Part shown: in pieces, positions 1 through 64,000 of the stretch | Position numbering within the stretch: position 1 is the stretch's first letter | How the letters are laid out: every line of letters begins with the position of its first letter | IMG/VR virus record: IMGVR_UViG_3300019378_000003 | From: a virus | Lineage: Duplodnaviria; Heunggongvirae; Uroviricota; Caudoviricetes | Direction: 5' to 3' (one strand) | DNA length: 64,000 nucleotides | Notes under the pieces: generated by a model | Told to the model about the DNA's origin: nothing | Seen by the model: the letters and a program-made list of their open reading frames with translations, nothing else | Database searches by the model: none | Position numbers and translations under genes: made by a program

Positions 1-702
1 TTTCAGATCACGGGCTTTTTCCAAAATCTTAATTAACGTCAAATCACCATACTCGTTGTGAGGAATGCGCACCAATGGCACTCCAATGTCCATACACCAC
101 TCGGTTTTAATTTTGTCTCTTTCTTGCTGATGTACAAAAGTTTCTTCTCCACCCCAAATTTTCACTGGCGCGGCATGCTGATAACCATCGAATTCAATGA
201 CAAAAGCTAATCCTTCTTTTCCAAATACAGCAAAATCAAAAGCGTATCTCTGTAATCCTTCAAAACGATATTGTTCTTGAAAATTCAATCCACCCGCTTG
301 AAGCAATTCACGTATTTTAATTTCGCCTCTCGATGAATGATGACAAGCTACACAAGTATTCTGTCCACTCTTTAGATGATCTGCCTGAATCTGTTTTTCT
401 AAGCCACATCTCACGCAACGACATTTCCAATAACATACATGACTACGATTAATATATCCGATTCGCTCTAATACTTCGAAATCGCCATATTTATCTCCCA
501 CTTCTACTTTCTTGCGTTTGCGCAGTCCAAGAGAACAAGGTTTACAGGAAATTGCCGTTTGACCATTAAGCTTATCAATACGTACACTTACAGTATTACC
601 ACAAAGTTCACATTTACATAAAAAATACTTATTTCCATACTAGGCCGTTTTCACTGGATCCGGCCCTAACACTGTTAAAAATCCACTTTTCTTACCAACC
701 AT
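1..702 (-). CDS. Zinc-finger protein with C-terminal Vsr/DUF559-like (restriction-endonuclease-fold) domain; putative homing endonuclease. Truncated at the window edge (C-terminus missing).
   Basis: Minus-strand ATG at 700-702 reads MVGKKSGFLTVLGP... and has one in-frame TAG. It has several CxxC/CxC clusters, then ...RGEIKIRELLQAGGLNF...YAFDFAVFGKEGLAFVIEFDGYQH..., matching the R.DF...E.DG.QH signature of Vsr-like DUF559 nucleases. It is a paralog of the 5863-6219 gene. Confidence 0.5.
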
Positions 703-1093
703 TACAACCTCCAAATTCTGGACACCACATTACACATTGTCCGTCCGGTCCTTCACATCCAAGAGCCTCAATCGGCAAATCATGGTTTTTGCAAAATTTC
801 TCATACTCGCCCCATCCGCAATTCCATAATACATGCTTCGAAACAAATTCATTTTCGGCACGTCTATAAGCATCCTTCTCTTCTTGTGTAGAAGGACGAA
901 TATTCGGGTCTTTTGGCTCATGATACTTAATAGTCGTAGAGCCATCTGGATTTGTTGTCCATGTAGTAATATTCTTATACCACTCCGAATCTTTCTTAAA
1001 AGGATTTTCAAGAGTAGTAGTTCTGTCCCATTCTTCTCTAGCATGAAATACTACCGCATTCACGCCACTAACTACAATAGGTTTAAAAGACAT
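692..1093 (-). CDS. Hypothetical Cys-rich protein, 133 aa.
   Basis: Uninterrupted ORF ending in TAA. C-terminus is CGWGEYEKFCKNH...GCEGPDGQCVMWCPEFGGCNGW. No homology recognised. Confidence 0.45.
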   Translation of the reverse strand: MSFKPIVVSGVNAVVFHAREEWDRTTTLENPFKKDSEWYKNITTWTTNPDGSTTIKYHEPKDPNIRPSTQEEKDAYRRAENEFVSKHVLWNCGWGEYEKFCKNHDLPIEALGCEGPDGQCVMWCPEFGGCNGW

Positions 1094-1412
1094 CTATATC
1101 GTAATCCCCTCTCACGGCAACCCAATCGCCGACATTAACATGCATTGTCTGCCACTCGTGAAGCCGAACTTCTCTCCACTTGCCGTCTCGCTCAATTCGA
1201 ATATACCAATAGCCCGGCTTATCAACCATTCTGTGGCCATCTGCCATGGTGATAATTTCTCTGGGGTGATACTGCTCCAAGACAACCTCACCTGTAGACA
1301 GGCGTGGGTCATAATTGGATAAATCACCTATCGCAAAAGTAAGGAGAGTGGCTAACATAATCGCCACGACAACCATAAAAACTGGTACAAAAATTTTACT
1401 TGTACGGCTCAT
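1083..1412 (-). CDS. Small membrane-anchored protein (N-terminal TM helix, ~80-aa C-terminal domain).
   Basis: ATG at 1410-1412 (minus) sits after an AAGGAGG-like RBS. The protein reads MSRTSKIFVPVFMVVVAIMLATLLTFAIG..., then ...DGKWREVRLHEWQTMHVNVGDWVAVRGDY. It ends in TAA. Confidence 0.45.
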   Translation of the reverse strand: MSRTSKIFVPVFMVVVAIMLATLLTFAIGDLSNYDPRLSTGEVVLEQYHPREIITMADGHRMVDKPGYWYIRIERDGKWREVRLHEWQTMHVNVGDWVAVRGDYDIDVF

Positions 1413-1731
1413 TCTATGCGTATCCTCCTTGGTAGTCCTGCCAGATACCTTCGTCGCCAAAATACATTACAGCATCTTTCATATTATATCTATCGCCGAC
1501 CCAAAAAGTATACCACTGAGCCGGGCTTACATATTTGGTCCAACGGCAACCATCAAGGTCATCAATGACAAACCAGTAAACGCCACCATGATTCTGACCA
1601 TATTCATCAATATAGCCAGTTACCATACCCTTGTCTACGATAACGCCAGTGTCATTGCTACTACCAACAAGCAAACCACAAACTCCCACAAAAATACAAA
1701 TCAGGCCTACAATTAAAACTACCCATTTCAT
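1396..1731 (-). CDS. Small membrane-anchored protein, paralog of the 1083-1412 gene.
   Basis: ATG at 1729-1731 (minus) is preceded by AAGAGG. The protein reads MKWVVLIVGLICIFVGVCGLL..., then ...DGCRWTKYVSPAQWYTFWVGDRYNM (same DG.WR...W...VGD pattern). A TAG at 1414-1416 is read through to TAA at 1396. Confidence 0.4.
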
Positions 1732-1763
1732 AGTATTTACCTCTTGTTTCATTTTCTAAATAT

Positions 1764-1792
1764 ATTATATCAAAATTTTTTAAAATTTTCAA
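1764..1792 (-). promoter_or_regulatory. Leftward sigma70-like promoter (TTGAAA-N17-TATAAT on the minus strand).
   Basis: The reverse complement of 1787-1792 is TTGAAA and of 1764-1769 is TATAAT, 17 nt apart, immediately upstream of the leftward gene start at 1731. Confidence 0.4.
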
Positions 1793-1803
1793 ATTGAAGA
1801 TTC

Positions 1804-1832
1804 TTGACACGAGAAAAAATTTTTGTTATAAT
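1804..1832 (+). promoter_or_regulatory. Strong consensus sigma70 promoter, TTGACA-N17-TATAAT.
   Basis: 1804-1809 is TTGACA, followed by the 17-nt spacer cgagaaaaaatttttgt, then 1827-1832 TATAAT. GAAGGAGG follows at 1842-1849. This implies a very short (~10 nt) leader for the first rightward gene. Confidence 0.65.
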
Positions 1833-1849
1833 AATACTAACGAAGGAGG

Positions 1850-2920
1850 TTGATTATTATAATCAAGTTAGATTATACGATCGAGTCTCCGGAAGAGCGT
1901 AATAAATTAGTAGAACAGATTTTAGCTGAAACTCCCGACCCGAGTGAACAGTATCTTGAAATTCTTGCTGATTATTTAGTTCTTTGTATGGAGAAGCAAG
2001 AGCGTAGAGAGAGAAAGATTCTTACGGATAATAGAATGGCTACTATTAATAAACGTGAGACATCTTTTGAAGGTCTTATCGGGCAGTTAGAAAATGGCGA
2101 AGATGGTATTTACAATTTAGTAACGAACGATAAAAATATTATATTTCAACCTAAAGTAACTATTACAAAACAAGATATTGAAGAAATTGCGCCTTTACGA
2201 CAACTTAAAGAATCAATAGCTAGATGGGAAGAGTTGTCAAAGACTGCTACTGGACGCGCCGCGTTTATCGCGAAATCTACACTCATTGAATTACGTAAGG
2301 ATTAGTATATTATAAAAAATGCTTATCGTAAACCAATTGTTTTTACTCGATTAACACGAAACACAAGCACTGGAGTGTCGCTCCCCTGGGATGAGTGGAT
2401 TGATGAGAATGGAGATATACAATATTCCGGTCTTTCTTTTTTGAATCCCGATATTATTAGTTTAATTTTATGTAATTATTCAAAACTAAAAGAAGATAGT
2501 TGGGATTAGTTCCAAGGGGATACTTGGTACATGATGCTGGATTTTGATAATATTGCCGAAAAAGCATTAGCAAGTTTCCCTATGTATCGCCGCATCGTTG
2601 AATACAAGGTCGATGGATTGTCCAATCTGACTATTCAAAAAGCAATAGAAGAAGAATTTGGCTTCACCCATTCCATTGAATACATTAGCTCTTTATGGCG
2701 TAATAAAATCCCAAAACTAATTGCTTCTGCCGCAACCGATGAATGGCTCCTTTGGTATTATACTGAAAAAGAACGTGGCCAATGGAAGCGCTGTACTCGC
2801 TGTGGTCAAGTTAAGTTAGCCCATTCACGCTTTTTTTCCATAAATAAAACATCTAAAGATGGATGGTATAGTTTATGTAAGAAATGCCGCAACTCCAAAA
2901 ATCGTAAAAAGGAGGGCTAA
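1850..2920 (+). CDS. Hypothetical protein with C-terminal Cys4 zinc ribbon, 356 aa, 2 in-frame TAG.
   Basis: Single frame-2 reading frame from TTG 1850 to TAA 2918-2920, through TAGs at 2303 and 2513. C-terminus reads CTRCGQVKLAHSRFF...SLCKKCRNSKNRKKEG. The start is uncertain: the RBS abuts the TTG, and the next in-frame ATG is at 1988. Confidence 0.45.
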
Positions 2921-2923
2921 TTT

Positions 2924-4105
2924 ATGGCAGTTGGCAATAATACTTATTACTGTAAAACTTGTAATAGAACTATGGATGAAACTTAGTTCTATACTTCAAG
3001 AAGATTAGACCGTTATCCAAATGATGGTAAGATGCCCGAATGTAAAAAGTGTCTTACTCGCCATGTGGATAATTGGAAACCTGAAACTTTTAAATGGATT
3101 CTTGAAGAAATTGATGTTCCCTACATTGAAGAAGAATGGACCAAATTAATGAGTAAATACTGCACTGACCCTTCCAAGGTCACTGGTATGACAATTCTTG
3201 GTCGCTATCTTTCTAAAATGAAATTGACCCAATTTGAAAATTATCGTTGGGCTGATACAGAAACTATTTAGGCTCGTTTAAATGCTAGTAAAGCCGAAGT
3301 AATGACTCGCCAAGGTTATTCAACAGAAGAAATTGAGGCAGCCATTGCGGCAGGCAATGGTATTGAAAAACCTGAAGGTTGGGACACTTCGCCATCGGCG
3401 GTAGATGCTCCACCTCCAATTGATGCTTTTGAACCAGTTGATTTTAATGATGACCTTACAGAAGAAGATAGAAAGTATCTTGCTATCAAGTGGGGAAAAA
3501 CTTACAAACCCTATGAATGGGTTCAATTAGAAAAATATTATCAAGAAATGATGGCATCTTTTGATATTCAAACGCCATCTCATGAAGATTATTTAAAACT
3601 TATTTGTAAAACTTCTATTAAGGCGCATCAACTTATTGACTTAGGAGACATTGAAGGCTTCCAAAAGATGTCTAAAGTTTATGATGCTTTAATGAAATCT
3701 GCTAAATTTACAGCAGTATAGAATAAAGCTGAATCTGGTGAGTTTGTAAATTCTATTTCTGAATTGGTTCTCTTGTGCGAGAAAGAGGAAGGATGCATTC
3801 CTCGTTTCTATACAGATAAACCAAAAGATAGAGTAGATGAAACACTTGCCGATTTGCGTGGCTATACTAATACTCTTGTTACCGAAGAAATGAATTTGGG
3901 TAATCTTATTGAATCTGCTTTGAAAGCACTACAGCGAGAAGCTGAACGTGAAGAAGATGAAGATATTGATGACGATGATGAAATTTTTGATATGGATAAT
4001 ATTGATGATTTAAAAGATAGCGATTTTGAAGAACATTACGACTTTTTGGACGATGAAGCCGAAGCTGACTTCCTTGATATGCAAGATATATTAGAGGAGG
4101 AATGA
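2924..4105 (+). CDS. Putative terminase small subunit. Zinc-ribbon N-terminus, acidic C-terminus, 393 aa, 4 in-frame TAG.
   Basis: ATG 2924 to TGA 4103-4105, followed at once by TAA and the terL ATG (tgaTAAatg). N-terminus reads YYCKTCNRTMDE...MPECKKCLTRH. The C-terminus is an extremely acidic tail. The call rests on position directly upstream of terL. Confidence 0.35.
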
Positions 4106-4108
4106 TAA

Positions 4109-5851
4109 ATGGCTTTATAGGATTTATTAAACCTTTCACAAGATAGATAGAAAATTGGATTATCAGAAGAACGAGTAAGGGCTATTATTCCTGTTGCTCG
4201 CGACTATATTTCTTACTGGCGTGAATATCCAGATATGTTCGTCGACTTTATGGCGGGTAAGTGGCAAGCCAACCCGCCTAAAGAGACGCTTAATCTATTC
4301 TTCTACCAGCGAGTATTTTTGAGAGCCGCTATGCGTTATAAATACGTATATGCGGTTTTTCCGCGTGCTTATTCTAAATCTTTCCTTGCCGTTTTGATTC
4401 TTATGACTCGTGCCGTTTTATATGCCGGCTCTAAGTTATTTGTAACATCTGGTGGTAAGGAACAGGCTTCTGGTATTCTAAAAGAAAAAGTATAGGAAAT
4501 TTGTACTTTGGTGCCGGGCTTCGCAAAAGAGATTGATTGGGGCCGTGGTAAAACTTTGGAAGGTAAGGATTATTGTAAGTATATTTTTAAAAGTGGTTCT
4601 TATATTGATAACTTGGGCGCTTCTGAAAAATCAAGAGGTAAGCGTCGTCATGGCGGACTCGTTGAAGAGTGCGTTGGTGTCGACGGAACTATTTTGAACG
4701 AAGTTATTATTCCAGTTATGAACGTTTCTCGAAGATTGCCCGATGGCACTTCTGATGATAATGAAGTTCTTAATAAGAGCCAAATCTTTGTTACGACCGC
4801 AGGTTGGAAGAATACTTTTGCTTATGATAAACTTATTCAAATGCTAGTTGGTTAGATTACACAGCCTGAAAAGTTCTGTATTATGGGTGGTACTTGGCGT
4901 ATTCCTGTTCTTATGAAATTACTTGATAAGAACTTTGTGCGCGACTTGAAATTGGACGGTACATTTAATGAGTCCTCTTTTGAACGTGAATATGAATCTA
5001 AATGGTCTGGTACTATCGAAGATGCATTCTTCCGTGCAGAACAATTTGACCGCAACCGCATTCTACGTCAGCCTGAATATGAATATTCCGGACGTTCAAT
5101 TAAATCGGCATATTATGTTCTGTCTGTTGACGTTGGCCGAAAAGGTTGCGATACGGTAGTTTGTGTATTTAAAGTAACACCTTAGACTGCCGGTGTGTCT
5201 ATTAAAACATTGGTAAACATTTATACACTTCACAATGAACACTTTGAAGATTAGGCTATTGCACTCAAAAAACTTTATTATAAATATAAGGCGCGTCGTA
5301 TTGTTATTGACGCCAATGGTCTTGGTATTGGTCTTGTCGACTATATGGTAAAATCTTAGATGGACCCAGATACGAATGATATTTATCCTGACTTTGGTGT
5401 AGAAAATGATCCCGATGCTGAATATAAAAAGTTCCGCACAGATGCGTGTGAATATGATGCTATGTATTTGATTAAAGCTAATGCGCCAATCAATACTGAA
5501 GCTCATGCCAATGCGTAGACGCAACTTTCCTCTGGTAAAGTAAAAATGTTAATAGATGAACGTGTGGCCAAAGTAAAATTGCTTGGAACTAAACGCGGTC
5601 AAGAAATGAAGCCTGAAGAAAGGGCGGAATATCTTAAACCATTTACCCTTACCTCCATATTGAAAGAGGAAATGATGAATTTGCGTGAAGAAAATGAAGG
5701 CGTAAATATCATCTTAAAGCAAGCGAATAAAGGTATAAAAAAGGATAAATTTTCTGCTTTTGAATATGGTTTATACTATATTAAATAGGAAGAAGATAGT
5801 AAAAAGCGTAAACGAAAAGGAAAAATATCTGATTTTATGTTTATGAATTAA
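4109..5851 (+). CDS. terL: Terminase large subunit, 580 aa, ~9 in-frame TAG.
   Basis: Six track ORFs (4235, 4508, 4883, 5546...) are all in frame 2 and separated only by TAG. The gene ends in TAA at 5849-5851, followed by AAGGAGG plus ATG. ATPase-like N-terminus reads ...FLRAAMRYKYVYAVFPRAYSKSFLAVLILMTRAV...LFVTSGG. RNaseH-like nuclease region reads ...YYVLSVDVGRKGCDTVVCVFKV...RRIVIDANGLGIGLVDYM. Confidence 0.8.
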
Positions 5852-5862
5852 GGAGGTCCCTC

Positions 5863-6219
5863 ATGAGAGCATCACGAGGAGAAATTAAAATTCAAGAGAT
5901 ACTCCAATAGTCTGGCTTGCGATTTACAATGGAACAGTCATTTGAGGGACTGAATAGTTCTAATGGTCGCCCATTGCGTTTTGACTTTTGCGTTTATGAT
6001 GATGATGGCAATATTGATTTTTTAATTGAATATCAAGGTAAGCAACATTATGAGCCAAGTCAAAAATTTGGAGGCAAGAAGGGTTTCTATTAGTAGCAGT
6101 TTAATGATAATAAGAAGCGTCGCTTTTGTGCATTGAATGAAATTACTTTAGTTGAAATTCCATACACAGAAGAGAATCTTATTTCATACGACTATATTTT
6201 AGAAAAAGCTGGTTATTGA
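5863..6219 (+). CDS. Small Vsr/DUF559-like endonuclease (homing-endonuclease-like), 118 aa, 3 in-frame TAG.
   Basis: GGAGG at 5852-5856, then ATG 5863 to TGA 6217-6219. Reads RGEIKIQEILQQSGLRF...RPLRFDFCVYDDDGNIDFLIEYQGKQHY, the same signature and a clear paralog of the nuclease domain in the 1-702 gene. It is inserted between terL and portal. Confidence 0.5.
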
Positions 6220-6232
6220 GGAGGTGTGAAAA

Positions 6233-7831
6233 TTGCGAAGAAGATAGGATGAAATCCGAGCAAAAGGATTTTAGATGACACCTCGCCCAATAGACTATGA
6301 AGGCCCCATGTCTTCCATGGATTTCGCCAAGATTAGAGTTGGTCTTTAGACTCTTGATGATGCTATTTTGGATCTTGGTAGTTTAAAAAAGGGTAATGTC
6401 CGTTATACAAATAAGAATACAATTCTTAAGGCTTTGGCCGAAAGAGATTATCCATTGCTACGAGAGATTTCAGAATACTGGTTTGAAAACAGTGGTATTT
6501 ATGAACGTCTTTGTAAGTATTTTGCTTATCTATATAGATATGACTGGTATGTTGTTCCTTATGTTGAGGATGACAGCATTAAAGAAGATAAAATACTTGC
6601 TGAATTTAGTAAAGTGCTAAATTATATGGACGCTTCAAATATAAAATACATGTGTGGTAATATTGCCCTTGAAGTCGTAAAGAATGGCTGTTATTATGGC
6701 TATATTGTAGACAGCGAAGGTGGTATTACTATTTAGCAATTGCCGATTGGATATTGCCGCAGTAGATACTTTGTTGGCAATCAGCCCGCAGTTGAATTTA
6801 ATATGAAATTCTTCGACGATAAATTTCCAAACCTTGAATATCGCATGCGCGTATTGAAAATGTTCCCGCCAGAATTTGCTAAGGGTTATGTTCTTTATAA
6901 AAAGGGTAAACTCAAGGATGAAGATGGAACAGGTTCTGATGGATGGTATCTATTAGACCCAGCTTGTGCGATTAAGTTAAATATTTGCGGCACTGACTAT
7001 CCTATGTTGGTTAATGCGATTCCATCTCTTTTGGATTTGGATGCCGCGCAGGATTTAGATCGTCGTAAGACAATGCAGAAACTTCTCAAAATTATTATTC
7101 AAAAATTGCCGCTTGACAAGAATGGCGATTTGATTTTCGACGTTGATGAAGCAAAAGACATTCATAATAATGCCGTTCAAATGTTAAAGAAGGCAGTTGG
7201 TGTTGACGTTCTTACTACTTTTGCTGATGTAGAAGTTGCCGATTTGGCTGATAAGAATACTACAACTTCAACTGACGATTTGAATAAGGTTGAACGTACT
7301 GTTTATAATGCTCTTGGCGTTTCACAGAATCTTTTCAATACTGATGGTAATATCGCTCTTGAAAAGTCTATTCTTAACGACGAAGCATCTATGAGAAGTC
7401 TTATTTTACAGTTCTAGAATCTTTTAAATAAGATTGTTAGACATAAATTCCCTGGGAAGAAGAAATATAATTTCCGCGTCTTTATGTTGGAGACGACAGT
7501 CTACAACTACATCGAGCTTGCGAAGATGTATAAAGAGCAGGTTACTATTGGTTATTCCAAGATGTTGCCACAAATTGCTATGGGACATTCCCAGAGTGCA
7601 GTTATTGCTAATGCTCATTTTGAAAATGAAATTCTACATCTTTATGAAATTATGATTCCTCCTATGATGTCTTCCACTATGAAAGGTGAGGACATTTTAG
7701 GGCAAAAAGGTCAGGGGAAAAATTAGGTAAATTAGGCACAGTCTACTGAACAATCAAAAGGTGGACGTCCTGAAAAGCCGGATGGTCAAAAATCTGAAAA
7801 GACCATTCAAAATAAGGAGTCAGCCAGCTGA
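6233..7831 (+). CDS. Portal protein (candidate), ~532 aa, ~7 in-frame TAG.
   Basis: TTG 6233 lies 8 nt after GGAGG (an alternative start is ATG 6275). Track ORFs 6368, 6740 and 7484 are all frame 2. The gene ends at TGA 7829-7831. Size, position after terL and the acidic LDLDAAQDLD... segment fit a portal. Confidence 0.55.
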
Positions 7832-7854
7832 TGGCTGAGGGAGGAAGTTAGATA

Positions 7855-9255
7855 ATGCATATTAGTATTCCAGTCGAACATACTATTGAATTGCTTAACT
7901 TCACTCCCATAAACCCCCTTATTTCCAAGTGCGAAATTAAGGTGTGTTATGTGGGAGAAGACCCTAATAGAAACCGTAGTATTATTACTAAGGCGGTAGC
8001 CACAGATATGGCTAAGACCTTGCCGGGTTCGCCAATTGTAGGTTACTATAATGAGGCGAAAGGTGACTTCGAGGAACACAATCGTATGATTGATGTTTCT
8101 AATGGAAAATTTAATATTATCGATACTACCCGCCCATATGGTTTTGTTGATTTAGGGGCTAAAGTCTGGTTCCAAAAATTCTTGGATGATGGAATAGAGC
8201 ATGAGTATCTTATGACCGAAGGTTATATTTGGTCTGATATTTATCCAGAATCTAAGCGGATAGTTGAAAAAGGAAATAACCAGTCTATGGAACTTCATAA
8301 TAAACTAACCAAAGGAACTTGGACGACTGATGATAATGGAATGCCAAAGTTTTTCATTATCAACGAAGCAATTATCTCAAAACTTTGTATTCTTGGAGAA
8401 GACGTCGAACCTTGTTTCGAGGGTGCTGGTATTGCCGCACAATTCTCCATTGATGGGGACTTTAAAGCTAAGCTTTTCTCCATGATTGAGGAATTGAAGA
8501 CAGCTTTACAAGAAGGAGGAGCTACTCATATGGAAAAGAATGAGAACATCATGATTGAGAACGAAAATCAGGAAACTGAAATCGTCCTTGATAATCAGGA
8601 TGAATTCAAGAAAAAGTCCAAAGAGGAAGAGGAAGAAGAAGAAGAAAAGAAACCTCCTTTCCCTCCAAAGAAGGACGATGAATCCGAAGGCAAGTCTGAA
8701 GAGTCTAAAGAAGACGATGAAGATGATGACGAGGATAAGAAAAAGAAGAAAAAGATGAATCATGCTAAGGAAAATGAAGAGGAAGACGAGGAAAAGTGCC
8801 CTGATTGTGGCAAGCCAAAGTCTGAATGTACTTGTGAAGAAGATAAGAAAAAGAAGTACAACCTTGAAGAGATTCCTGAGTATGTAGAACTCGCTAAGGA
8901 ATATGCACTCGCAACTGCTCGTGTAGCAGAGCTTGAAGCTGAAATTGCTCCTTTGCGTGAGTTCAAAACTGCCGCTGATAAGAAAGAAAAGGAAAATATG
9001 ATTAATAGTTTCTATATGCTTTCTGATGAAGATAAGGCAGATGTTTTGGCCAACATTGATACATACAGCTTGGATGATATTGAAGCAAAGTTGGCAATTC
9101 TATGTGTTCGTAACAAGGTAAGCTTTAGCCTTGACGAAGATAATAAAGAAGAAGCTGAAGCAAGTCTTATTTATAATGTGACTGCTGAAGACGGCAATGA
9201 CAATGCACCAGCTTGGATTAAAGCTGTGCGTGATACTGCCAAAAACATGATTTAA
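7855..9255 (+). CDS. Head morphogenesis protein, possibly a protease/scaffold-type. 466 aa, no TAG.
   Basis: GGAGG then ATG 7855, ending at TAA 9253-9255. It has a globular N-terminal ~240 aa, an extreme E/K/D low-complexity block (EEEEEEEEKKPPFPPKKDDESEGKSEESKEDDEDDDEDKKKKKK), a CPDCGKPKSECTCEE motif, and a coiled-coil C-terminus (ELEAEIAPLREFK...). Confidence 0.4.
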   Translation: MHISIPVEHTIELLNFTPINPLISKCEIKVCYVGEDPNRNRSIITKAVATDMAKTLPGSPIVGYYNEAKGDFEEHNRMIDVSNGKFNIIDTTRPYGFVDLGAKVWFQKFLDDGIEHEYLMTEGYIWSDIYPESKRIVEKGNNQSMELHNKLTKGTWTTDDNGMPKFFIINEAIISKLCILGEDVEPCFEGAGIAAQFSIDGDFKAKLFSMIEELKTALQEGGATHMEKNENIMIENENQETEIVLDNQDEFKKKSKEEEEEEEEKKPPFPPKKDDESEGKSEESKEDDEDDDEDKKKKKKMNHAKENEEEDEEKCPDCGKPKSECTCEEDKKKKYNLEEIPEYVELAKEYALATARVAELEAEIAPLREFKTAADKKEKENMINSFYMLSDEDKADVLANIDTYSLDDIEAKLAILCVRNKVSFSLDEDNKEEAEASLIYNVTAEDGNDNAPAWIKAVRDTAKNMI

Positions 9256-9273
9256 TTAAGGAGGAAGCTTAAA

Positions 9274-9963
9274 ATGGCTTTTAAGAGTTTATCACAGGCC
9301 AAGATGGTTAAGCGTGGTTTTGGCCAGGTTGAACCCAATCACCTTAGCGCACGCTTTACTGGTGAAATTTACGGCCAGCTCCCAGCAAAGGCTGATATCG
9401 AAGTCCTTGAGCAGGGTCAGTTCGTAAAGTATAATTATGCTGCTGGTGTTGTTGATTTCGAGGGTCCCGGTGAGTGGATGCTTGTTAACAACGAAATTAA
9501 GATTTATCGTGATCATCAGACTGATGAAGATTTCGCTATGATTAAGCGCGATTATAATGCTTATGTTTATAGCCCAATCGGTCAGAATTCTGACGGTTCT
9601 ATGGCAGAAGCCGATCTTACTAAGAATTTCTCTCAAGAGAAGTATCCTTATGACGGCGATCTTCCACGTCTCCCAATTGGTCCTTCCTACGAGCGCGAAG
9701 TTCTTGAAGTTCCCGCTTACATGAAGGCTGGCGAAGTCATGGTTCCACGTGTATGGAAGACCCATGAAGGCGATATCTTTACCACTAACATGGTTCAGGC
9801 TACTTTTGATGAAGTTAAAGTTGGCGATTTCCTTAAGATTGGCGAACAGGGCATTTTGACTCCTGGCGGCGATATTGAGGCTGACAAGATGGTATGGCAG
9901 ATTGTTAAGAAGTACACCCTTCCTGACCTTCAGCCTGCTGTTAAGGTAATGCGCGTTAAGTAA
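9274..9963 (+). CDS. Hypothetical head protein, 229 aa, no TAG.
   Basis: AAGGAGG then ATG 9274, ending at TAA. It lies between the scaffold-like gene and the capsid candidate. Confidence 0.4.
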   Translation: MAFKSLSQAKMVKRGFGQVEPNHLSARFTGEIYGQLPAKADIEVLEQGQFVKYNYAAGVVDFEGPGEWMLVNNEIKIYRDHQTDEDFAMIKRDYNAYVYSPIGQNSDGSMAEADLTKNFSQEKYPYDGDLPRLPIGPSYEREVLEVPAYMKAGEVMVPRVWKTHEGDIFTTNMVQATFDEVKVGDFLKIGEQGILTPGGDIEADKMVWQIVKKYTLPDLQPAVKVMRVK

Positions 9964-9987
9964 TTTAGGAAAGGAGAGTATATAGCT

Positions 9988-11031
9988 ATGTTAGAAAGAA
10001 ATGAACTTTTGAAATTGATGCAGGCTACTGCTAAAGCTGATCGCTCCAATCCTGTTGCTTACAGCTTTAACGGTGAGAACCTTTCTTACGAGGCTCTTAA
10101 TGAGACTCTTCGTAAGGAATTGAATGAGTACGCTGGTACTTATGCACTTTATCGTGAAAATAAGAATATGATTTTCTCCCTTATCGAGGAGACTATTGAC
10201 CTTGTTCTTCCCAAGAAGGTTATGGAAAACTATGGTCAGTTTGCAGAAACCAAAGTTTACAAGCAGGGCGACAAGCCTATCTTTACCGTGAAGGGCAACT
10301 ACCACAATCGTGCCAAGCAGTTCATTACCAAGGTTGGCTTGAATGGTATTTACGAAGTCTTCAAGCTTGGTAAAGAGCGTCCTTTCGAACTTCAGACCAG
10401 CGCTATCGGCGGAGCCGCAGCAATTGGTTTCGAAGAGTTCCTTGATGGTCGTGTTGACTTTGCAGAAGTTACCAAGATCGTTATGGAAGGTATGGATGAA
10501 CTTATCTATCGTGAGATTGCTAAGGCTCTTATGAGCTCTATCAATCAGCTTCCTCGTGCAAATCAGGTTGCCGCAGCTGGCTTTGATGAGGCTGCTTTCG
10601 ACCGTTTGTTGAGCGTTGCTTCCGCATACGGCACTCCTTCCATCTATTGTACCTATGAGTTTGCTGTTAAGATGATTCCTGCTGAAGGCTGGATCTCTGA
10701 CGCTATGCGTGATGAGAAGTGGGCAAAGGGCTACTTCGCAAACTACAAGGGCTATCGCGTTGTAATTCTTCCTCAGGCTTTCGAGGATGAAACCAACGAG
10801 AAGAAGATGGTTGATCCTGGTTATGTTTGGATTCTTCCTACCGGCCACGACAAGCCCGTTAAGGTTGCTTTCGAAGGCGATACTTTGGTTCAGGAAATGC
10901 ATACCCATGACCGTAGCCGTGAAATCCAGGTTTACAAGAAAGTTGGCGTTGGCGTAATTACCAGCCCTGACATTTGCGTATATCAGGATACCGAGCTTCT
11001 TGGTCAGATGGACGTTGTTCGCGCTATCTAA
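9988..11031 (+). CDS. Major capsid protein (candidate), 347 aa, no TAG.
   Basis: AAAGGAG then ATG 9988, ending at TAA, followed by a strong intrinsic terminator. The call rests on size, position, TAG-free coding and the terminator. No motif was verified. Confidence 0.45.
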   Translation: MLERNELLKLMQATAKADRSNPVAYSFNGENLSYEALNETLRKELNEYAGTYALYRENKNMIFSLIEETIDLVLPKKVMENYGQFAETKVYKQGDKPIFTVKGNYHNRAKQFITKVGLNGIYEVFKLGKERPFELQTSAIGGAAAIGFEEFLDGRVDFAEVTKIVMEGMDELIYREIAKALMSSINQLPRANQVAAAGFDEAAFDRLLSVASAYGTPSIYCTYEFAVKMIPAEGWISDAMRDEKWAKGYFANYKGYRVVILPQAFEDETNEKKMVDPGYVWILPTGHDKPVKVAFEGDTLVQEMHTHDRSREIQVYKKVGVGVITSPDICVYQDTELLGQMDVVRAI

Positions 11032-11054
11032 TGAATAGAGGTTTATAAATACTG

Positions 11055-11086
11055 AGGGTGGGTCTAGCACCCACCCTTATTTTTTG
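11055..11086 (+). terminator. Rho-independent terminator.
   Basis: GGGTGGGT-ctagc-ACCCACCC hairpin followed by TTATTTTTT. Confidence 0.7.
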
Positions 11087-11105
11087 AGAAAAAGGAGTTT
11101 GTACT

Positions 11106-11675
11106 ATGGAAAATATTAACAAGGTTGCGGTAAAAAACCGCAGTAATTCTACTGTCGTATATTCTATCCCTGAGATGAATATCCGTCGTGAGTACGCACC
11201 CGGCGAGACTAAGAAAATCGCCAAAGAAGAAATTGAGGCACTTACTTATCGTTCTGGTGGTGCGAATTTAATTCAACGCTTTTTGGTTGTAGACCAAGAG
11301 ACACTTAATGATATCTCTATGAATGTTGAGCCTGAATATTGGCTTGATGATGAAGGCGTAAAGAAACTTCTTACTGAAGGTTCTCTTGATGCTTTCTTGG
11401 ATTGTTTGGATTTTGCACCTGCCGGTGTAATTGACCTTGTTAAGAAGCATGCTGTTGCGCTACCTCTTAACGATGTAGAAAAGCGTAAGGCTTTAAAGAA
11501 AGCTACTGGCTTCGATGTAGATACCATTCTGCGCAATAAGCAGTTGGCTGAAGAAGAAGATAGCAAGATTGAACCCGCCGCTCCACAGCGTCGCGTAAAG
11601 CCTGCGGCAACAGAAGGCCGTAGAACAACTCCCCAATACAAGGTTGTATCAGTACAAAAGCCAGAAGGAGAGTAA
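11106..11675 (+). CDS. Hypothetical protein, 189 aa, no TAG.
   Basis: AAAAGGAG then ATG 11106, ending at TAA 11673-11675. Confidence 0.4.
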   Translation: MENINKVAVKNRSNSTVVYSIPEMNIRREYAPGETKKIAKEEIEALTYRSGGANLIQRFLVVDQETLNDISMNVEPEYWLDDEGVKKLLTEGSLDAFLDCLDFAPAGVIDLVKKHAVALPLNDVEKRKALKKATGFDVDTILRNKQLAEEEDSKIEPAAPQRRVKPAATEGRRTTPQYKVVSVQKPEGE

Positions 11676-11680
11676 TCAAT

Positions 11681-12151
11681 ATGGCGACATCCTTTGAAAC
11701 TATTACAAATAAGTTTCTCGGTAAAATTACCGATGATATGTATTTAGAACTCACCCCAGAAGATACTTTGAGAGACGCTAAATCATTTCTATTGGATGCC
11801 ATTCCTTATTTTGAATTTCCTCGTTTTGCTTTGTATGATTACAACGTAGAGTTGGAAGAATATAATATAGATTTAACCGACGAGGAAATTAACATTCTTG
11901 CTTTGTTGATGAAAACAGCATGGCTTGAACGTTAGATAAATTCTGTTGAACACACTCGAATGAAATATTCCGGCTCTGATTTTAAAATGACCTCTCAAGC
12001 CAACCATTTGTCGAAGCTTTTGCAGTTGAAATCAGAGAATGTTCGTGAGTCTACTCACGCACAGCGTCTTTACAAAAGACGTAAGTTTAATGAAGACGGA
12101 ACGGTTTCTTCAAACTGGTCATGTTTGTTGGATACCAGCGCTATTGAATGA
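11681..12151 (+). CDS. Head-tail connector/adaptor candidate, 156 aa, 1 in-frame TAG.
   Basis: GAAGGAGAG then ATG 11681. Track ORFs 11681 and 11960 are in the same frame, separated by a TAG at 11933. The gene ends at TGA 12149-12151, overlapping the next start (ATGA). Function is positional only. Confidence 0.35.
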
Positions 12152-12450
12152 TTACTACTTATGGTGGCAATTTTCAAGAGGAACTAATTCGAGTGGATTT
12201 ACGCAGACTCATTAATCAGACTTGGAAGTTACTTCCAATGAAAGAAAATAATGAGGACTGGCAAAAATAGTTAGATACAGTCTTAAATGAATTATATGGT
12301 TTGCATGAGATCTTTGGCGGTCAACTCAACTTTCTCGTCTTGCTTTCTAAGCTTGAGGGATTGCCGCAAATCGATAATTTTATGTCTTATAGAGTAATCG
12401 TGTTCGGAGCAATTTCTTTGCTTACTGAACTGATGAACGGATTGAATTAA
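12148..12450 (+). CDS. Hypothetical head-tail joining protein, 100 aa, 1 in-frame TAG.
   Basis: ATG 12148 overlaps the upstream TGA. The gene ends at TAA 12448-12450, overlapping the next ATG (TAATG). It is invisible in the standard-code ORF track because of the TAG at 12268. Confidence 0.35.
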
Positions 12451-13394
12451 TGGAAAATTTGAATCTGTTAAAATTGCGTGCGAAGCATGCCAATAATGAT
12501 CGCCAGCATGATCGCATGGTTAAAGATAAATTGCGTTCTCTTCATCGCGCTTTATTATATTCTTATCAAACAGCGTGGATTAAAAAAGATGGAGTAGAAG
12601 ACGCAGACTATGTTCGTGCTTTAATCAATCCTGATAAAGTAAAATTCGATTATGATGAAAAAATTGTATCAGTCGAATACGAACATGGCTTTGGACCTGG
12701 AGACACTTTTGAATGGAAAAATACTGGAACGCACTGGATTATTCTTAAACAAGAGATGACTGAAGTTGCTTACTTCCGTGGTAATGTCCGTAGATGTCAA
12801 GAACTTTTAATTACTGATCCTGAAACTGGTGATAAAGTTAGCATTTGGGCAGCAGTGCGTGGTCCTGTTGAAACTAAATTAAATACAATTCAAAAAGCGG
12901 GATTAGTAGCCAATGTGCCGAATATGACACTACAATTGTATATTCCGAAAACGGAATAGAATATGCGTTTATTTGAACGATATGTTACTTTTGAATTTGG
13001 TGGACGTTTTTGGCAGATTGTTGCTCCTGATACTATTAGTACTCCAGGAATCATCGAAATTCCTGCTGTTGAAGACTATGAATGTCATCACAGCGATTTA
13101 TTGGTGGAAGTGGTAGATCCTAATCCTCCAGTTGAAGAATATGAAGATACTATTGAAGGCGAAACTTTTGTAAAGCCTTTAGAGCAATCTATTTATACTG
13201 TAACATCTTATAATCCTAATCTTAATTGGGTTGTAACTTTAGCATCAGACAATAAAGATGTTGAAGATACAGTTGAATGGGAAATTCGAGAAGATGGTTC
13301 AATTGCTGTTACTTGGATTTCAATGGTTAGTGGATCTTATGTATTAAAATATGGAGATCTTGAAAAGACCATTATTGTATAGTCACTGTTCTAA
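12450..13394 (+). CDS. Hypothetical head-tail joining protein, 314 aa, 2 in-frame TAG.
   Basis: Track ORFs 12450-12959 and 12963-13382 are in the same frame, separated only by a TAG at 12957. A further TAG at 13380 is read through to TAA 13392-13394. Confidence 0.4.
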
Positions 13395-13405
13395 GGAGGG
13401 ATAAA

Positions 13406-14149
13406 ATGAACCCTCTAATGTTAATGACTGGTGTTGATATTCCATTTCCAGAAATTTAGATGGCTGTTCATTAGCCAACAATTCTAGAAATCTCATATAT
13501 TGGAGAATTGAATTATTTTGCGGGCCTTCAATTATTATGTATTGATAAAAATACATTAGTGTTAAGTTCTGCAGAGGACAATTCTAGATTAGGTTCTATG
13601 AGTAATTTTTAGATATTTATGACAATGATGACTGAACAACAACCTGGCATGGAGGACAAAAAGGCACAAGTTATTTAGGTTTTTGAATTACTCTTCCCAG
13701 GCTATCGTGTTCAGTTTACTCCAAGATGCCTATTTTTTAATAATGGCCAAGGTTCGTCTTTCACTCTTGATGATGTAACTTTTGAGAAATTTCAAGAAAT
13801 ACTTAAACCGCAAGTTTCTATTTTTAAAGGTGCTGATGGTGGTTATAATCCCGTTGGTAGAAAAGCATAGGAAATTGCGAATAAGTTAATGAAGGGTAAA
13901 CAAAAGGTTGCTGAATTGAAAGGTGAAACTCGTAATCAAGGTGGCATTTTGTCTAGATATGTTTCTATTCTCACAATAGGTCTAAATACCATGTCATTTT
14001 AGGACTGTTTGAATTTGACTGTCTATCAAATGTTTGATCTGGTTGAAAGATACGGCCTATATGTCTCGTGGGATTTAGATATAAAGTCTCGGTTAGCTGG
14101 TGGCAAGCCAGAGGATAAACCCGATGACTGGATGAAAAATATACATTGA
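13406..14149 (+). CDS. Hypothetical tail-proximal protein, 247 aa, several in-frame TAG.
   Basis: AAGGAGGG then ATG 13406 in frame 2, ending at TGA 14147-14149. There is no track ORF because of the TAG density. Confidence 0.35.
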
Positions 14150-14171
14150 TTATTAAAGGAGGAAACAACCA

Positions 14172-15233
14172 ATGAAATTTGGCGTACGCGAAATTTGTGA
14201 CGTAGTATTACGTCGTAAGGCCGCTGGTTGGTTCGGTAAGCTTTATTTGGAAAAGGACATGCCTGTTCTTTTCTTTGATACTTTGAAGACCTCTAACCTT
14301 GAAGGCGCAGCTACTACTGTTTATGCTCAGGGTGGTAAAGGTAATCCTCGTCTTGTTGCTTGGGAAGGTGACCGTACCGTTACTTTCACTATGGAAGACG
14401 CATTGATTAGTCCTCAGAGCTTCTCTATTCTTTCTGGTGCTGGTTTCATGGATGCTTCTAGTGAAAAAGCTATCTATGTTCACCAGACCGGTCAGCTTGA
14501 AATTAGTACTGATGGCAATTTGAATTTTGAAACCAAGCCTTCTGCTGGTGAAGCTGGTAAGTTTGCAGATATGTATTTGATGCTTTTGGATGAATATGGT
14601 AATATTAATACTAACTTCATGCCTATTATGATTAAGCCTGAAGGCCGTAGTGATAATGAACCTGGTGTTTATGCAGAATCTTATCCTGTAAATGGCGAAG
14701 GCGAAAGTCTTGTTAATAAGATTAAGGCTTTCATTGTAGATTATAATGAACGTAATAAAACTGTAAATGGTTTTAAGCCATTAGAGTATACTGTTAATGA
14801 AACTCTTATCAAGCCTACTGAAGATGCCTCTGTTGAAGAAATTGCTGCTTACAATAAGGCTAAAGCTAATAACATCGTTATTGGACCTGGTACTGTAGTT
14901 TTTGTTGACTATTATGTAAAGGCTGACACTGGTGTTAAGCAGATTGATATCGAAGCTGATAAGTTTGGTGGATCTTACTATCTTGAAGCTTCTACCTTGT
15001 TCCGTGATCAGGGTACTGGTGAAGACCATCCTGCAGAGTTCGTTATCCCGAACTGCAAGGTTCAGTCTAACTTTACCTTCACCATGGCTCCTTCCGGAGA
15101 TCCTTCTACTTTCACCTTCACAATGGACGCTTTCCCGGACTATACTAAGTTTGATCGCACTAAGAAGGTTCTTGCCGCACTTCAGATTGTTGAAGACAAG
15201 GCTGGCTTCGGCGCTCTTACTGCCAAAGCTTAA
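14172..15233 (+). CDS. Major tail (tube) protein candidate, 353 aa, no TAG.
   Basis: AAAGGAGG then ATG 14172, ending at TAA, followed by a strong terminator. The gene is TAG-free and lies upstream of the tape-measure region. Confidence 0.45.
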   Translation: MKFGVREICDVVLRRKAAGWFGKLYLEKDMPVLFFDTLKTSNLEGAATTVYAQGGKGNPRLVAWEGDRTVTFTMEDALISPQSFSILSGAGFMDASSEKAIYVHQTGQLEISTDGNLNFETKPSAGEAGKFADMYLMLLDEYGNINTNFMPIMIKPEGRSDNEPGVYAESYPVNGEGESLVNKIKAFIVDYNERNKTVNGFKPLEYTVNETLIKPTEDASVEEIAAYNKAKANNIVIGPGTVVFVDYYVKADTGVKQIDIEADKFGGSYYLEASTLFRDQGTGEDHPAEFVIPNCKVQSNFTFTMAPSGDPSTFTFTMDAFPDYTKFDRTKKVLAALQIVEDKAGFGALTAKA

Positions 15234-15251
15234 TTTTTAAACGTCAATATA

Positions 15252-15289
15252 GGGAGATACTAACTTTCGTTAGTATCTCCCTTTTTTTT
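15252..15289 (+). terminator. Rho-independent terminator.
   Basis: GGGAGATACTAAC-tttc-GTTAGTATCTCCC hairpin followed by T8. Confidence 0.75.
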
Positions 15290-15317
15290 ATTATATAGAT
15301 AAAAAGGAGATGCTTAT

Positions 15318-15851
15318 ATGCGAGTAGGACAAAATTATTTTCCAAAATCTAGTTTTTTATCAATTGATAAAAATTTAGCATTAATTGTTAATAAAATGCT
15401 AGAAAATCAAAGATTATGTAAATTATTATATTATACGTAGCGAGACTGTTTAAAAGCGGAAAATTTAACGCCCAAAGAAAAATTAAGTTTAATTGATAAT
15501 TAGATTAAAATTACTCCATATTTACCTATTGATTCAGATTGTCCTATATATGTTGTAATAACTTTTAATAGATTTTTACCAAATTATAAAAATCCTGAGT
15601 TCCGTGATTTTAATATAAAAATTGATATTATTTGTCATCCTGATCATTGGCATTTAGGTAATTTTGCTTTGCGCCCATATAAAATAGCTGGTGAAATTGA
15701 TGCTATGTTAAATAAAACTAAATTAACGGGTATCGGTGAAGTAGAGTTTCAAGGTGCAGACGATTTATTATTAAATGAATAGTTGTGTGGACTTACATTA
15801 ATTTATCGTACAGTTTAGGGTGTTGAAGATTAGATTAATCCATTGTCGTAA
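15318..15851 (+). CDS. Hypothetical protein, 177 aa, 5 in-frame TAG. Sits in the AT-rich island.
   Basis: GGAG then ATG 15318, ending at TAA 15849-15851. Reads ...PIYVVITFNRFLPNYKNPEFRDFNIKIDIICHPDHWHLGNFALRPYKIAGEIDAML... Confidence 0.35.
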
Positions 15852-15866
15852 GGAGGTGCCATAAAA

Positions 15867-17108
15867 ATGGCAGGTAGTGTATTTGGAGTTTCTGTTGAAG
15901 AAGCATTTGTAAGAAGTGGTACTGCAGAAGCTATAAAAGATAACCTTACTTCAATGAATGAAGTAAATAGAAGAATATTAAATAATAGTTGTACTATTTT
16001 AGATAATACTTTAAATGAAATTACTATACTTAAAGAATAGTTTATAGGGGAAAATCGTTTATCTAAAGAATATTCTAGAAGAATAGCAACTCGTAAAAAA
16101 GATTCGACAAAAGTAGAATATGGAAGAAAGTTATCAGAATTATTACTTTTAACAAAAAGTCATAAAGCTAAATTAAATCAAAAAATTATTTATGCATTTA
16201 AATTAGAACATAAAATTTTAGATATTTTATCAAACAATTAGACATAGACTGCTTTATTTTCAATATATTTTTATGGTGAAAATCCACAAGAGATTATGCG
16301 TGGAGAAATTAAAACTTCAGATTTATATAATTCAAAATATTTATATATTGATAATGCTGGTAACATTAAATTATCTGCTAAAGTTATTTAGGCAGAAGGA
16401 TTATTTTCAAAAATAACATCTTCTCGCTCTGTAAATGGAGCAATTTCTGATGTAGTTTGGGATGAGATGTTAGCAGCAGATTTAGAGGCATTAGTAGATG
16501 AAACATATAGTTTTTTAAAAGACGTATAGAATAAATATCAAGAAATAAAAGATACTGCATCTAAAAAGCATTTAGGTAATGAATTAGATGCATTACATGA
16601 TGTAACTCGAAAATTTTCAGAAGAATCAAATGCCATTATGTCATTAATTGAAGAAAAATAGGCTGCAATGTATAATTATTTATTCTATGATTAGGGGAAA
16701 AAACCTGCAGGTCGCTTAAACAGAGGTCATTTGGCAGAAGCTTATGAACATATTTATCAAGCAAGATTGGCGGGTCGTGAAGTACCATCAGCTTATGAAG
16801 CATTACAACGTTCATTGGGCGATGATCCATGGTATATCGGTGGTGACGTAGGCAATGTATAGGTTAAAGCTTTTTTTGACAATAATGATCGTCATATCGC
16901 TAGTTATACAAGTATTATATCTTTAGGAAAAACTTTGGTGCAAGTTGTGAAAAATACTGTTAATGCTTTGCAAGAAATTGCTACCGCAGGAACAGAAAGA
17001 ATATTATTAAAATAGCAATCAAATTTTAATAAAGCAAATAAAGTATTAGAGCAATGCACCAGAAAAGAAATTGAGACTATGATGAAAAATAATTTAAAAC
17101 AATCTTGA
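15867..17108 (+). CDS. Hypothetical protein, ~413 aa, ~12 in-frame TAG. Sits in the AT-rich island.
   Basis: AAGGAGG then ATG 15867, in one frame to TGA 17106-17108. The end of the gene overlaps the -35 box of the downstream promoter. I recognise no domain. Confidence 0.35.
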
Positions 17109-17133
17109 CAGATAAAAAATTTTTTGTTATAAT
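17105..17133 (+). promoter_or_regulatory. Consensus sigma70 promoter, TTGACA-N17-TATAAT. Second copy of the motif seen at 1804.
   Basis: 17105-17110 is TTGACA, followed by the spacer gataaaaaattttttgt, then 17128-17133 TATAAT. AAAGGAG and TTG 17166 follow. Confidence 0.6.
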
Positions 17134-17165
17134 ATAATCATTGAAGAGAAAAAGGAGTGAAAATT

Positions 17166-17690
17166 TTGGCTAAAATTTCATTAAGTAAAATTACTCCAAT
17201 TAAAATTGTTGCGCCCGTATTGGTATAGATTTGTGAACAAGATGTAGAAATTATACAATATTTACCCGTACAAGAAAAATTGGCAATGATTGAACGCATT
17301 CTAAATTGGAGTATTGACACTACTGGAGTGTTAAATCCGGTAAAATTAGAAGTATATTCAGTATTAGAAATCATTTCTACTTATACAAATATTAATATTA
17401 CTGATAAGATGATGGAGAATGCTCCAAAAACTTATGATAGTTTAATGATTAATGGCGTAATTGATAAAATTATTGAAAATATTCCAGAAGATGAATATAA
17501 TGCTATTTTTGACGCTATCGAAGAATGTGCTGAAAATATTGTATCTTATTTAAATTCTTTTGCCGGTATGATGAAAACAGTCACTGATAATTATGATGCA
17601 GAAAAAATGAATGTAGAAGGTTTAATGAATGATCTAGGAGAACTTGGAAAAGATAGTTTAGTTAAAGATGTTCTTGAAAAAATTGGTTAA
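17166..17690 (+). CDS. Acidic small protein, possible tail assembly chaperone. 174 aa, 1 in-frame TAG.
   Basis: TTG 17166 is in frame with track ORF 17280-17690, through a TAG at 17226. The gene ends at TAA. The protein is acidic and lies immediately upstream of the tape-measure gene. Confidence 0.35.
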
Positions 17691-17726
17691 GTGATTTATT
17701 ATAAAAATTAAGAATTATAGAATCCC

Positions 17727-17765
17727 AAAGGAAAGATGTAAGTGAATACATCTTTCCTTTTTTTA
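17727..17765 (+). terminator. Rho-independent terminator or attenuator between the chaperone-like gene and the tape-measure gene.
   Basis: Perfect 14-bp stem AAAGGAAAGATGTA-agtgaa-TACATCTTTCCTTT followed by TTTT. Confidence 0.7.
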
Positions 17766-17787
17766 TAGAGAGAAAGGAGTTTACAGT

Positions 17788-20700
17788 ATGGCTCAAGGAA
17801 CTACTTAGTGGACTTTGTAGATTAGTGCTGACACTAGTCGAGCTAAAAAAGATATTAATAATTTAGTATAGAGCTTAAATAAAGTTAATACACTAAATTT
17901 AGATTAGCTCGGTATGTCCACACAAATTCGTGAGGCTGCGACTGCTGCGCAATAGTTAAAATTGCATTTATAGGCAGCAACTAATGTCAATACTGGTCAA
18001 TTAAATCTTGTAGAATTTAATAAAAGTATTTAGCAATCAGGATAGTCAATGGCATCGCTTATGGCTACTTTGGCTCAAGGTGGTTAGACTGGTCAACAGG
18101 CATTCCAATAGATGGCAACTACTATTGCAAATACTTAGGTGCCGATAAAACAAACAAATAAATTATTATCTAATATGATGACAACTCTTAAAAATACTGT
18201 TAAGTGGGAATTGTCATCTATGTTTATTCGTGGTTTACGCACTTCAATCACTGGCGCTATTGGATATGTTAAAGATTTAAATGGTGCTTTAAATGATATC
18301 CGTATTGTTACAGGTAAAAGTGTTGAAGAAATGGCTCGTTTTACTGATCAGGCGCGTGCTGCGGCGAGGGAATTATCAACCACAACTAAAGCATTCACTG
18401 ACGCTTCTTTGATTTATTTCCAATAGGGTGACTCGATGGAAATGGCTGCTAAGAAAGCGGCGATTACTATTAAAGCAGCAAATGCCTCTTTTGGATCTAC
18501 GGCTTCTGAAATGGCAGAACATTTAACTGCTGTTTGGAATTCTTATCAAGTTGGCGCAGAAGAGTTAGAACATTATGTTGATATAATGGCGAAGCTTGGT
18601 GCGAACACTGCAACCAGTATGGAAGAAATTGCTACTTCAATGCAAAAAGTTGCTGCTACTGCGAATACTGTTGGCGTTTCTATGGAACAAGTTTCTTCGA
18701 TTATTGCCACGGTATCTTCTGTTACTCGCGAATCTGCAGAATCAATTGGTACTTCTTTTAAAACAATTTTTGCTCGTATTGGTGACTTAAAATTAGGAGA
18801 GACTCTTGAAGACGGTGTAGATCTTGGACAAGTATCTTCTGTTTTAGATAAAATTGGAGTTTCTATTTTAGATGCCAATGGGCAAATGCGAGACATGGGC
18901 GCAATCGTTGAAGATTTAATGGGAAAATGGCAGACTATGACTCGAGCAGAGCAAACTGCTGTGGCATAGGTTGTAGCTGGTAAGCGTCAATATACTCAAT
19001 TAATTGCTTTAATGGAAAATGATGAAGCGTATAAAAAAAATAAAAGTTTAGCAGAGAATTCTGATGGTGCACTGCAAGGAATGCAAGATATTCATGCTGA
19101 AAGTGCTGAAGCTGCAGCTGCGCGCACGAAAGAATCTATTTAGACTTTATATAGTACGCTTTTAAATGATAAAGCTTTGATTGGTTTTTAGAAAACAATT
19201 AAAGGTATTGTTGATAATGTTACTAATTTAGCTAAATCATTAGGTGGTCTTAAAGGCATAGTAGGAGCAGTTGGTGCGATTTTAATGCGTACATTTAGTG
19301 GAAAAATTGCTTCTACTATTAAATCAATGGGTGCTGGTATAGCTACTTTTATGACAAATGGTTCATATAAATAGTAGTATTTACAGACTTTAGAGAGGAC
19401 TAATAGTGAATTATCAAATAGTCGCAGTTGGGGAGATACAGCTTCTTTATAGGCTACTAGCAAATTAATTGACTTAAAAAGCAAATTGCTTAATATGGAA
19501 AATTCTTTAACAACAGCACAAGCTCAGCAAATGCAGTTAGCTTTAAGTGGAGCAAGCGAACAAATTGGTACTTTAAATTAGTTAGAACAAGAATACTTAG
19601 ATGTCAAAAGAGCAATTGAATCTGGTACTAGCAGTATGGCTGGTTGGGCAGCGCAAACTTATTAGGTTAAATAGAAACATAATACGGTAAACATGACATT
19701 TAACAAATAGCTTGCAGCACAAATGAGTAGTTAGCATTTTATGAAGGGATCAGGCGACAATAGAATGTCTGCAGGAGGATTCTTTTCTGAGAATGCAATA
19801 CTTAAGGCTAATAATGGGGCGACTGCTGCGAATATGTTGCCACAAATTAATTAGTTAAATCAAATTTCGTCTATTGGACAACAAACTGCCAGAGCTTTAG
19901 AGTAGATTTAGAATCCAGCAAAATTGACTGAATAGGAATTTGCCAAAATTACACAATAGGTTGAGCAGATGAAAGCTGCTTTAAAAGGTACCGCTCGAGC
20001 AAATGCTTTAGATGGAATTACAGCAGAAACATTAAGAACAAAAGAAGGTATTAAATAGTTAAGTGACGCAATTACTTTATTAAATGAAAAATCTCAAACT
20101 GATTTTAATGGATTTACTACGGCTTTTAGGGCGGCATTGAACGCTATGCCTGATGGTGCCTTGAAAACTAGATTAAGTACTTTATTTGATGAATTTTTGA
20201 AAGATTCTGATCATGGTGCAGAAGCACTCTAGCGCTTTAGGTTACAAGCTGAGGCAGTAATGGGTAGTTTGAGTGGTACTGAATCTGCGTTAGATAAACT
20301 AAATGGAAAAATGAATCAAGCCTTTGGTGCGATTAGCAAAGGTGTTGGTACTGCAATGAGTGCAGTATCTGGATTTAATATGCTATCTTAGAGTACTTAG
20401 CAATTAGCCTCTGGTAGCGATAATTTAAGTAGTAATATCGCGACATTGTTGAGTGGTTTAATGATGATTATTTCCATTGCACCTGCTATTGGTACAGCAT
20501 TGACTACTGCGATGGGCCCAATCGGTTGGATTATTGGTGCAATTGCGGCGATTGGTGTTGCAGTTGCGGCAGTTACTGTTGGTATTAGTAAAGCTAGAAA
20601 AGAAGCGTATCAAGCTAAACAAGAATCTAAATTAGAAAAAATTTAGGAAGAAAATGAAATACAAAATGAAGAAGTAAATAATAATCATAATTTAATTAAA

Positions 20701-23700
20701 AGTTATAATGATTTATACGCAACTTATTTAGAAACTGGCGAAGGACAAGAAGAACTTGCTGCGAGCGCAAGAGCATTAGCGGATGCTTATGGATTAGTTG
20801 GCGCGAATGTATTAATCGCAAGCGGTAATTTTAAAGAGTTTAATAATTAGCTTGCTTAGCATATGGGTTTTGATCAAGAATTAAGTTATTATCGTAGACA
20901 AAAAAATACTTTAATCGGTGCTTTTGCTGATAATAGTAAAAATTCAGTTTATTAGATGAATGATTCTAATATCATGGAATTTGAAGGAGAACTAAGTCCA
21001 ACATATTCAGGACCAATGGTTGGTAGTTCTTTATATACTAGCGTGCCGAGTGAAACAGATCCATAGGTAGAACGTACTGTAGCTACGGGAGTTACTTCAT
21101 ATTATGATGCTGCGCAATAGGCTTTGGCTCTTGATCCATCTTTATTTTTAACATATGAAGGTCCTACTTCACAAGTTAAACAATATTATTCTCCTTTGGG
21201 CTGGTCGGCGAGAAATAAAAATCCCACAGGAAGACGTGTAAGTGCTGAACAGGCAGGAAATATTTATGGCTATTATGATACAATGTTTGCAGGCAATAAA
21301 GATTATGCTGATGAAGCTTTTATCGCTGTAATGAATCAAGCGCGAGACAAAGAAGGAAATCCGCTTAATATAGACTGGTAGAGTATTATTGATACAGCAT
21401 GGAATAATGATCAAGATATAGGAGAAGCTATCACAGCAGCATTAATAGAACAAAATCCTGATTGGGAAAGTGTAATATAGCTAAGCGCTTTTGAGTATGT
21501 TGATGATGGATTATCTTATGGAAGCGTTAATACAGAATTAGCTGATGTAGTAAATAAATGGAATACTAAATTTACTGACGCTTTTTTTGGTGAAAATGGT
21601 TTATTCGGACAAACAGATTATTTGCACGAAGTTCTAGGAGAAGATTTGTCGTTAGATTGGTCTTCTTTAACTGGAGAAGAAAAAGTTAAAAAATTTACAC
21701 AAATCGCGGATTCAATTGATGCTATTGATGTTGAACTGGAAGACGTAAAGCTTAAAATGAGTGAATATGACGAAAACAGTCCTGAGTATATGATGCTTGA
21801 AGATTATTATAATTATTTGCAAGGTGTATAGACTACTTTTAAAGATATTATTAATTATGATGATTATATAGCTGACGGTTCGACAGTAGCAGAAGCTATT
21901 GCCGAGATCGAAGAAGTTGAATCAATGGAAGCAAAAATTATAGCATTAAAAGCTTCTATGGGACAGTTTATGGGTCAATCAGAAGACACCATGGGATTTA
22001 ATGCATTTTTTGATGGGGTAAATAGAATGGAAGATGCTATTGATTCAACAGCGGCGTCATATGAAGAATTACAATAGTATTTAGAACAAGAAAACGGACA
22101 ATTTGTCAAAGATGCTGAAGGTAATTATAAAATATAGGCTGGAATGGAAAAAGAGTATGCTGCAGCACGAAGCAAATTAGCATCATAGTTATTATTAGAT
22201 TACACTGCATTTGATGATTATGTTTATATGTATCAAGATTTGATATCTTTATTTGATAATCAAAATGAAATTGATATTGCGGCGAATTTTTTAGATATTT
22301 TTGATATTAATTCAGTAGAAGAAGTTGACACTGCTTTTTATTATGAATTATAGCAATTCATTCAGAGAGATGCAGAAATGGCAAAGGGTATGTTGACAGC
22401 ATATCAAAATCAAAGATAGATATGGCTTAATTAGGGTTTTAATAATGACGAAATTTAGGAAAAAACACAATAGTGGTTTGATGATATTGGTGAAGAAGTA
22501 TTAGGTAAAATGATAATAGCAAATCAAGACACAGCCGCTTTTAATGCAGCAAATAAAATGAGCAATTCTGCACAAACTTGGGCTAAAGAGTTTAAAGACA
22601 ACGACGGAGAAATGTCAATTGATGAAGCAACAGATATGTACAAATAGTATGCTGAATATCAAAAAGAATTTGAGGAACACGACTTAGGTGTAATTAAATC
22701 TTGGGATGAATTTGTTGCGATGGATTATACCGAACGAGCCGCATATTTAGCAACATTAGCAGAACAATCTGAAGATAATGCTGAGCGATTAGCAGAAATA
22801 GCATTAGCTTCTGCTAGCGATGTTCGTGCGGCGTGGGAAGCGGAACATGGATATAATAGAGATTCATTTGAAACATTTCGCACAGGATATAATCAATATG
22901 CCGCAGCAGTAGCTGAAGATGGCTATAATGTAACATATGATACTGTTGATGGAAATACTGTTGCAGTAGTAAAAGATACAGATGGTCATATTATTGATGA
23001 AGATACCTTCCGTCAAAATACTGGATATACTTTTAGTGATGCAATTCAATATTAGGGAGCTTCTTCTTTAATTGCTGCAGGTAGTCAAGTTTATCTTGAG
23101 GAAGATAATGCTATAGCGACAGTTGAAGCTTTAAAATTAGTTTCTGATGGTGTTCTTACTGCGGAGGAAAAAATGACTGCAGCTTCTGACGCAGTTGCAG
23201 CTTTATCCAAAGGCTTAGAACATTTTAATGAGACAGGTCAAATTAGTGTTGAAGTATTTAAAACATTAGGCAAACTGGGAATTCAGGTTAATAAAGATGA
23301 TATAAAAAATATTCAAGATTTTATTAAATTGATGAATCAGGCGCGTTAGAAAGGTCAATAGGCTGTTGATAGTCAAATTGCTGAATATAATAAATCTTAT
23401 GCATAGCAATATGGTGCTTTTAATGTAAATTAGACTTGGGATATGTCTTTAGTTGAGACAAATGCAAACTATAAAGCACGTTATGATGCTTGGGCAAAAA
23501 TTATGGATTTAATGACTCAAGTAGAAGGTATAGATGCTGAAATTAATAATGCTAATGCTCAAATAACACAATAGCAAATTGATTTATTTGATGCATAGAT
23601 GGCATCTTTACAATAGTCTAGAGATGAATTACAAAAAACTGCAGAAGCGATGAAAGAAGCTGCGGATATTTTATCGGGTGCTATTGAAGATGGTTCTTTG

Positions 23701-26700
23701 TCTTTTGCTGATTAGGTTAAATTAGATGCAGCTGGAATTGCTGCATGGGAAGAAGGCGCTACTTATGCTGAAAGGATTGAAGCTGCTGCATTTGGTGCTG
23801 CAAAAGCAACTAATTAGGCGATGACAAATCAATTAGATTTAAATACTGCTATTGATTAGGCTGAATCATTATTTAATATTTATACTAATTTAACTAGTGG
23901 AAACATAACTTTAAAAGATAGTTCATTATTTGATTCTTCTGATAGTCTTATTTCTTGGTTAATGGATCCTCAATTTGATGCATCAGGTTTAAGCGATGGA
24001 GCAAAAAATGCGATTATTGAAGCAGATAAAATTGTTCGATAGACTTTAGATGTAAATACAGCGACTACAGGACAATATTGGAAAGCGATGCAAGATTAGC
24101 TTAAGATTATGGACCAAGAAGGAGCAGAAGCTTTAGCTTTAATTATGGCTGAAGGTAAAGACAGTATTGTTTCTTTATATAGTGAATTAGGATAGCATGA
24201 AGCAGATTTGGCAAATCAATTTGTTGAAGATTGGATGAATGCATTTTAGACTGTCGCTGATATGCGTAAATCTATTTTAATGGGTGAAGATATTAGTGAT
24301 GATTTAACTTCTAGCTTTGATAATTTTAATCAAATTGCAAATCAATATTCGGGCGGTGGTGCGGCTCTTGTAGCAGACCAATTAAGTGGTAATTTAGATT
24401 TAGCTAAATTAACTCTTCCCGATCCAGATAAAATGGTTGAAGGTATTCGTGATGCTCGCGGTCTTGGTAAAAATGATACTATTTTTACTACAGATTCTTA
24501 TGGCACAAAACATGCATCTACTTGGTGGGAAGATATTGGTGCACGAATGGGTATGGACCGTAATGCAACCAAAGCAGATGGTACGGCCATGTATGCAGAA
24601 GGTGCAGACGGTGATGCGGAATACGTAAAGGCAGTACAAGAAAGAATCACTCCATAGTTAGAGACTTTACTTAAAGGTTATGATTTAACTGGTACAGATT
24701 TTGAGACTATTGGTGATGTTATTTTAGGATATTTTGCAGGAGCGCCAGAAGCAATTGCTATATTAAATGATGCTGCGAATAAAACTTATGAAAATTCAGA
24801 AGCTTATGGTGAATATCTTGAAAAGGAAAATATTTTAAGAGAAGCAGAAGCAGCATATTAGACAGAGGTTGAAGAACAACAAAAAATTCAAGATGAAGCT
24901 CTTGGCTTTGCAGATGCAACAGAAGCTATTCATGCTTTAGCTCCAGAGGATCGTGATGCGGCTAGTATTGCATCTATTTTAGAATAGCAAGGTATTACTT
25001 AGGATGATTATATTGCTGCTCTTCAAGAAAAAGGTTATGATGTTTCTAGTTTAGAAGATATCGCAGGATTGAGTAATGATGCATTATTAGGTGCGGAAGA
25101 TGCTTTTTAGACTGATGCTACTGAAGCAGGTGCTATTATTATTTCTGCTGGCGAAGCTTTTAAAGCAATTGTAACCGGAGAGGGAGCATTAGGTGAAGAT
25201 GGTACTGGTATTACTCTTGGCGATACAACTTTTACAGAAGGTGCTGGATTCGCTGAAACTAGTGATGCAGTATAGCCAATGATGGAAACTGTTACCGAAA
25301 ATACTGAAGCACAAACTGTTTTAGCAGAAGGAATTTCAACAGTTGATCCTAGAGAAGATTGGGAAACTGAAATGGGACATTTTGGTTTAGATGCTAAAGA
25401 AGTAGATGAACTGGGTGATTCAATTCAAAAAATGGCTAAAGAATCTGAATTGCTTGGAGATAATTTAGAGACTGATGCTGAAGCAGCGGATAAAGTCGCA
25501 AAAACTTTTAAGCGTTATAATAAAGCTGTTGATCAAGTTGCAGATAGTTATGATGATTGGAAGAAGGCTTTAAAAGGTAATAATATTGATGAATAGGCTA
25601 AAGCATTAAAAGAAATGGATAAAGCTTTTTCAGATATGCTTGATTTAGATTATGATAGCTTATCAGATGATTTTGTCCAAAATGCAGAAAATCTAGAATT
25701 AATGAAAGAAGCTGCAGAAGGCAATGAAGAAGCTTTTGATTAGTTGCAAGCAAAAGCAGCGGCAGATTTTATTATTGAAGGACAAGTTCAAACAGAATTT
25801 GATCAAGAATCATTTGATGCTGCGGCCATGGAATTGGCAACTGCTTATGATGATTTGCCAATTGGAGAACCAATTACACTTGGTGAAAACACTAATGTAA
25901 GCCCTGCTTTCTGGGCAGCGTGCGAACAAATTTTACAAGGTTTTGCAGCAACTGCAGCGGGTGCAGCGCAAGCAGAATAGGCTTTTGCTTCTCTGGGATA
26001 TGACGCAGAAGTAGAAGTTGTTCCACAAGAAACTCCTGGATATTCTATTTCTTATCCAGTATTTACACAAGGTCCTTCTGTTGATGTTGGTGGTCCTGGG
26101 CAAACTATGGCTACGGTTGAAGCTTCTACTGCTACTATTGACGTTCCTGGTTATACGCAAAATGTTTTAGCTATTAAATCTATTACCCCAAATGGCGCAG
26201 GCTTTGGCGGAAATGTCAGAGGCGGCGGTGGAGGAGGAGGTGGAGGTGGAGGAGGAGGCTCCAAAAAGTCCACTCATGATAAACGTAAAGCTCCAGAACG
26301 GTATCATGAAAATACTAAAAATTATGATCGAATTTCTGAAGCACTTGAAAAAGTAAATAAAGCTAAAGATAGAGCTTTTGGTAAATCTTATCTTAAAAAT
26401 CTCGAGAAAGAAAGAGAATTATTAAATGCTCAAGTAAACCTCCTTAAACAAAAAGAAGATGAAATTCAAAATTATTATGATGAAGATTTAACTAATCTTC
26501 AAAATGAACTTAATGCTTTAATGGGTGTATTAGGTGGAGAAAATATTGCATTAGATATTGATCCTAATACTTTAAATATTAATAACTGGGAAGAAATTGA
26601 AGCTAAAATTACTGAATTATATAATAAAAAAGCTGATTTAAAAATGTCTGATGAAGAATGGGAAAAAATTACAGAGCAATTAGAAAAATATGAAGAAATG

Positions 26701-29175
26701 AGAGATCAATACGAAGAGACTGTTGCTCTTCTTGCTGAGAACGGTTTAACTATTGAAGATCTTTTAAATCAAATGTCCGAGCTTGCTCTTGAAGAAATTA
26801 CTTATAAAGTTGAATATCAAGTTGAATTAAATGACGCAGATTTAGAACTTCTTGAATATTATCAGGAAGTTTTTGAAGATGACTTAGGAAGCGCAAGTGA
26901 ATTAATGGCCAATCTTTCTAATTAGGCAGGAATTGCTCAAAGTAATTTAAGCATTTTGGAAACTGGATTAAACGAGCTTAATGCGGCTTATGCAGCTGGT
27001 GAAATTAATGCAGCAGATTATCAAGAAGGTATTGCAGATATTAATAGTCAAATGATAGATTAGTTAAGTGAATTGCATGATATTCAAGATGAAATTGCAG
27101 AATTGTATGCTGATACTCTGGATATGGCTCAAGATGAAATGGATGCTCATTTAGACCATTTAGATCATATTGCAGATGTTATGGAGCATTATGCAGAAAT
27201 TTTCGATTTAATGGGTCAAGGTACAGGTCGAGCTTATAAGAATTCTTTGATGGATATTTAGATTGCCGCGAATAAAGAATCATTAACTGCATAGTCAGAT
27301 TTGTTTAATGAATTACTTGAACGCAAAAAAGAATTTGAAGCAAATATAGATGAAAATGGTAATTTCTCCACAGAACTTGAATAGCAACAATATGAAGCAT
27401 TACTTGAAACCTTAACAGAAGTTCATGGCAATATGATGGATGCTGTTGCAGAAGGCATGGATCTTCTTGCTGCAAAATATGAAAATACTATTGAAAAGAT
27501 TTTTGAAGATTTTGAAGAAAGAATGCTTGGTGCCAATCAGTCAATAGCTGATGTGGCAGATAAGTATGAATACTATCAAGAAACTCAAAATCGTCAATTA
27601 AGTGCGGCGCAAGAACTTTATGAAATGTCTAAATTAAATCGTTAGATAGAGCAATCTATTGAAGATAGTACCACCAAAGCTAATAAATAGATCCTTAAAG
27701 ATTTACAAGCTCAAATTAATGCAAGAGCAGAATTGAAAGATATGACTGAATATGATATTGAAATGATGAACTTACAATATCAATTAGTATTAAAACAAAT
27801 GGCTCTTGAAGATGCTCAAAATGCAAAGAGTGTAGTAAGACTTACTCGCGATAATGATGGTAATTATGCTTATCAGTATACTGCTGATGATGAAAAAGTT
27901 GCTTCTGCATATCAAGAATATGAAGATGTATTACAACAAATTAATGATCTTGCTTCTGGACGAGTTGGAGAACTTGAATAGGCAATGTTGGATGCACAGC
28001 AAGAATATGCTGATGCCGCAAAAGAAATTGCTTTGGATATGACTTTAACTGAAACCGAGCGTCAAGCAAAATTAGAAGAATTGGCTAAGAGATATGAAGA
28101 AACTTTACTTTATATCCAAGAAGAATATGGCTACGCTACGAGCGATTTAAAGAATAATTTGGCAACTACTTCAGATTGGTATAATACTACTCTGATAGAA
28201 GACAGTAATGCTGCGCAAGAACAAGTAGCAGATATGATTAAAAATGCTGAAACTTGGGCACAAGAATATGCTAATATGTTAACTGGTGAAAATGGTTCTG
28301 TTCTAAGCACTTGGAAAGATTATGCTGATGCTATTGCTACAATGTCTGAATTTATGGAAACTGCCTTAACAGAAGAAGGTATGAATAATTATCAAGCTGC
28401 CGCAGAGGCTGCAGGTCAAGCTGCCGCGGATGTAGTAACTATGCTTGGTGATGAATTAACAGATATTAATGCTGTAACACAAGCTTGGAAAGACTAGGCT
28501 GCTGCGATGGACGAAGCAATTAAACGTTATGAAACTTTGGCCGCAAAGATGAATGATGTTATGCGCATGCTTGCTGAATTGGAAGAGGCTAAAGGGCCTG
28601 CATTAGGAGATGCTTCTAGTAATACTTCTGATGATGGTAAAGATGTTTCTTTCGCTGATCCTGAAATTCTTGCAGCAGTATTTGGAGAAGAACTTGCTTC
28701 TCAATATACTGAAGGCAAAATTACTTAGGATTAGTTACTTGCAGAAATTATTGGCACAGTAGATAAAACGCAAGTTCAATGGGATGATTTAGAAGATGCC
28801 ATGTAGGTATTGTGGGAATATCAATTAGACAAAGATAAAGATGAAACTAATGAAGAATATAAAAAAGCAAAAGAATTAATTGATGCCACTGGATTGAATT
28901 TAGAAGAAATTTGGGCATAGCTTGAAGCGCAAACGTAGGCTGAAATGGCGAGTATGTCTTCTTGGGCTATGGCATAGACTTTGATTAAAGATTCTACAGT
29001 TAATTATAATACTACTTAGAATATTACAATGACAAATGAATTCCCGAACGTTGAAAGTATAGAAGATATTAAATAGGCATTTGAAGAATTATTCTTATAT
29101 GCTTCTTAGTATGTTGATAGCGATAAAGCTAAAAAAACTTCTGCTAGTGGCGGAGGTGGAGGAGGAGGGCATTAA
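17788..29175 (+). CDS. Tail tape measure protein, 3795 aa. About 100 in-frame TAG, all in one frame.
   Basis: Sixteen track ORFs from 18139 to 28728 all share frame 1. The checked junctions contain only TAG. The gene starts at AGAAAGGAG plus ATG 17788 and ends at TAA 29173-29175 inside a terminator hairpin. The N-terminal ~400 aa match the TP901-family tape-measure core (...GKSVEEMARFTDQARAAARELSTT...SIGTSFKTIFARIGDL...). A hydrophobic segment lies at 20446-20560. A Gly13 run lies at 26218-26260. Confidence 0.8.
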
Positions 29176-29190
29176 GCCCTCCTTTTTTTT
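29164..29190 (+). terminator. Rho-independent terminator containing the tape-measure stop codon.
   Basis: GGAGGGC-attaa-GCCCTCC hairpin followed by T8. Confidence 0.7.
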
Positions 29191-29266
29191 ATTGGGTAAT
29201 AACCTATAATTTATTTTAGATAATCTTTACGAAAATTAGAGTTATTGAGTAAAAGGAGATGAAATT

Positions 29267-32200
29267 GTGAATAAAGATACTATAAAATCTGCAGTTTTAG
29301 ATAGTATAGCATTAGTTGCCAATAAAACGGCATCTAATCTTGCTTTTGATAAAACAATAGAATGCAGAGTAGTTAGTGTCGAAAAAAAAGAATTTGGCAT
29401 TTACATGGTTGAATCTGATGAAGCTAAATTCGAAGCATATGCAACTGGCACTAATACTTATTATGCAAATGATATAGTTTATGTCACAATTCCAGGTGGA
29501 GATTTTAAACGACAAAAATTTATTATAGGTCGTAAAACTGATGAAAATGATGCAAGTTCAGTTTATAATTTGAAATTTCCATTTGATGATTTTATTAAAC
29601 TAACACAAATTGATTTAACTACTATTGAAGAAGCGAAAGCTTTAGCAGAATTAAATTATAATAATACTGTTGATAATATTAATAGTAAATCTCATATTAT
29701 GGATTTTGGCTAGGCTCAAGAAGCATTAAAAAAAGCAGAAGAAGACTATAAGGCTTAGCTAGAATATATTGATAAAACGTATGAAGTACAATCTCCTGTA
29801 GATACTGGTTTTTTGGCGAATTATAGTCAAGATAATAATATTCATATTTATGGAGTAAATTTTGTACAACCTATTGTAGGAATGTCTAAACTTGGTATTG
29901 AATTAGAAGTATAGACATTGTTAGGAGATTTCCATCCTATTAATGGTTTATATGGATTATAGATTGATGTACATGGTATTATAGGTCCTACAGAAGAAGT
30001 GGAATCTTATGAACTTACTGAATCTTTTTTATTTTCTAATAAAGATATGTATGGTAATTCATATGCATATTATAATCCTTATATTCAGTAGAAAGTATTA
30101 GATATTTCTAATTTTAAAGAAGTTCATTCTGTAAATATTTTCTTTGTATAGGATTGCATGTTTTATGATGAAGAAGGTAAATTAATCCCTTATGAAAAAG
30201 ATGAAATTGATGAAGTTACAGGAGAACATGAGAGAGGTTTCTTACCGAAAAATATTTTCTTAACTAATTTTAAGGCTTATTTTGGTTTAGCTGGTTCAGA
30301 ACTTAATGAAGAAAAATTATATCTTTATACTTATGATCCATTATGGTTTAATAAAGATAGTGAAGGATATAATGAAAAAACTTTACGTTTTCAGTGGGTT
30401 CATATTAAAGACGATAAGAGCGGCACTATATTGTTTAGTAAACCAGAAGATATTGATACTTTTAATAATGCATTAAGAAAAGAAATTTTCGGTGAAAATA
30501 ATGATCATCCAACTAATGAGCAATTAATTGCTTATGAGAATAGAAAATTATAGATTTGTTGGTATATTGAAGATTTAGATGAAATTGCTTCAGCGGATGA
30601 AATAGCTGAGAGTTTAGGTTCTTTATATGCTGGCAATAGATGGAAAGTAATTACTGATAATAAGGCTGAAGCTTTAGATGAATATGGCAATCCAAAAGTT
30701 GGTTATTATTATGATAGTGGTTTCCCTAAAGGCTCTAATTCTTCAGTCTTTGAATATAGTATTAATTTTAATAATTTTAATCGCGACGAAAAAAATCCCA
30801 CGATTTATACATATGCAAGATGTAAATATAAAGTAGCAGTTATTTTTGGTACTAATAAATATTTTTCATCTGAATTAACTTTCAAAAATTTTGCATCTTT
30901 AAATGGAACGGTTGAAGAGGGGCATACTGAAAATGCCGATATTATTTTTAGATGTTTTTCTGGTAGACGCTCTGAAGATGGTAAATATACAATTGAATGG
31001 GACGATAATTCTTCTATTGGTCGTTTTTATGTTTATGACGAAAATGACAATATTTTAATGGACAGTGATGGAAGACGTTTTTCTGACATTACTTATTATA
31101 TGCAACTTTGGCATAGAGATCCAGATTATCCGCAGAATTATATTCCATTAATGTATGAAAAATATGATAATTCTGAAGATGCTGAAGATGGACATCAAAT
31201 TACTAATATTAATTTTACTACAAAATGGTCTTTCTTTGATAATAGTACAATGTTGCGCAGTAGCAATACTCCTAATCTTACCGACGAAGAAGTTTAGGCT
31301 TTTGTTGAATTGCTCGGAATGCCAAATGTTGTAAAGAAAGAAGTTACCACTGAAAACGGTACTGAATTAATAATAGATTTTGATGACCCAGATATTAAAG
31401 CTTTACGAGAAATTACTCGAAGTTTTACGATTGAAGATCATTTATATTCTTATAAAAAGAATAATGAAGTAGTAGCAATTGTAGACAAAAATCATCAAAA
31501 ATATTATGCGCATAAAGATTTTCAGTTTGGTCGAGCAAATTCTCAAGGTACTGAATATACAGCTACAATTGTTTTGAAAAAAGTCGGCAATATTGAAGGT
31601 GCTGATACACAATTAGTTTCTGGAAAAAGATTTAGCTTAGAATGTTAGATTTATGACAAAGATCATAAATTAGCTAGATTTGACCATGAGATACAATACG
31701 ATTGGCAATTATTGAATGAAGAACAATGTTATATTAAAGTCGATAATAATAATGCTGGAGCTATTTATTCAGGTACTTGGTATAATTTTAAAGAAGACAA
31801 AAAAACACCAAATGCGGCACCTGCTTTTAAAGTAACAATTAAGAAAGCAGGAGAGCATGATATTTATGCAAAACGTGGTTTCTTGGCAGGACCTGAAAAA
31901 CTTAATAATGTTCCATATGTCGCTATTATACCAGAGCGAGTAGAATATCGATCTGACGGCAGTCATCCTTATTATTATAATAACTGGTTCACTGTTTATG
32001 AAGCAGGAACCAATAAACAATTATATACTGATTGGACTATCAATAAGGATTTAAGCACTCCACATAGTTATATTACTCAAAAGGACGATAAATTAGTTGT
32101 AGTTCATACTGATATTATACCAGATGGAGCGATAATTCCAAAACATATTCCTGCAAAAACAGTTACTGAAAATAATGAAGAAGATACTGAAATTTCAGCA

Positions 32201-35200
32201 GAACATAATGATTATAAATTTGAAATGCAAGAATGGGGCAGTATTGGATTCTTGTGGGATAACCGTTTTGAAAATACAGTTTTATAGCTAGAAGGTAATT
32301 GTAAAGGATAGGTAATACGGCAAGCAATTGTCTTTGATTAGAATGTATATCCTTCATCTCTTGTTAATACTTGGGATGGAGTTGCTCTTTCTGTTGATGA
32401 AGCTACTGGCTCTATTTTAGCAAATCGTATTGCGACAGGTACTAAAGATAATAGCGGTAGATTTACTGGTATTATGATGGGTGATTGGTCAGCATATGGT
32501 GATGAGTCTGTTGATATTGCTGGTATTTATGGTTTTGAAAATGGTCAAGAGACTTTTGGATTTTTGAAAGATGGTTCTGGATTTATTGGTGCTGCTGGCG
32601 CAGGTTAGATTCGATTTGATGGCCGAAATGCCATGATTGCCAGCGCATTAAAAAATGAATTTGGAACTCCCTCTTGTTATATTAATCTTAATCCTGCTAG
32701 AGTTGGTAATCCTAATTCTGTTTTAAATAGTGATAGTCAATATTTCTTATATTGTGAAACTGATAGAGCAAAAGATGCAGAAGTGGGATTAGATTAGTCT
32801 TGGGTTAATAAATTTTTTAAGAAAAAACGCAAAGTCGATGCTGATGGTAATTATATTACAGATGAATTTGATCAGTATGTTTACGAAGAAAATGATAAAG
32901 ATTATTTCATTGTTGACCCTACTCGTGGTGTATTAACTACTGGTGGTATTATTGCCAGATACGGTTATATTGGTGACTGGCTTATTGATAAAGGTGGTTT
33001 ATCATGGTATTCAGAATAGGGCTTGACAAAAGAAAATTTTTATGATACAATATATTTTGGAAATTGGACTAGAAATCCTTATTGTATTATGTATCGTGAA
33101 GAATACGAAAAAGAAAAAGAAGATACTTATAAATCAATAAAAAATACTTATGATAAAAAACGAGAAGAATTAACTAAATAGTATGAAGAAGATTTAAAGA
33201 AAATTAAAATGACTGGTACAATTAAAGATGCTTAGGAGCTAGAAAAATAGTATAAAAAATCTTTAGATGAATTAAATACAGAAGAGAATAATGAGTAGAG
33301 TGCTGCATTAGAAGCTTTTACTAAAGAGAGTAAATATCAACAATATTTAATGTCTGCTGGACGATTAAATTAGAATCGATTTAATTATGCTAATAAAGGT
33401 GTAATGAATTTTGGTGTAACTGCAGATGGATATTTATTTAGCCAGTCTGGTCGCATCGGTGGTTGGATTATTGGTGCAGACACTTTAACTTCTGCTAAAA
33501 CAAGTGAAATTGTTGATGATTAGGGAAATATTATATCTGTTCCTGCGGTTGAATTGAATGGTGTTGAAGGAACCGCGACATTTGGAGTTATTAACTCTGC
33601 AGGTCAAATGCAAGGTCAAGTTAATTTGGCGGGCTATTAGATGATTGGATAGAGTGATAATACTTCTTATGCTAATTTATTAAGTACTACCTCTATTAGA
33701 ACCTTAGATAATAGCAAAGCAGATTCTTTTAACTTTAAAATGACGTTAATTAGTAACGGTAATGTAGATGAAGATTAGTTTGTAATTTCTGAGAAATATG
33801 CTGTTACAGCCGTAGAATATTAGTATGGAGAAAGTGATAACGAAACTATTTCTCCTACAGCTTGGGTTTAGGATTATATTGGAAACTCATTAAATAATAT
33901 TGCAGTAAGAGGAAATCCTAAAAAATTCTTATGGGTGAAACAAATTTTTACGATATAGCCTATGGAAGGAAAATCTTTTCCGTTAGAAACTGATGCAATT
34001 TGTCTTGGAGAAAAAGTTAATGAAGAAATTTATTATAATGGGAAAGTAGAGCAATGTTATTTAAAATTAAAAGCTATTGAAATGTAGTATAATATTGTTG
34101 CAGAAAATGAATCGATTGATGTAAATTCTACTTCTTGGAAAACAATTGATGAACTTAAAAATAAAGATGAGAAAATTGCAATCACTAAAACAACACCAAA
34201 AATTATTACTAAATTAATTATATCATCTGTAGAGCATACTGTTGTCGATGAATCTAGTAAAGAACAATCTAAATTAGATTTTACTTATAATATTGGCATT
34301 ACAAGTGCAACATTTGAATTATTTAATACTGATAATGCTTCTGGAAATATTGGCAAAACAGAGGATATTGCAATAAAGGGTGACACTTCAACTTTATCAG
34401 GAGAGACAGGACAAACTTTTCAAATAGGACATTTTATGGCCAATAGTAAAGTAAAATTTGAATAGTTACACACTTGGTCTCTTCTTGAAGAACAAAAAGG
34501 TTATTCATTAGGAATGTCCTTACAAACAGGAGAAGGAAATTCTTATATTGTTAAAACTGATGAATCCACTGGCGACACTACGGAAGAATATAATACAACT
34601 AAATTTTATATTTTCCTTGCTCCAACAATGGCACGATTAGCGAATAGATTTGCTTCACTTGGCACATATGCAAATCCATGGGATTATATATATGCTGGTA
34701 CCTCAATATTTATTAATGGCGATGCAGCTGCAACTTAGCGATGGGCAGAAGATAATATTAGATAGCCTTTGTGGAATAAAATTGTTGCAGTAAACAATTT
34801 GGCATCTACAGCTTATAAGAAAGCAAAAGACGCTGCGAGCAGAGCTCATTAGGCGGCAAACACTGCAAATGAAGCATTGAAATAGACTTTTGTTAGTGCT
34901 AAATTTAATATGACTGGCGGAGGATATGGAAAACAATTAGTATTAATTCGAAAAAATGGAGCGACTTTAACCCTCGCTCCTGTCGCATCGCTTATACATA
35001 AACATACTCCCACTGTAACATGTTCTGAATCTAATGGCGAGATTACAATTAAAGTTTCTTTAAGCAATACTTCAATGAATGGTGAGGGCTCTGATTCTTT
35101 TAATATGGCCAGTACCGCTTTTTTCAGGAAACATGCATATGCTTCAGGAGGTAAACTTGATAAAGGCGGTCTCAATGGAGGATATACTGAAAGATATCGT

Positions 35201-35383
35201 AATATTACTGTTTCTGCGATACTGGCCGAAGATGGAACTACATTGGTTGAAAAATAGACTTATGATTGCCCAGATTATGGTAATGGATATAATAAAGGTT
35301 ATGAGACAGGCTACGAAGCAGGAAAAAAAGCTGGCTATAGTTTAGGGTATTCCGATGGACTCGCTGATGCTCGCGGAGCTTAA
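29267..35383 (+). CDS. Giant tail/baseplate protein, 2038 aa, many in-frame TAG.
   Basis: GGAG then GTG 29267. Track ORFs 29267, 30158, 31058, 31310, 31712, 34514 and 34910 are all frame 2. I translated 32288-33070 by hand and found TAG only, no TAA or TGA. The gene ends at TAA 35381-35383. Confidence 0.6.
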
Positions 35384-35410
35384 TAATATATTATAAAGGA
35401 GAAAAAGGAT

Positions 35411-35797
35411 ATGACTTTAACTTATATGCAACTTTCATCTATTCTTGAGGCTCTTAAAGAGCTTCAAGAAATGAAGATGTCATTTAAACTTAGTTTAATT
35501 ATTGCTAAGAATATTGAAATGCTTGAAAAAGAAGAAGAATTTTATATTCGTCAAGAGCAAGAATTTGCAACGAAATATTTGCAGAAAGATGAACAAGGAA
35601 ATTTTATTCAAAGTTCTGCGAATACTTTTCAAATTATTCCAGAATTACTAGATGAATGCATGGAAGCTCGTAAAGAACTTGACAGTTTTACAGTAGATGT
35701 AAATTTGCATTTAATTCCAGTAAGTTTAATTGAGAATATGGATTTTACTCCTGCTCAAGTGAAAGGATTAACTTTAATTATTAACGAGGAGGAATAA
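35411..35797 (+). CDS. Small acidic hypothetical protein, 128 aa, no TAG.
   Basis: AAAGGAG then ATG 35411, ending at TAA. Confidence 0.4.
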   Translation: MTLTYMQLSSILEALKELQEMKMSFKLSLIIAKNIEMLEKEEEFYIRQEQEFATKYLQKDEQGNFIQSSANTFQIIPELLDECMEARKELDSFTVDVNLHLIPVSLIENMDFTPAQVKGLTLIINEEE

Positions 35798-35798
35798 T

Positions 35799-38700
35799 AT
35801 GGCTCGTTTATATCCACCTAGCGTGGCGGGCACATTACCATCTTGTTATAATTATCCAGAGGGGATTGTCACTTTGACAATCCCCTTTTCTATGAATAAG
35901 ACGGTAGCGGCACGCGCAATTAGTAGTTTTAGAGTAAGAATTAAAACAACTTCGACTGATAGAGTAATTGCTGATTGGCCTGAAAGTAGAGGTGCGGCAA
36001 CACTTGATGATATTAATCCAGTATTAACAACTCAAATACCAACTGCATATATTCCTCAACTACGAGTCGGCAATTATTATAAAGTATAGATTGCTTATGT
36101 TGATAGTGAAGGAGTTATTGGGTATTATTCTTCTCTAAGTATTATTAAATATACAGGTAAACCAACAGTTCGTATTGCCGATTTATCTATTTCATATACT
36201 AATTTAGATATGACGGCGTATGTTGGTGAATATTTTAATCAAGAAGATCCAACTGAAATTGTATATCAATATAAGTTTTTATTATATAATGATGCAGGAG
36301 CGATTATTGAAAATTCTGGTTGGCGTATTCATAATAGTTATGAAGATGAACAGGCTGGTCAATCACGAGATACTTATGTTCTCAAAACTGCTCTTGAATT
36401 AACTAAAACTTACAGAATTCAATATTGTATTATTACAAATAATAATTTAGAATTACATTCACCTCGTTATATGATTTGCCAATCAGATTCAATTGAACCA
36501 TAGCTTAAAGCTAAAATTTTTACAACGACTGATTATGATAATGGTTCAGTAACAATTACTTTATTAGGTGATTTAATTGATGAGGACGGCAAAGAAGAAG
36601 TAGCAACAGGTACTTTCTTAATTTAGCGTTCATCTTCTTCTGATAATTTTACATCTTGGGTAGATGTATTAAATTTTAAATTAACAGGTGAATTCCCTTC
36701 AAATTTTGTCTTTCATGATTTTACTGTTGAGTAGGGAGAAACTTATCGATATTCATTATAGCAATACAATGATTATGGTATTTATTCTCGCCGAATTTTA
36801 GCAGAAGATATTTATGTTGCTTTTGAAGATGCATTTTTATTTGACGGCAAACGGCAATTAAGAATTCGTTATAATCCTAAAATTGCTTCTTTTAAAACTA
36901 CATTATTAGATTCTAAAAAGAATACAATTGGCGGAAAATTTCCTACCTTTTTTAGAAACGGTAATGTTGAATATAAAGAATTTTCTATTTCGGGTTTAGT
37001 TACTTATTTTATGGATAATGATGAATTCTTTTTTAAGAAAGATGAAATAGGATTTGGTGGCTGGGAAAATACTACCGATATTATTGACGCCAATATTTAT
37101 CTTGAGCGACAATTTAAATTAGCAGTATTAGATTGGCTTAATAATGGAGAAGTAAAACTTTTTAGGTCCCCGCAAGAAGGTAATTATATTGTTCGTTTAA
37201 TGAATACGACTTTAGCTCCAAATGATTCTTTAAGTCGTATGCTTCATACTTTTACCTGCTAGGCTAGTGAAATTGCAGATTTTAATACAGAAAATCTGAC
37301 TAAATATAATTTAATTCAAACTGTTCTTGAGCCTGTACCTGAAATGAGATGGCGTTCTATTAATCTTGCTTAGTGGTTAAATGAACGTATTACTCTTCTT
37401 TCAAAAGATCCTAATTATAAAGGTGTAGGTCGCAATGAATTAGTACAGTAGGCTCGTAGAGATATACGAAATGGCACTCATGATTTAGCAGAAGGTAAAC
37501 CTATTTATTATATTAAAGTTGAAGATGTTCCGTCTGGCACTAAACTTTTATTGGGGCATCAAGAAATTTTAATTGGCGCGACAGGTTATTATGAAGCTTT
37601 TTATGAAGAGCCAATGTATAATTTGCGAGTAAGTTCTATTAATGTAGATGAGTCAAATGAATCGGCGGTTCCTGAATCTGTGTATGAGGGAATGAATGGT
37701 ACTATTACATATGGTACTATGTCTACAGCCACTAATACTTTTGATACAGTTACTTCTGTAAAAGTAAGAGACGTTCCTTGCAGACAATTCTTTGGCCCGC
37801 AAGAAAATCTATTGGCAGAATGGAACGATATTCGCTTAGAAGTTTAGCGTGTTTATTATGCTCGTTTCGTCGCACGGCATTTAGAAGAATTAGTATTACC
37901 TCTTGATACTACTATTGAAACTTTAAATGCAGTAATAGAATTATTTTCAAAACCTGATGCAAAAAATAAAGTATATTATTATACTGAAGATATTATAACA
38001 ACACCTACTCAAGAATATGATACAAATAAAGATCCAATTGTAGTTGAGCCACAGACTTTAAAAGTATATTATTTATATTATTATAATGGCCATTATTTGG
38101 TTCCTGTTGGGCCTGGATAGACTCAATTTACTGATGAATTTGGTAGCCGGATAGATGAAGAAGGTAATGTTATACAGACTTATGCGGGAAAAGATTTAAT
38201 TTTGTTAACTTCTGCTCAAGCAAAATATGCAGAAAGATATGCGGAAGGTTTGTGGAATTCTTTAACTCCATATTATGTATATTATACGAAAGAAGTTAAT
38301 AAAGATAATTCTCCTGAAGGGAAAGAACCTAATTTATCTGACGGCTTAATTGATTGGAAATATACATATTATATGTTGGGTGAGACCGAAAATGGAACTA
38401 GTTTAATTCAATTAGAAAATTATGATACTACAGTAAAATATCATAAGTCTATAATTAACGTTGCTGATATTGATGAATATTATATTCCAGATTTGGATTA
38501 TGTTCCAGATGATATTAGTATTGGCAGTGGTGTATATGCCGAAATTGGTTTACAATATCGAATGATTAGTTATTATTATGAACAATATCTTAGTGATCCT
38601 AAAGTTAATGACAGTAAATTGCAATGGTTAGAGGCAGAAGAAGCATATAGAACTGGTGTATTAAAAATGATTTAGGCTACTAATTAGACTGAACCATCTC

Positions 38701-38975
38701 GAAATACTGTTCTAGAAACCGTTAGTCCTTGTTATTATTTTGACACAGAAGAAGTTGATTTAAGACTAATCGAAGATATAGACAGACCCGAATATAAGAA
38801 TCGTTCTGTCCCAATTTATTATTATTCTTCTCAAGTTGGAGAAGCTCCTAATTATAGTATTATAGAACCCAATTATAATATTGCTGATTTAAAAGCAAGA
38901 CGTGATGAAACTTATGCAATTTTTGTTGCAGAACTTGAAGCATATAAAGAACATGAGGAGGCTGACTTAGTATGA
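35799..38975 (+). CDS. Tail/baseplate structural protein, 1058 aa, many in-frame TAG.
   Basis: Track ORFs 35799, 36210, 37011, 37551 and 38202 are all frame 0. The gene ends at TGA 38973-38975, overlapping the next ATG (ATGA). Confidence 0.55.
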
Positions 38976-41458
38976 TATATGATAATCATTTCTTAAAACA
39001 ACTTGATGAATGGCCTCAACGTGAAGTATTTGCTAAAATTGTTTCTTTAAGTTGGGATGAAAGTCCAAGAGAAGAAATTGAAGGTTATATTACAGGAGGA
39101 TCCATTAATGTAGATGGATCCTCCGCTCTACGTCGAACTTGCAGTCTGACTATGATAACAGACACTCCTCGTATTAATGAATTATATTGGGCATTAGAAA
39201 CTAAATTTCAAGTTTTTATTGGATTAAAGAATTTTGTTAATTCTGATTACGATGATATTATTTGGTTTCCTCAAGGTATCTATGTTATTACTTCATATAG
39301 CCAAACTTTAAATACTCAAGGTTATACTATTCAAATTTAGGGTAAAGATAAAATGTGTCTACTCGATGGCTCAATCGGTGGAAATATTCCTGCCGACCAC
39401 GATTTTGGAAAAATTGATACGTTAACTGGCTATGATGAAAATGGTAATGCAATTATTGAAACTGAAGATATTTTAATTTATGATATAGTTCGAGAAGCAG
39501 TACATGTATATGCCAAAGAACCTTATGAAAAAATTATTATAAATGATTTAGAAGATTGTTCCGTTATGCTTTTAGCATATAAAGCAAAAAATATTAAATT
39601 ATTTATTTATAATGTTTATAAGACAGAAGGTGCAGATGATTATATTACCAATATGACATTTGAAGGTCATTCTAGTTTGGCGACTGAACTAGCGAAATAT
39701 TTAGATGGACAAGATTTTGAATATAATGGTAAATGGTATAAATTAATTAAAACTGTAGGCTTTAATGATACTGCTGGTTATCAATTAACTGATCTTACAT
39801 ATGCAGGTGATTTAATTTGCGCAGCAGGAAGTTCTATAACTTCTATGTTAGATAAAGTCGCAGGCATGCTCGGTGAATTTGAATATTTTTATGATTTAGA
39901 CGGCAGATTTGTTTTTTAGCGCAAGAAAATTTACGCAAATATTACTTGGACAAATTAGATGAAAACGGCAGATTCTGAAATTTATTATGATACTCTTGCT
40001 AATTCGTCTGCAAATATGTATGAGTTTACAAGTGGTCAATTAGTTGAATCTTTTGCCAATAAACCTCAAGTAAATATGATTAAAAATGATTTTACTATTT
40101 GGGGCGAAAGAGTTGCTTCCAGCGGTGTAACAATACCTATTCATATGCGTTATGCTATTGATGTAAAACCTGATAAATATTTTTCTTTAATTGATGGTTT
40201 ATGGTATTATGCAATGACTGAATAGCAATGTCAAGACACTCATTTTTTACCTGTGTTTCCTGAAGGAAAAGCACCATCTTTAACTTATGAAGAAACTCGT
40301 AATGGAGAAAAAGTATAGGTTAAAAAAGAATGGTATGATAATTCTTATTACACTACACATCCTTTTGGTACCCCTACTTGGTCAGATTATAATAAAGATG
40401 CTATTTATACTGATTGGCGTGAATTAATTTATAAAATGGCATTAGATTATATGAAACGAGATACATATTTAAAAAATATAGAAAAATATGATATTCTTGA
40501 AAAAAAATTAACAGATTAGAAAACTGATATTGAGGCTTATAAAAAAGAATTATAGGCTTTAAGTAATTTATGTGATATATATGCAGATACTATTACCGAT
40601 GAAAAAATTCGTGAATAGAATGGTGTTAAATTACCTGATTGGATATAGACTTTAACAGATACTGCAGTATATAAACAAGATAAATTAAATGAATTATAGT
40701 GGTTAAATGAAACAGAAATTATTAAGTAGAATTATATAATTTGGGAACAAGATAATCATATTGACATTAGTAATTATATGACTTATTTTTATGATATGCT
40801 TGAATATTGGCCTCGTATTTATAGTTTAGGTAATTATGGTTAGTTTATAGATCACGAGACAGAAAAATATTTCGTAGGATGGCATCCAGATTATTTTTCT
40901 ATTGCTGAATAGTCTATGAAAAAAGCAGATGAATCTATGTATACTTATTATTATCTATTTATGAATTAGCCAGAAGCAATTGTTTTTTGGATTGATTTCC
41001 AAGATACAGAGTCTTATCTCGGCAAGTATTCAGTAGAATTAATAGGTAGACGGACTAATACCGTTAAAGATACCAATATAAAAGCGATATTTTTTAGAGA
41101 GACTCCAAATGTGTTATTTACAAATCCTTATGATGAAGAAACATATAGACCTACTAATATGAGTTATGAAAAATTAAACTTATCTGTTGGTATGGCAAAT
41201 TATTTTGTTATGAGTTTTCAAGGTAAAAGCGCAGAAGAAACTATGAATGAAAAAATTTATAATCATACTTACTATCAAGAAAGTATTACTGTAAATGTAG
41301 TTCCTGTATATTATCTTGAGCCGAATAGACGTATTCGTGTATTTGATGCTTCATCAGGAATTAATGGAGAATATATAATTAAATCATTTTCTTTATAGCT
41401 TGCGCATGATGGCATGATGTCTATTAATGCGACGAAAGCAGAAGAAAATATCTTATAA
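38972..41458 (+). CDS. Tail structural protein, 828 aa, ~25 in-frame TAG.
   Basis: Track ORFs 38972, 39353, 39959 and 41111 are all frame 2. I translated 40226-41111 by hand and found only TAG. The gene ends at TAA 41456-41458. Confidence 0.55.
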
Positions 41459-41472
41459 GGAGGAAAAGGAGT

Positions 41473-41811
41473 ATGGCTAAAACTGTAGGACAGCTTAGAT
41501 ATTATGGAGAAAAAGATCCTCGTAATTTTCCTGCTGGGTTAGGTTCAGTGCATTTGTATAATGGTAATGCTCTAAAAGATTATTATCCGATTACTCAATT
41601 AGGTATTTAGACTGTGCCAGGAGCAAAATTAACTCTTAATAAAGATAAAATTCCTGTTATCATAGGAGTAACAGGTATTTATGAGTTAAATATTGATGGT
41701 TTAGCTCAAATTACTGATGTTAGTTTTGCTGCTGAAACTTTAAATTTAATTAAAGACCCAAGCAATAATTTTTATTTAATTATTGATTTTATTTCAGATA
41801 AGGAGGGCTAA
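41473..41811 (+). CDS. Small tail protein, 112 aa, 1 in-frame TAG. Paralog of the 46447-46731 gene.
   Basis: AAGGAG then ATG 41473, ending at TAA. Reads ...VIIGVTGIYELNIDGL..., compared with ...LRIGATGIYELDRTV... in the paralog. Confidence 0.4.
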
Positions 41812-41813
41812 TT

Positions 41814-44800
41814 ATGGGATTTTATGGTAATATATAGAACTCTAATAAAACAGCCTTCACTTTTGATTTAATCTATCATTCTCGTTTGACTATGGTAAAT
41901 CATGCAAATGATGATGGTGTATTTTTAGGTCGTTATGTTTTAGTTGATTATGATGAAACTGCTGTGCTCGCTTATTACAACAGTACAGATAAATGGTTTT
42001 ACAATGATAAAAGTTTATTGCTGCCCCATAAAATTTTAAACCCAAAATTTAATATTATTTATGAAGTAGCTAACGAAGATTATCCTGTAGACCAACCACG
42101 GTTTTTCTATTATCGTCCAAAAGGATTTTATGAAGAAAATTCTCCTGCTCAATTTGAGCCTATTTCTATAAAAATTACCGACGGCACAGGTGATGCAATA
42201 GATGCAGTATCTATCTCTCCATATGCTGTTAGTCATACATTAGATGTACGTGAATTCGGTCGTGGTTATGATTCTACTGTATGGTAGAAAGTATTTGATA
42301 ATGGAAAATATAAATATGTTTTAGTAGCAGAATTAAATGCTAAAGTACCTAACTTTAGATTAATTGCCGATCATCCTACTGAAACTCCTGTGGCACCATA
42401 TTTTGATCGAGATTCAACGACCATGGATTATTATTTGCATCTATCTTCTTCTTATGGCAATCGAGTAAAAGCTGTTAAAGATAATAATTTAAAAGATCGT
42501 TCAGACGAGAAAATGACTCGTTATGATATTTCTTATGATTATACAGATGAATCTAATCCAACCTGGTCTGAAAAATCTAATGAGTATGATGCAGATATTT
42601 ATTATAATAAAGCTGGTTTTAATCCTAAACTTCGCACTTATGTTGAAGGAGATAAAAGTTTAAACACTATTAATTATGATAGAGTTAGTAGTGAAAAACG
42701 TTATGGATATCAAGATGGTCCTATTTATCAAGAAGGAAAAACTTATCCTGATACTTATGAATGGTATTTTAGATTACCAGTTATTGGAAATGCTATTTGT
42801 TCTTTGTGGGATAGTATTTATGGATATAATCCTAAAGGCATCCGCTATCATAATCTTGCTCAAAAAGATAGTGATTCTCTTAATAATTTAGTAACATATG
42901 ATACTGAAACATTATATGGTACTTTAAATAGAGTTAGAGATTTAATGGGTCATGAATTTTTACCTGTTTCAGTAGCTCAATAGTTAGCAGAATCAGAAAC
43001 TGTTGAAGGTAAAATAATATATTACTTAGCTGAGGGTAAAGGCAATACTACTTATAATCCAAATAATCAATATCAAGTTACAGATATTGAAACAGTTGGT
43101 AGTTTGGCTATTGATACTAAGTTAAAAGTTGATACAGTCACCGATACTCAATTATAGTATATCGCAAAAGATGTATTATATTATGATGCAGAAGACAAGG
43201 GTCCAATTAAATCTTATTATTATTTTGCTTATAGTCCTATTTTTAAATCTATTAAAGATGATAATATTGAACTAAAAGATGGAAAACTCCCAGATGGTGA
43301 ATATTATTTTAAAATGGGTGAAGAATATATTTATGCTAATCCAGAATTATATAATTCTACAGATGCGAATGGTGTAATTGTATCGCCAAATTATGATCAT
43401 TACTATAGACGCGTAGATCGTTGGGTGTTAACAGAATTAGAACAAGGGATCCCAGAAGATACAATCCATGGTTTAATTCTTAAATTGCATAAATTAATTG
43501 GTACTGGTGATGTAGACACGAGAGATAAAAATACTTTAATTGGTGCAATGCATCGTATTGAAGATATTGTATCTAATATTAATTTACGTTTAGCTCCTGG
43601 CCGTATGCTTCATACCAACTCTGATACTGGTGTAATTGAAACCACAGATACTTATTTCCCAAGTGCAGATTGGGATAAAGATGAATTATTAGCTGGAGAT
43701 GGTTCTTGGGTTAGTCGTTTTGCTTCTGTAAAAGTTCGAGAGAATTCTACAAATGCGAACAGAAAAATACCCAAGGTTGTTGAATTCCAGACGACGGGTG
43801 CCGCGACCGGTGACGCGCCGGCGGTTTTAAAGAATTTACAAGCTGAATTGGTGTCTGATAATCAACGTACCAATGACGGCACTAATCTTGTCTATAACCA
43901 AAATCATGACCCCAATACTCTTATATTGGCCACTCGTGATAAATGGATTAAGCTTCACCCAGATGCTAATGATGATAGTATTGAATTTGAACATACTCAG
44001 TCTCCTCTTGTAACAAGATTGAGTTATGAAGTATTAAATACTCCCGGTTCAATGAGTGTTATTACGGCTCCTGAGGCAGATGTAAATAGTTCTGTAAATA
44101 CTGCTAATTTTAAAGCAGGAGTTTCTGGCACTGAATTATCATTAATTCCAGATAGTGATACATCTATTATTTATGATGGAGACGATGCAGATAAAAATGA
44201 TAATCGTTTAACCATTCCATATATTACTGTAGATAACGCTGGTCATATAATTGCGGCGAGCACTAAGAATTATAATATTCCTCATGGTTTTAAGAAGGTT
44301 AGAACTACAGAGATTCTTGATACTAATGAATCTGTTTCTCTTGATTAGGCTGGCATTTCAATTGCAGAATCTATCGTAGATACTTTAAATATTGCACCAC
44401 GCAATCGATGGATTGATATTGCAACTGAAAATACTAATGATGCAGAGGGTGCAGCAGAAGATAAAATTACTTTTAGCCATAGATTAGTTCCAACTGATCC
44501 AGAAGATGATACCATAATTCCTACTTTAAATACTACTGTAACTTTAAATGGTGAACGTAGAACTAAAAGTTCTGATATTCCTACAGTTTATCGTTATGGT
44601 TTACCGTAGGATAAAACTGTAACAGATCTTGATGGGGAGTTTAATGGTGGTAGTGGTGCAGCGAATGAAGTAGCGAATACTTTTAATGTTCCATATATTG
44701 AAGTCGATAGAGCAGGACACGTTGTAGCAGCTGAAACTCATATTGTAACTTTACCAGAAAATTTTGAAACTATTACAGTAATAAAACAGAATGAAAGTAC

Positions 44801-46385
44801 ATCAACAGAAGCAGATGTTTTAGAAAATGATGCTATTATTACTGCAGATTCTTTAGCAGATAATTTAACACTAAAAACTGTCAACAGATGGATTGGTATT
44901 GGTTTAACTGATCAGAATAATGACGATATTCTTACTTTCGGTCATAGGTTATCAGATATTAAAAATGATACACCTCGTGTATTAAATGGCGCTCGTAAAG
45001 CACATAGTAAATATACTAATGTACAGCGTTATGGTTTGCCTTAGAGCAAATCTGTTACATTATTAGATCAAGACAATGGACAAGAGCTTGCAAATACATT
45101 TAATGTTCCATATTTTGAAATCGATGAAGCTGGACATATGGTATATGCAGAAACAAATACTGTAACATTACCAGAAAATTTTGAAACTATTACAATAGCA
45201 AAAGCATCAGATAATTTAAGTGAAGAATATGCCACTGAAGATACAAACACAAAAGCTGGCGCCACGATGGATGAATATGCTACTGCGAATATTATTAAAG
45301 CAGATAGTTTAAGTGACAATCTTACTTTTAATACTGGGAATAAATGGATTCGTTTAGCAGGAACAGATGAAAACGCAACGGATGATATTATAACAATTAG
45401 TCATGAAATACATAATATCCGCTCTTCTACTAGCGAAGAAGATATGGATACAGAAGCTAATAAAAAAGATCAATTTACTACTTAGGTTGTAGAATGGGAC
45501 AATGCTGGACATATTATTTCACATGACACCAAGACTTGGACTCTACCGAATAGTATTCGTAATATTACAGTTGGTATAAATTCTGATAACTCCTCTAACG
45601 CTGAAGTTAACGATTCTACAGTAACTGTTCAAGCAGACACAACTTTTGATACAGTTAATTTTAATGCTTCTAATAAATGGATTAGACTTACCGCAAATGA
45701 TACTAATAATACTATTACAGTAGGTCATCTTGCTCAAAGTACAGCTGGTTCTTATCCGAAGAAAGACACGGAAATAGAATTTTCTGAATTTGGCAGTAAA
45801 GTAACTTTATAGGGATATGCCATTGATGAGGCCGGTCATATTATTGACTATCCTACTTATACATTAGCAATACCCAAAGGTTCTTATAGTGAAAATGGAG
45901 GCACTGAAGGGGCGAATGTGCTTACTTCTCTCGCTTTTGTTGATACAACTGGAACTTTAACTGGCACTAAAGTAAATATTGGCACTTTAAAATTAGCAGA
46001 ATATGAATTAGGTACTGATGTTAGTGCTATTGCAGCAACAGATTAGTTAAATAAAGCATTAAGTAAATTACAAGCCTAGATTAATGCTCATAAAACAAAT
46101 ACTGATAATCCTCATAATGTTACTGCAGAACAAGTTGGTTTAGGAAATGTTACTAATGAAAGTAAAGCTACTATGTTTGCAAGTGCTGCTTTAACAGGAG
46201 AACCTACGGCTCCAACAGCTGCAGCAGGTACAGATACAATGTAGATTGCTACTACAGCTTTTGTAACAACCGCAGTAACAACATTAAGTAGTAATGTTTA
46301 TACACAACAACAAGTCGATGAAAAAATCGCAAGTGCTCTTAGAGAATTTGCTGAAACTTATGGACTTACCGTTCCTACAACTTAA
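41814..46385 (+). CDS. Tail fiber with at least 5 internal ~110-aa repeats and a collar-type C-terminal motif. 1523 aa.
   Basis: AGGAGGG then ATG 41814. Track ORFs 41886, 42390, 43314 and 45138 are all frame 0. The gene ends at TAA 46383-46385, followed by a terminator. Repeat cores read NVPYIEVDRAGHVVAAETHIVTLPENFETITV, NVPYFEIDEAGHMVYAETNTVTLPENFETITI and TIPYITVDNAGHIIAASTKNYNIPHGF..., among others. The C-terminus reads ...NVTNESKATMFASAALTGEPTAPTAAAGTDTMQIATTAFV. Confidence 0.55.
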
Positions 46386-46396
46386 TACATAAACAA

Positions 46397-46428
46397 AAGG
46401 GCAGATTTATTCTGCCCTTTATTTTTTG
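46397..46428 (+). terminator. Rho-independent terminator.
   Basis: AAGGGCAG-atttatt-CTGCCCTT hairpin followed by TATTTTTTG. Confidence 0.65.
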
Positions 46429-46446
46429 AGTAAAGGAGAAATAACA

Positions 46447-46731
46447 ATGGTTAATAGTCATGGTTATTATTCTGGCCATGTTGGTCAGCTTGACGCAGAA
46501 TTTGCTGCTAATCAAGATCTTATTACACTAATTCGTGAAAAGCATAAGCTTTATGACTTTAAAGGTTTGGTAAAGCTTGGCATTCAAGCTCCTATCGGCA
46601 CAAAGTTTGTTATCAATGGACAGACTTTGCGTATTGGCGCAACCGGTATTTACGAATTAGACCGCACTGTTAGCGTTAAAGAACTTTATTTCGTTGAAGA
46701 TACTGAAGCTTTAGTGGACTATGTTTATTAA
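46447..46731 (+). CDS. Small tail protein, 94 aa, no TAG. Paralog of the 41473-41811 gene.
   Basis: AAAGGAG then ATG 46447, ending at TAA. Confidence 0.4.
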   Translation: MVNSHGYYSGHVGQLDAEFAANQDLITLIREKHKLYDFKGLVKLGIQAPIGTKFVINGQTLRIGATGIYELDRTVSVKELYFVEDTEALVDYVY

Positions 46732-46787
46732 TCTACTCGAACTTCTTTTGAAATTATAAGACGACCACAGGAAGGAGTTTGTTGAGT

Positions 46788-47117
46788 ATGGCAAGCTTTT
46801 ATGGAGGCGTTGGCATATCAGGTGGCTCCGGTGGAGGTTCCTCAGGAGTTGGAATCGCAACCATTGAATTTGATGAAAATCGCAACTTAATTATCTATCT
46901 TTCTGATGGAACCAAGAAAAATCTTGGTATTATTGATGGTGCGACTTATACACCAAAAGTGGTTGACGGAGTAATTTCCTGGACCAACGATTAGGATTTA
47001 GAGAATCCTGATTCATATGATATCACCGCAGGACTCGATGGAGGAGAATACTGGGAAGGTGTTACTTCTGAATCAGAACAACCCGCGGATGATAATCAAT
47101 ATTGGGAATCAATATAA
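46788..47117 (+). CDS. Small Gly-rich protein, ~109 aa, 1 in-frame TAG.
   Basis: GGAG then ATG 46788 (the track's TTG 46779 is too close to the RBS). A TAG at 46992 is read through to TAA 47115-47117. N-terminus is GGVGISGGSGGGSSGVG. Confidence 0.35.
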
Positions 47118-47140
47118 TTATTTGAAGGGGTGAAAAATAA

Positions 47141-48373
47141 ATGGCTAAAATTCCTGTAGTATTTAAGTACGGTACTAGAGCTCAATATGACGCTTTAGCT
47201 ACTAAGGATGAACATGCTCTTTATTTCTTAACTGACACTGGCGAAATTTATCGTGGTGCTGTTAATCTTGCCCGCGGCAGTCACTTTGAAGGTGAACTTA
47301 CTGTTGATGACGCAGATGATATGGCCGTTATCGCACGTGTATTGAACGGTCAACCCGCAGTCCAAGATGATATTTTTGTCGTAAAATCTCTTATCGCAGA
47401 TGGTAAGTATTCATATACTTCCTATATCTATGATGAGAATGGAAATTGGAAGGCCATGGACGGCAATTATAGTGCCAAAAATGTTTATTTCCACAATGAC
47501 TTAACTGCTACTGCTCCTATTGGTGTTGTAACCATTCCGGAGACTGGTAGTGCTACTATTAAAGCTGAAGGCAAGAGCCTTCATGATGTTCTTGTAAGCA
47601 TTCTCGCTGAAGAGCTTCAGCCCGAAGCTACTGCTCCAACAGTATCTGTTACTTCTTCCACTAGAGGTTCTTATGAAGTTGGTAGTGTTATTACTCCAAA
47701 ATGGAGCGCAACTTTAAATCCAGGTTCTTATACTTATGGACCTGAAACTGGTATTGTAGCTACCTCTTGGACTATTACTGATAACGCAAGTACTCCTCAT
47801 GCTTCTAGCGAAGCATCTGGATCTTTTGCTGATGTAACAGCTGAAGATGGTAAGAGTTATGTTATTAGCGCAACTGCTACATATGATGCTGGTGCAGAGC
47901 CTGTGACCAATATGGGTAATCCAGCGGAAGAGGGAATTCAAATTCCTGAGGGTGCAGCAACAGGTAAAGTAACTGTTGTTAGTTCTTACCGCAATTCTTT
48001 CTATGGTGTATATACATCTAAGGAAGTAGATGGTGTACAAACTGGTTCCACTTCTGATTCTATCCGTACACTTAAAGCAAGTAATAAAGCATTGGCTAAT
48101 GGCGGTAGCTTTGATATCGCAATTCCTGCTGATGCACAGCGTGTTGTGATTGCTTATCCAGCAACCTTGAAAGACTTAGATCAAGTATTAGATGTTAATG
48201 ACTCTAATGCTAATATCGTTAGTGCTTTCACCAAAGAAGATGGTACAGCAAAAGCTACAATTCAAGTTGCTGGCGCTAATGGATATAATCCTATTGATTA
48301 TAAAGTATTTAGCACAGACTTTGCTGGCGCTTATGGCGCAACAAATACTTTCAAAGTAAAAATTAAGGCGTAA
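47141..48373 (+). CDS. Tail fiber/receptor-binding protein, 410 aa, no TAG.
   Basis: N-terminus reads MAKIPVVFKYGTRAQYDALATKDEHALYFLTDTGEIYRG, the fiber-anchor motif shared with the 50014, 51765 and 59000 genes. Confidence 0.5.
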   Translation: MAKIPVVFKYGTRAQYDALATKDEHALYFLTDTGEIYRGAVNLARGSHFEGELTVDDADDMAVIARVLNGQPAVQDDIFVVKSLIADGKYSYTSYIYDENGNWKAMDGNYSAKNVYFHNDLTATAPIGVVTIPETGSATIKAEGKSLHDVLVSILAEELQPEATAPTVSVTSSTRGSYEVGSVITPKWSATLNPGSYTYGPETGIVATSWTITDNASTPHASSEASGSFADVTAEDGKSYVISATATYDAGAEPVTNMGNPAEEGIQIPEGAATGKVTVVSSYRNSFYGVYTSKEVDGVQTGSTSDSIRTLKASNKALANGGSFDIAIPADAQRVVIAYPATLKDLDQVLDVNDSNANIVSAFTKEDGTAKATIQVAGANGYNPIDYKVFSTDFAGAYGATNTFKVKIKA

Positions 48374-48387
48374 GGAGGAAGAGAGTT

Positions 48388-49983
48388 ATGGCTTTAAACT
48401 TTGGTAAAGGTAATAGAAGTATAGCTTTCGCCCCGACTGCGGCATTCCCGCTTAACGCGAATAGCTATTTTGAAAGTTATGACCTCGCTCTTGCTGCTGC
48501 GTTAACCGCAAAGCCAGCAGGCGACACTACTACTAAATATTATTTCGGCCAAGAAATTGCTGTTGCCGAAATGGTAGATAACGTACCTTAGAGTGCGAAA
48601 TTATATATCATCGCTCCTGAAGCTCAAGAAGATGGTTCTGTTGTAGGAACTCTTCAAGAGGTTGGCTCTGCCACTGACGGCGATGGTAAATCTATTGAAC
48701 TTGTCGAAGGCGTTCTTTCTGTAAAGGATTTCGGCAAGCGTTTTTATAAATACATCGCAGCTACAGAAACTGAAGAAGCTAAATATGAACTTGTTGAAGT
48801 TTCTGAAAGCAACCCTTGGAAATCCGGTTTACAACCTCGCATTGATGCCGAAGGTAATATCGCTTGGTACGAACCCAATCCTACTACTATTGAAGGAGTA
48901 CAAGATTAGGTAACTGGTATTCAAGGCGATGTCGAATAGGCTCAACAAGATATTGACGCAGTTGAAGAAAACCTCGTAAAAGCTGAAGAGAAAATTGATT
49001 CTATCAATGATACTCTTTATGGCACCGACGGTGAAGAAGCTGTCGAAGGTCTTGTTGATAAAGTAGCAACTCTTGAAAGTGAAATGGATGCTGTTCAAGG
49101 AGCTATTGAAAATACCTATACAAAAGAAGAAGTTGATGGTCTTGTAAGTGGAGTATTCCATTTTAAGGGCGAAGCCGAAAGTGTTGATGCACTTCCTGCT
49201 GCTTCTGCTGAAAATGTAGGTCATGTATATCAAGTTGGTGATCTTGAATATGCTAGCAATGGTGAAGAGTGGGTTGAACTTGGTTTCGTTGTTGATTTAA
49301 GTTCTTATGCGACTAAGACTTATGTTGATGATGAAGTTAAAGAAGTTCAAGATGCTCTTGATATTGCTGAAGGTATTATTGAAGGACATACTTCTGATAT
49401 CGAAGAAATTAATGGTGCTATCGAGCGTATCGATGGCGAAATTGATGTTCTTGAAGAAGCTGATAGAGGATTTACTTCTCAATTTGAAACCGTAAATGGC
49501 AAGATTGAAGCCCTTGAAACTGCGGATGAAACATTTACTTCTCAATTTGAAACTGTAAATGGTAAAATTGAGGCTCTTGAAGCTGCAGATATTGCTTTTG
49601 ATACTAAAGTTGGTTCTCTTGAAACTACACTTGGTAATATAAATTCTAGAGTTGGCGCTCCTTCTGAAGGTTCTACAATTACTGTATTGTTCCCAGCTGT
49701 TGAATCTTTACAGAATAGAATTAATGATTTAGAAATTAATTCTGGCGCTGGCGAATTAAATATTATTAATGGTATTACCATTAATGGAACTGCTCTTACT
49801 CCAGACGGTTCAAAAAATGTTGCTCTTCCAATTTTTGATGGCTCCAATATTGGTCTTGTACCTGTTGTTGGTGATGATATTGTTACTGCCACTTCTTTCT
49901 TGTCCGCAGAAGGCGCATGGATTGATGTCGCTTCTATGATTGATAATAAGATCGATGAGGCATTAACTTGGGAAGAAATTTAA
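48388..49983 (+). CDS. Coiled-coil fiber protein, 531 aa, 3 in-frame TAG.
   Basis: AAGGAGG then ATG 48388. Track ORFs 48388 and 49084 are in the same frame. The gene ends at TAA. It contains a perfect 20-aa (60-nt) tandem repeat, GFTSQFETVNGKIEALE(T/A)AD. Confidence 0.5.
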
Positions 49984-50013
49984 AAATAAAAAAGAAAAAG
50001 GGGATATTTAACT

Positions 50014-51687
50014 ATGGCTTTAACTGATAGCATTCGTTTTAGATAGGGTAGTTTAGCCTCCCTCGTTAATCAGTCTGTTGTTAATGGTTCTTTATGGTTC
50101 ACCACTGACGAAGGTGCAATTTATTTAGACGTTAATGGTAGCCGTGTTCGCTTCGGTGATTTTGTAACTGTTGCTAACGTTGCTTCTCTTCCTACTGCAG
50201 GTCATGCTTATGAATCTGCTCTTTACTATGCAAAAGCTGAAAATGTTCTTGCTCGTTGGGATAAAGCCTCTAGCAAGTGGGTTCAGCTTAATGCTGCTGG
50301 CTTAACCAAGGTTAATGTTACTGGTGGTGGCAATGTTCTTGCTGGTGCCACTACAACTGTTGACCCTGAAACTGGTGCAAAGGTTCTTACCTTTACCACT
50401 CAGAATGTTGCAACTTCTGAAGAACTCGGCACTATGCAGACTCGCGTTTCCACTCTTGAAACCAAGATGGAAGGCGTTCAGGCTGACATTACAACTTTAA
50501 AGGGCACAGGCGAAGGTTCTGTTGCTAAGGCTGTTGCTGATGCTAAGGCAGACCTTCAGGCAAAAATTGATGCAGTTGATGCTCTTGCTGATCAAGGTAT
50601 CGCAGATGCTGCTGCTGCAAAAACTTATGCAGAAGGCGTTCAGAGCAACTTAAATGCTACTAATCTTCGCATGGATACTGCTGAAGCTGATATTGATGCT
50701 TTACAGACAGCTATTGGCGAAGGTGGCAGTGTTGACGAGAGGATTGAAGATCTAAAAGAAGAAATCCTTGGTGATGCTAATAGTGCAGCAGGCTCTGCGA
50801 CTGTTTCTGGTGCTAATAAAGCCGCCGCAGCCGCACAAGCCGCCGCAGATGCTGCACAACAAGCTGCTGATGATGCTCAGGCAGATGCCGATGCTAACGC
50901 AGGTGAAATCAGCGGTCTTAAGACTCGTATGGACGGAGCAGAAGCTGATATCGACGATCTTCAGGCTGCTGTTAATACCTTAAATGGTGATGACAAGACT
51001 GAAGGTTCTGTAGATTATAAAGTAGCTCAGGAAGTTGCTAAAATCTTAAATGATAACGACGCTTCTGATATTGACACTCTTGAAGAAATTGCTGCTTGGA
51101 TTAAGAATGATACCGCAGGTGTTGGTTCTCTTGTAAGCCGTCTTGATGCCGTTGAATCTAAGAACAATTCTCAAGATACTTTAATTGAAGGCTTAGATGC
51201 TGAAATCGATGCTAACAAACAGGCTGCCGAAAAGGCCGTTTCTGATCTTGAAGAAGCACTTATTGGTGATGCTGAGACCTATACCGATCTTGGCAAGGCT
51301 GAAGATGCTATTATCGCAGCTAAGGCTCAGGCTGATAAAGGCGTTGCTGACGCAGCTGCTGCTTCTGCAGCCGCCGCCCAGGTTCAGACTAATTTAAATG
51401 CAACTAATGGTCGTGTAGAAGGCGCAGAAGCTGATATCGATGACCTTCAGGCCCGCATGACTCAGGCAGAAGCTGATATTGACGCTCTTGAAGCTGCTGA
51501 TACTACTATCCGTGGCGAATTCGCAGCTGCTGATACTGCACTTAAGAATGAACTTAAAGGCGATGCCACCACTTATACCGATCTTGGCAAAGCAGAAGAC
51601 GCTATCCAGGCTAACACTGGTTCTATCAATACTATCAATACCAACATTGAAGCTATCAATGCTGTTTTGACTTGGGATACTTTTTAA
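50014..51687 (+). CDS. Coiled-coil tail fiber, 557 aa, 1 in-frame TAG.
   Basis: ATG 50014 is in frame with track ORF 50434, through a TAG at 50041. N-terminal motif reads ...GSLWFTTDEGAIYLDVNGSRVRFGD. It has repeated AEADID(A/D)LQ heptad blocks. The gene ends at TAA, followed by a terminator. Confidence 0.5.
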
Positions 51688-51695
51688 TTAATAAG

Positions 51696-51735
51696 AAAGG
51701 CGGATATTAACTAATAATATCCGCCTTTATTTTTA
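51696..51735 (+). terminator. Rho-independent terminator.
   Basis: AAAGGCGGATATTA-actaa-TAATATCCGCCTTT hairpin followed by ATTTTTAT. Confidence 0.7.
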
Positions 51736-51764
51736 TATAAATAAGAAAAAAAGGAGGACTCTAA

Positions 51765-54700
51765 ATGGGCATTATGGATTCTCCAGTAAGATTTTTCAAA
51801 GGCTCTAAATCTGCCATTGACAATTTTTAGGGAATTGAAGATGGAAGATTGTTTTTTGCGACAGATACAAAATAGATAATGCTTGACTGTAATTTTACAG
51901 ACAGCGAAGCAAATAACTATAATAAGAGAATTACTTTTGGTGGGTCTACTGGTATTCACTATGCAAATCGCACTTTCACAGAAGATGAAATTGCAGCTGA
52001 TTTGTATGTCTTTTCCATTTTAGATGGTCATATCGATCAAGAAGGAGAAGAACTTCCTGAGATTGATGATCTAATTTTGAACGTAAAAGATGGCTCATTT
52101 TATCGTGTCACAAGACGAGATGAAACAGAGCTTACTGTAGAAGCTACTAAATTGACAATTTCCGGTTCTGGTGGCGGCGGTGGAACCGATGGTGGCGGTG
52201 GATATATTTCACGTACGCTATTATCTGATCGTACCTTATATGCCACTAAAACTTCTGCGAATATTCAAATGAAATATACTTGTTATTCTACTGCAGATGG
52301 CGCAAGTATTCGTGCTACAGTGTATGTTGGTACGGGCAGTGGCAGAAAACAAGTTGATTATTTCCCAGAAGTTAGCCAAGAAGAACCCAATATCGTTAAC
52401 ATTGCGGAATATATGTCTACTTTAAAATTGAATGCCGCCAACACAATTACCATTCAATTAGAAGATGATTATGAAAATTCCATTTCAGTATCTTGTACTG
52501 TATATGTTTATGATATGTATGTTACTCTTGTTGGTAGTAGCATGATTTTACCCCAAGAGAACGATTTTACTTTCCAGGTTCGTCCATATGGAGGCCAAGA
52601 ATTATCTAATCGCGCATTAGTATATGAATTGCGTCAAGCAGGTAGTGATTCTGTTATTGCGAAAGAAATTGAATATACCACTGCTGACAATGGCTCTTCT
52701 GCGAATAAAACTATTAAAAAGCAAGAGCATGGCGAATATACTTTAACTGTATATTTACAAGGTTAGATTCCTAAATCTGAAGAGTATTTAACTTCTCCTC
52801 CTATTCAAATCGAAATTCCATTTTATAATGCGAATGCTTCTTCTCCTCTAATTACTGCCACTTCAGGTATTACTTCTGCCACACAGTACGATAAAATTAA
52901 AATCGATTACATGATTACATATGGAGCAACAAGTACTTCATACGTTAAATTGTTAGCAGAATATGATGAAGGCTTTGGCTCTCGCGTAGTCGGAGAAGAA
53001 ATGATTGTTGAAATCAATAATAAGGAATTCTATAATTGGAATGTAACTTTTGATAAAGCTGCAACTTATTATTTATCAATTATTTATTTGGATTCAAACC
53101 AAAATGAAACCGATTATGCCAAAATCTTTACTCCAATTATTGTTGAATCTTTTGATGAAGAAGTTCCAGTAATCAATACTGCTGATCCATCATTAATGTT
53201 ATACTTCACCTCTAAAGGTAAGTCTAATAATAGCCAAGATAAAGATACTTGGGTTTCTAAGTATTATGGTGGAGAAGTAAAAGCACAATTTTCTAACTTT
53301 AACTGGAACACTAATGGTTGGATTGAAGGCCCAGACGGTTTAGGTTTACATCTTACCAATGGCGCAAAAGTAGTTATTCCTTATTCTCCATTTAAACCTG
53401 ATAGTAACGGTTTGGGTGCAGAAAATTTAGGTCGTACTATTGAATTAGATTTCAAGATTTCTAATGTGCGCGATGAAATGGCTCCTGGTATTCAATGCCG
53501 TTCTTACTATACAGCTGAATTAGATGATGGCACCAAAGAAGAAATTACCCAAGTAGGTTTTTAGATTTATGGTAATAAGAGTCAGATGAACTCTGCTTAG
53601 GTAAAATCTAAAATTACTGATATGAGTGGATGGACTACGATGTTCAAAGCAGGAACACGTATTCATTTAACCTATGTTATTAATAGTGTAAATGATACTC
53701 CTCCTCGTATTTTTTATACTTTCTTAAATGGTGTTACTTCTTCTCTATCTGCTTATACAGAAACAGACCAATTTATTGACTTATCTGAAGATAAAGATAA
53801 AAATATTTTCGATTCTGAATTTATTTTTGATTCTTCATATATGGATATTGATATTTATTCAATTAGAGTTTATCAATCTTCATTGAGACCAAATGATGTT
53901 CTTCGTAACTGCATCGCAGATAAATCTTCTGCTACTGACGCAGCAGCAGAATGGAAATAGAATGATGTTTTAACTACCTTCGAAGATAGAACAACTGGTA
54001 TTGACCTTGAAGAAGTTATAAAGCTTGGCAATATTCCTTATATGGTATTTTATGATGGTCGTGATACCGGTAGTAAGAAAGATGAAGGCTGGGAAGACCC
54101 TGATTTTGAAGACGGCGAATTCCCGACTTCTGATGAATCTAGATTGCCAACTGGTAAAAAGGACTTCCGTCACATGGAAATGTATTATGTTGACCCAATT
54201 CGTGGTGAAAAATATAATATTGGTACTCCTGATAGTCCAGTAATTGTTACTTGCTACGCTCAAGGTACTTCCTCTCTGGAATATCCTGTCAAGAACTTGC
54301 GTATTTATTTCCGCAAGAAGGATGACGGCAATCACCCGAATCAAATTGCTAAATATTCTTTAGAAGATAAACTTCCCGCTGTTAACTTGTTTACTTTAAA
54401 AGCAGACTACATGGAATCTGCTAGTGCTCATAATACTGGTACTGCTAATATTTTGGATGAACTTTATAATTCAATTGGATTAAAGAGTCCTGCTGCGGCA
54501 GCTTATCCAGATAATAGAATTGTAACTGCGATTTTGGGACATCCTATTGTTTGTTTCTATAAGCCATATAAAGCAAGTGCAGAATTCCCGGATCGTTATC
54601 AATATATAGGTCGTTATAATTTTAATTTAGATAAAGCTACTCATGAATTATTCGGTTTTGAATCCGAAATGGAGGCATATGGTTCCCAGAAGAAACCTTG

Positions 54701-57700
54701 GGGCTATTTACAGAATGCGGATGGCTCTTTAAGAGACGGTTTTAATACAGCTCTTGAATTTACCGATGGAAAAGTATATTATTCTGAACCTAACTTAGAA
54801 TCCACTAAAATTGAATTCACTCAAGCTACAGAAGAAGACCGCGAAAAGGCATTTGGTAAGCAAGCTGCTATTGGCCCAATGTATGAATATAAGAGCGCAG
54901 AAGAAGGCGTTACTTGTGTTCAATGTTGGGAGTTCTTAAATAATACTAGTCCATTAGTTGGATTTAGAGAATATTGGGATGAAGAAGTAGATAAAGTTGA
55001 AATAACTCATAAAGATGATACCGGAAAAACTGTAGTAGATCATGCTCCTTATGCTGACTGGACAGGCGCTTTTGAATCTCGTTATCCAGAACATGAAGAG
55101 GAAGCTTCAACTGATAAACGTACTTTAGCAAGAATGTTAAACTGGGTTGCATCTACTAATAGACATCCTGACGTTGTAGCAAAAGAATTAGCAGAACAGG
55201 GAAAAGATACTTCTCCTGAAGCTATTAAAGCAGAACAAGAAGCCAGATTAAATAAATTTAATTTAGAATTTGCTGAATATTTTGTTCCAGATTTTGTTGC
55301 TTTCTATTATGTCATTACAGAGTTTCTTCTTATGATTGACTCTCGTGCTAAGAACATGATGATGGCATGTTTTGATGCCGATCCAGAAAATAATACTGGA
55401 CATTGGATGCCTATTTTCTATGATATGGACACAATGCTTGGTGTTGATAACTCTGGTAACTTACGTTTCCCATATAGCCAAGAGGATAATCAACTTGATA
55501 CTTTTAATGCCGCAGGTACTTATGATGCTACTCAATATAGTGTATTGTGGTGTAATTATCGAGATGCTCGTTTTGGCGATATTAAAGCTATGTATCAAAA
55601 ATTACGCAAAGGTGGAGTATTTAATTATAATCGTCTTTTAAGAGCTTATAACGCTGATCAAGCAGACGCTTGGCAAGAAGTTTATATTAACGAAGACGCC
55701 GATTATAAATACATTGATCCTCTTGTTAGCGGATATGAAGTTTGGTTCGATCCAGAAGGCAATATTATTACTGCTGAAGAAGCAGCAAAAATTGAAGGCG
55801 CTAAGAAGAAGAGTGCTGCAAACTATTTATATGCCGCTCAAGGTACTCGTTCGCAGCATCGTAATTATTGGTTAGAAAAGCGCTTTAATTATTTAGATTC
55901 TAAATATAATTATTCTCAAGAGGTATTAGGCTCTTCTGCAGGTTCTGGTTTGAACTTCCGTTTGAATTCTGACCTAGCACAAGGCGCAGGTAAGCCCAAG
56001 TTCTCTGGTGACTTTGATTTCATTTCATTAGCAGACCAATATGTAACTGTTGACTATGCTCAAGGAAATATTGTTGGTCCTGTTCGAATTTATGCAAATC
56101 AGCCTTATCATGTTGATAGTCCTTTTGAGACATCGACTGACCAAGAAATGTATATCTATGGTCTTGATGATATTGTTGAACTGGGTGACCTTTCTACCAA
56201 ATACTTTAATAAGTTCCAGTTAAATAAGGCAACAAAATTACGTAAATTAATTCTTGGTTCTCACGAAGGTAATTTCAGTAATCCGAACCTTGGTACGGCA
56301 AATATTTTTAATATTGGTGAGAAGGGAGCAAATGTTCCATTCCTAGAGGAAATTAATATTGAAAATTGTTCCGGTATTAAAGATGCTTTGGATTTGTCTG
56401 CTTGTCCTTATTTACAAAAAGTATATGCAAAAGGCTCAGCAATTACTACTGTAAATTTCTATCCCGGTGGAAACTTATAGCACATAGAATTGCCATCTTC
56501 CACTACTGCTCTCTCCTTGAACGGCCAATTGTTCTTTAATACTAAAGATCATCCTGAAAATTTGAGCATTGAGAGCTATCGTAGATTAGCAAAAATGCAT
56601 ATTACTAATTGTCCTCTTGTTGATTCTAAGACTTTGTTTAAGAATACTATTTATACTGCTAGTTCAGGTAATGATGTTAGCTCTCTTTTAAATATTCGCT
56701 TAGATGATTTAGATTGGACTTTTGACGTAGATGAATGCGTATTTAAAGATAATGTTTTAACTAATATTCCACTATTAGATATTTTGGTCACTTTAAATGG
56801 TCTAAATACTGCAGGTAACAATATTACAAGAGCAGATATGAATAATGACTATTTGGCAGGAACTATCACTATTCTTAATGGCAATAATTATGGTATTAAT
56901 GAATTGACACTATATGAAAAGTATAGTATTTTATTCCCTAATTTACAATTTAAGTATACAGAAAATAATTATTGTACAAAAGCCTATTCTATTAATATTA
57001 ATAATGCTCAATCACAAATTCTTTATTCTTATTCAAAGAAAATTAAAGCTACTGATATTGCTACATATAGTGAGAATTTAGAATCTTGGTTCACTCCAGT
57101 TGTTTTAGAGTATAATGAGATTGTAGATGAAGTAACAGGTGAAGTTTCTCGTGTTCCAAAAAATTATGACGAAACAAATCATTTGCCTCCTCTTGTAAAA
57201 CAATCTACAGCACAGTATATTTATGATTTCCGTGGCTGGGGATTAGAGAAGCCATTAGATTTCTCTGAACGTGATTATACTTCTGACGAGAGAGAACAAG
57301 CTATTGCAGATTCTCTCGCAATTAAAGTATCTTATACTATTGATGAAGATAATAATTATACCTATACCGCAGAAAAAGTTAATGGTTTTGAATTGAACAT
57401 AGATGCATTTGGTACTGACCAAGAAATTAATTTTTATCCAGTTTACGCCGCAGATTTGAACACTCATATTGTTCGTTTCTACGATGGTATAAATAGTGAG
57501 CCATTAAAGGTTGAGCGTGTAAAATATGGTTAGTCAGCGACTCCTCCTCAGAATCCGCAGAAACTTGAATTGCCCGAAAACGATAAGACAGTTGCTTACT
57601 CTTATCCTTTTATTGGTTATAATCTTCCTTACGACAATATTGTTATGGAGCTTAATACCATCGCCCAATATGGTACAAAGAAACCTTTATCCAAAATGAC

Positions 57701-58760
57701 AGGCGATGAAATTAGTCGAGATTACTTCAAACCTGCGAGTGTTAGTGAAGGTGTAGATTATCTTACCAGTGATGAAATCGCTATTGGTATTAAACCTGAC
57801 TTTGCAGACGAGGCTATTATTATTCCTTCTACTTATGACGGAAAACCTGTTGGTCTAGTTAGAGTAGAGTATGGCGACTAGCAACCTAAGAACTTACGTC
57901 GTATTTTCTTCGAAGAAGGAAATACAATTAAGGTTATCGGCAATAATTTTATGGCAGAAAACAAGAATATTGAATTCTGTGATTTGTCTGCTCTTGGCTC
58001 ATTATCACTTATCGGTATTCAAGCTTTTATGAATTGTTTTAATTTAACATTTAAGTCACTGCCGAATAGCGTTACAAAAATTGACACTAATGCTTTTGCT
58101 TATTGCTCTTCAATTAATTTTTCTGCTTTACCTGATAAGTTAGAATCATTAGGTCCTAATGCATTTAGGTCTTGTGAATCTTTAGGAGAAATTACAATTA
58201 ATAATACTTAGCTCACACAAATCCCTGATTACGCTTTTGAACGTTGTACTAATCTTAAGATCAAGGGCGAAACTATCAATTGTTTAGTTACTACAATTGG
58301 TTAGTATTCATTTGATTATTGTAGTAATTTAGTTTTGAATTTTGATATTGATTCTACTAATAGACTATCTACAATTAAAGATTTTGGCTTCGGTCATACT
58401 CCAATGTTAAATATCAATAATTTCCCAAGCAATCTTACTTCTATCGGCACTTCAGGTATGAGTTCTGTAAATGGTGCTGGAGGCTTGTTGACAGCTAATG
58501 TAATTCCTAAGACTGTTACCTCAATCGGTGGTGGCGCATTTATGTTTAGAAAATTGGCAGATGAAAATCTTGGTATCCTTATTATCGAAAATCCAAATAT
58601 TATTTTAGCAGATAGTGCTTTCTCATATTTGTCAGGGGTAAAGGAAATTTGGGTTCCAAAATCTGTTGATTTAAATAGTGCTCCTTGGAATTCTGAAACT
58701 TGTTTTGGATGTACTCAATCCTCTCCTGGTGTTATTATAAAACACAATCCTAATGGCTAA
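51765..58760 (+). CDS. Giant tail fiber/receptor-binding protein, 2331 aa. Central CotH-like region, C-terminal BspA-type leucine-rich repeats.
   Basis: AAGGAGG then ATG 51765. Nine track ORFs (51879...58335) are all frame 0. I checked every junction (52766, 53564, 53960, 56480, 57533, 57881, 58211) and found TAG only. The gene ends at TAA 58758-58760. N-terminal anchor motif reads FKGSKSAIDNFQGIEDGRLFFATDTKQIMLD. The LRR region reads ...IGIQAFMNCFNLTFKSLPNSVTKIDTNAFAYCSSINFSALPDKLESLGPNAFRSCESLGEITI... Confidence 0.6.
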
Positions 58761-58775
58761 TGAAGAGGTATTATT

Positions 58776-59000
58776 ATGAAAAAAGTTATATTATATCAAT
58801 ATGTAAATGATAACAATGAAGTGGTAGTAACTACTGAGCCGATGTCAGAAACATCGGCTCAGATCTTCTATCTTTTAACTGCGGACGAAGGTTATTATTT
58901 ATATAATAAAAAATTACATCATAAAAGGAAGTCTACAATTACTTCCGATTATCTTGCAGATAATTGGGAAGAATTAAAATAGAAAGAAGGAAATGAGTAA
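58776..59000 (+). CDS. Small hypothetical protein, 74 aa, 1 in-frame TAG.
   Basis: ATG 58776, ending at TAA 58998-59000, which overlaps the next ATG. Confidence 0.35.
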
Positions 59001-60349
59001 TGGCTATTATAGCTTCTGAACATGTATTAGGTCTTGCGATGGGCCAAGAGGCGAAATTAACTACGCCTGGCACTACGGGTTATTTAACCCCCAAGGCTGG
59101 TATGATGTACATTACAACAGATACTCATAAATTATTTGTTGATACTGTTGATGGTACTCGTATTGCGATTAAATCTCCTGAAGCTGCGAAAGTAACTAAT
59201 GCTTTTACTATTAAGGTTGGAGGCACTGCTTTAGGATCTGCCTTTAATGGTTCTGCTGCTAAAACAGTTAATTTTGTTGCTGGTACAAACATGCAGCTTG
59301 TTCCATCTAATAATAATACAATTACAATTAATAATACTTTGTCTATTCCAACCTCTTTGAAAAATCCTTATGCTTTAACATGGGGAAATAAATCTTATGA
59401 TGGTTCTGCTGCGAAAGAAATTACTTTAGAAGATTTCGGTATTACCAATGTTCTTCACTTCTTGGGAACTACTACTGATACTAATGTTGTAGACAACGGT
59501 ACCACCAAGACTATTACTATTGGTGGCGCTTCTGTTACTGCAGTTTCTGGTGATATCGTAATTAGAGACAATGTTGAATATATCTGGACGGGAACCGCTT
59601 GGGAAAAGCTTGGAGACGAAAATCTTTGGGTTCCAAATACTCGCACTGTTAGTGCTGGTTCTGGATTAACTGGTGGCGGAGCATTATCTGGCAATCTTAC
59701 TATTTCTCACGCTACTTATAATTGCACCCATCCAACCAGTGGCGATTTTGTGTCAAGTATTGCTGAAACCAATGGTCATGTTACAGGATATACCAAGACT
59801 AGCTGGTCTAGCGTAAGAAAAACTTTAGCTTTAAAAATTAATGGCACTGCTCAAACTACTTATGATCCATTTGGCTCAGCAAATCAAAGCTTTAATGTTC
59901 CTGTAATGACTGCAGGAGATTCTTCCAAGGCAAGTACAATTGGTTTAGTTCCAGCCGCAGCTGCAGGAGCGACTACTCGTTTCTTATGCGCCGATGCTAC
60001 TTGGCACTCTCTTGTAGCGGGTACCGGTATTAGTGTTAATGGATTAACTATTAGTAATGCTGGCGTACGTAGTATCACTAAAAAGTCTAATGGTGTACTT
60101 ACAATTGCTACTGGAGAGGCTTCTGGTGATATTACAGTTTATAGCTTACCAGCAGCAACTACTAGCGCTCTTGGTGGTGTAAAAGTTGGTAACAATATTT
60201 CTGTAGATAGTGGTGTAATCAGCCTTACCGCAAATAATGTGAAAAATGCATTGGGTGTTGCTACAGCTAGCGCAGATGGTTATTTACAAAAAACTGATTT
60301 TGCTCTATTCACAGAAGCTCATGATTCTATTGTTTGGGGTACTTTCTAA
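59000..60349 (+). CDS. Tail fiber protein, 449 aa, no TAG.
   Basis: N-terminal motif reads ...GYLTPKAGMMYITTDTHKLFVDTVDGTRIAI. The protein is Gly/Thr/Ser-rich and beta-rich. C-terminus is ...SADGYLQKTDFALFTEAHDSIVWGTF. It ends at TAA, followed by a terminator. Confidence 0.5.
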   Translation: MAIIASEHVLGLAMGQEAKLTTPGTTGYLTPKAGMMYITTDTHKLFVDTVDGTRIAIKSPEAAKVTNAFTIKVGGTALGSAFNGSAAKTVNFVAGTNMQLVPSNNNTITINNTLSIPTSLKNPYALTWGNKSYDGSAAKEITLEDFGITNVLHFLGTTTDTNVVDNGTTKTITIGGASVTAVSGDIVIRDNVEYIWTGTAWEKLGDENLWVPNTRTVSAGSGLTGGGALSGNLTISHATYNCTHPTSGDFVSSIAETNGHVTGYTKTSWSSVRKTLALKINGTAQTTYDPFGSANQSFNVPVMTAGDSSKASTIGLVPAAAAGATTRFLCADATWHSLVAGTGISVNGLTISNAGVRSITKKSNGVLTIATGEASGDITVYSLPAATTSALGGVKVGNNISVDSGVISLTANNVKNALGVATASADGYLQKTDFALFTEAHDSIVWGTF

Positions 60350-60403
60350 TTGGTCCGTCTAAATTAAATAATCTAAATTGCTTTCTATATTATTTAGAGC
60401 ATC

Positions 60404-60440
60404 GGGAGGAGTCTATTTCTGGGCTCCTCCCATTTTTTTA
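60404..60440 (+). terminator. Rho-independent terminator.
   Basis: GGGAGGAG-(12-nt loop)-CTCCTCCC hairpin followed by ATTTTTTT. Confidence 0.55.
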
Positions 60441-60459
60441 TTATAAAGGAGATTTGATT

Positions 60460-60927
60460 ATGCCAAACATTATTTTTGAGAATGGCGGTCATTTAAGAAC
60501 GACTCAATGTTCTGCAGATGAAGTATATGGTATTGAATCTCTTCAAATTTACATTCCTACTATTTATAATAATTCTCAAATTTTCCTTATGCTCAAGAAT
60601 AAGTAGAATTTATATGAAATAGTAGAATTAGTAAAAAGCAAAAGAGAAAAAAACCATATCATTTGTAAGATTGCCGCAGGTTAGAATTTTAGAGTTTCTA
60701 ATGATTTAATGACTTTGGCAATCTTAATTCTTGATCCAGTAAAAAATATATTTGAATTTAGTAAGGAAATTGAAATTAATCTTACAACTGATAAATATAT
60801 TATGGCGCGGCAAATTCAATTAGCGGCGCAATTAGGATCACAAGTTTAGGCTTATTATCAAAAGATAGTAGAGCTTACTGAAGAAAATAAAAAAATATAT
60901 GAATAGATGAAAGGGGTACATATATAA
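60460..60927 (+). CDS. Hypothetical protein, 155 aa, 4 in-frame TAG.
   Basis: AAAGGAG then ATG 60460, in one frame to TAA 60925-60927 (TAATGA overlap with the next gene). The track ORF 60334-60606 is a 5'-overextended fragment of this gene. Confidence 0.4.
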
Positions 60928-62627
60928 TGATAGTAAGAGTTCCTTCTTATACTGAAGATGCTATCTTGCATGGTGAATATCAAAAATTATTTGCCGCAGC
61001 AGAAAAGAAAACAGACCCAGGTACAACTATTACTAGTTTACCAGAATATTTTAATGCCCTTCAAAAAGATGCCAATTTGCGTGGTATTGGACGTTTTGCT
61101 CGTATTCCTCTTGATGAAGATTTATTTTTAGTAAATTTAAATGATCGTTCTATTACTGTTCCTCCACATTTCCAAAAATATGGTGTTGCAGTTAATGGAG
61201 ATCATCTTGCTGAATTCTTATTCTTCCGTGTTGATAGATATTTTGATCAAATGGATTTATCTGAATGTGAATGTCGTATTGAATGGATGACTGCAGGAAA
61301 TAAACCATTGGCGGCTTATACACCAGCACATGCTATTGATTTAGTGTTTGAAGCTCCAATTGATCCTTCCATTAATCCCAAGCCTACTCATGGCGATATT
61401 ATTTATGCTGATGATAGTGAAAATGAAGAAGACCGTGAAAATGGAGATAGAAGTGCAATTATTTTTGGATGGCCTTTAGATAATCAATTTACTTCTGAAG
61501 TTGGCGATGCTAAATTTGCAATTCGTTTTGTTTAGTATGATGTCAATGAAAAAGATGGAACTAAAGAAATTGTTTTCAATCTTTTAACTTCTCCTGCTAC
61601 TGTGAAAATTCTTCCAAAACTTCCTATTGATTCTGAAATGCTAGAAATGGTAGATTATAGTGCTACTTTGGCTTCTCGTCCTGTATATTCTGGTTTAATT
61701 AATAGCACTGGTCTTAAACCTGTTATTACTTCTTATAGCTGGGCTGAAAAAGCTTATGAAAATTTGGAAGAAAATGGTCAAGTAACATTAAGTGTTACGG
61801 CGACTGACCCAGATCCTTCTAAACATCCTTTAACTTATCAGTGGTTTAAAGATTCAAAATCACTTTCAGGAGAGACACAATCTTCATATGTTGCCACTGA
61901 GGCTGGATTGTATCATGTTGTTGTTATGAATGCCGTAGAGGATGAAGAAGGCAATCAAATCAGTACGACTAGTATTGCTACTAATCCTTGTTTAATTCCT
62001 AGTGCAGGCAAAATTGCTATTGATTATGAAGGTTATCCATTACAGCTATTTTCTAGCGGTGAATATGCAACTTCTGAAATTAAAGTTAAATTTGTTCCTG
62101 CTCTTGAGGCAGATCATAATCTTGGAAAGATTAATTATTCTTGGGCCGAAGATGGTATTGAGATAAATACTGGTGCAGTTGAAAAAGCAGGAGATTTCTA
62201 TTGGGAAGTTCCATTGACAATTGAAAATATGGCTCATGGTAATTTTGTTTTAAATGCTACTCATGTATTAAATAAAACAGAATCTGCTACGGTAGAGAGT
62301 AAAATGATTGAAATTCGTCCTGCCGCACAACAACCAGAAGAAGTTGTAATTAGTGCAAATGAAGACCGTTCTATTTTTGAATGTTCTTGCGTTGTACCTG
62401 GCAATGATGATTTACAGTATACTTGGTCTTATACTAAATCTGAAGGTACTTTGATTTCTATTTCTTCCGGTTGGGGAAATGAAAAAACTATTTCTATAGA
62501 AGCTATTGAAGCAAAACTTGGACGTGAAATAAAAGCTAAAGAAGCTTTACATGTTGCAGTGCGTCAAATTCGTTTTAATAATGAAGCAAATGCAAGTACA
62601 ACTGCTAGCGCCAGTTTTAATCTTTAA
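60927..62627 (+). CDS. Virion protein, 566 aa, 1 in-frame TAG. N-terminal domain is paralogous to the 62657 gene.
   Basis: Track ORFs 60927 and 61602 are in the same frame, separated by a TAG at 61533. The gene ends at TAA. Reads ...GDHLAEFLFFRVDRYFDQMDLSECECRIEWMTAGNKP...FAIRFV. Confidence 0.45.
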
Positions 62628-62656
62628 GATTAGTTTCATAAAACAGGAGGTATAAT

Positions 62657-63283
62657 ATGAGTTATTATCTCGCTAATTCTTATTATAATGCTCTGTTGGA
62701 TATATAGAATAATTCAGGTACATAGCTTTTAAAGTTTGATTTAACAGACGAAGAAGATATGATAAAACCTCTTATTGAAATTGATCTAAATAAACGCTTA
62801 ATTATTTTACCTCCTGAATATGATCCTGAGCAAGGTGGTTTTTTAAGCCTAGAAAGTGATCATTTAGCAGAGTATTTATATTTTGTAGTAGATCGTTATT
62901 ACGAAGATATGGATTTATTTCAAACTGCTATTGTGGTAGAATATATTAATGCTGCAGATAAGCCGGAATCTCGAATATTTCCGGTCATGTTAAAAGATAT
63001 TACTACTATGCCAGGCAAAATTATTTTTGCCTGGCATATCGGCAATGAAGCTACAAAAGCGGCTGGCATGATTAAATTTGCAGTACGTTTTTATTTAGTT
63101 CATCCGACAGAGGCTAAATTTGAATATAATTTAAATATTTAGTCTTCACAGAGTGAAATTAAAAAAAGTTTAGGGCATATAGACTGGGAAGAAGAATATG
63201 CCGATATTTTTGATCCTTCTACTCTTGAGATTATTTTATCTGGTATTGAAATGGCCAGACATGTATATTGGACAGATGTTTAA
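62657..63283 (+). CDS. Virion protein, 208 aa, 3 in-frame TAG. Paralog of the N-terminus of the 60927 gene.
   Basis: AGGAGG then ATG 62657, in frame with track ORF 62759, ending at TAA 63281-63283. Reads ...SDHLAEYLYFVVDRYYEDMDLFQTAIVVEYINAADKP...FAVRFY. Confidence 0.45.
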
Positions 63284-63310
63284 TTTTTAGAGAAAAAGGA
63301 GTTTTTTTAT

Positions 63311-64000
63311 ATGGCTCATAAAATATTGATAGGTAATGATGGAACTTACGGGTCTCCTGTTACACATTCAGATTTTGTATTTTTTGATGATGGTGAAAGC
63401 CTTACTGAAAAAATGGATGTGTATAATATTTATATTAATGATTTAATGTATCCTGTGGGTCGTATTCTTGAAACCACAGGAAATTTTAATCCAAATGGGC
63501 ATTATCCTGGTGTGTGGCGTTTATTAGAAAAAAATCATACTGTCATTAGTGCGGGTTCAATTGCATTATAGGGGAAGAAAGAAAGTCCTATGGAATTATT
63601 TCTTCCTGATGGATCAGTATGGGATTTAATTTATCATCATGAAATTGCAGGTGGATATTGGGCATCCACTGCCGATTGCTTAGATTTTGATTTAAATGCT
63701 ACAAAACAAAAATTTGGAAAAATGAAATATGTAAATAATTATTATAATGCCAATGATACATTAGAATTTTTAATGGTATATAATGTTCCTTATGGAGGCG
63801 GAGTCTCTGGTGCAGTAACTAATATGGGGCGTTGGGTACAGCATGCTTCTCCTTTTTCGGCAGGTAATGCCCATAGGTCCGCGGCATGGGATAAACCTGC
63901 TACTGTTGATGGTTATAATGCAACAACCACATTTACGGCGGCAGATGGTACGATTGTTACAAATACCGATATTAATGCTGGTTTATATGTACCATGGACG
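63311..64000 (+). CDS. Hypothetical protein, partial (runs off the window end), at least 1 in-frame TAG.
   Basis: AAAGGAG then ATG 63311. A TAG at 63569 is read through, and the frame stays open to position 64000. Confidence 0.35.

What the first reader, a model, noticed from the sequence alone, without database searches (positions are those of the whole stretch)
1..64000. TAG is a sense codon throughout: a stop-codon-recoded (code-15-like) tailed phage.
Every large gene is a string of same-frame ORF fragments separated only by TAG. terL (4109-5851) is 6 fragments in frame 2. The tape-measure gene (17788-29175) is 16 or more fragments in frame 1. The 51765-58760 fiber is 9 fragments in frame 0. 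The same holds for 29267-35383, 35799-38975, 38972-41458 and 41814-46385. I hand-translated several inter-fragment gaps (32288-33070, 40226-41111, 18970-20446 and all junctions of the 51765 gene) and found TAG but never TAA or TGA. Each gene then ends at TAA or TGA, followed within ~10-20 nt by an AGGAG-type RBS plus start or by a terminator hairpin. Gln is the likely reading: TAG falls in helical Q-rich tape-measure context (AAQ-TAG-LKLHLQAAT), and TAG-to-Gln is the known phage recoding. Under the standard code this region annotates as about 150 short ORFs. Recoded, it is about 50 genes including a 3795-aa protein. No suppressor tRNA is in this window, so it must lie elsewhere on the element.
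Basis: partly seen in the sequence, partly recalled or inferred. Interest (0 to 1): 0.9.

Follow-up and report, generated by a model that had tools for sequence, protein, structure and literature searches.

The report
Gut phage reading TAG as glutamine

Summary
On the + strand, 35 genes (1850-64000) carry 241 in-frame TAG and no in-frame TAA or TGA. All 34 complete genes stop at TAA or TGA. ORFs of at least 100 aa cover 95.5% of the window if TAG is sense, against 50.8% under code 11 and 50.9% under code 4.

TAG means glutamine. In 80 related loci, TAG positions align to CAA/CAG in 44% of cases and never to TGG. Against the standard-code Enterococcus phage EF1, 16 of 45 align to Q.

The window is part of a 168.7-kb ENA contig. 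I walked that contig and found a 32-tRNA array with a tRNA(CUA) 32.8 kb left of the window, behind its own consensus promoter.

[quoted passage not shown] The most abundant virion proteins have none.

The phage is an SPbeta-like siphovirus with a 3795-aa tape measure, distantly related to the published code-15 phage phAss-1. It is a new member of a known kind.

The most novel lead is the suppressor tRNA, which looks derived from tRNA-Trp and has a conserved extra stem-loop.

The parts
1..729 (-). Endonuclease-like early-block gene (240 aa in full; its 3' end runs off the window), with one in-frame TAG at 640-642
   Evidence: Called as a 240-aa product with a weak DUF2726 hit on the identical contig. 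ATG at 729-727 sits behind GGAGG, and the TAG is codon 21.
692..1093 (-). Early-block gene, 133 aa, no TAG
1083..1412 (-). Early-block gene, 109 aa, no TAG
1396..1752 (-). Early-block membrane-protein gene. A TAG at 1414-1416 lies 5 codons before the TAA and overlaps the next gene's start (TAGAATG), so it may be a true TAG stop.
1764..1792 (-). Consensus sigma-A-type promoter (TTGAAA-17-TGATATAAT) driving the - strand early block
1804..1832 (+). Perfect sigma-A-type promoter (TTGACA-17-TGTTATAAT) in front of g01
1850..2920 (+). g01, 356 aa, 2 TAG. PHROG annotation 'sigma factor', with a C-terminal zinc ribbon; function not established.
   Evidence: phrog_5767 E = 3.7e-53; no Pfam hit; homolog in EF1
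2924..4105 (+). g02, 393 aa, 3 TAG. YonG-like; possible small terminase by position.
   Evidence: PF27269 YonG_N on record; phrog_3314
4109..5851 (+). g03, large terminase, 580 aa, 9 TAG
   Evidence: Matches phrog_15503 and phrog_24618 (two half-length families) and phrog_5909 terminase large subunit. 7701 homologs found. Aligns to the EF1 terL exons.
5863..6219 (+). g04, free-standing homing-endonuclease-like gene, 118 aa, 3 TAG
   Evidence: phrog_9084 E = 7.9e-28
6233..7831 (+). g05, portal, 532 aa (518 aa from ATG 6275), 7 TAG
   Evidence: phrog_2739 E = 1e-80 over aa 60-530
7831..9255 (+). g06, YonD-like head protein, 474 aa, 1 TAG
   Evidence: PF27290 YonD_N on record
9274..9963 (+). g07, head protein (scaffold or decoration by position), 229 aa, 0 TAG, strongly biased codons
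9988..11031 (+). g08, major capsid protein (YonB family), 347 aa, 0 TAG, followed by a terminator at 11053-11079
   Evidence: PF27364 YonB on record; phrog_4088; tblastn relatives; terminator
11106..14149 (+). g09-g13, head-tail connector and tail-completion genes (189, 156, 100, 314 and 247 aa; 0, 1, 1, 2 and 6 TAG)
   Evidence: g13 has a weak YomV_2nd hit
14172..15233 (+). g14, tail tube protein (YomU), 353 aa, 0 TAG, terminator at 15251-15282
   Evidence: PF27173 YomU_Tube on record; phrog_2729; terminator
15318..17108 (+). g15 (YomW-like, 177 aa, 5 TAG) and g16 (413 aa, 9 TAG)
17105..17133 (+). Second perfect sigma-A-type promoter (TTGACA-17-TGTTATAAT), upstream of g17 and the tape measure
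17166..17690 (+). g17, YomO-like (tape-measure chaperone by position), 1 TAG, terminator at 17727-17760
   Evidence: PF27287 YomO on record; terminator
17788..29175 (+). g18, tape measure protein, 3795 aa, 92 TAG
   Evidence: PF10145 PhageMin_Tail E = 3.8e-29 at aa 191-396, spanning TAGs at aa 213 and 394. Aligns to the 2675-aa EF1 protein. Called as 3795 aa on the ENA contig.
29267..35383 (+). g19, giant tail protein, 2038 aa (1992 aa from ATG 29405), 34 TAG. It has the highest TAG share among the large genes (46% of Gln-type codons).
   Evidence: no Pfam hit
35411..46385 (+). g20-g24, tail-tip, baseplate and fibre genes (128, 1058, 828, 112 and 1523 aa; 0, 12, 15, 1 and 12 TAG), terminator at 46396-46420
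   Evidence: PHROG tail and tail-fibre hits
46447..51687 (+). g25-g29, tail and fibre genes (94, 109, 410, 531 and 557 aa; 0, 1, 0, 3 and 1 TAG), terminator at 51696-51728
   Evidence: g27 has a weak Phage_tail_C hit
51765..58760 (+). g30, LRR-containing fibre or adhesin, 2331 aa, 11 TAG, terminator at 58834-58862
   Evidence: PF13306 LRR_5 on record
59000..63997 (+). g31-g35, fibre and receptor-binding genes (449, 155, 566, 208 and 370 aa in full; 0, 4, 1, 3 and 1+ TAG). g35 runs off the right end of the window.
   Evidence: faint Gp10_C hit on g35

Best explanation
The window is the late (packaging, head, tail, fibre) module of a roughly 168.7-kb SPbeta-like siphovirus from gut metagenomes. 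Its likely host is a Bacillota bacterium that uses the standard code. In this module TAG is a glutamine codon, and termination uses only TAA and TGA.

Decoding depends on a phage-encoded tRNA with anticodon CUA. It sits in a 32-tRNA array in the oppositely oriented early/middle block, 32.8 kb left of the window, directly behind its own consensus host-type promoter.

**Shown**
- TAG is read through in frame.
- TAG is evolutionarily interchangeable with CAA/CAG.
- The tRNA(CUA) is on the same genome.
- TAG use is graded: early 1.9%, replication 11%, structural and lysis 29-30% of Gln-type codons.
- TAG is absent from the codon-optimised, most abundant virion proteins.

**Inferred**
- Early genes are translated under the host's code.
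- Transcription of the tRNA array by host RNA polymerase builds up the suppressor.
- Only then can TAG-containing late genes be completed, so recoding acts as a translational timer or lock on late and lysis functions (the model of Borges et al.).
- The tRNA is charged with Gln by the host's machinery. It has a tRNA-Trp-like body, a CUA anticodon, a weak 1-72 pair and G73, which is the situation of the classical E. coli Su+7 suppressor that GlnRS charges with glutamine.
For: **TAG is read through**
- 241 in-frame TAG against 0 TAA/TGA in 20,272 codons. Coverage is 95.5% against 50.8%.
- Profile matches span TAGs.

**TAG means Gln**
- In 2615 aligned TAG positions across 80 IMG/VR relatives, the partner codon is CAA 32.7%, TAG 12.1%, CAG 11.1%, TGG 0, TAA 4 cases and TGA 0. 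This is almost the same profile as CAA itself.
- The maximum-likelihood amino acid is Q, by more than 2700 lnL units.
- Against cultured standard-code Enterococcus phage EF1, 16 of 45 TAG positions align to Q, against a 4.8% background.

**The window belongs to a complete phage genome**
- The window is 100% identical to ENA contigs of 168,658 and 169,368 bp over the 11,093 bp compared, and exact proteins from across the window map to the same contig.

**The suppressor tRNA**
- tRNA(CUA) lies at L304 17075-17167. Rfam tRNA score is 57.5 bits, and ARAGORN calls it within a 32-tRNA array.
- A promoter TTGACT-17-TGATATAAT lies 24 nt upstream.
- Homologous suppressor tRNAs occur in 45 IMG/VR contigs, including terL relatives and phAss-1-like phages. 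The cloverleaf is supported by covariation: 96.9% paired and 17 pairs with double changes.

**Graded use**
- TAG share of Gln-type codons is 241/825 (window) and 58/190 (late block beyond the window), against 4/215 in the early block (Fisher p = 9.5e-23) and 12/111 in replication genes.
- The early block has 32 consensus sigma-A promoters in 20 kb, against 3 with an extended -10 in the 64-kb window.
- The TAG-free genes g07, g08 and g14 also almost lack TTA.

**Published precedent**
- PMC10607447, bioRxiv 10.1101/2021.08.26.457843 and PMC9523058.
Against: - There is no protein-level evidence for this phage, so Gln is inferred from evolution only.
- The tRNA body resembles tRNA-Trp, not tRNA-Gln, and carries an unusual extra arm. 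Its charging is unproven.
- If the host is a Bacillota lineage without GlnRS, the Su+7 analogy fails, and charging would need the GluRS/GatCAB route or some other enzyme.
- About 42 kb of the genome (contig about 31-73 kb) was not read, so a phage aaRS, RF2 or further suppressor tRNAs cannot be excluded.
- The timing function is a model. Two of the three strong host-type promoters in the window face into the late module, so transcription may not be strictly late.
- A few early or replication genes do contain TAG.
Confidence: 0.9

Rival explanations
1. The TAGs are nonsense mutations or assembly errors in a decaying prophage or a chimeric contig, and the fragments are what is really expressed.
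For: Under code 11 the region does annotate as many short ORFs. JGI/IMG and GenBank records of relatives are annotated that way.
Against: - Decay would produce all three stops, but the counts are 241 TAG against 0 TAA/TGA in frame.
- The same proteins occur on 50-200-kb contigs in more than 30 independent assembly blocks.
- TAG interchanges specifically with CAA/CAG in relatives.
- Domain matches cross TAGs.
Confidence: 0.01
2. TAG is sense but encodes another amino acid: Trp (the tRNA body is Trp-like), Tyr, Leu or Ser (the tRNA has a long extra arm), Lys, Glu, or pyrrolysine (ARAGORN labels the tRNA 'Pyl').
For: - The anticodon arm is 13/14 identical to the phage's own tRNA-Trp(CCA), and the tRNA has A1-U72 and G73.
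- It has an extra variable stem-loop, as class II tRNAs do.
Against: - 0 of 2615 TAG positions align to TGG, 6 to TAC/TAT, 3 to TTG and 1 to TCG. Lys and Glu codons appear only at the level also seen for CAA.
- Maximum likelihood strongly favours Q.
- The discriminator is G73, not the A73 of Tyr and Leu tRNAs (established identity rules, from my own knowledge).
- The D-arm is class I, with G18G19 and a normal T-loop, unlike tRNA-Pyl.
- No Pyl genes were seen in the roughly 127 kb of the genome examined.
Confidence: 0.03
3. The phage has simply adapted to a host whose own genetic code reads TAG as sense, so there is no phage-driven code switch.
For: The host is unidentified. Relatives are binned with very diverse MAGs.
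Against: - The early block avoids TAG almost completely, both as sense and as stop (4 in 7,648 codons). That fits genes that must work before the code changes.
- The phage carries its own tRNA(CUA) with its own promoter.
- Borges et al. predict standard-code Firmicutes and Bacteroidetes hosts for such clades.
- No bacterial lineage with TAG read as Gln is known to me.
Confidence: 0.04
4. TAG is read only partially: leaky suppression in competition with host RF1. Truncated products would then be a designed part of the proteome, or TAG density would tune protein dosage rather than timing.
For: - TAG is absent from the most abundant, codon-optimised proteins and densest in low-copy giant proteins such as the tape measure and g19. 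That is what a dosage-reducing codon would look like.
- No RF2, or any means of removing RF1, was found in the part of the genome read.
Against: - A 3795-aa protein with 92 TAG could not be finished unless per-codon read-through is very high. At 99% per codon only about 40% of chains would finish, and at 90% essentially none.
- This is compatible with, rather than exclusive of, the main explanation.
Confidence: 0.15

Closest known systems
Genetic code 15 (TAG read as Gln) recoded gut phages: Ivanova et al. 2014; crAss-like and Lak phages; the Garnet, Amethyst, Agate and Topaz clades of Borges et al. (bioRxiv 10.1101/2021.08.26.457843); metaproteomic proof in crAss-like phages (PMC9523058)
   Same: - In-frame TAG in structural and lysis genes.
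- A phage-encoded tRNA(CUA).
- Early genes compatible with the standard code.
- Variable recoding of replication genes.
- A gut origin and a presumed standard-code host.
   Different: - The virion module here is SPbeta-like and siphoviral, not crAss-like or Lak.
- Assignment to a named Borges clade could not be tested. Agate (154 +/- 27 kb) is the nearest in size.
- No RF2 was seen in the roughly 75% of the genome read.
Phage phAss-1 (OQ749652) and the proposed 'Phassvirus' group (PMC10607447); NCBI 'Caudoviricetes code 15 clade'
   Same: - TAG read as Gln.
- A large tRNA array with tRNA-Sup(CUA).
- One of phAss-1's three suppressor tRNAs is a clear homolog of the one here, with the same extra arm and compensatory changes in the acceptor stem.
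- A giant tape measure (3149-3209 aa there, 3795 aa here).
- Relatedness to Enterococcus phage EF1.
- Human or animal gut origin.
   Different: - Only 51% MCP identity, and no megablast match.
- Genome of about 169 kb against 133-138 kb.
- One tRNA(CUA) found so far, against 2-3.
- No suppressor tRNA next to nrdD here.
- Different gene order around the module.
Bacillus phage SPbeta and large Bacillota siphoviruses (Enterococcus EF1/VRE9, Clostridioides phiCD211-like, Brevibacillus Sundance)
   Same: Homologous YonB capsid, YonD, YonG, YomU tube, YomW, YomV and YomO proteins, and a very long tape measure, in the same order.
   Different: - Those phages use the standard code.
- EF1's terL is interrupted by introns and an HNH gene, while terL here is intact with a free-standing endonuclease downstream.
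E. coli Su+7 (supU): tRNA-Trp with a C35-to-U change, giving a CUA anticodon that GlnRS charges with glutamine (Yaniv, Soll and colleagues, 1970s; from my own knowledge)
   Same: - A tRNA-Trp-like body: anticodon arm 13/14 identical to the phage's tRNA-Trp, an A1-U72-type weak pair, G73, and the loop CUCUAAA against CUCCAAA.
- A CUA anticodon.
- The evolutionary signal says Gln, not Trp.
   Different: - This is a natural, conserved phage gene family with an added stem-loop of about 20 nt in the variable region.
- Charging enzyme and host are unknown.

Membership tests
Code-15 (TAG read as Gln) recoded phage | Conserved phage genes are intact only if TAG is read through; TAA and TGA never occur in frame | tested here: met
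   241 TAG against 0 TAA/TGA in 35 genes. Coverage is 95.5% against 50.8%. Profile hits span TAGs.
Code-15 (TAG read as Gln) recoded phage | TAG positions correspond to Gln in homologs | tested here: met
   CAA+CAG make up 44% of all aligned positions and 50% of aligned sense codons. Q is the maximum-likelihood residue. 16 of 45 positions are Q in standard-code EF1.
Code-15 (TAG read as Gln) recoded phage | TAG is not used as a terminator | tested here: met
   27 TAA and 7 TGA in the window, and 0 TAG stops in the 90 further genes examined. One ambiguous case exists at (-)1414-1416.
Code-15 (TAG read as Gln) recoded phage | Phage-encoded suppressor tRNA with anticodon CUA | tested here: met
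   Not in the window. Present on the identical contig at L304 17075-17167, which is contig 76,855-76,947.
Code-15 (TAG read as Gln) recoded phage | Recoding concentrated in late (structural and lysis) genes, with early genes compatible with the standard code | tested here: met
   TAG share is 29-30% late, 10.8% replication and 1.9% early; p = 9.5e-23.
Code-15 (TAG read as Gln) recoded phage | Gln actually incorporated at TAG in the protein | not testable with these tools
   Needs metaproteomics, as done for crAss-like phages in PMC9523058.
Proposed genus Phassvirus (phAss-1 group) | Genus-level nucleotide similarity and synteny with phAss-1 (members share 80-86% nucleotide identity) | tested here: not met
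   No megablast hit in the phage collection. MCP is 51% identical. The layout of the tRNA and nrdD region differs.
Proposed genus Phassvirus (phAss-1 group) | Membership of the wider monophyletic group around phAss-1 and EF1 (shared capsid, terminase and giant tape measure) | tested here: inconclusive
   Homology is clear, but no phylogeny was built.
SPbeta-like virion module | YonB capsid, YomU tube and associated Yon/Yom families in conserved order | tested here: met
   Precomputed Pfam hits on the identical contig: YonG_N, YonD_N, YonB, YomV_2nd (weak), YomU_Tube, YomW and YomO.
Pyrrolysine decoding of TAG | tRNA-Pyl architecture, pylS/pylBCD genes, and TAG at Lys-like or specialised sites | tested here: not met
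   The tRNA has a canonical D-loop (G18G19), a T-loop and a 5-bp anticodon stem. TAG aligns to Gln. No Pyl genes appear among the called genes of about 127 kb.
Su+7-type (tRNA-Trp-derived) amber suppressor | tRNA-Trp body with CCA changed to CUA | tested here: met
   The anticodon arm is 13/14 identical to the phage's own tRNA-Trp, and the same holds for phAss-1 Sup2 against phAss-1 tRNA-Trp. Both share A1-U72, G73 and the loop CUCNAAA. The overall core is only 74% identical to the phage tRNA-Trp.
Su+7-type (tRNA-Trp-derived) amber suppressor | Charged with Gln by GlnRS | not testable with these tools
   Indirect only: 0 of 2615 TAG positions align to TGG. G73 is invariant, and the 1-72 pair is never G-C in 28 family members.

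The most novel reading that the evidence does not exclude
The suppressor tRNA of this lineage is not a mutated tRNA-Gln. It is a tRNA-Trp-derived (Su+7-like) amber suppressor that has gained a conserved stem-loop of about 20 nt (loop YUGAAG) in the variable region.

The extra arm is present in 40 of 45 phage contigs that share this anticodon arm, across phages whose MCPs are only about 50% identical. It could be a phage-evolved identity or anti-determinant element that blocks TrpRS or recruits the Gln-charging route. It could instead protect the tRNA from host anticodon nucleases.

If so, it would explain mechanistically why TAG becomes Gln in these phages, and it would be a natural example of an engineered-looking orthogonal suppressor.
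Probability: 0.4. Interest if true: 0.6.

Novelty: new member of a known kind. Interest (0 to 1): 0.35.

Why it matters
**Practical value.** The window shows how standard-code annotation shatters such genomes. There are 276 fragments here. PHROG families 15503 and 24618 appear to be half-terminases, and the JGI and GenBank records of relatives are fragmented. Annotated under code 15, the genome adds a roughly 169-kb SPbeta-like lineage, common in gut assemblies, to the set of code-15 phages.

**Biological value.** The genome gives an unusually clean picture of graded recoding:
- Early genes: 1.9% TAG share, each behind a consensus host promoter.
- Replication genes: 11%.
- Late genes: 30%.
- The most abundant proteins: none.
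- The suppressor tRNA has its own promoter.

This makes the proposed 'code switch as a late-gene lock' directly testable in one system. The Trp-like suppressor with an extra arm is a concrete lead on how tRNA identity is rewired in nature.

Tried and rejected
1. **Megablast of 25 kb against GenBank phages.** No match.
2. **Looking for the suppressor tRNA near terL or the glycosyltransferase.** I scanned 100 related loci from IMG/VR and GTDB and found only stray Asn, Arg, Ile and Cys tRNAs.
3. **A generic tRNA(CUA) pattern scan of IMG/VR.** It was capped at 120 unrelated hits.
4. **Walking rightwards through IMG/VR relatives of the glycosyltransferase.** This left synteny and landed in a different phage type with its own tape measure.
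5. **A chimeric protein query to obtain ids for both genome ends.** It returned only glycosyltransferase relatives of at most 79% identity.
6. **phAss-1 NrdD as bait.** It recovered only phAss-1-like contigs.
7. **What worked.** Exact-sequence cluster look-ups give protein ids that the contig look-up accepts, which allowed a walk along the window's own contig.
8. **Pfam-A (local copy).** It gave nothing for most head genes. The newer Yon/Yom families came from precomputed hits.
9. **MAG bin labels as host evidence.** Rejected as unreliable. The labels range from Bacteroidales to Treponema, though most are Bacillota.
10. **The 'sigma factor' label of g01.** I did not accept it as shown, because it rests on a single PHROG name.
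11. **The - strand ORFs at 9292-11076.** Rejected as genes. They are shadow ORFs caused by the near absence of TTA, CTA and TCA codons in g07 and g08.

Full report

Yes. The window is 64 kb at 34.9% GC. If TAG is not counted as a stop, the + strand resolves into long open frames from 1850 to the right edge. I fixed starts by their Shine-Dalgarno sites: nearly every gene has AGGAG(G) 6-10 nt upstream. That gives 35 genes with 20,272 codons.

- These genes contain 241 in-frame TAG and no in-frame TAA or TGA. The other two frames of the same genes hold 1707 TAA, 1687 TGA and 733 TAG.
- The 34 complete genes stop at TAA (27) or TGA (7), never at TAG.
- + strand ORFs of at least 100 aa cover 50.8% of the window under code 11, 95.5% with TAG as sense, 50.9% with TGA as sense and 56.7% with TAA as sense.
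terL has 9 TAG, the tape measure 92, and the 51765-58760 gene 11.
- There are about 39-40 genes in the window, not about 50. Code 11 would cut the 35 + strand genes into 276 pieces.
- Terminator hairpins do follow several genes (11053, 15251, 17727, 46396, 51696, 58834, 60404).
- No tRNA is in the window (ARAGORN; Rfam).

**2. What the genes are**

PHROGs identify a portal (E = 1e-80, aligned across aa 60-530) and a large terminase. The terminase hits two half-length PHROG families, which look like artefacts of standard-code annotation of relatives. PHROGs also identify a homing-endonuclease-like gene and virion proteins.

The 3795-aa protein has the tape-measure core domain PF10145 (E = 3.8e-29), and that match spans two TAG codons.

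Precomputed Pfam hits on the identical public contig name the module as SPbeta-like: YonG_N, YonD_N, YonB (capsid), YomV_2nd, YomU_Tube, YomW and YomO. LRR_5 is recorded on the 2331-aa fibre, and Gp10_C proteins, a glycosyltransferase and an endolysin lie further right.

A tblastn search with the capsid protein finds, in order:
- an unannotated human-faecal contig (59% identity);
- phage phAss-1 (51%);
- Enterococcus phages EF1 and VRE9 (38%);
- large Bacillus, Clostridioides, Brevibacillus and Mammaliicoccus siphoviruses.

There is no nucleotide-level match in GenBank phages.

**3. Which amino acid?**

I ran tblastn with the window proteins (X at TAG positions) against 80 IMG/VR loci that encode terL relatives, and read the subject codon opposite every window codon.

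| Window codon | n | Partner codons in relatives |
|---|---|---|
| TAG | 2615 | CAA 32.7%, TAG 12.1%, CAG 11.1%, GAA 8.2%, AAA 4.5% |
| CAA | 4505 | CAA 32.4%, CAG 10.5%, GAA 8.0%, TAG 6.9%, AAA 5.2% |

The two profiles are almost the same.

- The one-step neighbours of TAG are essentially absent: TGG 0, TAT 0, TAC 6, TTG 3, TCG 1.
- TAA appears 4 times and TGA never.
- Treated as a likelihood problem, Q beats the next residue by more than 2700 lnL units.
- Against Enterococcus phage EF1, a cultured standard-code phage, 16 of 45 aligned TAG positions are Q, against a 4.8% background. Q is again the best fit.

So TAG is a Gln codon, and it supplies 29% of all Gln-type codons in this module.

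**4. Where the window comes from, and the suppressor tRNA**

Exact-protein look-ups place the window on ENA metagenome contigs of 168,658 and 169,368 bp. These are 100% identical over the 11,093 bp I could compare. Other window proteins map to the same contig, and the window wraps around the contig end, which indicates a circular or permuted genome. A near-identical 168,644-bp JGI contig also exists.

The same proteins are listed in 35-52 blocks of the assembly collection, and 30-35 of those blocks hold 50-200-kb contigs that carry them.

Neither the 9.3 kb to the left nor the 6.3 kb to the right has a tRNA. After several dead ends, I walked the contig using ids from exact cluster look-ups.

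- About 20 kb of small - strand genes lies to the left of the window. Beyond them comes a tRNA array: 32 genes by ARAGORN and 34 by Rfam.
- The array contains a 93-nt tRNA with anticodon CUA (L304 17075-17167, Rfam 57.5 bits). Its position is contig 76,855-76,947, which is 32.8 kb left of window base 1 and on the window's - strand.
- A TTGACT-17-TGATATAAT promoter sits 24 nt upstream of it.

**5. How recoding is distributed**

| Gene class | TAG / Gln-type codons | Share |
|---|---|---|
| Late block, in the window | 241/825 | 29.2% |
| Late block beyond the window (fibres, endolysin, neighbours) | 58/190 | 30.5% |
| Distal - strand replication and nucleotide-metabolism genes (RuvC-like, dUTPase, NrdG, NrdD, Gmk, Pol III alpha) | 12/111 | 10.8% |
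| Early block (54 genes, 7,648 codons) | 4/215 | 1.9% |

The contrast between the window and the early block gives Fisher p = 9.5e-23.

The early block also does not use TAG as a stop. One possible exception is at window (-)1414-1416, where TAG sits 5 codons before a TAA and overlaps the next start.

Promoters follow the same split. The early block has 32 near-perfect sigma-A-type promoters (TTGACA-17-TGnTATAAT) in 20 kb, roughly one per gene. The 64-kb window has three with an extended -10:
- the divergent pair at 1764-1832;
- one at 17105-17133.

Within the late block, eight genes have no TAG. They include the capsid (g08), its neighbour g07 and the tail tube (g14). These three also almost lack TTA codons (1-2 each, against an average of 38 per 1000). 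That marks them as codon-optimised, and it creates long antisense shadow ORFs at 9292-11076. TAG therefore behaves as a codon that the most highly expressed genes avoid.

**6. Mechanism**

*Shown.* TAG is read through as a Gln-equivalent codon. The genome encodes a tRNA(CUA) under a host-type promoter. TAG use is graded by gene class.

*Inferred, following Borges et al..* Early genes are translated under the host code. Accumulation of the suppressor then permits completion of TAG-containing late and lysis proteins, so the code change acts as a timer or lock.

*Quantitative constraint.* Finishing a protein with 92 TAG needs read-through per codon close to 100%. At 99%, only about 40% of chains would finish. 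Suppression late in infection must therefore be very efficient, or RF1 must be countered. I found no RF2 or aaRS in the roughly 75% of the genome that I read.

**7. The tRNA itself (side finding)**

The tRNA aligns convincingly with one of phAss-1's three suppressor tRNAs, including compensatory changes in the acceptor stem.

Its exact 17-nt anticodon arm occurs in 45 IMG/VR contigs. These include four contigs from my terL set and six phAss-like ones. All but one at a stretch edge were extracted, and ARAGORN calls each extracted stretch a tRNA(CUA). 40 of the 45 tRNAs called (the window genome's own among them) carry a stem-loop of about 20 nt in the variable region.

On 28 distinct sequences:
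- the cloverleaf is 96.9% paired, with double changes in 17 pairs;
- the extra stem is 93.8% paired, with two covarying pairs;
- G73 is invariant;
- the 1-72 pair is never G-C and is unpaired in 11 of 28.

The anticodon arm is 13/14 identical to the phage's own tRNA-Trp(CCA). The same relation holds between phAss-1 Sup2 and phAss-1 tRNA-Trp.

From my own knowledge, a tRNA-Trp with a CUA anticodon is the classical E. coli Su+7 suppressor, which GlnRS charges with glutamine. U35, G73 and a weak 1-72 pair are GlnRS identity elements. This would explain why a Trp-like tRNA yields a Gln code. It is inference, however. The host, whether it has GlnRS, and the role of the extra arm are all unknown. 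A literature search found no description of such an extra arm.

**8. Comparison with what is known**

TAG-to-Gln recoding of late genes with phage suppressor tRNAs is established:
- Ivanova et al. 2014 (from memory);
- Borges et al. (bioRxiv 10.1101/2021.08.26.457843);
- proteomic proof in crAss-like phages (PMC9523058).

It has been reported for relatives of this very lineage (phAss-1, PMC10607447). NCBI even has a 'Caudoviricetes code 15 clade' taxon. The public protein collection had already called these genes with TAG read through, for example a 580-aa TerL and the 3795-aa tape measure.

This genome is not a Phassvirus: 51% MCP identity, no nucleotide match, and 169 kb against about 135 kb. 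It belongs to the same broad SPbeta/EF1-like assemblage. Whether it falls in Borges's Agate clade (154 +/- 27 kb) could not be tested.

Relatives are binned mostly with Bacillota MAGs from yak, deer, chicken and human guts. The strong Shine-Dalgarno sites and sigma-A-type promoters fit a Bacillota host. That is weak evidence.

**9. Verdict**

It is a new member of a known kind.

Interest is moderate to low for the recoding itself (0.35). The finding is well documented and the genome is a clean example. The Trp-like suppressor with an extra arm, and the 3795-aa tape measure, are the items most worth following up.

Noticed in passing
window 17788-29175: The tape measure protein is 3795 aa, larger than the 3149-3209 aa reported for phAss-1-type phages and the 2675 aa of EF1. 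At about 1.5 Angstrom per residue (the lambda rule, from my own knowledge), this predicts a tail of about 0.57 micrometres. It ends in poly-Gly tracts (GGGGGGGGGGGGG near aa 2620, and GGGGGGGH at the C-terminus).
   Followed up: partly
L304 17075-17167 (contig ena:ERZ27248314:k141_3767000, about 76.9 kb; 32.8 kb left of the window): The suppressor tRNA(CUA) has a tRNA-Trp-like body and a conserved extra stem-loop of about 20 nt in the variable region (loop YUGAAG). The family occurs in 45 IMG/VR contigs, with G73 invariant and the 1-72 pair never G-C. I found no description of it in the searchable literature.
   Followed up: yes
L299 1854-17899 (early block, contig about 91-109 kb) and L304 539-17051: There are 32 near-perfect sigma-A promoters (TTGACA-17-TGnTATAAT) in 20 kb, about one per small early gene. 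In the tRNA array a second promoter class recurs, with an AT-rich spacer (TTGAAAAnTTCAAAAAATTnTGATATAAT).
   Followed up: partly
window 1804-2920: g01 carries the PHROG label 'sigma factor' and has a zinc ribbon at its C-terminus. It sits behind a perfect host-type promoter but contains 2 TAG codons. If it is a late transcription factor, its synthesis would itself wait for the suppressor tRNA. Its function is not established: there is no Pfam hit, and it could equally be a terminase-associated DNA-binding protein.
   Followed up: no
window 9292-11076, - strand: Two long antisense ORFs (232 and 361 aa) exactly overlie g07 and the capsid gene g08. They are shadow ORFs. g07, g08 and g14 almost lack TTA, CTA and TCA codons, which would be the antisense stops. 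These are the same genes that contain no TAG.
   Followed up: yes
window 5863-6219 and 1-729 (-); L260 (EF1) 11738-14846: Both homing-endonuclease-like genes carry in-frame TAG (3 in 118 codons; 1 at codon 21, in an otherwise TAG-free early block). This echoes Borges et al.'s recoded intron endonuclease. In Enterococcus phage EF1 the terL homolog is split into at least 4 exons with an HNH gene, whereas terL is intact here.
   Followed up: partly
window 1414-1416 (- strand): A TAG lies 5 codons before the TAA of an early gene and overlaps the next gene's ATG (TAGAATG, with AGGAGG upstream). It may be the one place where TAG still works as a stop, giving two C-termini before and after the code switch.
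   Followed up: no
L304 12554-12625 and 19122-19183; L303 about 18660-18790: Rfam finds two tRNA-like elements that ARAGORN misses. One stretch looks like a tRNA interrupted by a long insert. These may be intron-containing or decayed tRNAs within the array.
   Followed up: no
PHROG families 15503 and 24618; JGI proteins P0265, P0266 and P0290: Public resources hold fragments of recoded genes as if they were families or proteins. Two PHROGs correspond to the N- and C-terminal halves of this terminase. JGI calls the 349-aa glycosyltransferase as pieces of 134 and 72 aa.
   Followed up: partly
L301 19820-20053 (contig about 19.9 kb, next to the endolysin at L301 17558-18490): A 77-aa protein in the lysis neighbourhood has 4 TAG in 77 codons, the densest seen. 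This fits the idea that lysis functions are the most tightly locked.
   Followed up: no

What the first reader, a model, noticed from the sequence alone, without database searches (positions are those of the whole stretch)
5863..6219. Two paralogous Vsr/DUF559-like endonuclease genes, one wedged between terL and portal.
The 118-aa protein at 5863-6219 and the C-terminal domain of the leftward gene at 1-702 share RGEIKI(Q/R)E(I/L)LQ..GL.F and the (R/Y)(F/A)FDF..... (V/L)IE(Y/F)(Q/D)G.QH endonuclease signature. A small free-standing nuclease between terL and portal is the classic homing-endonuclease location. The left copy is fused to multiple zinc-finger-like CxxC clusters, a plausible DNA-recognition module. 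Both contain recoded TAG. They are candidate mobile elements that may target terL or portal alleles of related phages.
Basis: partly seen in the sequence, partly recalled or inferred. Interest (0 to 1): 0.55.

Follow-up and report, generated by a model that had tools for sequence, protein, structure and literature searches.

The report
Fixed Vsr-fold nuclease between terL and portal
The small gene between the terminase and portal genes does encode a Vsr-like nuclease from a known homing-endonuclease family, but every relative examined carries it at that spot under strong purifying selection, so it looks like a retained working gene, not a jumping one; the zinc-module copy at the window's left edge is the one that still looks like a possible mobile element.

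Summary
Gene A (5863-6219, +) encodes 118 aa with three in-frame TAG (=Gln) codons. Gene B (1-702, -) runs off the window edge. Its C-terminal domain is 41% identical to gene A (E 9e-24).

The mobility reading fails for gene A. All 156 testable relatives carry it at the same junction, as do the Enterococcus phages H1/EF5 and phage Phass-1. The sister clade (SPbeta, 949, PJN02, Sundance, KKP_3916) has terL directly followed by portal.

All carriers form one clade on a portal tree. Gene A diverges in step with terL and portal, dN/dS is about 0.14, and D41, E56, H62, D82 and K85 are invariant in 116 unique orthologs (E7 in 114).

So gene A is an anciently acquired, now fixed nuclease. I infer a packaging-linked role like the HNH accessory nucleases.

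Gene B is patchily distributed in a hypervariable arm and remains a plausible free-standing homing endonuclease.

The parts
5863..6219 (+). Gene A: a free-standing 118-aa Vsr-fold nuclease consisting of the catalytic domain only. In-frame TAG (Gln) codons lie at 5908-5910 and 6091-6096.
5850..5856 (+). AAGGAGG ribosome-binding site for gene A. It overlaps the TAA stop of terL (5849-5851), which indicates operon-style expression with the packaging genes.
   Evidence: Read directly from the sequence.
4109..5851 (+). terL (YonF-like large terminase), 580 aa with 9 in-frame TAG codons. Walker A K90, Walker B E187 and nuclease-type acidic residues D341, D401, D411 and D546 are conserved.
6275..7831 (+). 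Portal protein (YonE-like), 518 aa. It starts 56 nt after the gene A stop.
   Evidence: PHROG 2739 portal protein, 9e-81. Gene order in relatives.
1..342 (-). Gene B, C-terminal Vsr-fold nuclease domain (residues ~121-234). It is cut by the window edge, with about 3-16 codons missing.
   Evidence: Pfam DUF2726 scores 25.6 bits against a cut-off of 24.7. The model matches DUF559 structure 3hrl with probability 0.99.
343..702 (-). Gene B, N-terminal region with two repeated Cys-rich (zinc-ribbon-like) modules, presumed to bind DNA. One in-frame TAG lies at 640-642.
   Evidence: Cys patterns. The repeat consensus G..FG.LTV...W.C.C.CG...SCGC appears twice in the family alignment. Two beta-rich modules at residues ~2-58 and ~68-118 in the model of the 98%-identical homolog P0121, pLDDT 87. 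PHROG 559/374 matches.

Best explanation
Gene A descends from a Vsr-fold (EDxHD/DUF2726-type) homing-endonuclease family. One such gene, or just its catalytic domain, entered the 13-25 nt spacer between terL and portal once, in the ancestor of a large clade of SPbeta-like phages. That clade includes this TAG-recoded phage, many gut-metagenome phages, Enterococcus phages H1/EF1/EF5/VRE9 and Phass-1.

Since then gene A has been inherited vertically as a fixed gene of the packaging operon. It has no DNA-binding domain but keeps a complete active-site signature, and it is under purifying selection at least as strong as that on terL. It is therefore an active nuclease kept because it benefits the phage, not a currently homing element. 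These steps are shown.

The mechanism is inferred. It is translated late together with terL and portal and acts on phage DNA during packaging, most probably as an accessory nuclease that cooperates with terminase in end formation or in clearing the DNA substrate. This would parallel the HNH accessory nucleases of HK97-like phages and Skunavirus HrdP, probably acting as a dimer like the isolated I-Bth0305I catalytic domain.

Gene B is a separate member of the same family with the usual two-part architecture of zinc modules plus nuclease. It lies in a hypervariable leftward arm and is the better candidate for a genuine free-standing homing endonuclease.

Confidence by layer: about 0.85 that gene A is fixed, vertically inherited and selected; about 0.35-0.4 for a specifically packaging-linked role.
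For: Fold and family:
- AlphaFold pLDDT 95 with an alpha-beta-beta-beta-alpha-beta core.
- PHROG 'homing endonuclease' profiles score 8e-28 to 5e-33.
- Predicted viral structures (BFVD) that match are annotated homing endonuclease, DUF2726 or VSR homing endonuclease.
- 34,887 clusters match the family profile, mostly ~300 aa with the domain at the C terminus.

Fixation:
- Gene A is present, full length, between terL and portal in 78/78 loci with terL 69-94% identical.
- It is also present in 78/78 more divergent loci anchored on the portal.
- It is present in Enterococcus phage H1/EF5, MT836163 and Phass-1, and L112-L116.
- It is absent, with terL abutting portal, in KKP_3916, Sundance, PJN02, 949 and SPbeta.
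- All carriers form one clade on a portal NJ tree.

Vertical descent and selection:
- Pairwise distances of gene A correlate with terL (r 0.79) and portal (r 0.84), about as well as terL does with portal (r 0.86).
- Mean divergence is 24% for gene A, 26.5% for terL and 41% for portal.
- dN/dS is 0.14.
- S4, D41, E56, H62, D82, K85 and C89 are invariant and E7 is present in 114/116 unique orthologs. The same signature holds in the two-domain family members.

Operon position: the RBS overlaps the terL stop, and in-frame TAG codons occur as in the late genes.

Precedent for conserved small nucleases next to packaging genes being needed for packaging: HrdP (PMC12967558) and HK97 HNH as discussed in PMC10055350. 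The isolated I-Bth0305I catalytic domain dimerises (PMC3239194).

Gene B:
- It is intact in close relatives with dN/dS 0.12.
- Only 4 database homologs were returned.
- A 33%-identical homolog occurs in L016-18, and no other locus in that survey shows a gene B-specific match.
- The surrounding arm is not conserved beyond the immediate subclade.
Against: - No direct evidence links gene A to packaging. The inference rests on position, conservation and analogy.
- terL keeps its own nuclease-type acidic residues both in phages with gene A and in one without it (KKP_3916), so terminase does not obviously need a second nuclease.
- The sister clade packages DNA without gene A.
- Members of this family are otherwise annotated as, or known as, homing endonucleases, and terL is a repeated target of such elements in relatives (EF5 and L113-116 have interrupted terL). 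A purely selfish origin, and some residual selfish activity, are therefore plausible.
- The mapping of catalytic residues onto Vsr/I-Bth0305I is by position in the predicted secondary structure, not by residue-level superposition.
- dN/dS estimates come from highly diverged pairs (dS ~1.3) and are rough.
Confidence: 0.45

Rival explanations
1. Gene A is still a selfish free-standing homing endonuclease that has swept to fixation. It persists because it cuts the terL/portal junction or nearby sequence of co-infecting relatives that lack it, giving homing or marker exclusion, and perhaps because its own-locus cutting promotes recombination.
For: - The family is the Vsr-like homing-endonuclease family.
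- An intergenic site between two essential conserved genes is typical for free-standing homing endonuclease genes (PMC10055350).
- The sister clade shows the 'empty' junction.
- terL in relatives is invaded by other endonuclease-carrying inserts.
- The active site is intact.
Against: - No empty allele exists among 156 relatives, so no targets are available within recombination range. The only empty junctions are in phages whose terL is 24-47% identical at protein level, too divergent for homologous repair.
- A fixed selfish endonuclease is expected to decay. Instead every ortholog is full length, with dN/dS 0.14 and an invariant active site.
- Its divergence tracks its neighbours.
- It has no DNA-recognition domain, unlike most of the family.
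Confidence: 0.2
2. Gene A is a retained nuclease with a late function unrelated to packaging. Possibilities are degradation of host or competitor (satellite) DNA, a Vsr-style nicking/repair role on phage DNA, or RNA cleavage or binding like the RAP/FASTK domains that share the fold.
For: - Domesticated homing-endonuclease domains used in phage-satellite conflict are cited in PMC10055350.
- Conservation and selection fit any beneficial enzymatic role.
Against: - The invariable position inside the terL-portal operon across very deep divergence is not explained by these roles.
- No partner methyltransferase or other associated gene was seen next to it.
- It is 118 aa against 155 for the Vsr chain, and neither gene A nor its family profile matches Vsr at sequence level, so it is not Vsr proper.
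Confidence: 0.2
3. Gene A is a decaying relic of an old insertion with no function.
For: It lacks the DNA-binding region typical of the family.
Against: Of 119 unique orthologs, 116 are 105-140 aa and 81 of those are exactly 118 aa. The catalytic signature is invariant, dN/dS is 0.14, and the protein is less diverged than terL.
Confidence: 0.02

Closest known systems
EDxHD / Vsr-like homing endonucleases (I-Bth0305I, PDB 3r3p; phage 'Hef'-type enzymes)
   Different: There is no detectable sequence-level match to I-Bth0305I. Gene A has no NUMOD/HTH DNA-binding region, and gene B has zinc modules instead. Neither sits in an intron or intein (no Rfam hit). Gene A is fixed in its clade instead of sporadic.
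E. coli Vsr very-short-patch repair endonuclease (PDB 1cw0)
   Different: Only 15% identity and no sequence-level hit. Gene A is 118 aa against 155 for the Vsr chain. No mismatch-repair context or Dcm partner was seen. It is related in fold, not an ortholog.
Pfam DUF2726 (PF10881) and DUF559 (PF04480) restriction-endonuclease-like domains
   Same: Gene B passes the DUF2726 threshold (25.6 vs 24.7 bits). One gene A ortholog is pre-annotated PF10881. DUF559 structure 3hrl matches both models.
   Different: Gene A is below the DUF2726 threshold (17.1 bits). DUF559 is below threshold for gene B (12.9 vs 20.6 bits) and absent for gene A.
HNH accessory nucleases of phage packaging modules (HK97 gp74; Skunavirus HrdP)
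   Same: These are also small nucleases of homing-endonuclease ancestry, conserved next to terminase genes across a phage group. HrdP is essential for producing infective virions while DNA replication proceeds without it (PMC12967558; PMC10055350). Gene A shows the same conserved adjacency.
   Different: The fold differs completely (Vsr/PD-(D/E)xK-type versus HNH). Gene A sits between terL and portal instead of upstream of the terminase genes. No functional data exist for gene A.

Membership tests
Vsr-like / PD-(D/E)xK restriction-endonuclease fold superfamily | An alpha-beta-beta-beta-alpha-beta core that superposes on solved members | tested here: met
Vsr-like / PD-(D/E)xK restriction-endonuclease fold superfamily | Conserved metal-binding acidic residues and a catalytic His/Lys on beta2, beta3 and alpha2 | tested here: met
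   D41 (beta2), E56 (beta3), H62, D82 and K85 (alpha2) are invariant in 116 orthologs and in 126 two-domain family members.
Pfam DUF559 (PF04480) | HMM score at or above the gathering threshold (20.6 bits) | tested here: not met
   Gene B scores 12.9 bits, E 0.1. Gene A has no hit.
Pfam DUF2726 (PF10881) | HMM score at or above the gathering threshold (24.7 bits) | tested here: inconclusive
   Gene B scores 25.6 bits (passes). Gene A scores 17.1 bits (fails). Ortholog P0092 and homologs P0121 and P0124 are pre-annotated PF10881.
EDxHD homing endonucleases (I-Bth0305I type) | Sequence homology to the I-Bth0305I/Vsr catalytic domain | tested here: not met
   phmmer and a profile search against all PDB sequences found neither 3r3p nor Vsr at E <= 10. 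The relationship is seen only at fold level.
EDxHD homing endonucleases (I-Bth0305I type) | N-terminal NUMOD/helix-turn-helix DNA-binding region | tested here: not met
   Gene A is the catalytic domain alone. Gene B has two Cys-rich modules instead.
EDxHD homing endonucleases (I-Bth0305I type) | Residence in a group I intron or intein | tested here: not met
   Both are free-standing ORFs. There is no Rfam family hit anywhere in the window. Gene A lies 11 nt after the terL stop and 56 nt before the portal start.
Homing endonuclease gene (functional class) | Sporadic presence/absence among otherwise closely related genomes | tested here: not met
   Gene A is present in 156/156 testable relatives and in cultured relatives. 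For gene B the test is inconclusive. It is present in the window's subclade and, at 33% identity, in L016-18, and no other locus in that survey shows a gene B-specific match. The whole arm is unalignable there, so no empty site could be defined.
Homing endonuclease gene (functional class) | Cleaves the allele that lacks the gene and is copied into it | not testable with these tools
   This requires biochemistry or mixed-infection genetics.
Packaging-module accessory nuclease (HK97 gp74 / HrdP type) | Conserved adjacency to terminase/portal genes across the phage group | tested here: met
Packaging-module accessory nuclease (HK97 gp74 / HrdP type) | HNH (beta-beta-alpha-metal) catalytic domain | tested here: not met
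   The fold is Vsr-like. Any resemblance would be functional analogy only.
Packaging-module accessory nuclease (HK97 gp74 / HrdP type) | Required for DNA packaging or stimulates terminase cleavage | not testable with these tools
   No functional data exist. terL retains its own nuclease-type residues.

The most novel reading that the evidence does not exclude
A Vsr-fold nuclease domain captured from a homing endonuclease has become an obligatory component of the terminase-portal DNA-packaging machinery across a very large clade of gut Firmicutes phages, including both TAG-recoded and standard-code members. This would be a second, independent recruitment of a homing-endonuclease nuclease into phage packaging, convergent with the HNH accessory nucleases of HK97-like phages and Skunavirus HrdP.
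Probability: 0.3. Interest if true: 0.6.

Novelty: new variant of a known kind. Interest (0 to 1): 0.4.

Why it matters
If gene A is needed for packaging, it would show that phages recruit nucleases of different folds from selfish elements into the packaging motor. It would also give a testable, highly conserved target in a phage group that is abundant in the human gut and includes cultivable Enterococcus phages used in therapy research.

More practically, the result is a warning about annotation. Orthologs are deposited as "homing endonuclease" (VRE9 phages) on the basis of family resemblance, whereas their distribution and selection pattern are those of a core gene.

The case also gives a clean natural contrast within one genome. 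One family member is fixed and stripped to its catalytic domain. The other keeps DNA-binding modules and is patchily distributed.

Tried and rejected
- Sequence searches of gene A and of a family profile against all PDB chains gave only chance hits. The link to Vsr and I-Bth0305I is structural only.
- NCBIfam gave nothing useful.
- Pfam gave no hits for terL, portal, the YonG-like protein or the sigma-like protein. PHROGs and homology to annotated phages were used instead.
- Rfam found no intron or other RNA family in the window, and ARAGORN found no tRNA.
An alignment of database orthologs was used instead.
- I looked for an empty-site allele for gene B by aligning the leftward arm to relatives. 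Close relatives all carry it, and more distant ones share no alignable DNA left of position ~1730, so no insertion boundary could be defined.
- I considered that terL might have lost its nuclease so that gene A replaces it. I rejected this because D341, D401, D411 and D546 are conserved in phages with and without gene A.
- I considered that Q58 (D in many family members) marks a specialised subfamily. I rejected this because Q is common at that position in two-domain members too.
- NG86 dN/dS values for terL (0.34) and portal (0.50) come from near-saturated pairs and should not be over-read.
- The gene B protein search returned only 4 hits and did not even return the gene A family. This reflects the word-index sensitivity of that tool, so "rare" is a soft statement.
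- The Foldseek search of the gene B homolog model found no convincing match for the zinc modules.

Full report
**What is there.** The window comes from a large phage that reads TAG as glutamine. Read with TAA/TGA as the only stops, the + strand from about 1,990 onward resolves into long contiguous genes.

The region of interest has this order: a sigma-like gene (1988-2920), a YonG-like gene (2924-4105), terL (4109-5851), gene A (5863-6219), portal (6275-7831), then YonD-like and YonB-like genes. This is the SPbeta-type head/packaging module.

Gene A is 118 codons with TAG at codons 16, 77 and 78. An AAGGAGG site overlaps the terL stop.

Gene B (1-702, minus strand) is 234 codons with one TAG and runs off the window edge. 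Homologs are 237-250 aa.

The two share 41% identity over 114 residues, E = 9e-24. Database orthologs and standard-code relatives carry Q at the TAG positions.

**What kind of protein.** Pfam is nearly blind to the domain. DUF2726 scores 25.6 bits for gene B, just above threshold, and 17.1 bits for gene A, below it. DUF559 reaches only E = 0.1. PHROG profiles labelled homing endonuclease, HNH endonuclease or intron-encoded nuclease match at 1e-18 to 1e-33.

The family is very large. 34,887 clusters at 50% identity match the profile. Most are 250-400 aa proteins with the nuclease at the C terminus, and about 10% of the best hits are free-standing proteins of about 120 aa.

Viral structural neighbours are annotated DUF2726, homing endonuclease, restriction enzyme or "group I intron-associated VSR homing endonuclease".

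**Is gene A mobile?** No sign of it.
- I anchored a survey on terL in IMG/VR. All 78 loci with sequence downstream of terL (terL 69-94% identical) carry a full-length gene A between terL and portal.
- A second survey was anchored on a divergent portal. It gave 78 of 78 again.
- The gene is also at this position in MT836163 (63% identical), Enterococcus phages H1 and EF5 (53%; also matched in EF1 and VRE9_1-4), L112-L116 (48-50%) and phage Phass-1 (41%).
- In Alicyclobacillus phage KKP_3916, Brevibacillus phage Sundance, Bacillus phage PJN02, Lactococcus phage 949 and SPbeta itself, terL is followed by portal after 13-25 nt.
- On a portal tree, all carriers form a single clade and the non-carriers form the sister group and outgroup.

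The simplest history is one insertion into the terL-portal spacer followed by vertical descent.

**Selection.** Gene A's pairwise distances correlate with those of terL (r 0.79) and portal (r 0.84) about as well as those two correlate with each other (r 0.86). Its mean divergence (24%) is lower than that of terL (26.5%) and portal (41%). dN/dS is about 0.14.

Of 119 unique orthologs, 116 are 105-140 aa, 81 of those are exactly 118 aa, and none is disrupted. S4, D41, E56, H62, D82, K85 and C89 are invariant across the 116, and E7 is present in 114. The same signature characterises the two-domain family members.

By position on the predicted secondary structure, D41, H62 and D82 correspond to the metal-binding Asp, general-base His and second Asp of Vsr and I-Bth0305I (D196, H213, D222; PMC3239194). 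This mapping is an inference.

A selfish endonuclease that has run out of empty sites should decay. This one has not, over a divergence at which terL has dropped to 48% identity.

**How it probably works.** Three things are shown. Gene A is a catalytically competent-looking nuclease domain without any DNA-recognition module. It is fixed inside the terL-portal operon. It is conserved as tightly as terL.

The rest is inferred. It is probably made late, together with the packaging proteins, and acts on DNA in concert with them. The precedent is the HNH accessory nucleases: HK97 gp74 acts cooperatively with terminase in cos-site cleavage in vitro, and HrdP of Skunavirus sk1 is essential for producing infective virions although DNA replication proceeds without it (PMC12967558; discussion in PMC10055350). 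The isolated I-Bth0305I catalytic domain dimerises, so a stand-alone domain could be a working enzyme.

Against this reading, terL keeps its own nuclease-type acidic residues whether or not gene A is present, and the sister clade packages without gene A.

I put about 0.85 on "fixed, vertically inherited, selected nuclease" and about 0.35-0.4 on a specifically packaging-linked role. The main rivals are a fixed but still selfish endonuclease (about 0.2) and another late nuclease function, such as action on host, competitor or satellite DNA, nicking repair, or RNA (about 0.2).

**Gene B.** Its N-terminal half holds two copies of a Cys-rich module. The family consensus G..FG.LTV...W.C.C.CG...SCGC occurs twice. 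The model of its 98%-identical homolog P0121 shows two beta-rich units before the nuclease domain (pLDDT 87). Many family members share these modules, often in more copies.

Its nuclease domain is no closer to gene A than to dozens of other family members. The two are therefore independent members of the family, not recent duplicates.

Gene B is intact and under purifying selection in the window's closest relatives (dN/dS 0.12). A 33%-identical version sits in the same arm in L016-18, and no other locus in that survey shows a gene B-specific match. The whole leftward arm (1-1752) is unalignable beyond the immediate subclade.

That pattern fits a free-standing homing endonuclease or simply an accessory gene in a fast-turnover region. 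No empty site could be defined, so mobility remains untested.

**Comparison and novelty.** The domain family is known and is already annotated in deposited phage genomes, including orthologs of gene A labelled "homing endonuclease".

The difference here is the combination of three features: a minimal catalytic-domain-only architecture, fixation at one junction of the packaging operon across a very large clade, and core-gene-like selection. That makes it a variant of a known kind, not something new in kind. The finding is moderately interesting, mainly as a candidate second example of a nuclease from a selfish element recruited by the phage. It is testable in cultivable Enterococcus phages.

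Noticed in passing
L026 5735-7250 (also L029, L030): In three relatives, about 1.5 kb is inserted between terL and gene A. It carries a 144-aa ORF and a 117-aa ORF with a GxxxGxFxxxHxGH motif. By eye these look like a HAD-type phosphatase and a cytidylyltransferase; I ran no family search on them. Gene A still directly precedes portal. So the terL/gene A boundary accepts cargo while the gene A/portal link stays intact.
   Followed up: partly
L015 (Enterococcus phage EF5) 5600-7363; L113-L116 2082-3907: terL is interrupted in some relatives. In EF5 the insert carries an annotated HNH homing endonuclease (phage intron). In L113-116 it encodes a 358-aa protein with a DUF723 match. These are the genuinely sporadic endonuclease elements of this phage group, and gene A stays in place downstream of them.
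   Followed up: partly
window 17788-29175: With TAG read as Gln there is a single 3,795-codon ORF containing 92 in-frame TAG codons, followed by a 1,992-codon ORF with 34. These are very long late genes; the phAss-1 paper reports tape-measure proteins of about 3,150-3,200 aa in related phages. I did not analyse them.
   Followed up: no
window 2924-3080 and about 2760-2915: The N terminus of the YonG-like protein and the C terminus of the sigma-like 310-aa protein each carry a CxxC...CxxC zinc ribbon. Both match the same segment of PHROG 2255 ('HNH endonuclease', profile positions ~46-93). Zinc-ribbon modules of endonuclease type therefore recur in the packaging-operon proteins.
   Followed up: no
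window 1-1860: The leftward gene arm (1-1752) shares no alignable DNA with relatives beyond the immediate subclade. The divergent intergenic region (about 1753-1860) and everything to its right are conserved. This is a sharp boundary between a hypervariable accessory arm and the conserved structural module.
   Followed up: partly
window 1-64000; gene A orthologs in L001-L196: The 64-kb window has no tRNA gene (so no suppressor tRNA) and no Rfam hit, despite heavy TAG recoding. Gene A orthologs carry from 0 to 5 in-frame TAG codons, so the clade contains both recoded and standard-code phages with the same gene order.
   Followed up: partly
window 692-1093 (-): A 133-aa ORF immediately upstream of gene B, overlapping its start by 11 nt, has a Cys/Trp-rich C terminus and no PHROG match.
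   Followed up: no

What the first reader, a model, noticed from the sequence alone, without database searches (positions are those of the whole stretch)
7855..15233. TAG is excluded from the highest-expression virion genes but saturates the tape-measure, fiber, terminase and portal genes.
The scaffold-like gene (466 aa), the 9274 gene, the capsid candidate (347 aa), the 11106 gene and the major tail protein (353 aa) contain zero TAG. So do two fibers (47141, 59000) and 35411. That is about 2300 codons with none. The tape-measure gene has roughly one TAG per 35-40 codons, and terL has 9 in 580 codons. Tandem TAG-TAG pairs occur at 19369-19374 and 6085-6090. This is non-random. The two explanations predict different TAG-codon and tRNA features. 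One is translational-efficiency selection against a codon read by a lower-abundance suppressor tRNA. The other is a regulatory split where TAG-containing genes wait for the suppressor. Leftward genes (1-702, 1396-1731) and the first rightward genes also contain TAG, so recoding is not confined to a late module.
Basis: seen in the sequence. Interest (0 to 1): 0.75.

Follow-up and report, generated by a model that had tools for sequence, protein, structure and literature searches.

The report
Recoded TAG avoided in high-copy virion genes
In this gut phage that reads the stop codon TAG as glutamine, TAG is missing from the capsid and tail-tube genes because those genes use only the best-translated codons, which is ordinary codon-usage selection acting on a reassigned stop codon and not a special regulatory switch.

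Summary
The window is a TAG-to-Gln (code 15) large siphovirus, related to phAss-1 and with an SPbeta-like virion module. Its 35 rightward genes hold 238 TAG, 449 CAA and 135 CAG. A uniform model fails even after allowing for Gln content (G=104, 34 df, p=5e-9).

The TAG-free genes are the HK97-fold major capsid protein (9988), the YomU-type tail tube (14172) and two neighbours (9274, 11106). They write Gln almost only as CAG. They also top the main axis of synonymous codon usage computed without Gln codons: AAG, TTC, CTT, CGT, ATC against AAA, TTA, AGA, ATA. That axis absorbs the TAG heterogeneity (residual p=0.16).

All 24 independent recoded relatives show the same depletion (1.3 vs 16 TAG per 1000 codons). 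Four standard-code relatives show the same codon bias in the same genes. In low-bias genes TAG/(TAG+CAG)=0.78, close to TTG/(TTG+CTG)=0.86, which looks like mutational equilibrium.

Translational selection is therefore the best explanation. A timing split inside the late module is not supported. The claims for gene 7855, the two fibres and 35411 are weak. The leftward module is almost TAG-free (2 of 66 Gln codons).

The parts
9988..11031 (+). Major capsid protein gene (family named YonB, HK97 fold). 0 TAG, 0 CAA, 12 CAG. Highest score on the codon-bias axis.
   Evidence: Counts. PC1 1.59. The AF2 model matches only HK97-fold capsids and encapsulins (220 hits at E<=1e-3). PF27364 YonB. Orthologues in 24 recoded lineages carry 3 TAG in 8287 codons.
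14172..15233 (+). Tail tube (major tail) protein gene, family named YomU_Tube. 0 TAG, 0 CAA, 8 CAG.
   Evidence: Counts. PF27173 YomU_Tube. N-terminus matches genes annotated 'major tail protein' in Bacillus Tsamsa-like phages. Orthologues carry 5 TAG in 5907 codons. My own AF2 model was poor.
9274..9963 (+). Head-module gene of unknown function directly upstream of the capsid gene (scaffold or decoration protein by position only). 0 TAG, 1 CAA, 11 CAG.
   Evidence: PC1 1.20. Orthologues carry 10 TAG in 5056 codons. No Pfam, NCBIfam or PDB match.
11106..11675 (+). Gene of unknown function directly downstream of the capsid gene. 0 TAG, 4 CAA, 2 CAG. Moderately biased.
   Evidence: PC1 0.77. Orthologues carry 13 TAG in 4164 codons, and 18 of 24 lineages have none.
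7855..9255 (+). TAG-free here with only 6 Gln codons. Not TAG-free in relatives.
   Evidence: Orthologues carry 76 TAG in 11788 codons, and none of 23 loci is TAG-free. Start confirmed.
11053..11079 (+). Terminator-like hairpin with a T-run directly after the capsid gene.
   Evidence: A comparable element follows the capsid gene in 26 of 28 lineages and almost no other head gene.
15251..15282 (+). Terminator-like hairpin (14 bp stem) with a T-run directly after the tube gene.
   Evidence: Found in 10 of 21 lineages by a strict criterion.
4109..5851 (+). Large terminase gene, 9 in-frame TAG.
   Evidence: Weak phrog_5909 match plus two half-length PHROGs. Orthologue of the phAss-1 TerL.
6275..7831 (+). 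Portal gene, 5 in-frame TAG.
   Evidence: phrog_2739 at 9e-81. Counts.
11681..14149 (+). Four genes between the capsid and tube genes (11681, 12148, 12450, 13406) with 1, 1, 2 and 6 TAG. They show that TAG-rich and TAG-free genes are interleaved.
   Evidence: Orthologues carry 17-31 TAG per 1000 codons.
15318..17108 (+). Two genes after the tube gene (YomW family, and one unknown) with 5 and 9 TAG and the lowest codon-bias scores.
17788..29175 (+). Tape measure gene, 3795 codons, 92 in-frame TAG (92 TAG / 153 CAA / 16 CAG).
   Evidence: Homologous to the phAss-1 ORF that Babkin et al. call the tape measure.
50014..51687 (+). 1 TAG, 5 CAA, 18 CAG, with capsid-like codon bias.
   Evidence: (PC1 0.72).
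47141..48373 (+). Tail-tip or fibre gene, TAG-free (9 Gln codons). Not individually significant.
59000..60349 (+). Fibre-like gene, TAG-free (5 Gln codons). Not significant.
   Evidence: p=0.18.
35411..35797 (+). Small tail-module gene, TAG-free (9 Gln codons) but with low codon bias. Consistent with chance.
   Evidence: PC1 -0.32.
1988..2920 (+). Sigma-factor-like first rightward gene with 2 TAG (2303, 2507), behind a perfect TTGACA-17-TATAAT promoter at 1804-1832.
1..1731 (-). Leftward genes. 1-702 has a TAG at codon 21. 1396-1731 has a TAG 7 codons before its TAA. 1083-1412 has none. They belong to a leftward module that is otherwise TAG-free.

Best explanation
TAG is a bona fide Gln codon in this phage, but a translationally poor one.

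In most late genes synonymous sites drift with the phage's A+T mutation bias. CAG is converted to TAG by C-to-T changes until TAG/CAG sits at the same ratio as other first-position T/C synonymous pairs.

In the few genes whose products are needed in hundreds of copies per virion, selection holds every amino acid on its best-decoded codon. These are the capsid protein, the tail tube and two neighbouring head genes, and to a lesser degree a coiled-coil fibre. For Gln the best codon is CAG. TAG is purged there along with ATA, CGA, CGG, AGG, GGG, AAA and TTA.

Shown here: the depletion, its tie to a Gln-independent codon-bias axis, its conservation, and its presence in relatives that never recoded.

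Inferred: that the axis reflects expression level. Also inferred is the source of the cost of TAG. TAG is decoded only by a phage-encoded tRNA(CUA), whose anticodon is a poor GlnRS identity element, as with E. coli supE, and the host release factor RF1 may compete for it.
For: (1) TAG is Gln. TAG positions align with Gln in standard-code relatives in 57% of pairs, against 58% for CAA as a control.

(2) PCA of synonymous usage excluding Gln gives a PC1 with 40% of the variance. It ranks 9988, 9274, 14172, 11106, 50014, 7855 and 46447 on top. Spearman correlation of PC1 with TAG/Gln is -0.72 (p=2e-6).

(3) Adding PC1 to a logistic model gives LRT 59.9 (p=1e-14). The residual dispersion is then binomial (chi2 40.8, 33 df, p=0.16).

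(4) The axis is not simply GC3. T-ending CTT, CGT, GTT and GCT rise, while G/C-rich CGG, GGG, CCG and AGG fall.

(5) In 24 recoded lineages dereplicated at 95% capsid-gene identity, the four genes carry 1.3 TAG per 1000 codons against 16.0 in their neighbours. All 24 of 24 lineages agree (sign test 1e-7).

(6) Four standard-code lineages show the same bias in the same genes. Their CAG fraction is 0.62-0.82 against 0.16-0.37 elsewhere. Codon shifts correlate at r=0.75 with the recoded lineages.

(7) In low-bias genes TAG/(TAG+CAG)=0.78, against TTG/(TTG+CTG)=0.86 and TTA/(TTA+CTA)=0.90. In high-bias genes the figures are 0.05 against 0.52.

(8) TAG's depletion (log-odds -2.75) falls within the class of the worst codons: CGA -3.2, CGG -3.2, ATA -2.8, GGG -2.5.

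(9) An independent expression proxy. Terminator-like hairpins sit directly after the capsid and tube genes. They are conserved after the capsid gene in 26 of 28 lineages.

(10) Gene identities: HK97 fold and YomU_Tube.

(11) Precedent. Reassigned stop codons are used less in highly expressed ciliate genes (PMC10553269).
Against: - No expression or proteomic data exist for this phage. 'Highly expressed' rests on protein identity, codon bias and terminators.
- The host and its tRNA pool are unknown. MAG labels are inconsistent, so I could not test whether the preferred codons match abundant host tRNAs.
- phAss-1 carries three tRNA(CUA) genes against one each for Gln-CUG and Gln-UUG. This does not fit a simple 'scarce suppressor' picture.
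- The functions of 9274 and 11106 are unknown.
- TAG is depleted about 6-fold more than the other non-preferred Gln codon CAA (odds ratio 0.16, p=3e-32). TAG therefore carries some extra cost whose nature is not established.
- I found no within-gene position skew and no +4 context skew relative to a TTG control, either of which would point to RF1 competition.
Confidence: 0.75

Rival explanations
1. Regulatory split inside the late module. TAG-free genes (capsid, tube) can be translated before the suppressor tRNA accumulates. TAG-bearing genes (sigma factor, terminase, portal, tape measure) wait for the code switch, so bulk subunits pile up before assembly initiators appear.
For: - At module level the pattern proposed by Borges et al. 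does hold. The leftward module has 2 TAG in 66 Gln-like codons, against 238 of 822 rightward.
- In phAss-1 all tRNAs, including three tRNA(CUA), lie among leftward replication genes.
- The first rightward gene is sigma-factor-like, carries 2 TAG, and sits behind a perfect host-type promoter.
Against: - The same genes carry the same codon bias in four lineages that never recoded. The split therefore does not depend on recoding.
- TAG density is fully predicted by a Gln-independent codon-bias axis.
- In TAG-bearing genes TAG sits at the mutational-equilibrium ratio and scales with Gln content. It shows no 5' enrichment (first fifth of the gene holds 16%; mean relative position 0.53). A gate would need only one early TAG.
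- TAG-free and TAG-rich genes are interleaved on one strand with short gaps.
- Procapsid assembly needs portal first, so making capsid protein earlier has no obvious use (inference).
Confidence: 0.1
2. Neutral accumulation. TAG simply builds up in fast-evolving or weakly constrained genes (tail, tape measure) and has not had time to appear in conserved genes. A preprint on infant-gut recoded phages suggested this (10.1101/2023.08.07.552389).
For: - The TAG-richest genes are tail genes with the lowest GC3 (0.13-0.19).
- That preprint reports more SNPs in TAG-bearing genes.
Against: - Protein divergence does not track TAG. TerL orthologues are 69% identical and carry 14 TAG per 1000 codons. Tube orthologues are 48% identical with 0.4 per 1000. 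Orthologues of 9274 are 45% identical with 1.3 per 1000.
- CAG, the one-step precursor of TAG, is most abundant exactly where TAG is absent: 572 CAG against 31 TAG.
- Lineages differ by 17-34% in capsid protein sequence, so synonymous sites should be saturated (inference).
- The bias includes T-ending optimal codons, so it is not just composition.
Confidence: 0.07
3. Mosaicism. The TAG-free genes were recently imported from standard-code relatives with a different codon usage.
For: Standard-code and recoded lineages are interleaved in a rough NJ tree.
Against: - Imports would affect terminase and portal as often as capsid and tube. Yet all 24 of 24 recoded lineages show the depletion in the same four genes, in conserved synteny.
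- The TAG-free genes form two blocks separated by TAG-rich genes.
- Standard-code relatives themselves show the bias only in these genes.
Confidence: 0.03

Closest known systems
phAss-1 and the proposed Phassvirus group (Babkin et al. 2023, PMC10607447; NCBI 'Caudoviricetes code 15 clade')
   Same: - A large Bacillota-type siphovirus with TAG read as Gln.
- TAG occurs in TerL, portal, tape measure and fibre genes.
- The head module is syntenic and the capsid protein is 51% identical.
- In phAss-1 the capsid gene (0 TAG / 0 CAA / 15 CAG) and the tube orthologue (0/2/12) are also TAG-free.
   Different: - The window's phage is a different, more distant lineage. An identical public contig is about 169 kb, and the tape measure is 3795 aa against 3149.
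- The paper lists which ORFs carry TAG but does not analyse depletion or codon bias.
Stop-codon recoding as a late-gene regulator (Borges et al., preprint 10.1101/2021.08.26.457843)
   Same: TAG is concentrated in the structural module and nearly absent from the opposite-strand module. TAG is rare as a stop in standard-code relatives (3 of 61).
   Different: - That work tested only for gene families enriched in recoded stops. It found a tail tube family enriched in crAss-like phages.
- Here the tube and capsid genes are the most depleted. The within-module pattern follows codon optimisation, not timing.
Reduced use of reassigned stop codons in highly expressed genes of ciliates (PMC10553269)
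   Same: A reassigned stop codon behaves as a disfavoured synonymous codon where expression is highest.
   Different: That is a cellular genome with measured expression. Here it is a virus whose decoder is supplied by its own tRNA gene inside a standard-code host, and expression is inferred.
Selected codon-usage bias in bacteria and phages (Ikemura and Sharp type; C-ending Phe, Tyr, Ile and Asn codons as universal optimal codons). Recalled from general knowledge.
   Same: - The main synonymous axis separates the high-copy genes.
- TTC, TAC, ATC, AAC and CGT are preferred.
- ATA, AGG, CGA and CGG are avoided.
   Different: The disfavoured set includes a codon that is a stop signal for the host.
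Bacillus phage SPbeta virion module (Pfam families named YonB, YonD_N, YonG_N, YomU_Tube, YomV_2nd, YomW, YomO)
   Same: Seven window proteins fall in these families, in a comparable order.
   Different: SPbeta uses the standard code. Similarity is at family level only. The local Pfam copy did not contain these models, so membership rests on precomputed hits.

Membership tests
Code 15 (TAG to Gln) recoded Caudoviricetes | Long ORFs are restored when TAG is read as sense, but not when TGA is | tested here: met
   ORFs of at least 100 aa cover 53.7 kb (table 11), 82.0 kb (TAG sense) and 66.1 kb (TGA sense). The longest ORF goes from 840 to 3810 codons.
Code 15 (TAG to Gln) recoded Caudoviricetes | In-frame TAG aligns with Gln in homologues that use the standard code | tested here: met
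   57% Gln at TAG columns against 58% at CAA control columns, with the same spectrum of alternatives. A conserved Gln in PLISKC-Q-IKVCYV is TAG in many recoded lineages.
Code 15 (TAG to Gln) recoded Caudoviricetes | TAG is not used to terminate genes | tested here: met
   All 34 complete rightward genes and all 24 leftward genes end in TAA or TGA. In recoded relatives there are 328 stops and none is TAG.
Code 15 (TAG to Gln) recoded Caudoviricetes | A suppressor tRNA(CUA) is encoded by the phage | not testable with these tools
   There is no tRNA in the 64-kb window, in the 9 kb to its left, or within 10 kb of the capsid gene in 80 relatives. One is present on the contig of the closest IMG/VR relative (L106 4707-4799, inside an array of at least 25 tRNAs) and three in phAss-1. 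The rest of this genome could not be fetched.
Selected (translational) codon-usage bias | The main axis of synonymous variation separates the known high-copy genes | tested here: met
   PC1 holds 40% of the variance. The capsid gene, 9274 and the tube gene are on top.
Selected (translational) codon-usage bias | The preferred set is a specific codon set and not a uniform GC3 shift | tested here: met
   CTT, CGT, GTT, GCT, TTC, ATC, AAC and TAC rise. CGG, CGA, GGG, AGG, CCG and ATA fall.
Selected (translational) codon-usage bias | The bias is conserved in orthologues across lineages, independent of genetic code | tested here: met
   24 of 24 recoded lineages. Four standard-code lineages show the same genes and the same codons, r=0.75.
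Selected (translational) codon-usage bias | Preferred codons match the most abundant tRNAs of the host | not testable with these tools
   The host is unknown. MAG labels range over Clostridia, Lachnospiraceae, Erysipelotrichaceae, Bacilli and even Bacteroidales.
Selected (translational) codon-usage bias | The biased genes are the most highly expressed | not testable with these tools
   Proxies only: HK97 capsid fold, tube family, and conserved terminator-like hairpins after both genes.
Recoding as a late-gene timing gate (Borges model) | Early or replication module in standard code, structural module recoded | tested here: met
   Leftward module: 2 TAG in 66 Gln-like codons. Rightward: 238 of 822. 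phAss-1: 3.0 against 12.9 TAG per 1000 codons on the two strands.
Recoding as a late-gene timing gate (Borges model) | The TAG-free versus TAG-bearing split within the late module reflects timing and not codon optimisation | tested here: not met
   The split is predicted by a Gln-independent codon-bias axis. It exists in non-recoded relatives. TAG shows no 5' enrichment and sits at a mutational-equilibrium ratio.
Recoding as a late-gene timing gate (Borges model) | Lysis genes are preferentially recoded | not tested
   No lysis gene was identified in the window.
phAss-1-like / SPbeta-like large siphoviruses | Homologous, syntenic head and tail module | tested here: met
   Fifteen window proteins from 2924 to 17788 have their best hits in the phAss-1 head and neck module or its tape measure ORF, as do three tail proteins. 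Pfam Yon/Yom families. Capsid-gene relatives in Enterococcus, Bacillus, Clostridioides and Brevibacillus large siphoviruses.

The most novel reading that the evidence does not exclude
The optimal-codon, TAG-free class (all leftward genes plus capsid, tube and their partners) is a set of genes the phage can translate without its own tRNA array. The TAG- and TTA/AGA/ATA-rich class depends on phage tRNAs. The code switch would then act as a stoichiometry and assembly checkpoint. Bulk subunits would be made on host resources from the start of late transcription. The sigma factor, portal, terminase and tape measure, which nucleate or license assembly, would be throttled by suppressor supply.
Probability: 0.1. 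Interest if true: 0.65.

Novelty: new member of a known kind. Interest (0 to 1): 0.35.

Why it matters
TAG recoding in phages is usually read as a regulatory device. This family is large: 303 capsid-gene relatives in IMG/VR and thousands of homologous proteins in metagenomes. Recoded and standard-code lineages are interleaved in it, so it works as a natural experiment.

That experiment shows that most of the gene-to-gene variation in TAG use inside the late module is what mutation bias plus ordinary codon selection predicts. This sets a null model that any claim of TAG-based regulation should beat.

It has a practical side too. TAG-free capsid and tube genes are found intact by standard-code gene callers while their neighbours are shattered. 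That can mislead annotation and marker-gene surveys. Two PHROG families appear to be halves of the terminase.

It also ranks how costly a reassigned stop codon is. TAG is about as disfavoured as ATA, CGA and CGG.

Tried and rejected
- Pfam (local copy), NCBIfam and PDB sequence or profile searches gave nothing useful for 7855, 9274, 9988, 11106 or 14172.
- The AF2 model of the tube protein was poor in its conserved ends (pLDDT below 50), and Foldseek found nothing. Its identity rests on the precomputed Pfam name and on depositor annotations.
- I looked for a signature of release-factor competition. TAG has no 5' or 3' positional skew within genes. Its +4 base does not differ from a TTG control, whereas real stops have +4 T in 68%.
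- Tandem TAG-TAG is not enriched.
- I rejected protein conservation as the predictor of TAG and a plain GC3 or composition shift.
- I looked for the suppressor tRNA in the window, in the 9 kb to its left and in 80 relatives' capsid neighbourhoods, and found none. The rest of this genome could not be reached, because look-ups accept only window proteins.
- Host assignment from MAG labels was inconsistent.
- The start at 1850 (TTG) for the sigma-like gene is doubtful. The public gene call uses 1988. The TAG count is the same either way.

Full report
**What the window is.** The 64-kb window has 35% G+C and no tRNA gene. Reading TAG as sense raises the total length of stop-to-stop ORFs of at least 100 aa from 53.7 to 82.0 kb, and the longest ORF from 840 to 3810 codons. 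Reading TGA as sense has no such effect. Nearly all long ORFs are rightward and sit behind AAGGAGG-type ribosome-binding sites.

I called 35 rightward genes. Together they hold 20,216 codons, with 238 TAG, 449 CAA and 135 CAG. Every complete gene ends in TAA or TGA.

The closest named relative is phage phAss-1 (OQ749652), filed by NCBI under 'Caudoviricetes code 15 clade'. Its capsid protein is 51% identical and its head module is syntenic. Babkin et al. (PMC10607447) reported TAG in 41 of its 147 ORFs, including TerL, portal, tape measure and fibre genes, and three tRNA(CUA) genes.

Window positions 1-21031 are 100% identical to an ENA contig of 168,658 bp. Precomputed Pfam hits on that contig place seven window proteins in families named after the Bacillus SPbeta virion module: YonG_N, YonD_N, YonB, YomV_2nd, YomU_Tube, YomW and YomO.

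| Gene | TAG | CAA | CAG |
|---|---|---|---|
| 7855-9255 | 0 | 3 | 3 |
| 9274-9963 | 0 | 1 | 11 |
| 9988-11031 | 0 | 0 | 12 |
| 11106-11675 | 0 | 4 | 2 |
| 14172-15233 | 0 | 0 | 8 |
| 35411-35797 | 0 | 8 | 1 |
| 47141-48373 | 0 | 7 | 2 |
| 59000-60349 | 0 | 4 | 1 |

The tape measure has 92 TAG in 3794 codons, TerL has 9 and portal has 5.

A uniform model is rejected per codon (G=158.9, 34 df). None of 20,000 random allocations reached that value. The five head/tail genes pooled have 0 of 44 Gln-like codons as TAG, against 238 of 778 elsewhere (Fisher 3.7e-7).

Small corrections:
- The tandem TAG pairs are at 6091-6096 and 19372-19377, and they are not enriched (2 of 43 Gln-Gln dipeptides, 3.6 expected).
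- Once Gln content is considered, 7855, 11106, 59000, 47141 and 35411 are not individually significant.
- The start at 7855 is supported by orthologue N-termini. The public gene call at 7831 would add one TAG.

**What the TAG-free genes are.** An AlphaFold model of the 9988 protein (mean pLDDT 67) matches only HK97-fold shells, meaning phage capsids and encapsulins. There are 220 hits at E<=1e-3, so it is the major capsid protein.

The 14172 protein belongs to a family of at least 8000 metagenomic proteins, all carrying the Pfam family the collection names YomU_Tube. Its N-terminus matches genes annotated as major tail protein in Tsamsa-like Bacillus phages. My own model of it was too poor to use.

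Genes 9274 and 11106 flank the capsid gene and have no recognisable family. Scaffold or decoration roles are guesses from position.

By the usual ruler of about 1.5 A per tape-measure residue, a 3795-residue tape measure implies a tail of about 570 nm. That means several hundred tube subunits. A ~169-kb genome implies a capsid of several hundred subunits. These copy numbers are inference.

The two strongest terminator-like hairpins on the rightward strand lie directly after the capsid gene (11053-11079) and the tube gene (15251-15282). A comparable element follows the capsid gene in 26 of 28 related lineages, follows the tube gene in 10 of 21, and follows almost no other head gene.

The TAG-free genes do not merely lack TAG. 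They write Gln as CAG, while the rest of the genome prefers CAA and TAG. They also differ at every other amino acid:

| Measure | TAG-free genes | Tail genes |
|---|---|---|
| AAG share of Lys | 0.6-0.94 | about 0.1 |
| TTC share of Phe | 0.5-0.7 | about 0.1 |
| CTT share of Leu | 0.5-0.7 | about 0.15 |
| TTA share of Leu | below 0.1 | 0.6-0.8 |

A principal-component analysis of synonymous usage with Gln codons excluded gives a first axis holding 40% of the variance. Its top seven genes are 9988, 9274, 14172, 11106, 50014, 7855 and 46447. The axis correlates with TAG/Gln at rho=-0.72 (p=2e-6).

Its loadings are the classical optimal set. AAG, TTC, CTT, AAC, CAC, ACC, TAC, ATC, GTT and CGT stand against AAA, TTA, TTT, AAT, AGA and ATA. 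T-ending codons rise and G/C-rich CGG, GGG, CCG and AGG fall. It is therefore not a composition shift.

With this axis as a covariate, the TAG counts are no more dispersed than binomial (LRT 59.9; residual chi2 40.8 on 33 df, p=0.16). The fibre genes and 51765 fall where their intermediate bias predicts. Gene 50014-51687, an Ala-rich coiled-coil protein (1 TAG, 18 CAG), belongs with the biased set.

**Relatives.** A scan of IMG/VR with the capsid protein found 303 relatives, and 80 loci were fetched. Fifty-seven are TAG-recoded and 23 use the standard code. At 95% capsid-gene identity they collapse to 24 recoded and 4 standard lineages.

| Gene (24 recoded lineages) | TAG | Codons |
|---|---|---|
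| Capsid | 3 | 8287 |
| Tube | 5 | 5907 |
| 9274 | 10 | 5056 |
| 11106 | 13 | 4164 |
| TerL | 160 | 10909 |
| Portal | 180 | 12211 |
| 13406 | 149 | 4764 |

Every one of the 24 lineages shows a lower TAG/Gln in the four genes than in their neighbours.

Gene 7855 is not part of the conserved set: 7.1 TAG per 1000 codons, and no lineage is TAG-free.

The four standard-code lineages show the same bias in the same genes. CAG makes up 62-82% of Gln codons there against 16-37% elsewhere. The codon-by-codon shifts correlate at r=0.75 with those in recoded lineages. The bias therefore exists without recoding.

**How TAG behaves.** TAG columns align with Gln in standard-code relatives exactly as often as CAA columns do (57% against 58%).

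Going from standard to recoded lineages, low-bias genes change from 30.9 CAA and 11.4 CAG per 1000 codons to 25.4 CAA, 4.2 CAG and 16.0 TAG. High-bias genes hardly change: 11.1 and 28.0 become 13.3 CAA, 24.4 CAG and 1.3 TAG. TAG has thus mostly replaced CAG, its one-step neighbour.

In low-bias genes TAG/(TAG+CAG) is 0.78, close to TTG/(TTG+CTG)=0.86 and TTA/(TTA+CTA)=0.90. This is what mutational equilibrium under A+T pressure would give. In high-bias genes it is 0.05, against 0.52 for TTG/CTG.

TAG's depletion in the high-bias genes (log-odds -2.75) falls among the worst codons: CGA, CGG, ATA, GGG and AGG. It is about six-fold stronger than that of CAA.

I found no sign that termination at TAG is being dodged. 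There is no positional skew within genes, and the +4 base does not differ from a TTG control. A 92-TAG tape measure also requires read-through near 99% per codon, since 0.99^92=0.40 and 0.95^92=0.009. This last point is inference.

**Weighing the explanations.** The best reading is mutation-selection balance. TAG is a legitimate but poorly translated Gln codon. It drifts in wherever selection on codon choice is weak, and it is purged, with the other poor codons, from the genes translated most.

A timing split inside the late module is not needed and fits badly. The split exists in non-recoded relatives. TAG density scales with Gln content without 5' enrichment. The two classes are interleaved on one strand.

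Neutral accumulation in fast-evolving genes fails because protein divergence does not track TAG. TerL is 69% identical and TAG-rich, while the tube protein is 48% identical and TAG-free.

Import from standard-code phages fails because it would not single out the same four genes in 24 lineages.

At the scale of modules, however, the pattern described by Borges et al. does hold. The leftward module, extended 9 kb beyond the window on the identical contig, has 2 TAG, 15 CAA and 49 CAG in 24 genes, with AAG-rich usage. In phAss-1 the tRNA array, with three tRNA(CUA), lies among the leftward replication genes. The closest IMG/VR relative also carries a tRNA(CUA) in an array of at least 25 tRNAs.

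**Novelty.** Recoding in this clade is published. Lower use of reassigned stop codons in highly expressed genes is documented in ciliates (PMC10553269).

The phage papers I read did not examine depletion in high-copy genes or its link to codon bias: Borges preprint, Peters et al., Babkin et al., the Lak paper and the infant-gut preprint. Borges et al. even report a tail tube family enriched in TAG in crAss-like phages.

This is therefore a clean new example of a known principle, useful as a null model. It is not a new kind of system.

**Limits.**
- There are no expression data, the host is unknown, and the rest of the genome was out of reach.
- The functions of 9274 and 11106 are unknown.
- The neighbour-joining tree is rough.
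- The physical cause of TAG's extra cost over CAA is not established.

Noticed in passing
window 1764-1832 and 1988-2920: There is a perfect extended -10 sigma-70 promoter (TTGACA-17-TATAAT with TG) at 1804-1832. It faces a divergent 11/12 promoter at 1792-1764. The rightward one drives a sigma-factor-like gene (phrog_5767, 3.7e-53) that itself carries two TAG (2303, 2507). A second perfect promoter lies at 17105-17133.
   Followed up: partly
window 4109-5851: The terminase matches two PHROG families of 'unknown function' covering only its N-terminal (phrog_15503, residues 5-238) and C-terminal (phrog_24618, residues 354-580) parts. These look like families built from TAG-fragmented ORFs of recoded phages annotated with the standard code.
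   Followed up: no
window 5863-6219 and 1-702 (minus strand): A homing-endonuclease-like gene (phrog_9084, 8e-28; 3 TAG) sits between terminase and portal. The leftward gene 1-702 carries a similar C-terminal DUF2726 domain behind zinc-ribbon-like CxxC motifs.
   Followed up: partly
window 17788-29175: This is a 3795-codon tape measure ORF, longer than the 3149-3209 aa reported for phAss-1 and its relatives. It implies a tail of roughly 570 nm. A conserved hairpin with a T-run at 17727-17760 precedes it, and it follows the upstream gene in 20 of 20 relatives.
   Followed up: partly
window 50014-51687 (also 48388-49983): An Ala-rich coiled-coil protein with repeated 'AEADIDxLQ' motifs has capsid-like codon bias (18 of 24 Gln codons are CAG). 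This suggests a high-copy fibre or decoration protein.
   Followed up: no
L106 4707-4799; L116 7777-7866; L141 9078-9167; phAss-1 62442-62532: The tRNA(CUA) genes of relatives are 90-93 nt long, against 72-77 nt for the neighbouring tRNAs, with about 20 extra bases after the anticodon stem. This could be a long variable arm, an intron or an adjoining ribozyme. phAss-1 also has two ordinary-length tRNA(CUA) genes.
   Followed up: no
L141 7726-7805: ARAGORN calls a tRNA with anticodon TCA (labelled SeC) in the tRNA array of a TAG-recoded relative. That would be a possible UGA-reading tRNA in a phage that uses TGA as a stop.
   Followed up: no
loci L002-L081 (capsid-gene neighbourhoods): Standard-code lineages (L004, L052, L066, L076) are scattered among recoded ones in a rough NJ tree of TerL, portal and capsid proteins. 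This hints at several gains or losses of recoding. TAG terminates only 3 of 61 orthologous genes in the standard-code lineages.
   Followed up: partly
window 7942-7960 and orthologues: The conserved motif PLISKC-Q-IKVCYV near the N-terminus of the YonD_N protein has CAA or CAG in standard-code lineages and TAG in about half of the recoded ones. The window has Glu at that position.
   Followed up: partly
L208-L242 (genome contigs): Whole phage-sized contigs (124-176 kb) of this family are binned into MAGs labelled Clostridia, Lachnospiraceae, Erysipelotrichaceae, Bacilli, 'Mollicutes', Treponema, Bacteroidales and Gastranaerophilales. Most come from ruminant guts. These labels cannot be trusted as host assignments.
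   Followed up: no

What the first reader, a model, noticed from the sequence alone, without database searches (positions are those of the whole stretch)
15300..17766. An AT-rich, TAG-dense three-gene island sits between the major tail protein and the tape-measure gene.
The chaperone position is where siphoviruses usually carry a G/GT frameshift pair. Here the region has visibly lower GC than its flanks. It has the highest TAG density in the window (no standard-code ORF of 60 aa or more in 1.8 kb). It encodes a 177-aa and a ~413-aa protein with no recognisable features. The second gene ends inside the -35 box of a consensus promoter, which drives a 174-aa acidic protein. A perfect 14-bp-stem terminator then sits immediately before the tape-measure RBS. 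I see no slippery site for a G/GT frameshift. The island could be an acquired cassette (moron or anti-defence) or a divergent chaperone module.
Basis: partly seen in the sequence, partly recalled or inferred. Interest (0 to 1): 0.55.

Follow-up and report, generated by a model that had tools for sequence, protein, structure and literature searches.

The report
Conserved tail-assembly genes, not an island
The AT-rich three-gene stretch between the tail-tube and tape-measure genes is a conserved tail-assembly block of an SPbeta-like gut phage that reads TAG as glutamine, so it is ordinary phage biology, though with tidy transcriptional punctuation and one fast-evolving gene.

Summary
The three genes (177, 413 and 174 aa under code 15), the perfect sigma-70 promoter overlapping the stop codon of gene 2, the two 14-bp terminators and the lowest GC in the window are all real. 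TAG density is not the highest; the tape-measure gene exceeds it. Two of the three proteins do have recognisable families.

This is not an acquired island. Six related metagenomic contigs carry the same order: tube, YomW-like, a 393-519-aa protein, YomO-like, tape measure. They also carry the same GC drop, promoter and terminators. A non-recoded relative keeps the last three genes and the punctuation. Third-position GC matches the 30 kb of tail genes downstream.

- Gene 1 is a YomW/phrog_6123 virion protein that lies upstream of the tube gene in SPbeta, Enterococcus phages and non-recoded relatives.
- Gene 3 is an acidic YomO-family protein. Its fold gives weak matches to tail assembly chaperones, and it has no frameshift partner. 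Its own promoter and terminator probably set a high chaperone-to-tape-measure ratio.
- Gene 2 has no known fold. It sits in a fixed slot but is unalignable between otherwise similar phages. Its family keeps an invariant G/E...D...QxK motif.

Verdict: a new member of a known kind, of modest interest.

The parts
14172..15233 (+). Tail tube (major tail) gene; left boundary and context. 353 aa, no TAG, GC3 0.32.
   Evidence: phrog_2729 E 1.9e-54. Orthologues carry PF27173 YomU_Tube. Best pairwise match among SPbeta proteins is YomU.
15251..15282 (+). Intrinsic terminator after the tube gene: 14-bp stem followed by a T8 run.
   Evidence: RNA fold -22.5 kcal/mol, z -8.4. A hairpin plus T-run stands at the same place in all 7 relatives, with different stem sequences, and in Enterococcus phage VRE9_2.
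15318..15851 (+). Gene 1: YomW-like virion structural protein, 177 aa, 5 in-frame TAG. RBS AAAGGAG at 15303-15309.
   Evidence: phrog_6123 'virion structural protein' E 3e-21. tblastn hits to Enterococcus phages and Phass-1. The 98%-identical orthologue in L007 and five other orthologues carry PF27256 YomW. Collinear alignment with SPbeta YomW.
15867..17108 (+). Gene 2: 413-aa, mostly helical protein of unknown fold, 9 in-frame TAG. It occupies a fixed but hypervariable slot. Family motif: G287, E291, D327, Q332, K334.
   Evidence: No Pfam, PHROG, NCBIfam or PDB match. 6 close homologues and 62 cluster representatives. Invariant residues from alignment A3. AF2 pLDDT 66, no PDB fold match. Slot occupants in L009, L010 and L011 are unalignable.
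17105..17133 (+). Sigma-70 type promoter TTGACA-17-TATAAT with TG extended -10 and an A6T6 spacer. The -35 box contains the TGA stop of gene 2.
   Evidence: 12/12 match. One of only two perfect matches in 64 kb; 8 matches at <=1 mismatch against 1.4 expected. TTGACA is invariant and the -10 box and spacer are conserved in 8 of 8 loci.
17166..17690 (+). Gene 3: YomO-like acidic protein, 174 aa, TTG start (alternative GTG at 17157), 1 TAG. Probable tail assembly chaperone without a frameshift partner.
17727..17760 (+). Intrinsic terminator: perfect 14-bp stem, 6-nt loop, T7 run. It sits directly before the tape-measure RBS (GAGAGAAAGGAG, about 17769-17780).
   Evidence: -17.6 kcal/mol, z -5.8. 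A hairpin plus T-run with a different stem sequence stands at this position in every relative. The conserved GAGAGAAAGGAG RBS follows it in the six recoded contigs.
17788..29175 (+). Tape-measure gene; right boundary and context. 3795 aa, 92 in-frame TAG.
   Evidence: PF10145 PhageMin_Tail E 3.8e-29, 102 bits against a 33-bit cutoff. Match to SPbeta YomI E 1.9e-18.

Best explanation
The region is the tail-assembly segment of the late structural operon of an SPbeta-like, TAG=Gln recoded siphovirus. It was inherited with the rest of the tail module and was not acquired from outside.

The operon starts at a promoter of the same class at 1804. Strong terminators after the capsid gene (11053) and the tube gene (15251) cut transcription down after the two proteins needed in hundreds of copies. 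Those two genes are also TAG-free and use GC-richer codons.

What reads through encodes three proteins.
1. A YomW-like low-copy virion protein, probably a neck or tail-end component. In this clade its gene has moved from upstream of the tube gene to downstream of the tube terminator.
2. A fast-evolving helical protein of about 400 aa. I take it to be a tail-assembly accessory factor acting with the chaperone on the giant tape measure.
3. A YomO-like acidic protein that I take to be the tail assembly chaperone.

The chaperone gene has its own consensus promoter and is closed by a terminator just before the tape-measure RBS. This should produce far more chaperone than tape measure. Transcription would thus achieve the chaperone excess that lambda-like phages obtain through translational control of G, GT and H. 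No GT-type frameshift fusion is made.

Shown: the gene models, family memberships, synteny, conservation of the punctuation, the composition analysis and the absence of a frameshift ORF.
Inferred: chaperone activity of gene 3, the roles of genes 1 and 2, and the stoichiometry argument.
For: Synteny: the order tube, YomW, 393-519-aa protein, YomO, tape measure occurs in L005, L007, L009, L010, L011 and L012. The non-recoded L003 has tube, 403 aa, YomO-like, tape measure.

Flanking proteins are 47-79% identical to the window's.

Homologues of genes 1 and 3 lie in the structural modules of Enterococcus phage VRE9_2 and SPbeta.

Composition: GC3 is 0.13-0.16, the same as the downstream tail genes (0.15-0.19). 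The tube and capsid genes have GC3 0.32-0.47 and no TAG. The same GC drop is seen in the five relatives measured.

Punctuation: the terminator, promoter, terminator arrangement is conserved in all 8 loci, with differing hairpin sequences. The terminators fold strongly. The promoter is of the same class as the one at 1804.

The HK97 record shows the same operon punctuation: terminators after the head gene, around the tail gene and just before the tape measure.
Against: - There is no sequence or profile similarity to lambda G, SPP1 gp17.5 or HK97 gp13.
- The defining G/GT frameshift is absent.
- In Enterococcus phage VRE9_2 the YomO homologue is not adjacent to the tape measure and lacks the promoter and second terminator.
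- Gene 2 has no detectable function. Its extreme divergence is unexpected for a factor that contacts conserved partners.
- No expression data exist.
Confidence: 0.6

Rival explanations
1. Only gene 2 is an exchangeable accessory cassette. It would be a hypervariable protein, possibly packaged with the tail and delivered into the cell (anti-defence or another effector). Related phages would swap it by recombination at the conserved flanking sequences. Genes 1 and 3 would remain core tail genes.
For: - The slot is fixed but its occupant is unalignable between phages whose neighbouring YomW and YomO proteins are 53-67% identical.
- Similarity switches partner across the slot. YomW and gene 2 are closest to L005 (79% and 50%), whereas YomO and the tape measure are closer to L009 (67% and 52%).
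- The promoter block next to the slot is conserved at the DNA level.
- Invariant polar residues (E291, D327, Q332, K334) persist across a family with about 20% mean column identity, which suggests an active or binding site.
- In SPbeta the interval between tube and tape measure is filled with assorted non-tail genes.
- HK97 carries a moron in this interval (PMC3594210).
Against: - A protein of similar size (393-519 aa) is always present.
- A profile comparison links two of the groups collinearly, though weakly (probability 31%, E 5e-4). This fits rapid divergence of one helical protein rather than replacement.
- No match to any nuclease or other enzyme family.
- The model shows no PD-(D/E)xK-like sheet.
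- The gene is TAG-rich and sits in the late operon, so it cannot act early unless it is packaged.
Confidence: 0.2
2. The promoter, gene 3, terminator unit is a moron-like accessory gene, analogous to HK97 gp15 (superinfection exclusion). It would be expressed by host RNA polymerase independently of the late operon. The real chaperone would then be gene 2.
For: - It has the classic moron anatomy: its own consensus sigma-70 promoter, a single ORF and its own terminator. It occupies the position of HK97 gene 15, between the chaperone and tape-measure genes (PMC3594210).
- It has only one TAG, so it could be translated largely without suppression.
Against: - The gene is present in every relative examined, with 205 homologues found and PF27287 on nearly all of the 120 listed. 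It also occurs in Enterococcus phages and SPbeta, without the promoter in VRE9_2. It therefore fails the 'present in one phage only' criterion.
- It is soluble and acidic, with no membrane segment in the model.
- Its only named fold relatives are chaperones.
- The single TAG lies at codon 21, so unsuppressed translation would still be cut short.
Confidence: 0.12
3. The whole three-gene block is a horizontally acquired foreign island, as its low GC suggests.
For: It has the lowest GC of any 2.5-kb window in the 64 kb, and terminators stand at both ends.
Against: - The same block, order and GC profile occur in all relatives of the clade.
- GC3 is identical to that of the neighbouring tail genes.
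- Genes 1 and 3 belong to families found in the structural modules of this wider phage group.
- TAG usage is typical of the phage.
Confidence: 0.03

Closest known systems
Tail assembly chaperones gpG/gpGT of lambda, gp13/gp14 of HK97 and gp17.5/17.5* of SPP1
   Different: - No -1 frameshift and no T-like extension.
- No sequence or profile similarity.
- Its own promoter and terminator replace translational control.
- A separate protein of about 400 aa precedes it.
Bacillus prophage SPbeta structural module (YonB, YomZ-YomU, YomO, YomI) and Enterococcus phages VRE9_2/EF1/EF5
   Same: The same families occur: capsid YonB, YomX, YomV, tube YomU, YomW, YomO and a PhageMin_Tail tape measure. A terminator follows the tube gene in VRE9_2 as well.
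   Different: - In those phages YomW lies upstream of YomV and the tube gene.
- In VRE9_2, YomO follows the tube and is separated from the tape measure by two other genes. In SPbeta many unrelated genes fill the interval.
- There is no consensus promoter before YomO in VRE9_2.
- Neither phage is recoded.
HK97 gene 15 moron
   Same: A transcription unit with its own promoter and terminator that sits just upstream of the tape-measure gene. The flanking operon is punctuated by terminators after the head and tail subunit genes (PMC3594210).
   Different: - The HK97 moron is unique to a few phages, encodes a 62-aa membrane protein and is expressed from the prophage.
- The unit here holds a conserved 174-aa soluble acidic protein present in all relatives.
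TAG-to-glutamine (code 15) recoded gut phages, e.g. Phass-1 and crAss-like phages
   Same: In-frame TAG is concentrated in late and structural genes and absent from the most highly expressed ones. TAG aligns with Gln in non-recoded relatives (PMC10607447; bioRxiv 10.1101/2021.08.26.457843).
   Different: This phage has an SPbeta-like siphovirus structural module. Only gene 1 has a detectable Phass-1 homologue (44% identity). No suppressor tRNA lies in this 64 kb.

Membership tests
Tail assembly chaperone (gpG/gpGT type) | Gene lies between the major tail (tube) gene and the tape-measure gene | tested here: met
   Gene 3 (17166-17690) ends 97 nt before the tape-measure start. The same holds in 7 relatives.
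Tail assembly chaperone (gpG/gpGT type) | Programmed -1 (or other) frameshift near the 3' end that yields a longer GT fusion | tested here: not met
   No alternative frame stays open for more than 13 codons after any in-frame XXXYYYZ heptamer, and no sizeable alternative-frame ORF extends past the end of any of the three genes. The Enterococcus homologue has none either, and SPbeta yomO/yomN share only a 38-nt +1 overlap.
Tail assembly chaperone (gpG/gpGT type) | Small acidic protein | tested here: met
   174 aa, pI 4.26, net charge -15.5. Homologues have pI 4.3-5.4.
Tail assembly chaperone (gpG/gpGT type) | Fold or sequence similarity to characterised chaperones | tested here: inconclusive
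Tail assembly chaperone (gpG/gpGT type) | Binds the tape-measure protein and is absent from the mature virion | not testable with these tools
   Needs pull-down, co-folding or virion proteomics.
Pfam PF27287 YomO / phrog_30570 | Significant match to the family model | tested here: met
   phrog_30570 E 4.5e-11 on the window protein. Nearly all of the 120 listed homologues (of 205 found) carry precomputed PF27287, including one 98% identical over 140 aa and one 88% identical. The local Pfam copy lacks this model, so the window protein was not scanned directly.
Pfam PF27256 YomW / phrog_6123 (virion structural protein) | Significant match to the family model | tested here: met
   phrog_6123 E 3e-21 over residues 10-166. 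The orthologue 98% identical (L007) and five others carry PF27256. Collinear alignment with SPbeta YomW.
Moron (Juhala/Hendrix sense) | Own promoter and terminator around the inserted gene | tested here: met
   Met for gene 3 only: promoter 17105-17133 and terminator 17727-17760. Genes 1 and 2 have no promoter of their own.
Moron (Juhala/Hendrix sense) | Present in one phage but absent from its relatives (extra DNA between conserved genes) | tested here: not met
   All three gene positions are occupied in six related contigs. Genes 2 and 3 are also present in the non-recoded L003.
Moron (Juhala/Hendrix sense) | Base composition differs from surrounding genes in a way that implies foreign origin | tested here: not met
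   Total GC is lower (0.276), but GC3 of 0.13-0.16 equals that of the downstream tail genes. The same profile is seen in the five relatives measured.
PD-(D/E)xK nuclease superfamily (considered for gene 2) | Conserved acidic and lysine residues (E...D...(D/E/Q)xK) on an alpha-beta-beta-beta-alpha-beta core | tested here: inconclusive
   E291, D327, Q332 and K334 are invariant in 50 diverse members. However, the D-to-QxK spacing is only 4 residues, the AF2 model has no sheet there (pLDDT <50), and no nuclease Pfam family was hit by any of the 50 members.

The most novel reading that the evidence does not exclude
Gene 2 may mark a hypervariable 'slot' in SPbeta-like gut phages, occupied by a tail-associated, possibly injected protein with a conserved G/E...D...QxK catalytic-looking centre. 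Phages would exchange these occupants by recombination at the conserved promoter sequence next to the slot. If so, a diversifying effector or anti-defence locus would be hidden inside the tail-assembly operon.
Probability: 0.1. Interest if true: 0.6.

Novelty: new member of a known kind. Interest (0 to 1): 0.3.

Why it matters
The main value is corrective. A striking AT-rich, TAG-interrupted stretch in a recoded phage is core tail-assembly machinery, not a foreign island. Its composition contrast comes from codon optimisation of the neighbouring high-copy tube gene and from the amino-acid make-up of the tape measure.

Two modest points go beyond that.
- A whole clade of large gut siphoviruses appears to make its tail chaperone without the near-universal G/GT frameshift. 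Instead the gene is bracketed by a consensus promoter and a terminator. This gives a testable transcriptional route to the chaperone-to-tape-measure ratio.
- The 400-aa protein next to it is an unannotated family in a fixed but extremely fast-evolving slot. It would be worth a structure or a knock-out in a culturable relative.

Tried and rejected
- Gene 2 gave nothing in Pfam, PHROGs or NCBIfam. PDB sequence searches with single proteins and with family profiles found nothing for any of the three genes.
- tblastn of gene 2 and of the slot occupants from L009 and L010 against 50,697 phage records found no match.
- The AF2 model of the gene 2 orthologue was only moderate (pLDDT 66). Foldseek against the PDB gave no hit with E <= 0.001, only generic helical bundles.
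Close database orthologues were used instead.
- hhalign of the YomW, YomO and gene 2 family profiles against lambda FII/Z/U/V/G/T, SPP1 gp15-17.5 and HK97 gp6-15 gave probabilities <2% throughout.
- hhalign of the gene 2 family against single L010 and L011 slot proteins was not significant. Family against family reached only 31% probability.
- SPbeta YomM, considered as a counterpart of gene 2, looks like a recombinase by sequence inspection and is unrelated.
- No paralogues of the three genes exist in the window.
- Rfam found nothing above threshold in 14.9-18.1 kb.
- The window contains no tRNA.
- A literature search for YomW, YomO or YomU found no functional study.
- The nuclease idea for gene 2 was kept only as a low-probability reading.
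Full report
**What the window is.** Translated with the standard code, the + strand from about 1.85 kb onward is broken by TAG codons. Reading TAG as a sense codon gives a continuous run of phage structural genes:
- terminase, 4109-5851
- portal, 6233-7831
- capsid, 9988-11031
- tube, 14172-15233
- a 3795-aa tape measure, 17788-29175
- very large tail proteins downstream.

In the four best-conserved genes compared with a non-recoded relative, TAG aligns with glutamine at 12 of 21 sites, with lysine or glutamate at most of the rest. Code 15 is therefore justified. No tRNA gene lies in these 64 kb.

**Checking the observation.**
- 15318-15851: 177 aa, 5 TAG
- 15867-17108: 413 aa, 9 TAG
- 17166-17690: 174 aa, TTG start, 1 TAG.

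The family consensus begins MAKISL, which supports the 174-aa start.

GC of 15300-17766 is 0.276, against 0.370 and 0.362 in the flanks. It is the lowest of 616 windows of that length, though only slightly below windows at 29.2 and 39.4 kb.

The promoter TTGACA-17-TATAAT at 17105-17133 is a 12/12 match with a TG extension, and its -35 box contains the TGA stop of gene 2.

The terminator at 17727-17760 has a perfect 14-bp stem (-17.6 kcal/mol, z -5.8). An even stronger one at 15251-15282 follows the tube gene (-22.5 kcal/mol, z -8.4).

On the + strand no standard-code ORF with a start codon reaches 60 aa between 15240 and 17279.

Two statements fail:
- TAG density is not the highest in the window. 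The region has 14 in-frame TAGs per 1.8 kb, against 20-22 in the tape-measure gene.
- Two of the three proteins do have recognisable families.

**Identity of the flanks.** The 353-aa protein upstream matches phrog_2729 (E 1.9e-54), and its orthologues carry Pfam YomU_Tube. The 3795-aa protein carries PhageMin_Tail (E 3.8e-29) and matches SPbeta YomI (E 1.9e-18). 'Between tube and tape measure' is therefore correct.

**Gene 1.** It matches phrog_6123 'virion structural protein' (E 3e-21). It has tblastn relatives in Phass-1 (44% identity) and in 140-kb Enterococcus phages (26% identity). Its orthologues in six related contigs carry Pfam YomW, and it aligns collinearly with SPbeta YomW.

In SPbeta, Enterococcus phage VRE9_2 and the non-recoded contigs L003/L004, this gene lies between the YomX-like and YomV-like genes, upstream of the tube gene. 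In the recoded clade it has moved to just after the tube terminator. Its exact role was not resolved. A neck, tail-terminator or tail-completion role is inferred only from its ancestral position. Profile searches against the PDB, Pfam and the model-phage neck proteins were negative.

**Gene 3.** It matches phrog_30570 (E 4.5e-11). A search found 205 homologues, and nearly all of the 120 listed are annotated PF27287 YomO. It is acidic (pI 4.26).

AlphaFold gives a confident model of a 72%-identical orthologue (pLDDT 80.5, above 90 over most of residues 20-120). The fold is a beta-hairpin followed by a helical bundle.

Against BFVD the significant hits are uncharacterised siphovirus proteins. 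Of the 13 weaker hits that carry an informative name, ten are called 'tail assembly chaperone'.

No frameshift partner exists. No alternative frame stays open for more than 13 codons after any slippery heptamer, and none opens a sizeable extension past a gene end. The Enterococcus homologue has no overlapping ORF either.

I conclude that gene 3 is probably the tail assembly chaperone, of a non-frameshifting type. The chaperone activity itself is an inference.

**Gene 2.** It has no hit in Pfam, PHROGs, NCBIfam, the PDB or isolated phages. It does have full-length homologues: six by word-indexed search (40-96% identity) and 62 cluster representatives by exhaustive profile search. The two members whose genomic context could be read occupy the same slot.

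Across 50 diverse members the mean column identity is 20%, yet G287, E291, D327, Q332 and K334 are invariant. N285, A292, S316, W322, G326 and V333 are nearly so.

The AF2 model (pLDDT 66) shows a long helical hairpin, a small beta domain and further helices. It has no PDB fold relative.

In contigs L009, L010 and L011 the neighbouring YomW and YomO proteins are 53-67% identical to the window's. The protein in this slot (519, 418 and 393 aa) cannot be aligned with it by BLAST. A family-to-family profile comparison links the window's family with the L011/L003 family collinearly but weakly (probability 31%, E 5e-4).

The E...D...QxK pattern recalls restriction-endonuclease-like motifs. That resemblance is my recollection, not a test. 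The spacing is too short, the model has no sheet there and no nuclease family is hit. I keep it only as a low-probability reading.

**Is it an island?** No, for four reasons.
- The order tube, YomW, slot protein, YomO, tape measure recurs in six contigs, five of them between 27 and 157 kb long. A non-recoded relative has tube, 403 aa, YomO-like, tape measure.
- In the five relatives measured, the tube gene has GC 0.39-0.44 and the next three genes 0.25-0.34.
- In the window, GC3 of the three genes (0.13-0.16) equals that of the next 30 kb of tail genes (0.15-0.19). The step up into the tape measure lies in codon positions 1 and 2 (Ala+Gly 0.19 against 0.08-0.13).
- The step down from the tube gene reflects that gene's higher GC3 (0.32), as with the capsid gene (0.47). 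Both are TAG-free.

The contrast therefore separates high-copy from low-copy structural genes. It does not separate native from foreign DNA.

**Regulatory anatomy.** All eight loci compared have the same three elements:
- a hairpin plus T-run after the tube gene
- a TTGACA-17-TATAAT promoter between the slot gene and the YomO-like gene
- a hairpin plus T-run after the YomO-like gene.

In the six recoded contigs the second hairpin is followed directly by a conserved GAGAGAAAGGAG ribosome-binding site for the tape measure. The hairpin sequences differ between loci while the structure persists, which argues for function.

The -35 hexamer is invariant, and the A/T-tract spacer is conserved even where the upstream coding sequence is unalignable.

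The promoter has a near-twin at 1804-1832, at the head of the structural operon, and a one-mismatch copy at 33023.

Enterococcus phage VRE9_2 shares only the post-tube terminator.

HK97 shows the same punctuation, with terminators after the head gene, around the tail gene and just before the tape measure. There the promoter-gene-terminator unit in front of the tape measure is the gp15 moron (PMC3594210). However, the unit here holds a gene that every relative has, which fails the defining criterion of a moron.

**Most likely mechanism.** Transcription from the 1804-class promoter is attenuated after the capsid and tube genes. Read-through supplies the low-copy YomW-like protein and the slot protein. 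The internal promoter boosts the chaperone gene. The terminator behind it limits tape-measure and distal tail expression.

A 3795-aa tape measure implies a tail several hundred nanometres long, using the usual figure of about 1.5 Å per residue from general knowledge. It would therefore need many chaperone and tube copies per tape-measure molecule. This is an inference from anatomy and no expression data exist.

**History.** Similarity to relatives switches partner across the slot. YomW and gene 2 are closest to L005 (79% and 50%). YomO and the tape measure are closer to L009 (67% and 52%) than to L005 (48% and 38%). This is consistent with recombination at or near the conserved promoter. It leaves open that gene 2 is an exchangeable element within an otherwise core block.

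**Verdict.** The 'island' interpretation is wrong and the 'divergent chaperone module' interpretation is broadly right. The block is a new member of a known kind of system. Its noteworthy details are a non-frameshifting, promoter- and terminator-bracketed chaperone gene and an unannotated hypervariable neighbour. Interest is modest.

Noticed in passing
window 1804-1832 (+), 1764-1792 (-), 33023-33051 (+): There are further promoters of the same class, TTGACA-N-AAAAAATTTTT-TGT-TATAAT. A perfect copy sits at the start of the + strand structural operon, facing a one-mismatch copy on the - strand. Another one-mismatch copy lies inside the 2038-aa ORF. In all, 8 matches at <=1 mismatch were found, against 1.4 expected.
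   Followed up: partly
window 15318-29175 compared with L005 and L009: Similarity switches partner between gene 2 and gene 3. YomW and gene 2 are closest to L005 (79% and 50%). YomO and the tape measure are closer to L009 (67% and 52%). This suggests a recombination junction at the conserved promoter.
   Followed up: partly
window 14172-15233 and 17788-22287 compared with L007: Contig L007 is 96-98% identical in the YomX, YomV, YomW, gene 2 and YomO proteins, but only 77% in the tube protein and 70% in the tape measure. This points to mosaic replacement of the tube gene, or of its inserted domain, in a very close relative.
   Followed up: no
window 9988-11031 and 14172-15233: The capsid and tube genes contain no TAG, use CAG rather than CAA or TAG for glutamine, and have GC3 of 0.47 and 0.32, against 0.13-0.19 in the tail genes. 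Each is followed by a strong terminator (11053-11079, 15251-15282).
   Followed up: partly
window 1-64000: ARAGORN found no tRNA gene in the 64 kb, so no suppressor tRNA either, although about 240 in-frame TAG codons are used. The suppressor must lie elsewhere in the genome, or recoding depends on another factor.
   Followed up: no
window 17788-29175: The 3795-aa tape measure has a run of 13 glycines about 1,080 residues before its C-terminus and ends in seven glycines plus a histidine. Orthologues are 3316-3802 aa.
   Followed up: no
L008 (SPbeta) 41316-42219, - strand: SPbeta yomO and the next ORF (yomN) overlap by 17 nt, with yomN in the +1 frame. That frame is open for only 38 nt into yomO, so a canonical G/GT arrangement is doubtful there too.
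   Followed up: partly
window 692-1752, - strand: A short block of leftward ORFs with higher GC (0.40-0.46) abuts the divergent promoter pair at about 1.76-1.83 kb. This is probably the edge of a different, non-structural module.
   Followed up: no

Follow-up and report, generated by a model that had tools for sequence, protein, structure and literature searches.

The window analysed here, a 64,000-nt stretch of a Caudoviricetes virus genome (IMG/VR record IMGVR_UViG_3300019378_000003), carries a gene of 11.4 kb that had been predicted to encode a tape-measure protein (TMP) of 3795 aa. Is a frame of this size translated as one polypeptide, and does the whole of that polypeptide act as a ruler for the tail? 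Our preferred answer, to which we give a probability of about 0.8, is that the gene encodes a single TAG-recoded modular TMP of an SPbeta-like siphophage, in which a spacer sets tail length and whose synthesis is gated to late infection.

A single reading frame with TAG as a sense codon

The TMP coding sequence (17788..29175, + strand, 11,388 nt) was defined by reading the frame and by comparison with homologues. It starts with ATG and comprises 3,795 codons followed by TAA. A ribosome-binding site, AAAGGAG (17773-17779, + strand), can be read in the sequence 8 nt ahead of the ATG. The frame contains 92 in-frame TAG codons and zero TAA or TGA ahead of the terminal TAA at 29173-29175. Neither of the two findings that the original prediction had named as fatal to it, an in-frame TAA or TGA and a split of the reading frame, occurs in the TMP gene of the window. 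Translation of the region with table 11 yields about 25 small ORFs. When TAG is taken as sense, the whole window becomes a single tightly packed operon of structural genes on the + strand, and the open TMP frame is therefore not a chance effect.

The TMP gene thus needs TAG to be read as a sense codon. TAG is present in 25 of the 33 ORFs called in the window, and the same recoding pattern is common to the relatives L008, L009, phAss-1 and L006. In-frame stop codons are restricted to TAG and lie within otherwise intact homologous ORFs, concentrated in structural (late) genes, as is characteristic of code 15. Comparison with standard-code homologues suggests that TAG in the TMP gene most likely specifies Gln: in the N-terminal module, Gln is the commonest residue opposite TAG positions (13/45), and TAG position 213 corresponds to Gln in all three standard-code homologues. 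In the poorly aligned C-terminal module, Gln stands opposite TAG in just 1 of 16 cases.

The first in-frame TAG of the TMP gene is codon 7; four recoded TMPs were compared, and each has its first TAG between codons 6 and 10. With 92 TAG codons, the first of them so early, translation of the gene would be gated to late infection: before a TAG-reading suppressor tRNA is available, the product would be limited to a 6-residue peptide. ARAGORN detected no tRNA genes, a suppressor tRNA(CUA) included, in the 64-kb window, and under this scheme the suppressor would have to be encoded beyond it. For phAss-1, three suppressor tRNA genes have been reported, located in other parts of the genome (PMC10607447).

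An SPbeta-like tail module

The genes around the TMP are arranged in the order tail-tube homologue, YomW-like gene, YomO-like gene, TMP and large distal-tail ORFs. The tube homologue (14172-15233) is 61% identical to the YomU_Tube gene of the metagenomic relative L008, where the gene order is the same and the neighbours carry the Pfam families YonB, YomV, YomU_Tube, YomW and YomO; window and L008 neighbour genes share 52-82% identity where similarity is detectable. The TMP gene accordingly occupies the position typical of its family, between the tail-tube and YomO-like genes on one side and the distal-tail genes on the other. Judged by these homologies, it lies in the tail module of an SPbeta-like siphophage. 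We assign the phage to the 'code 15' clade, that of TAG-recoded gut phages akin to phAss-1, as a large-genome, SPbeta-like siphophage with a long tail.

Directly 5′ of the TMP, the YomO-like gene (17165..17690, + strand) encodes 174 aa from a TTG start. It had been called as a 134-aa ORF devoid of TAG; the corrected frame from TTG 17165 has one TAG, is preceded by an AAAGGAG ribosome-binding site, and its N-terminal extension matches that of the L008 homologue. The latter (L008 9386-9910) is 69% identical and has a weak match to PF27287 (YomO); the window gene also matches phrog_30570. From its position only, the YomO-like product is a candidate TMP or tail-assembly chaperone. Just 5′ of this gene, a promoter-like site (17105..17133, + strand), recognised by its consensus match alone, shows the perfect sigma-70 consensus (12/12: TTGACA, a 17 nt spacer and TATAAT) with an upstream TG. 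Between the YomO-like and TMP genes lies a terminator-like hairpin (17727..17760, + strand; −17.6 kcal/mol, z = −5.3), with a 14-bp stem followed by a T run.

Modular architecture of the TMP

The conserved N-terminal module (about aa 1-530) contains the TP901-family TMP core predicted originally (18274..19278, + strand, aa 163-497). TIGR01760 matches aa 163-497 with 114.5 bits (cut-off 28.8) and PF10145 matches aa 191-396 with 102.4 bits (cut-off 33.2, E = 3.8e-29). Sixteen PHROG families match, of which 14 are annotated as TMP; the TMP families cover about aa 15-530, and BLAST depth over the module reaches 120-144 of 150 relatives. Together, the open frame, the TP901 core and the tail-module context uphold the identification of an 11.4 kb TMP gene encoding 3795 aa.

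A membrane-like stretch had been placed at 20446-20560. The feature is present at slightly different coordinates: the peptide quoted for it corresponds to nt 20458-20586 (aa 891-933), and the full hydrophobic hairpin, with two membrane-span-like segments, covers 20425..20595 (+ strand, aa 880-936). Among the 60 proteins that have 3,000 aa or more, the window TMP counted, 50 show a hydrophobic segment about as far from the N-terminus, with a median start at aa 924.

The hairpin is followed by a fast-evolving and very acidic variable spacer of about 1,800 aa (20596..25998, + strand, aa 937-2737). PHROG family and word-index searches gave no match to a known family in aa 937-2737. Alignment depth is low in the spacer, which is yet colinear with two metagenomic homologues, P0005 and P0004. 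Within it, aa 1049-1270 form a hypervariable stretch, rich in aromatic residues and proline, that aligns to almost nothing. For the spacer, a low-confidence AlphaFold2 model shows 66% helix. The TMP combines, as other members of its family do, membrane-span-like segments with a long and probably largely helical chain: a helix-type periodicity extends over most of it, aa 941-1800 excepted, and the AlphaFold2 models, of low confidence, are mostly helical.

Beyond the spacer, a beta element with four predicted strands (25999..26190, + strand, aa 2738-2801; single-sequence AlphaFold2, pLDDT about 70, modest confidence) adjoins the N-terminal side of a pure glycine tract. This Gly13 tract, expected at 26218-26260, lies within 3 nt of that position (26221..26259, + strand, aa 2812-2824) and is followed by the basic patch SKKSTHDKRKAPERY. 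phAss-1, L006 and L007 have Gly-rich tracts at the corresponding position, and across the family such tracts keep a near-constant distance to the C-terminus. We read the tract as a flexible hinge that joins the C-terminal module to the spacer.

The conserved C-terminal module of about 950 aa (26260..29112, + strand, aa 2825-3775) ends in a motif of the family, NFPNV...IKQAFEELFLYASQY. It matches P0001 (42% identity) and P0002, and aligns to the C-terminal parts of TMPs from Enterococcus phages, phAss-1, MT835936, L006 and L007, with an alignment depth of 60-84. Long acidic helical repeats had been proposed here (26300-28700). The region is acidic and probably helical, but its sequence is not repetitive: no repeat family was detected in the TMP by TRF, by self-BLAST or by Smith-Waterman comparison of blocks against shuffles. 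The net charge of the whole protein is −347.

Unbroken homologues and related phages

Close counterparts of the window TMP are P0005 (3,776 aa; ENA ERZ27297809 k141_296137, a 154.8 kb contig) and P0004 (3,721 aa), both metagenomic and bearing neither annotation nor description. They are colinear with it over 89% of its length; sequence identity is about 30-53%. The P0005 gene, located on L008, is TAG-recoded (54 TAG), unbroken and surrounded by the same neighbouring genes; window residues 1-1048 align to 1-1047 of P0005 and 1271-3584 to 1242-3531, and P0004 aligns in the same way. The TMP as a whole thus has colinear counterparts in independent assemblies, TAG-recoded, free of breaks and 3,721-3,776 aa long.

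The proposed genus Phassvirus comprises human-gut siphophage-type genomes of the TAG-recoded 'Caudoviricetes code 15 clade' that also have giant TMPs, of 3,149-3,209 aa in phAss-1 (OQ749652), BK046881_ctckW2 and BK025033_ct6IQ4 (Int J Mol Sci 2023, PMC10607447). The phAss-1 TMP is an unbroken frame of 3,150 codons. Phassvirus TMPs share with that of the window the N-terminal core, a hydrophobic hairpin (near aa 912-983), the Gly-rich tract, the C-terminal module with its terminal motif and a strong acidity (net −293), and the major capsid proteins are 51% identical. In contrast, the window TMP exceeds theirs by about 600-650 aa (roughly 20%), its conserved modules are only 30% and 26% identical to theirs, and the spacers cannot be aligned. 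Members of Phassvirus share 82.7-86.4% nucleotide identity. When the TMP gene was compared by megablast with 50,697 phage records, OQ749652 included, no match was returned. Since nucleotide-level similarity to phAss-1 is absent by this search, the window phage falls outside Phassvirus, in a separate genus-level lineage.

Relatives are also found among cultured Firmicute siphophages with large genomes, namely Psychrobacillus phage Perkons and the Enterococcus phages VRE9_1-4, EF1, EF5 and H1. These phages have the same capsid and tail-tube families (phrog_4088, 2729, 6123, 30570) and a homologous N-terminal TMP core (30-33% identity), to which the Enterococcus phages add a C-terminal module that is likewise homologous (22%) and bears the terminal motif. 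They differ from the window phage in using the standard genetic code and in having TMPs that are 30-36% shorter and far less acidic (net −36 to −100, versus −347); the TMPs of VRE9_3 and Perkons lack any Gly run of at least 4 residues. Each standard-code relative has a single TMP gene, encoding 2,939 aa in MT835936, 2,673 aa in VRE9_3 and 2,439 aa in Perkons.

The link to Bacillus phage SPbeta is given by the Pfam families of the L008 neighbour genes, which are named after SPbeta proteins, and by matches of the N-terminal query to SPbeta-group TMPs. The SPbeta TMP, YomI, has about 2,285 aa and includes domains for cell-wall lysis, of which none can be detected in the window TMP. Thermus phages P23-45 and P74-26 likewise have a giant TMP with membrane segments (gp96, 5,002 aa), which sets an extremely long siphophage tail, from about 800 nm to nearly 1 µm. 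They belong to an unrelated lineage without recoding. P23-45 gp96 has a virion RNA polymerase (DFDGD motif) at its N-terminus as well as a metallopeptidase domain; the window TMP shows no detectable trace of either.

TMP length and predicted tail length

The original prediction ranked this protein among the longest TMPs. This fails within its own lineage: among the 150 nearest 50%-identity cluster representatives, 24 match or exceed 3,795 aa, 17 are 4,000 aa or longer, and one measures 5,731 aa; outside it, gp96 has 5,002 aa. TMPs of the clade range from about 2,300 to 5,700 residues. Within this large clade of gut phages the window TMP is ordinary and unexceptional in size, and it adds one member to a kind of system already known.

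Across the relatives checked, differences in total length are almost entirely differences in the spacer, the two lengths being tightly correlated (r = 0.99). Length is conserved between P0004, P0005 and the window TMP (3,721, 3,776 and 3,795 aa) at only about 30% spacer identity. Perkons, a cultured siphophage, has a tail of 380.6 nm and a TMP of 2,439 aa, hence 0.156 nm per residue; P23-45, with a TMP of 5,002 aa, has a tail of about 800 nm. Because of the Perkons value, a tail of 570-590 nm is predicted for the window phage by extrapolation, at 0.15-0.156 nm per residue. The earlier expectation of a tail several hundred nm long therefore stands.

We propose that the TMP is probably, as in other siphophages, a long and mostly helical thread in the lumen of the tail tube. 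Tube polymerisation would stop once the thread is covered, so that TMP length would set tail length, with the acidic spacer (aa 937-2737) as the adjustable ruler. The C-terminal module of about 950 aa would probably be anchored in the tail tip, and the hydrophobic hairpin (aa 880-936) would probably enter the host membrane at ejection.

Alternative readings of the TMP

A portion of the spacer may depart from an extended coiled coil, in which case its share of the tail may fall below 0.15 nm per residue. A helix-type 3.5-residue hydrophobic periodicity runs over most of the TMP but is absent from aa 941-1800, and in the AlphaFold2 model of the corresponding part of P0005 (pLDDT 39.6, very low) the helices are short, separated by loops, and none is long. 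In addition, aa 941-1800 contain 12-13% aromatic residues and aa 1001-1250 contain 4% proline. These features would suit a polypeptide that is only partly ruler, in which about aa 1040-1800 form a compact or ejected functional domain and the tail is clearly shorter than 570 nm, and enzymes embedded in giant TMPs have a precedent in the RNA polymerase of the P23-45 TMP. We nevertheless consider this reading unlikely. Peptidase or lysozyme cargo had been suggested, but Pfam, NCBIfam and PHROG searches of the window TMP found nothing beyond the TMP core, four larger relatives yielded no cargo domain either, and the sequence of the colinear homologue P0005, searched against the PDB, gave nothing. 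No HExxH motif is present, and the only two DxDxD motifs are at chance level and lie outside about aa 1040-1800. On this sequence evidence the protein does not belong with the fused-enzyme TMPs of the P23-45 RNA polymerase or YomI lysin type. Moreover, about aa 1040-1800 are the least conserved part of the TMP, near-unalignable at aa 1049-1270, which is unlike an enzyme, and Perkons obeys the whole-length rule. It is conceivable, though improbable, that about aa 1040-1800 form a fast-evolving domain that enters the host before the DNA does, perhaps as an effector for anti-defence or envelope penetration. If so, these giant TMPs of gut phages would be carriers of diversifying cargo, in parallel to the P23-45 virion RNA polymerase.

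Proteolysis offers a second alternative, in which the primary product is cut into two or more mature proteins; a cut at the Gly13 hinge, for instance, would leave the virion with an N-terminal ruler and, apart from it, the last 970 aa or so. Other phages are known to process their TMPs, as with lambda gpH, converted to H*, and T5 pb2. The Gly tract is modelled as disordered and, clade-wide, tract and basic patch stand at a constant distance from the C-terminus (median about 985 aa for the motif that follows the tract). But VRE9_3 and MT835936, which use the standard code, retain the downstream motif without a Gly tract, and neither a protease site nor a protease gene was identified. We regard cleavage as doubtful; if it took place after assembly, it would leave the ruler function unchanged.

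That the 3,795-aa protein is never made, its translation being split by a programmed frameshift or by termination at TAG, is very improbable. TAG is a stop in the standard code, and the TMP of L006 lies in two overlapping frames, which may reflect an assembly error or a real split; their junction (4747-4792) has no recognisable slippery heptamer and resembles a 1-nt indel. The window frame is unbroken, and if TAG ended translation the products would be 6 residues followed by about 90 fragments, mostly without start codons or ribosome-binding sites. Independent homologues hold a single unbroken frame of the same length, and standard-code relatives encode single TMPs.

A stop codon within a terminator-like hairpin

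The single TMP frame ends in an intrinsic-terminator-like hairpin (29158..29190, + strand; −21 kcal/mol, z = −2.8), and its stop codon does sit in the hairpin loop, as had been noted. The 13-bp stem pairs 29158-29170 with 29176-29188 around the 5-nt loop AUUAA (29171-29175), which contains the UAA. Six of the eight U of the run that ends at 29190 form outer G-U and A-U pairs of the stem.

The Gly codons of the last residues constitute the G-rich 5′ arm of the terminator. They belong to a lineage-specific C-terminal extension of 20 residues, VDSDKAKKTSASGGGGGGGH (29113..29172, + strand), while relatives have 5-9 residues after the QY or QF of the terminal motif. The Gly-rich, His-ending C-terminus was correctly recognised, with seven Gly (GGGGGGGH) where six had been counted. 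The corresponding gene of L008 ends before the homologous GGGAGGGC/GCCCTCCC hairpin, its stop codon being upstream of it, and P0005 consequently has no G7H tail.

A single TAG-recoded frame encodes a tail tape measure protein

The frame at 17788-29175 (+ strand, 11,388 nt) had been read in the original prediction as one open frame, and this held: it carries 92 in-frame TAG codons, and a scan across its whole length detected no TAA or TGA before the terminal TAA at 29173-29175. An AAAGGAG ribosome-binding site lies 8 nt 5′ of the start codon on the same strand. When translated by the standard bacterial code, the region falls into about 25 short ORFs, so that standard-code gene callers shred the TMP (tail tape measure protein) gene into about 25 fragments. 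The same has happened to the GenBank record of phAss-1 (OQ749652.1), in which the 3,150-codon TMP region at 5261-14713 is divided into about 20 small ‘hypothetical protein’ CDSs. With TAG as sense, the entire 64-kb window becomes one tightly packed + strand operon of structural genes, in the order large terminase, portal, major capsid protein, tail tube, TMP gene and several very large distal-tail ORFs, so the open frame is real and did not arise by chance. A pseudogene or non-coding reading is ruled out, since frame, homologues and context are all intact.

The gene is a tail tape measure gene. Residues 163-497 match TIGR01760 (tape_meas_TP901; 114.5 bits against a cut-off of 28.8), confirming the TP901-type core expected at the N-terminus, and residues 191-396 match PF10145 (102.4 bits against 33.2). 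Sixteen PHROG families match residues 15-530, and 14 carry a tape measure annotation. These matches, together with the operon context, bear out the identification. Past about residue 530, Pfam, PHROGs and NCBIfam gave no match except sub-threshold ones to VbhA and phrog_5378 in the C-terminal part. The colinear metagenomic homologue P0005, used as query against PDB sequences, had no match either.

Nearest relatives from the human gut and an SPbeta-like structural module

Comparison of capsid proteins placed uncultured human-gut phages nearest, including phAss-1, which NCBI taxonomy lists under ‘Caudoviricetes code 15 clade’. At a greater distance stand cultured siphophages of Firmicutes with large genomes and long tails (Enterococcus VRE9/EF1/H1, Mammaliicoccus, Tsamsa-like Bacillus, Clostridioides LIBA-type and Brevibacillus Sundance). 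The TMPs of two Enterococcus phages, EF1 and EF5 (MF001358/MF001361), are mislabelled ‘cobalt-zinc-cadmium resistance protein’ in their records. The window phage differs from Phassvirus in having no nucleotide match to it and protein identities of 26-51%, and is therefore not a Phassvirus.

Gene order is identical to that of the window on L008, the 154.8-kb metagenomic contig that carries the P0005 gene. Its neighbouring genes match the Pfam families YonB, YomV, YomU_Tube, YomW and YomO, all named for virion proteins of SPbeta, which makes the structural module SPbeta-like; the assignments for the window are transferred from precomputed matches on this syntenic contig. With megablast, the TMP gene matched none of 50,697 phage records, and IMG/VR scans with two single-sequence peptide patterns, one from the C-terminal module and one from the core, gave no match either. 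An exhaustive HMMER search of 1.84 billion cluster representatives, queried with a TAG-free core segment of 177 aa, gave 7,516 matches, the nearest being full-length proteins.

One unbroken frame, not a fusion of genes

P0005 (3,776 aa) aligns along most of its length: residues 1-1048 to 1-1047 at 53% identity and residues 1271-3584 to 1242-3531 at 30%. The alignment of a second metagenomic homologue, P0004 (3,721 aa), follows the same pattern. On L008 the P0005 gene holds 54 in-frame TAG codons and no other stop, and the phAss-1 frame is unbroken over 3,150 codons with 110 TAG, in agreement with the 3,149-3,209 aa published for Phassvirus TMPs (2023, PMC10607447). Relatives using the standard code also have single TMP genes (MT835936, 2,939 aa; VRE9_3, 2,673 aa; Perkons, 2,439 aa).

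Beyond the Gly tract the protein shows homology to the C-terminal part of the TMPs of phAss-1 and of the standard-code relatives, and a terminal motif (NFPN..., EIxxAFxxLxxxAxQY) is shared. The Gly tract does not mark a junction of two fused genes, because both halves lie within one TMP in the standard-code relatives. Nothing within the window points to a frame split by a programmed event, the other possibility raised with the original prediction. The TMP of one TAG-recoded relative (metagenomic contig L006, Logan ERR14721020_4642) is in two frames, with parts of 1,596 and 1,384 aa overlapping by 46 nt at 4747-4792. The junction resembles a 1-nt deletion, and …GELAAAMSELEQ… is restored by one added base; this break may reflect misassembly, a frameshift or a genuine pseudogene.

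TAG recoding may gate expression

The first TAG is codon 7 of the TMP gene, and 11 occur within the first 117 codons; the four recoded relatives examined likewise all have their first TAG at codon 6-10. Without a suppressor, translation would be limited to a 6-residue peptide, so that recoding may act as a gate. In the N-terminal module the residue most often opposite TAG in standard-code homologues is Gln, which fits code 15, a code verified by metaproteomics in other gut phages (PMC9523058). Read-through of TAG is needed by 25 of the 33 ORFs called in the window. ARAGORN detected no tRNA gene in the 64 kb, so the suppressor must be encoded elsewhere in the genome or otherwise supplied; in phAss-1 it is reported to be a tRNA encoded elsewhere in the genome (PMC10607447).

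Genes at 9274-11031, 14172-15233, 47141-48373 and 59000-60349 (major capsid, tube and others), whose products are probably abundant virion proteins, are free of TAG. The capsid and tube genes write Gln almost only as CAG. Most other genes of the window use CAA plus TAG, and in many of these TAG makes up 15-62% of the Gln-type codons.

Five-part anatomy with a spacer of variable length

Comparison across the TMP family divides the protein into five parts. The conserved N-terminal module (aa 1-530) is followed by a hydrophobic hairpin (aa 880-936), whose position relative to the N-terminus is nearly fixed among relatives (starting at a median of aa 924). This hydrophobic stretch had been noticed before with coordinates that were off: the peptide then quoted corresponds to nt 20458-20586. 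The third part is a fast-evolving, very acidic spacer (aa 937-2737) without family match. The fourth is a short element (aa 2738-2801) with four predicted beta strands (pLDDT about 70), as seen in a low-confidence single-sequence AlphaFold2 model of the TAG-free piece aa 2732-3045. After it comes the Gly13 tract, confirmed with its position corrected to nt 26221-26259 and modelled as disordered, then a basic patch. The fifth part, the conserved C-terminal module, starts at a conserved motif that closely follows the Gly tract.

From this motif to the C-terminus relatives measure 874-1,178 aa (median 985), independently of total length. In the 21 relatives in which both landmarks were found, spacer length ranges over 1,185-2,850 aa and accounts for nearly all of the length variation (r = 0.99 with total length). 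The window TMP has a net charge of -347, against -36 (Perkons) to -441 in relatives, and acidity per residue tends to rise with TMP length (Spearman -0.35). The ‘acidic helical repeats’ proposed for 26300-28700 are not repetitive: no repeat family in the TMP emerged from Tandem Repeats Finder, from self-BLAST or from local alignment of sequence blocks with shuffled controls.

The last 20 residues (VDSDKAKKTSASGGGGGGGH) form an extension peculiar to the window phage, relatives stopping 5-9 residues past the terminal motif. As predicted, the TAA sits in the loop of the gene's own terminator, a hairpin of 13-bp stem and 5-nt loop followed by a U run (-21 kcal/mol). The protein does end in poly-Gly and His, with seven Gly instead of the six predicted, because the frame reads into the G-rich arm of this terminator. 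On L008 the stop codon lies upstream of the homologous GGGAGGGC/GCCCTCCC hairpin.

A search for cargo domains had been suggested beforehand. No peptidase, lysozyme or other cargo domain was found in the window TMP or in relatives of 3,776-4,770 aa, and motif searches of the TMP (DxDxD, HExxH, lysozyme-like) were uninformative. It is unlikely that aa 1040-1800 hide a rapidly evolving functional domain. A word-index search of aa 1001-2500 against 5.8 billion proteins gave no match; this negative reflects the method, as the HMMER core search recovered full-length homologues aligning there.

Tail length and size among relatives

Beyond the identity, context and single-frame status of the TMP, which the data establish, its mode of action would follow what is known of siphophage tails. 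The protein would occupy the tube lumen with its C-terminal end in the tail tip, and its length would set the number of tube rings; during ejection the hydrophobic segments would help to open the host membrane. The suggested comparison of tape-measure and tail lengths gave 0.156 nm per residue for Perkons (2,439 aa, tail of 380.6 ± 16 nm), close to the usual value assumed beforehand. This calibration and that of P23-45 (5,002 aa, tail of about 800 nm) support a ruler acting over the whole length of the protein. The tail of the window phage is predicted to measure about 570-590 nm. Lengths of 3,721, 3,776 and 3,795 aa at only about 30% spacer identity argue for selection on length and not on sequence. 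The 3.5-residue hydrophobic periodicity, strong in aa 1-880 and moderate elsewhere, is missing from aa 941-1800, and the homologous stretch of P0005 was modelled as short helices (pLDDT 39.6; single-sequence AlphaFold2 model of 1,200 aa, low confidence); part of the spacer may thus be more compact than a continuous helix.

The claim that this TMP is among the longest was overstated. Among the nearest 150 cluster representatives, 59 have at least 3,000 aa, 24 at least 3,795 aa and 17 at least 4,000 aa, and the window TMP has a length usual for its closest relatives, which have 3,680-3,780 aa. It is somewhat longer than the Phassvirus TMPs (3,149-3,209 aa), giant and TAG-recoded, published in 2023. 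More noteworthy than the window gene are the clade-wide pattern and one 5,731-aa relative among the 150, P0039, whose gene on a metagenomic contig (L009, Logan SRR33917137_28707, 1846-19041; 17.2 kb) is unbroken over 5,731 codons, has 110 TAG but neither TAA nor TGA, and lacks internal repeats. The P23-45 TMP, called giant in the literature, is shorter. By the same ruler, P0039 would mean a tail of about 0.86-0.89 µm, and TAG-recoded SPbeta-like siphophages of the human gut appear to have tails of roughly 0.45-0.9 µm. With end modules fixed and the acidic spacer alone varying, the TMPs of this clade offer a natural series on which the ruler model can be tested, and they raise the question of what favours long tails in phages of gut Firmicutes.

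Neighbouring genes and signals

Upstream of the TMP gene, a YomO-like gene of 174 aa starts at TTG 17165, preceded by an AAAGGAG site, and ends at 17690; it contains one TAG and matches the YomO-like gene of L008; it is mis-called if starts are limited to ATG. A promoter-like, perfect sigma-70 consensus (TTGACA, 17 nt, TATAAT, with TG) lies at 17105-17133, and a strong hairpin terminator marks the boundary between the YomO-like and TMP genes (17727-17760). Directly 3′ of the tail-tube gene, another terminator-like hairpin (15251-15282; 14 bp, -22.5 kcal/mol, z = -8.4) fits attenuation that sets low-copy downstream genes apart from the abundant tube protein. After the TMP gene comes a large structural ORF (29267-35383; 2,038 aa from the probable GTG start at 29267, with a ribosome-binding site at 29252-29258), and further large structural ORFs lie at 41814-46385 (1,523 aa) and 51765-58760 (2,331 aa). 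The L006 homologue of the ORF at 29267-35383 carries an SH3_3 domain.
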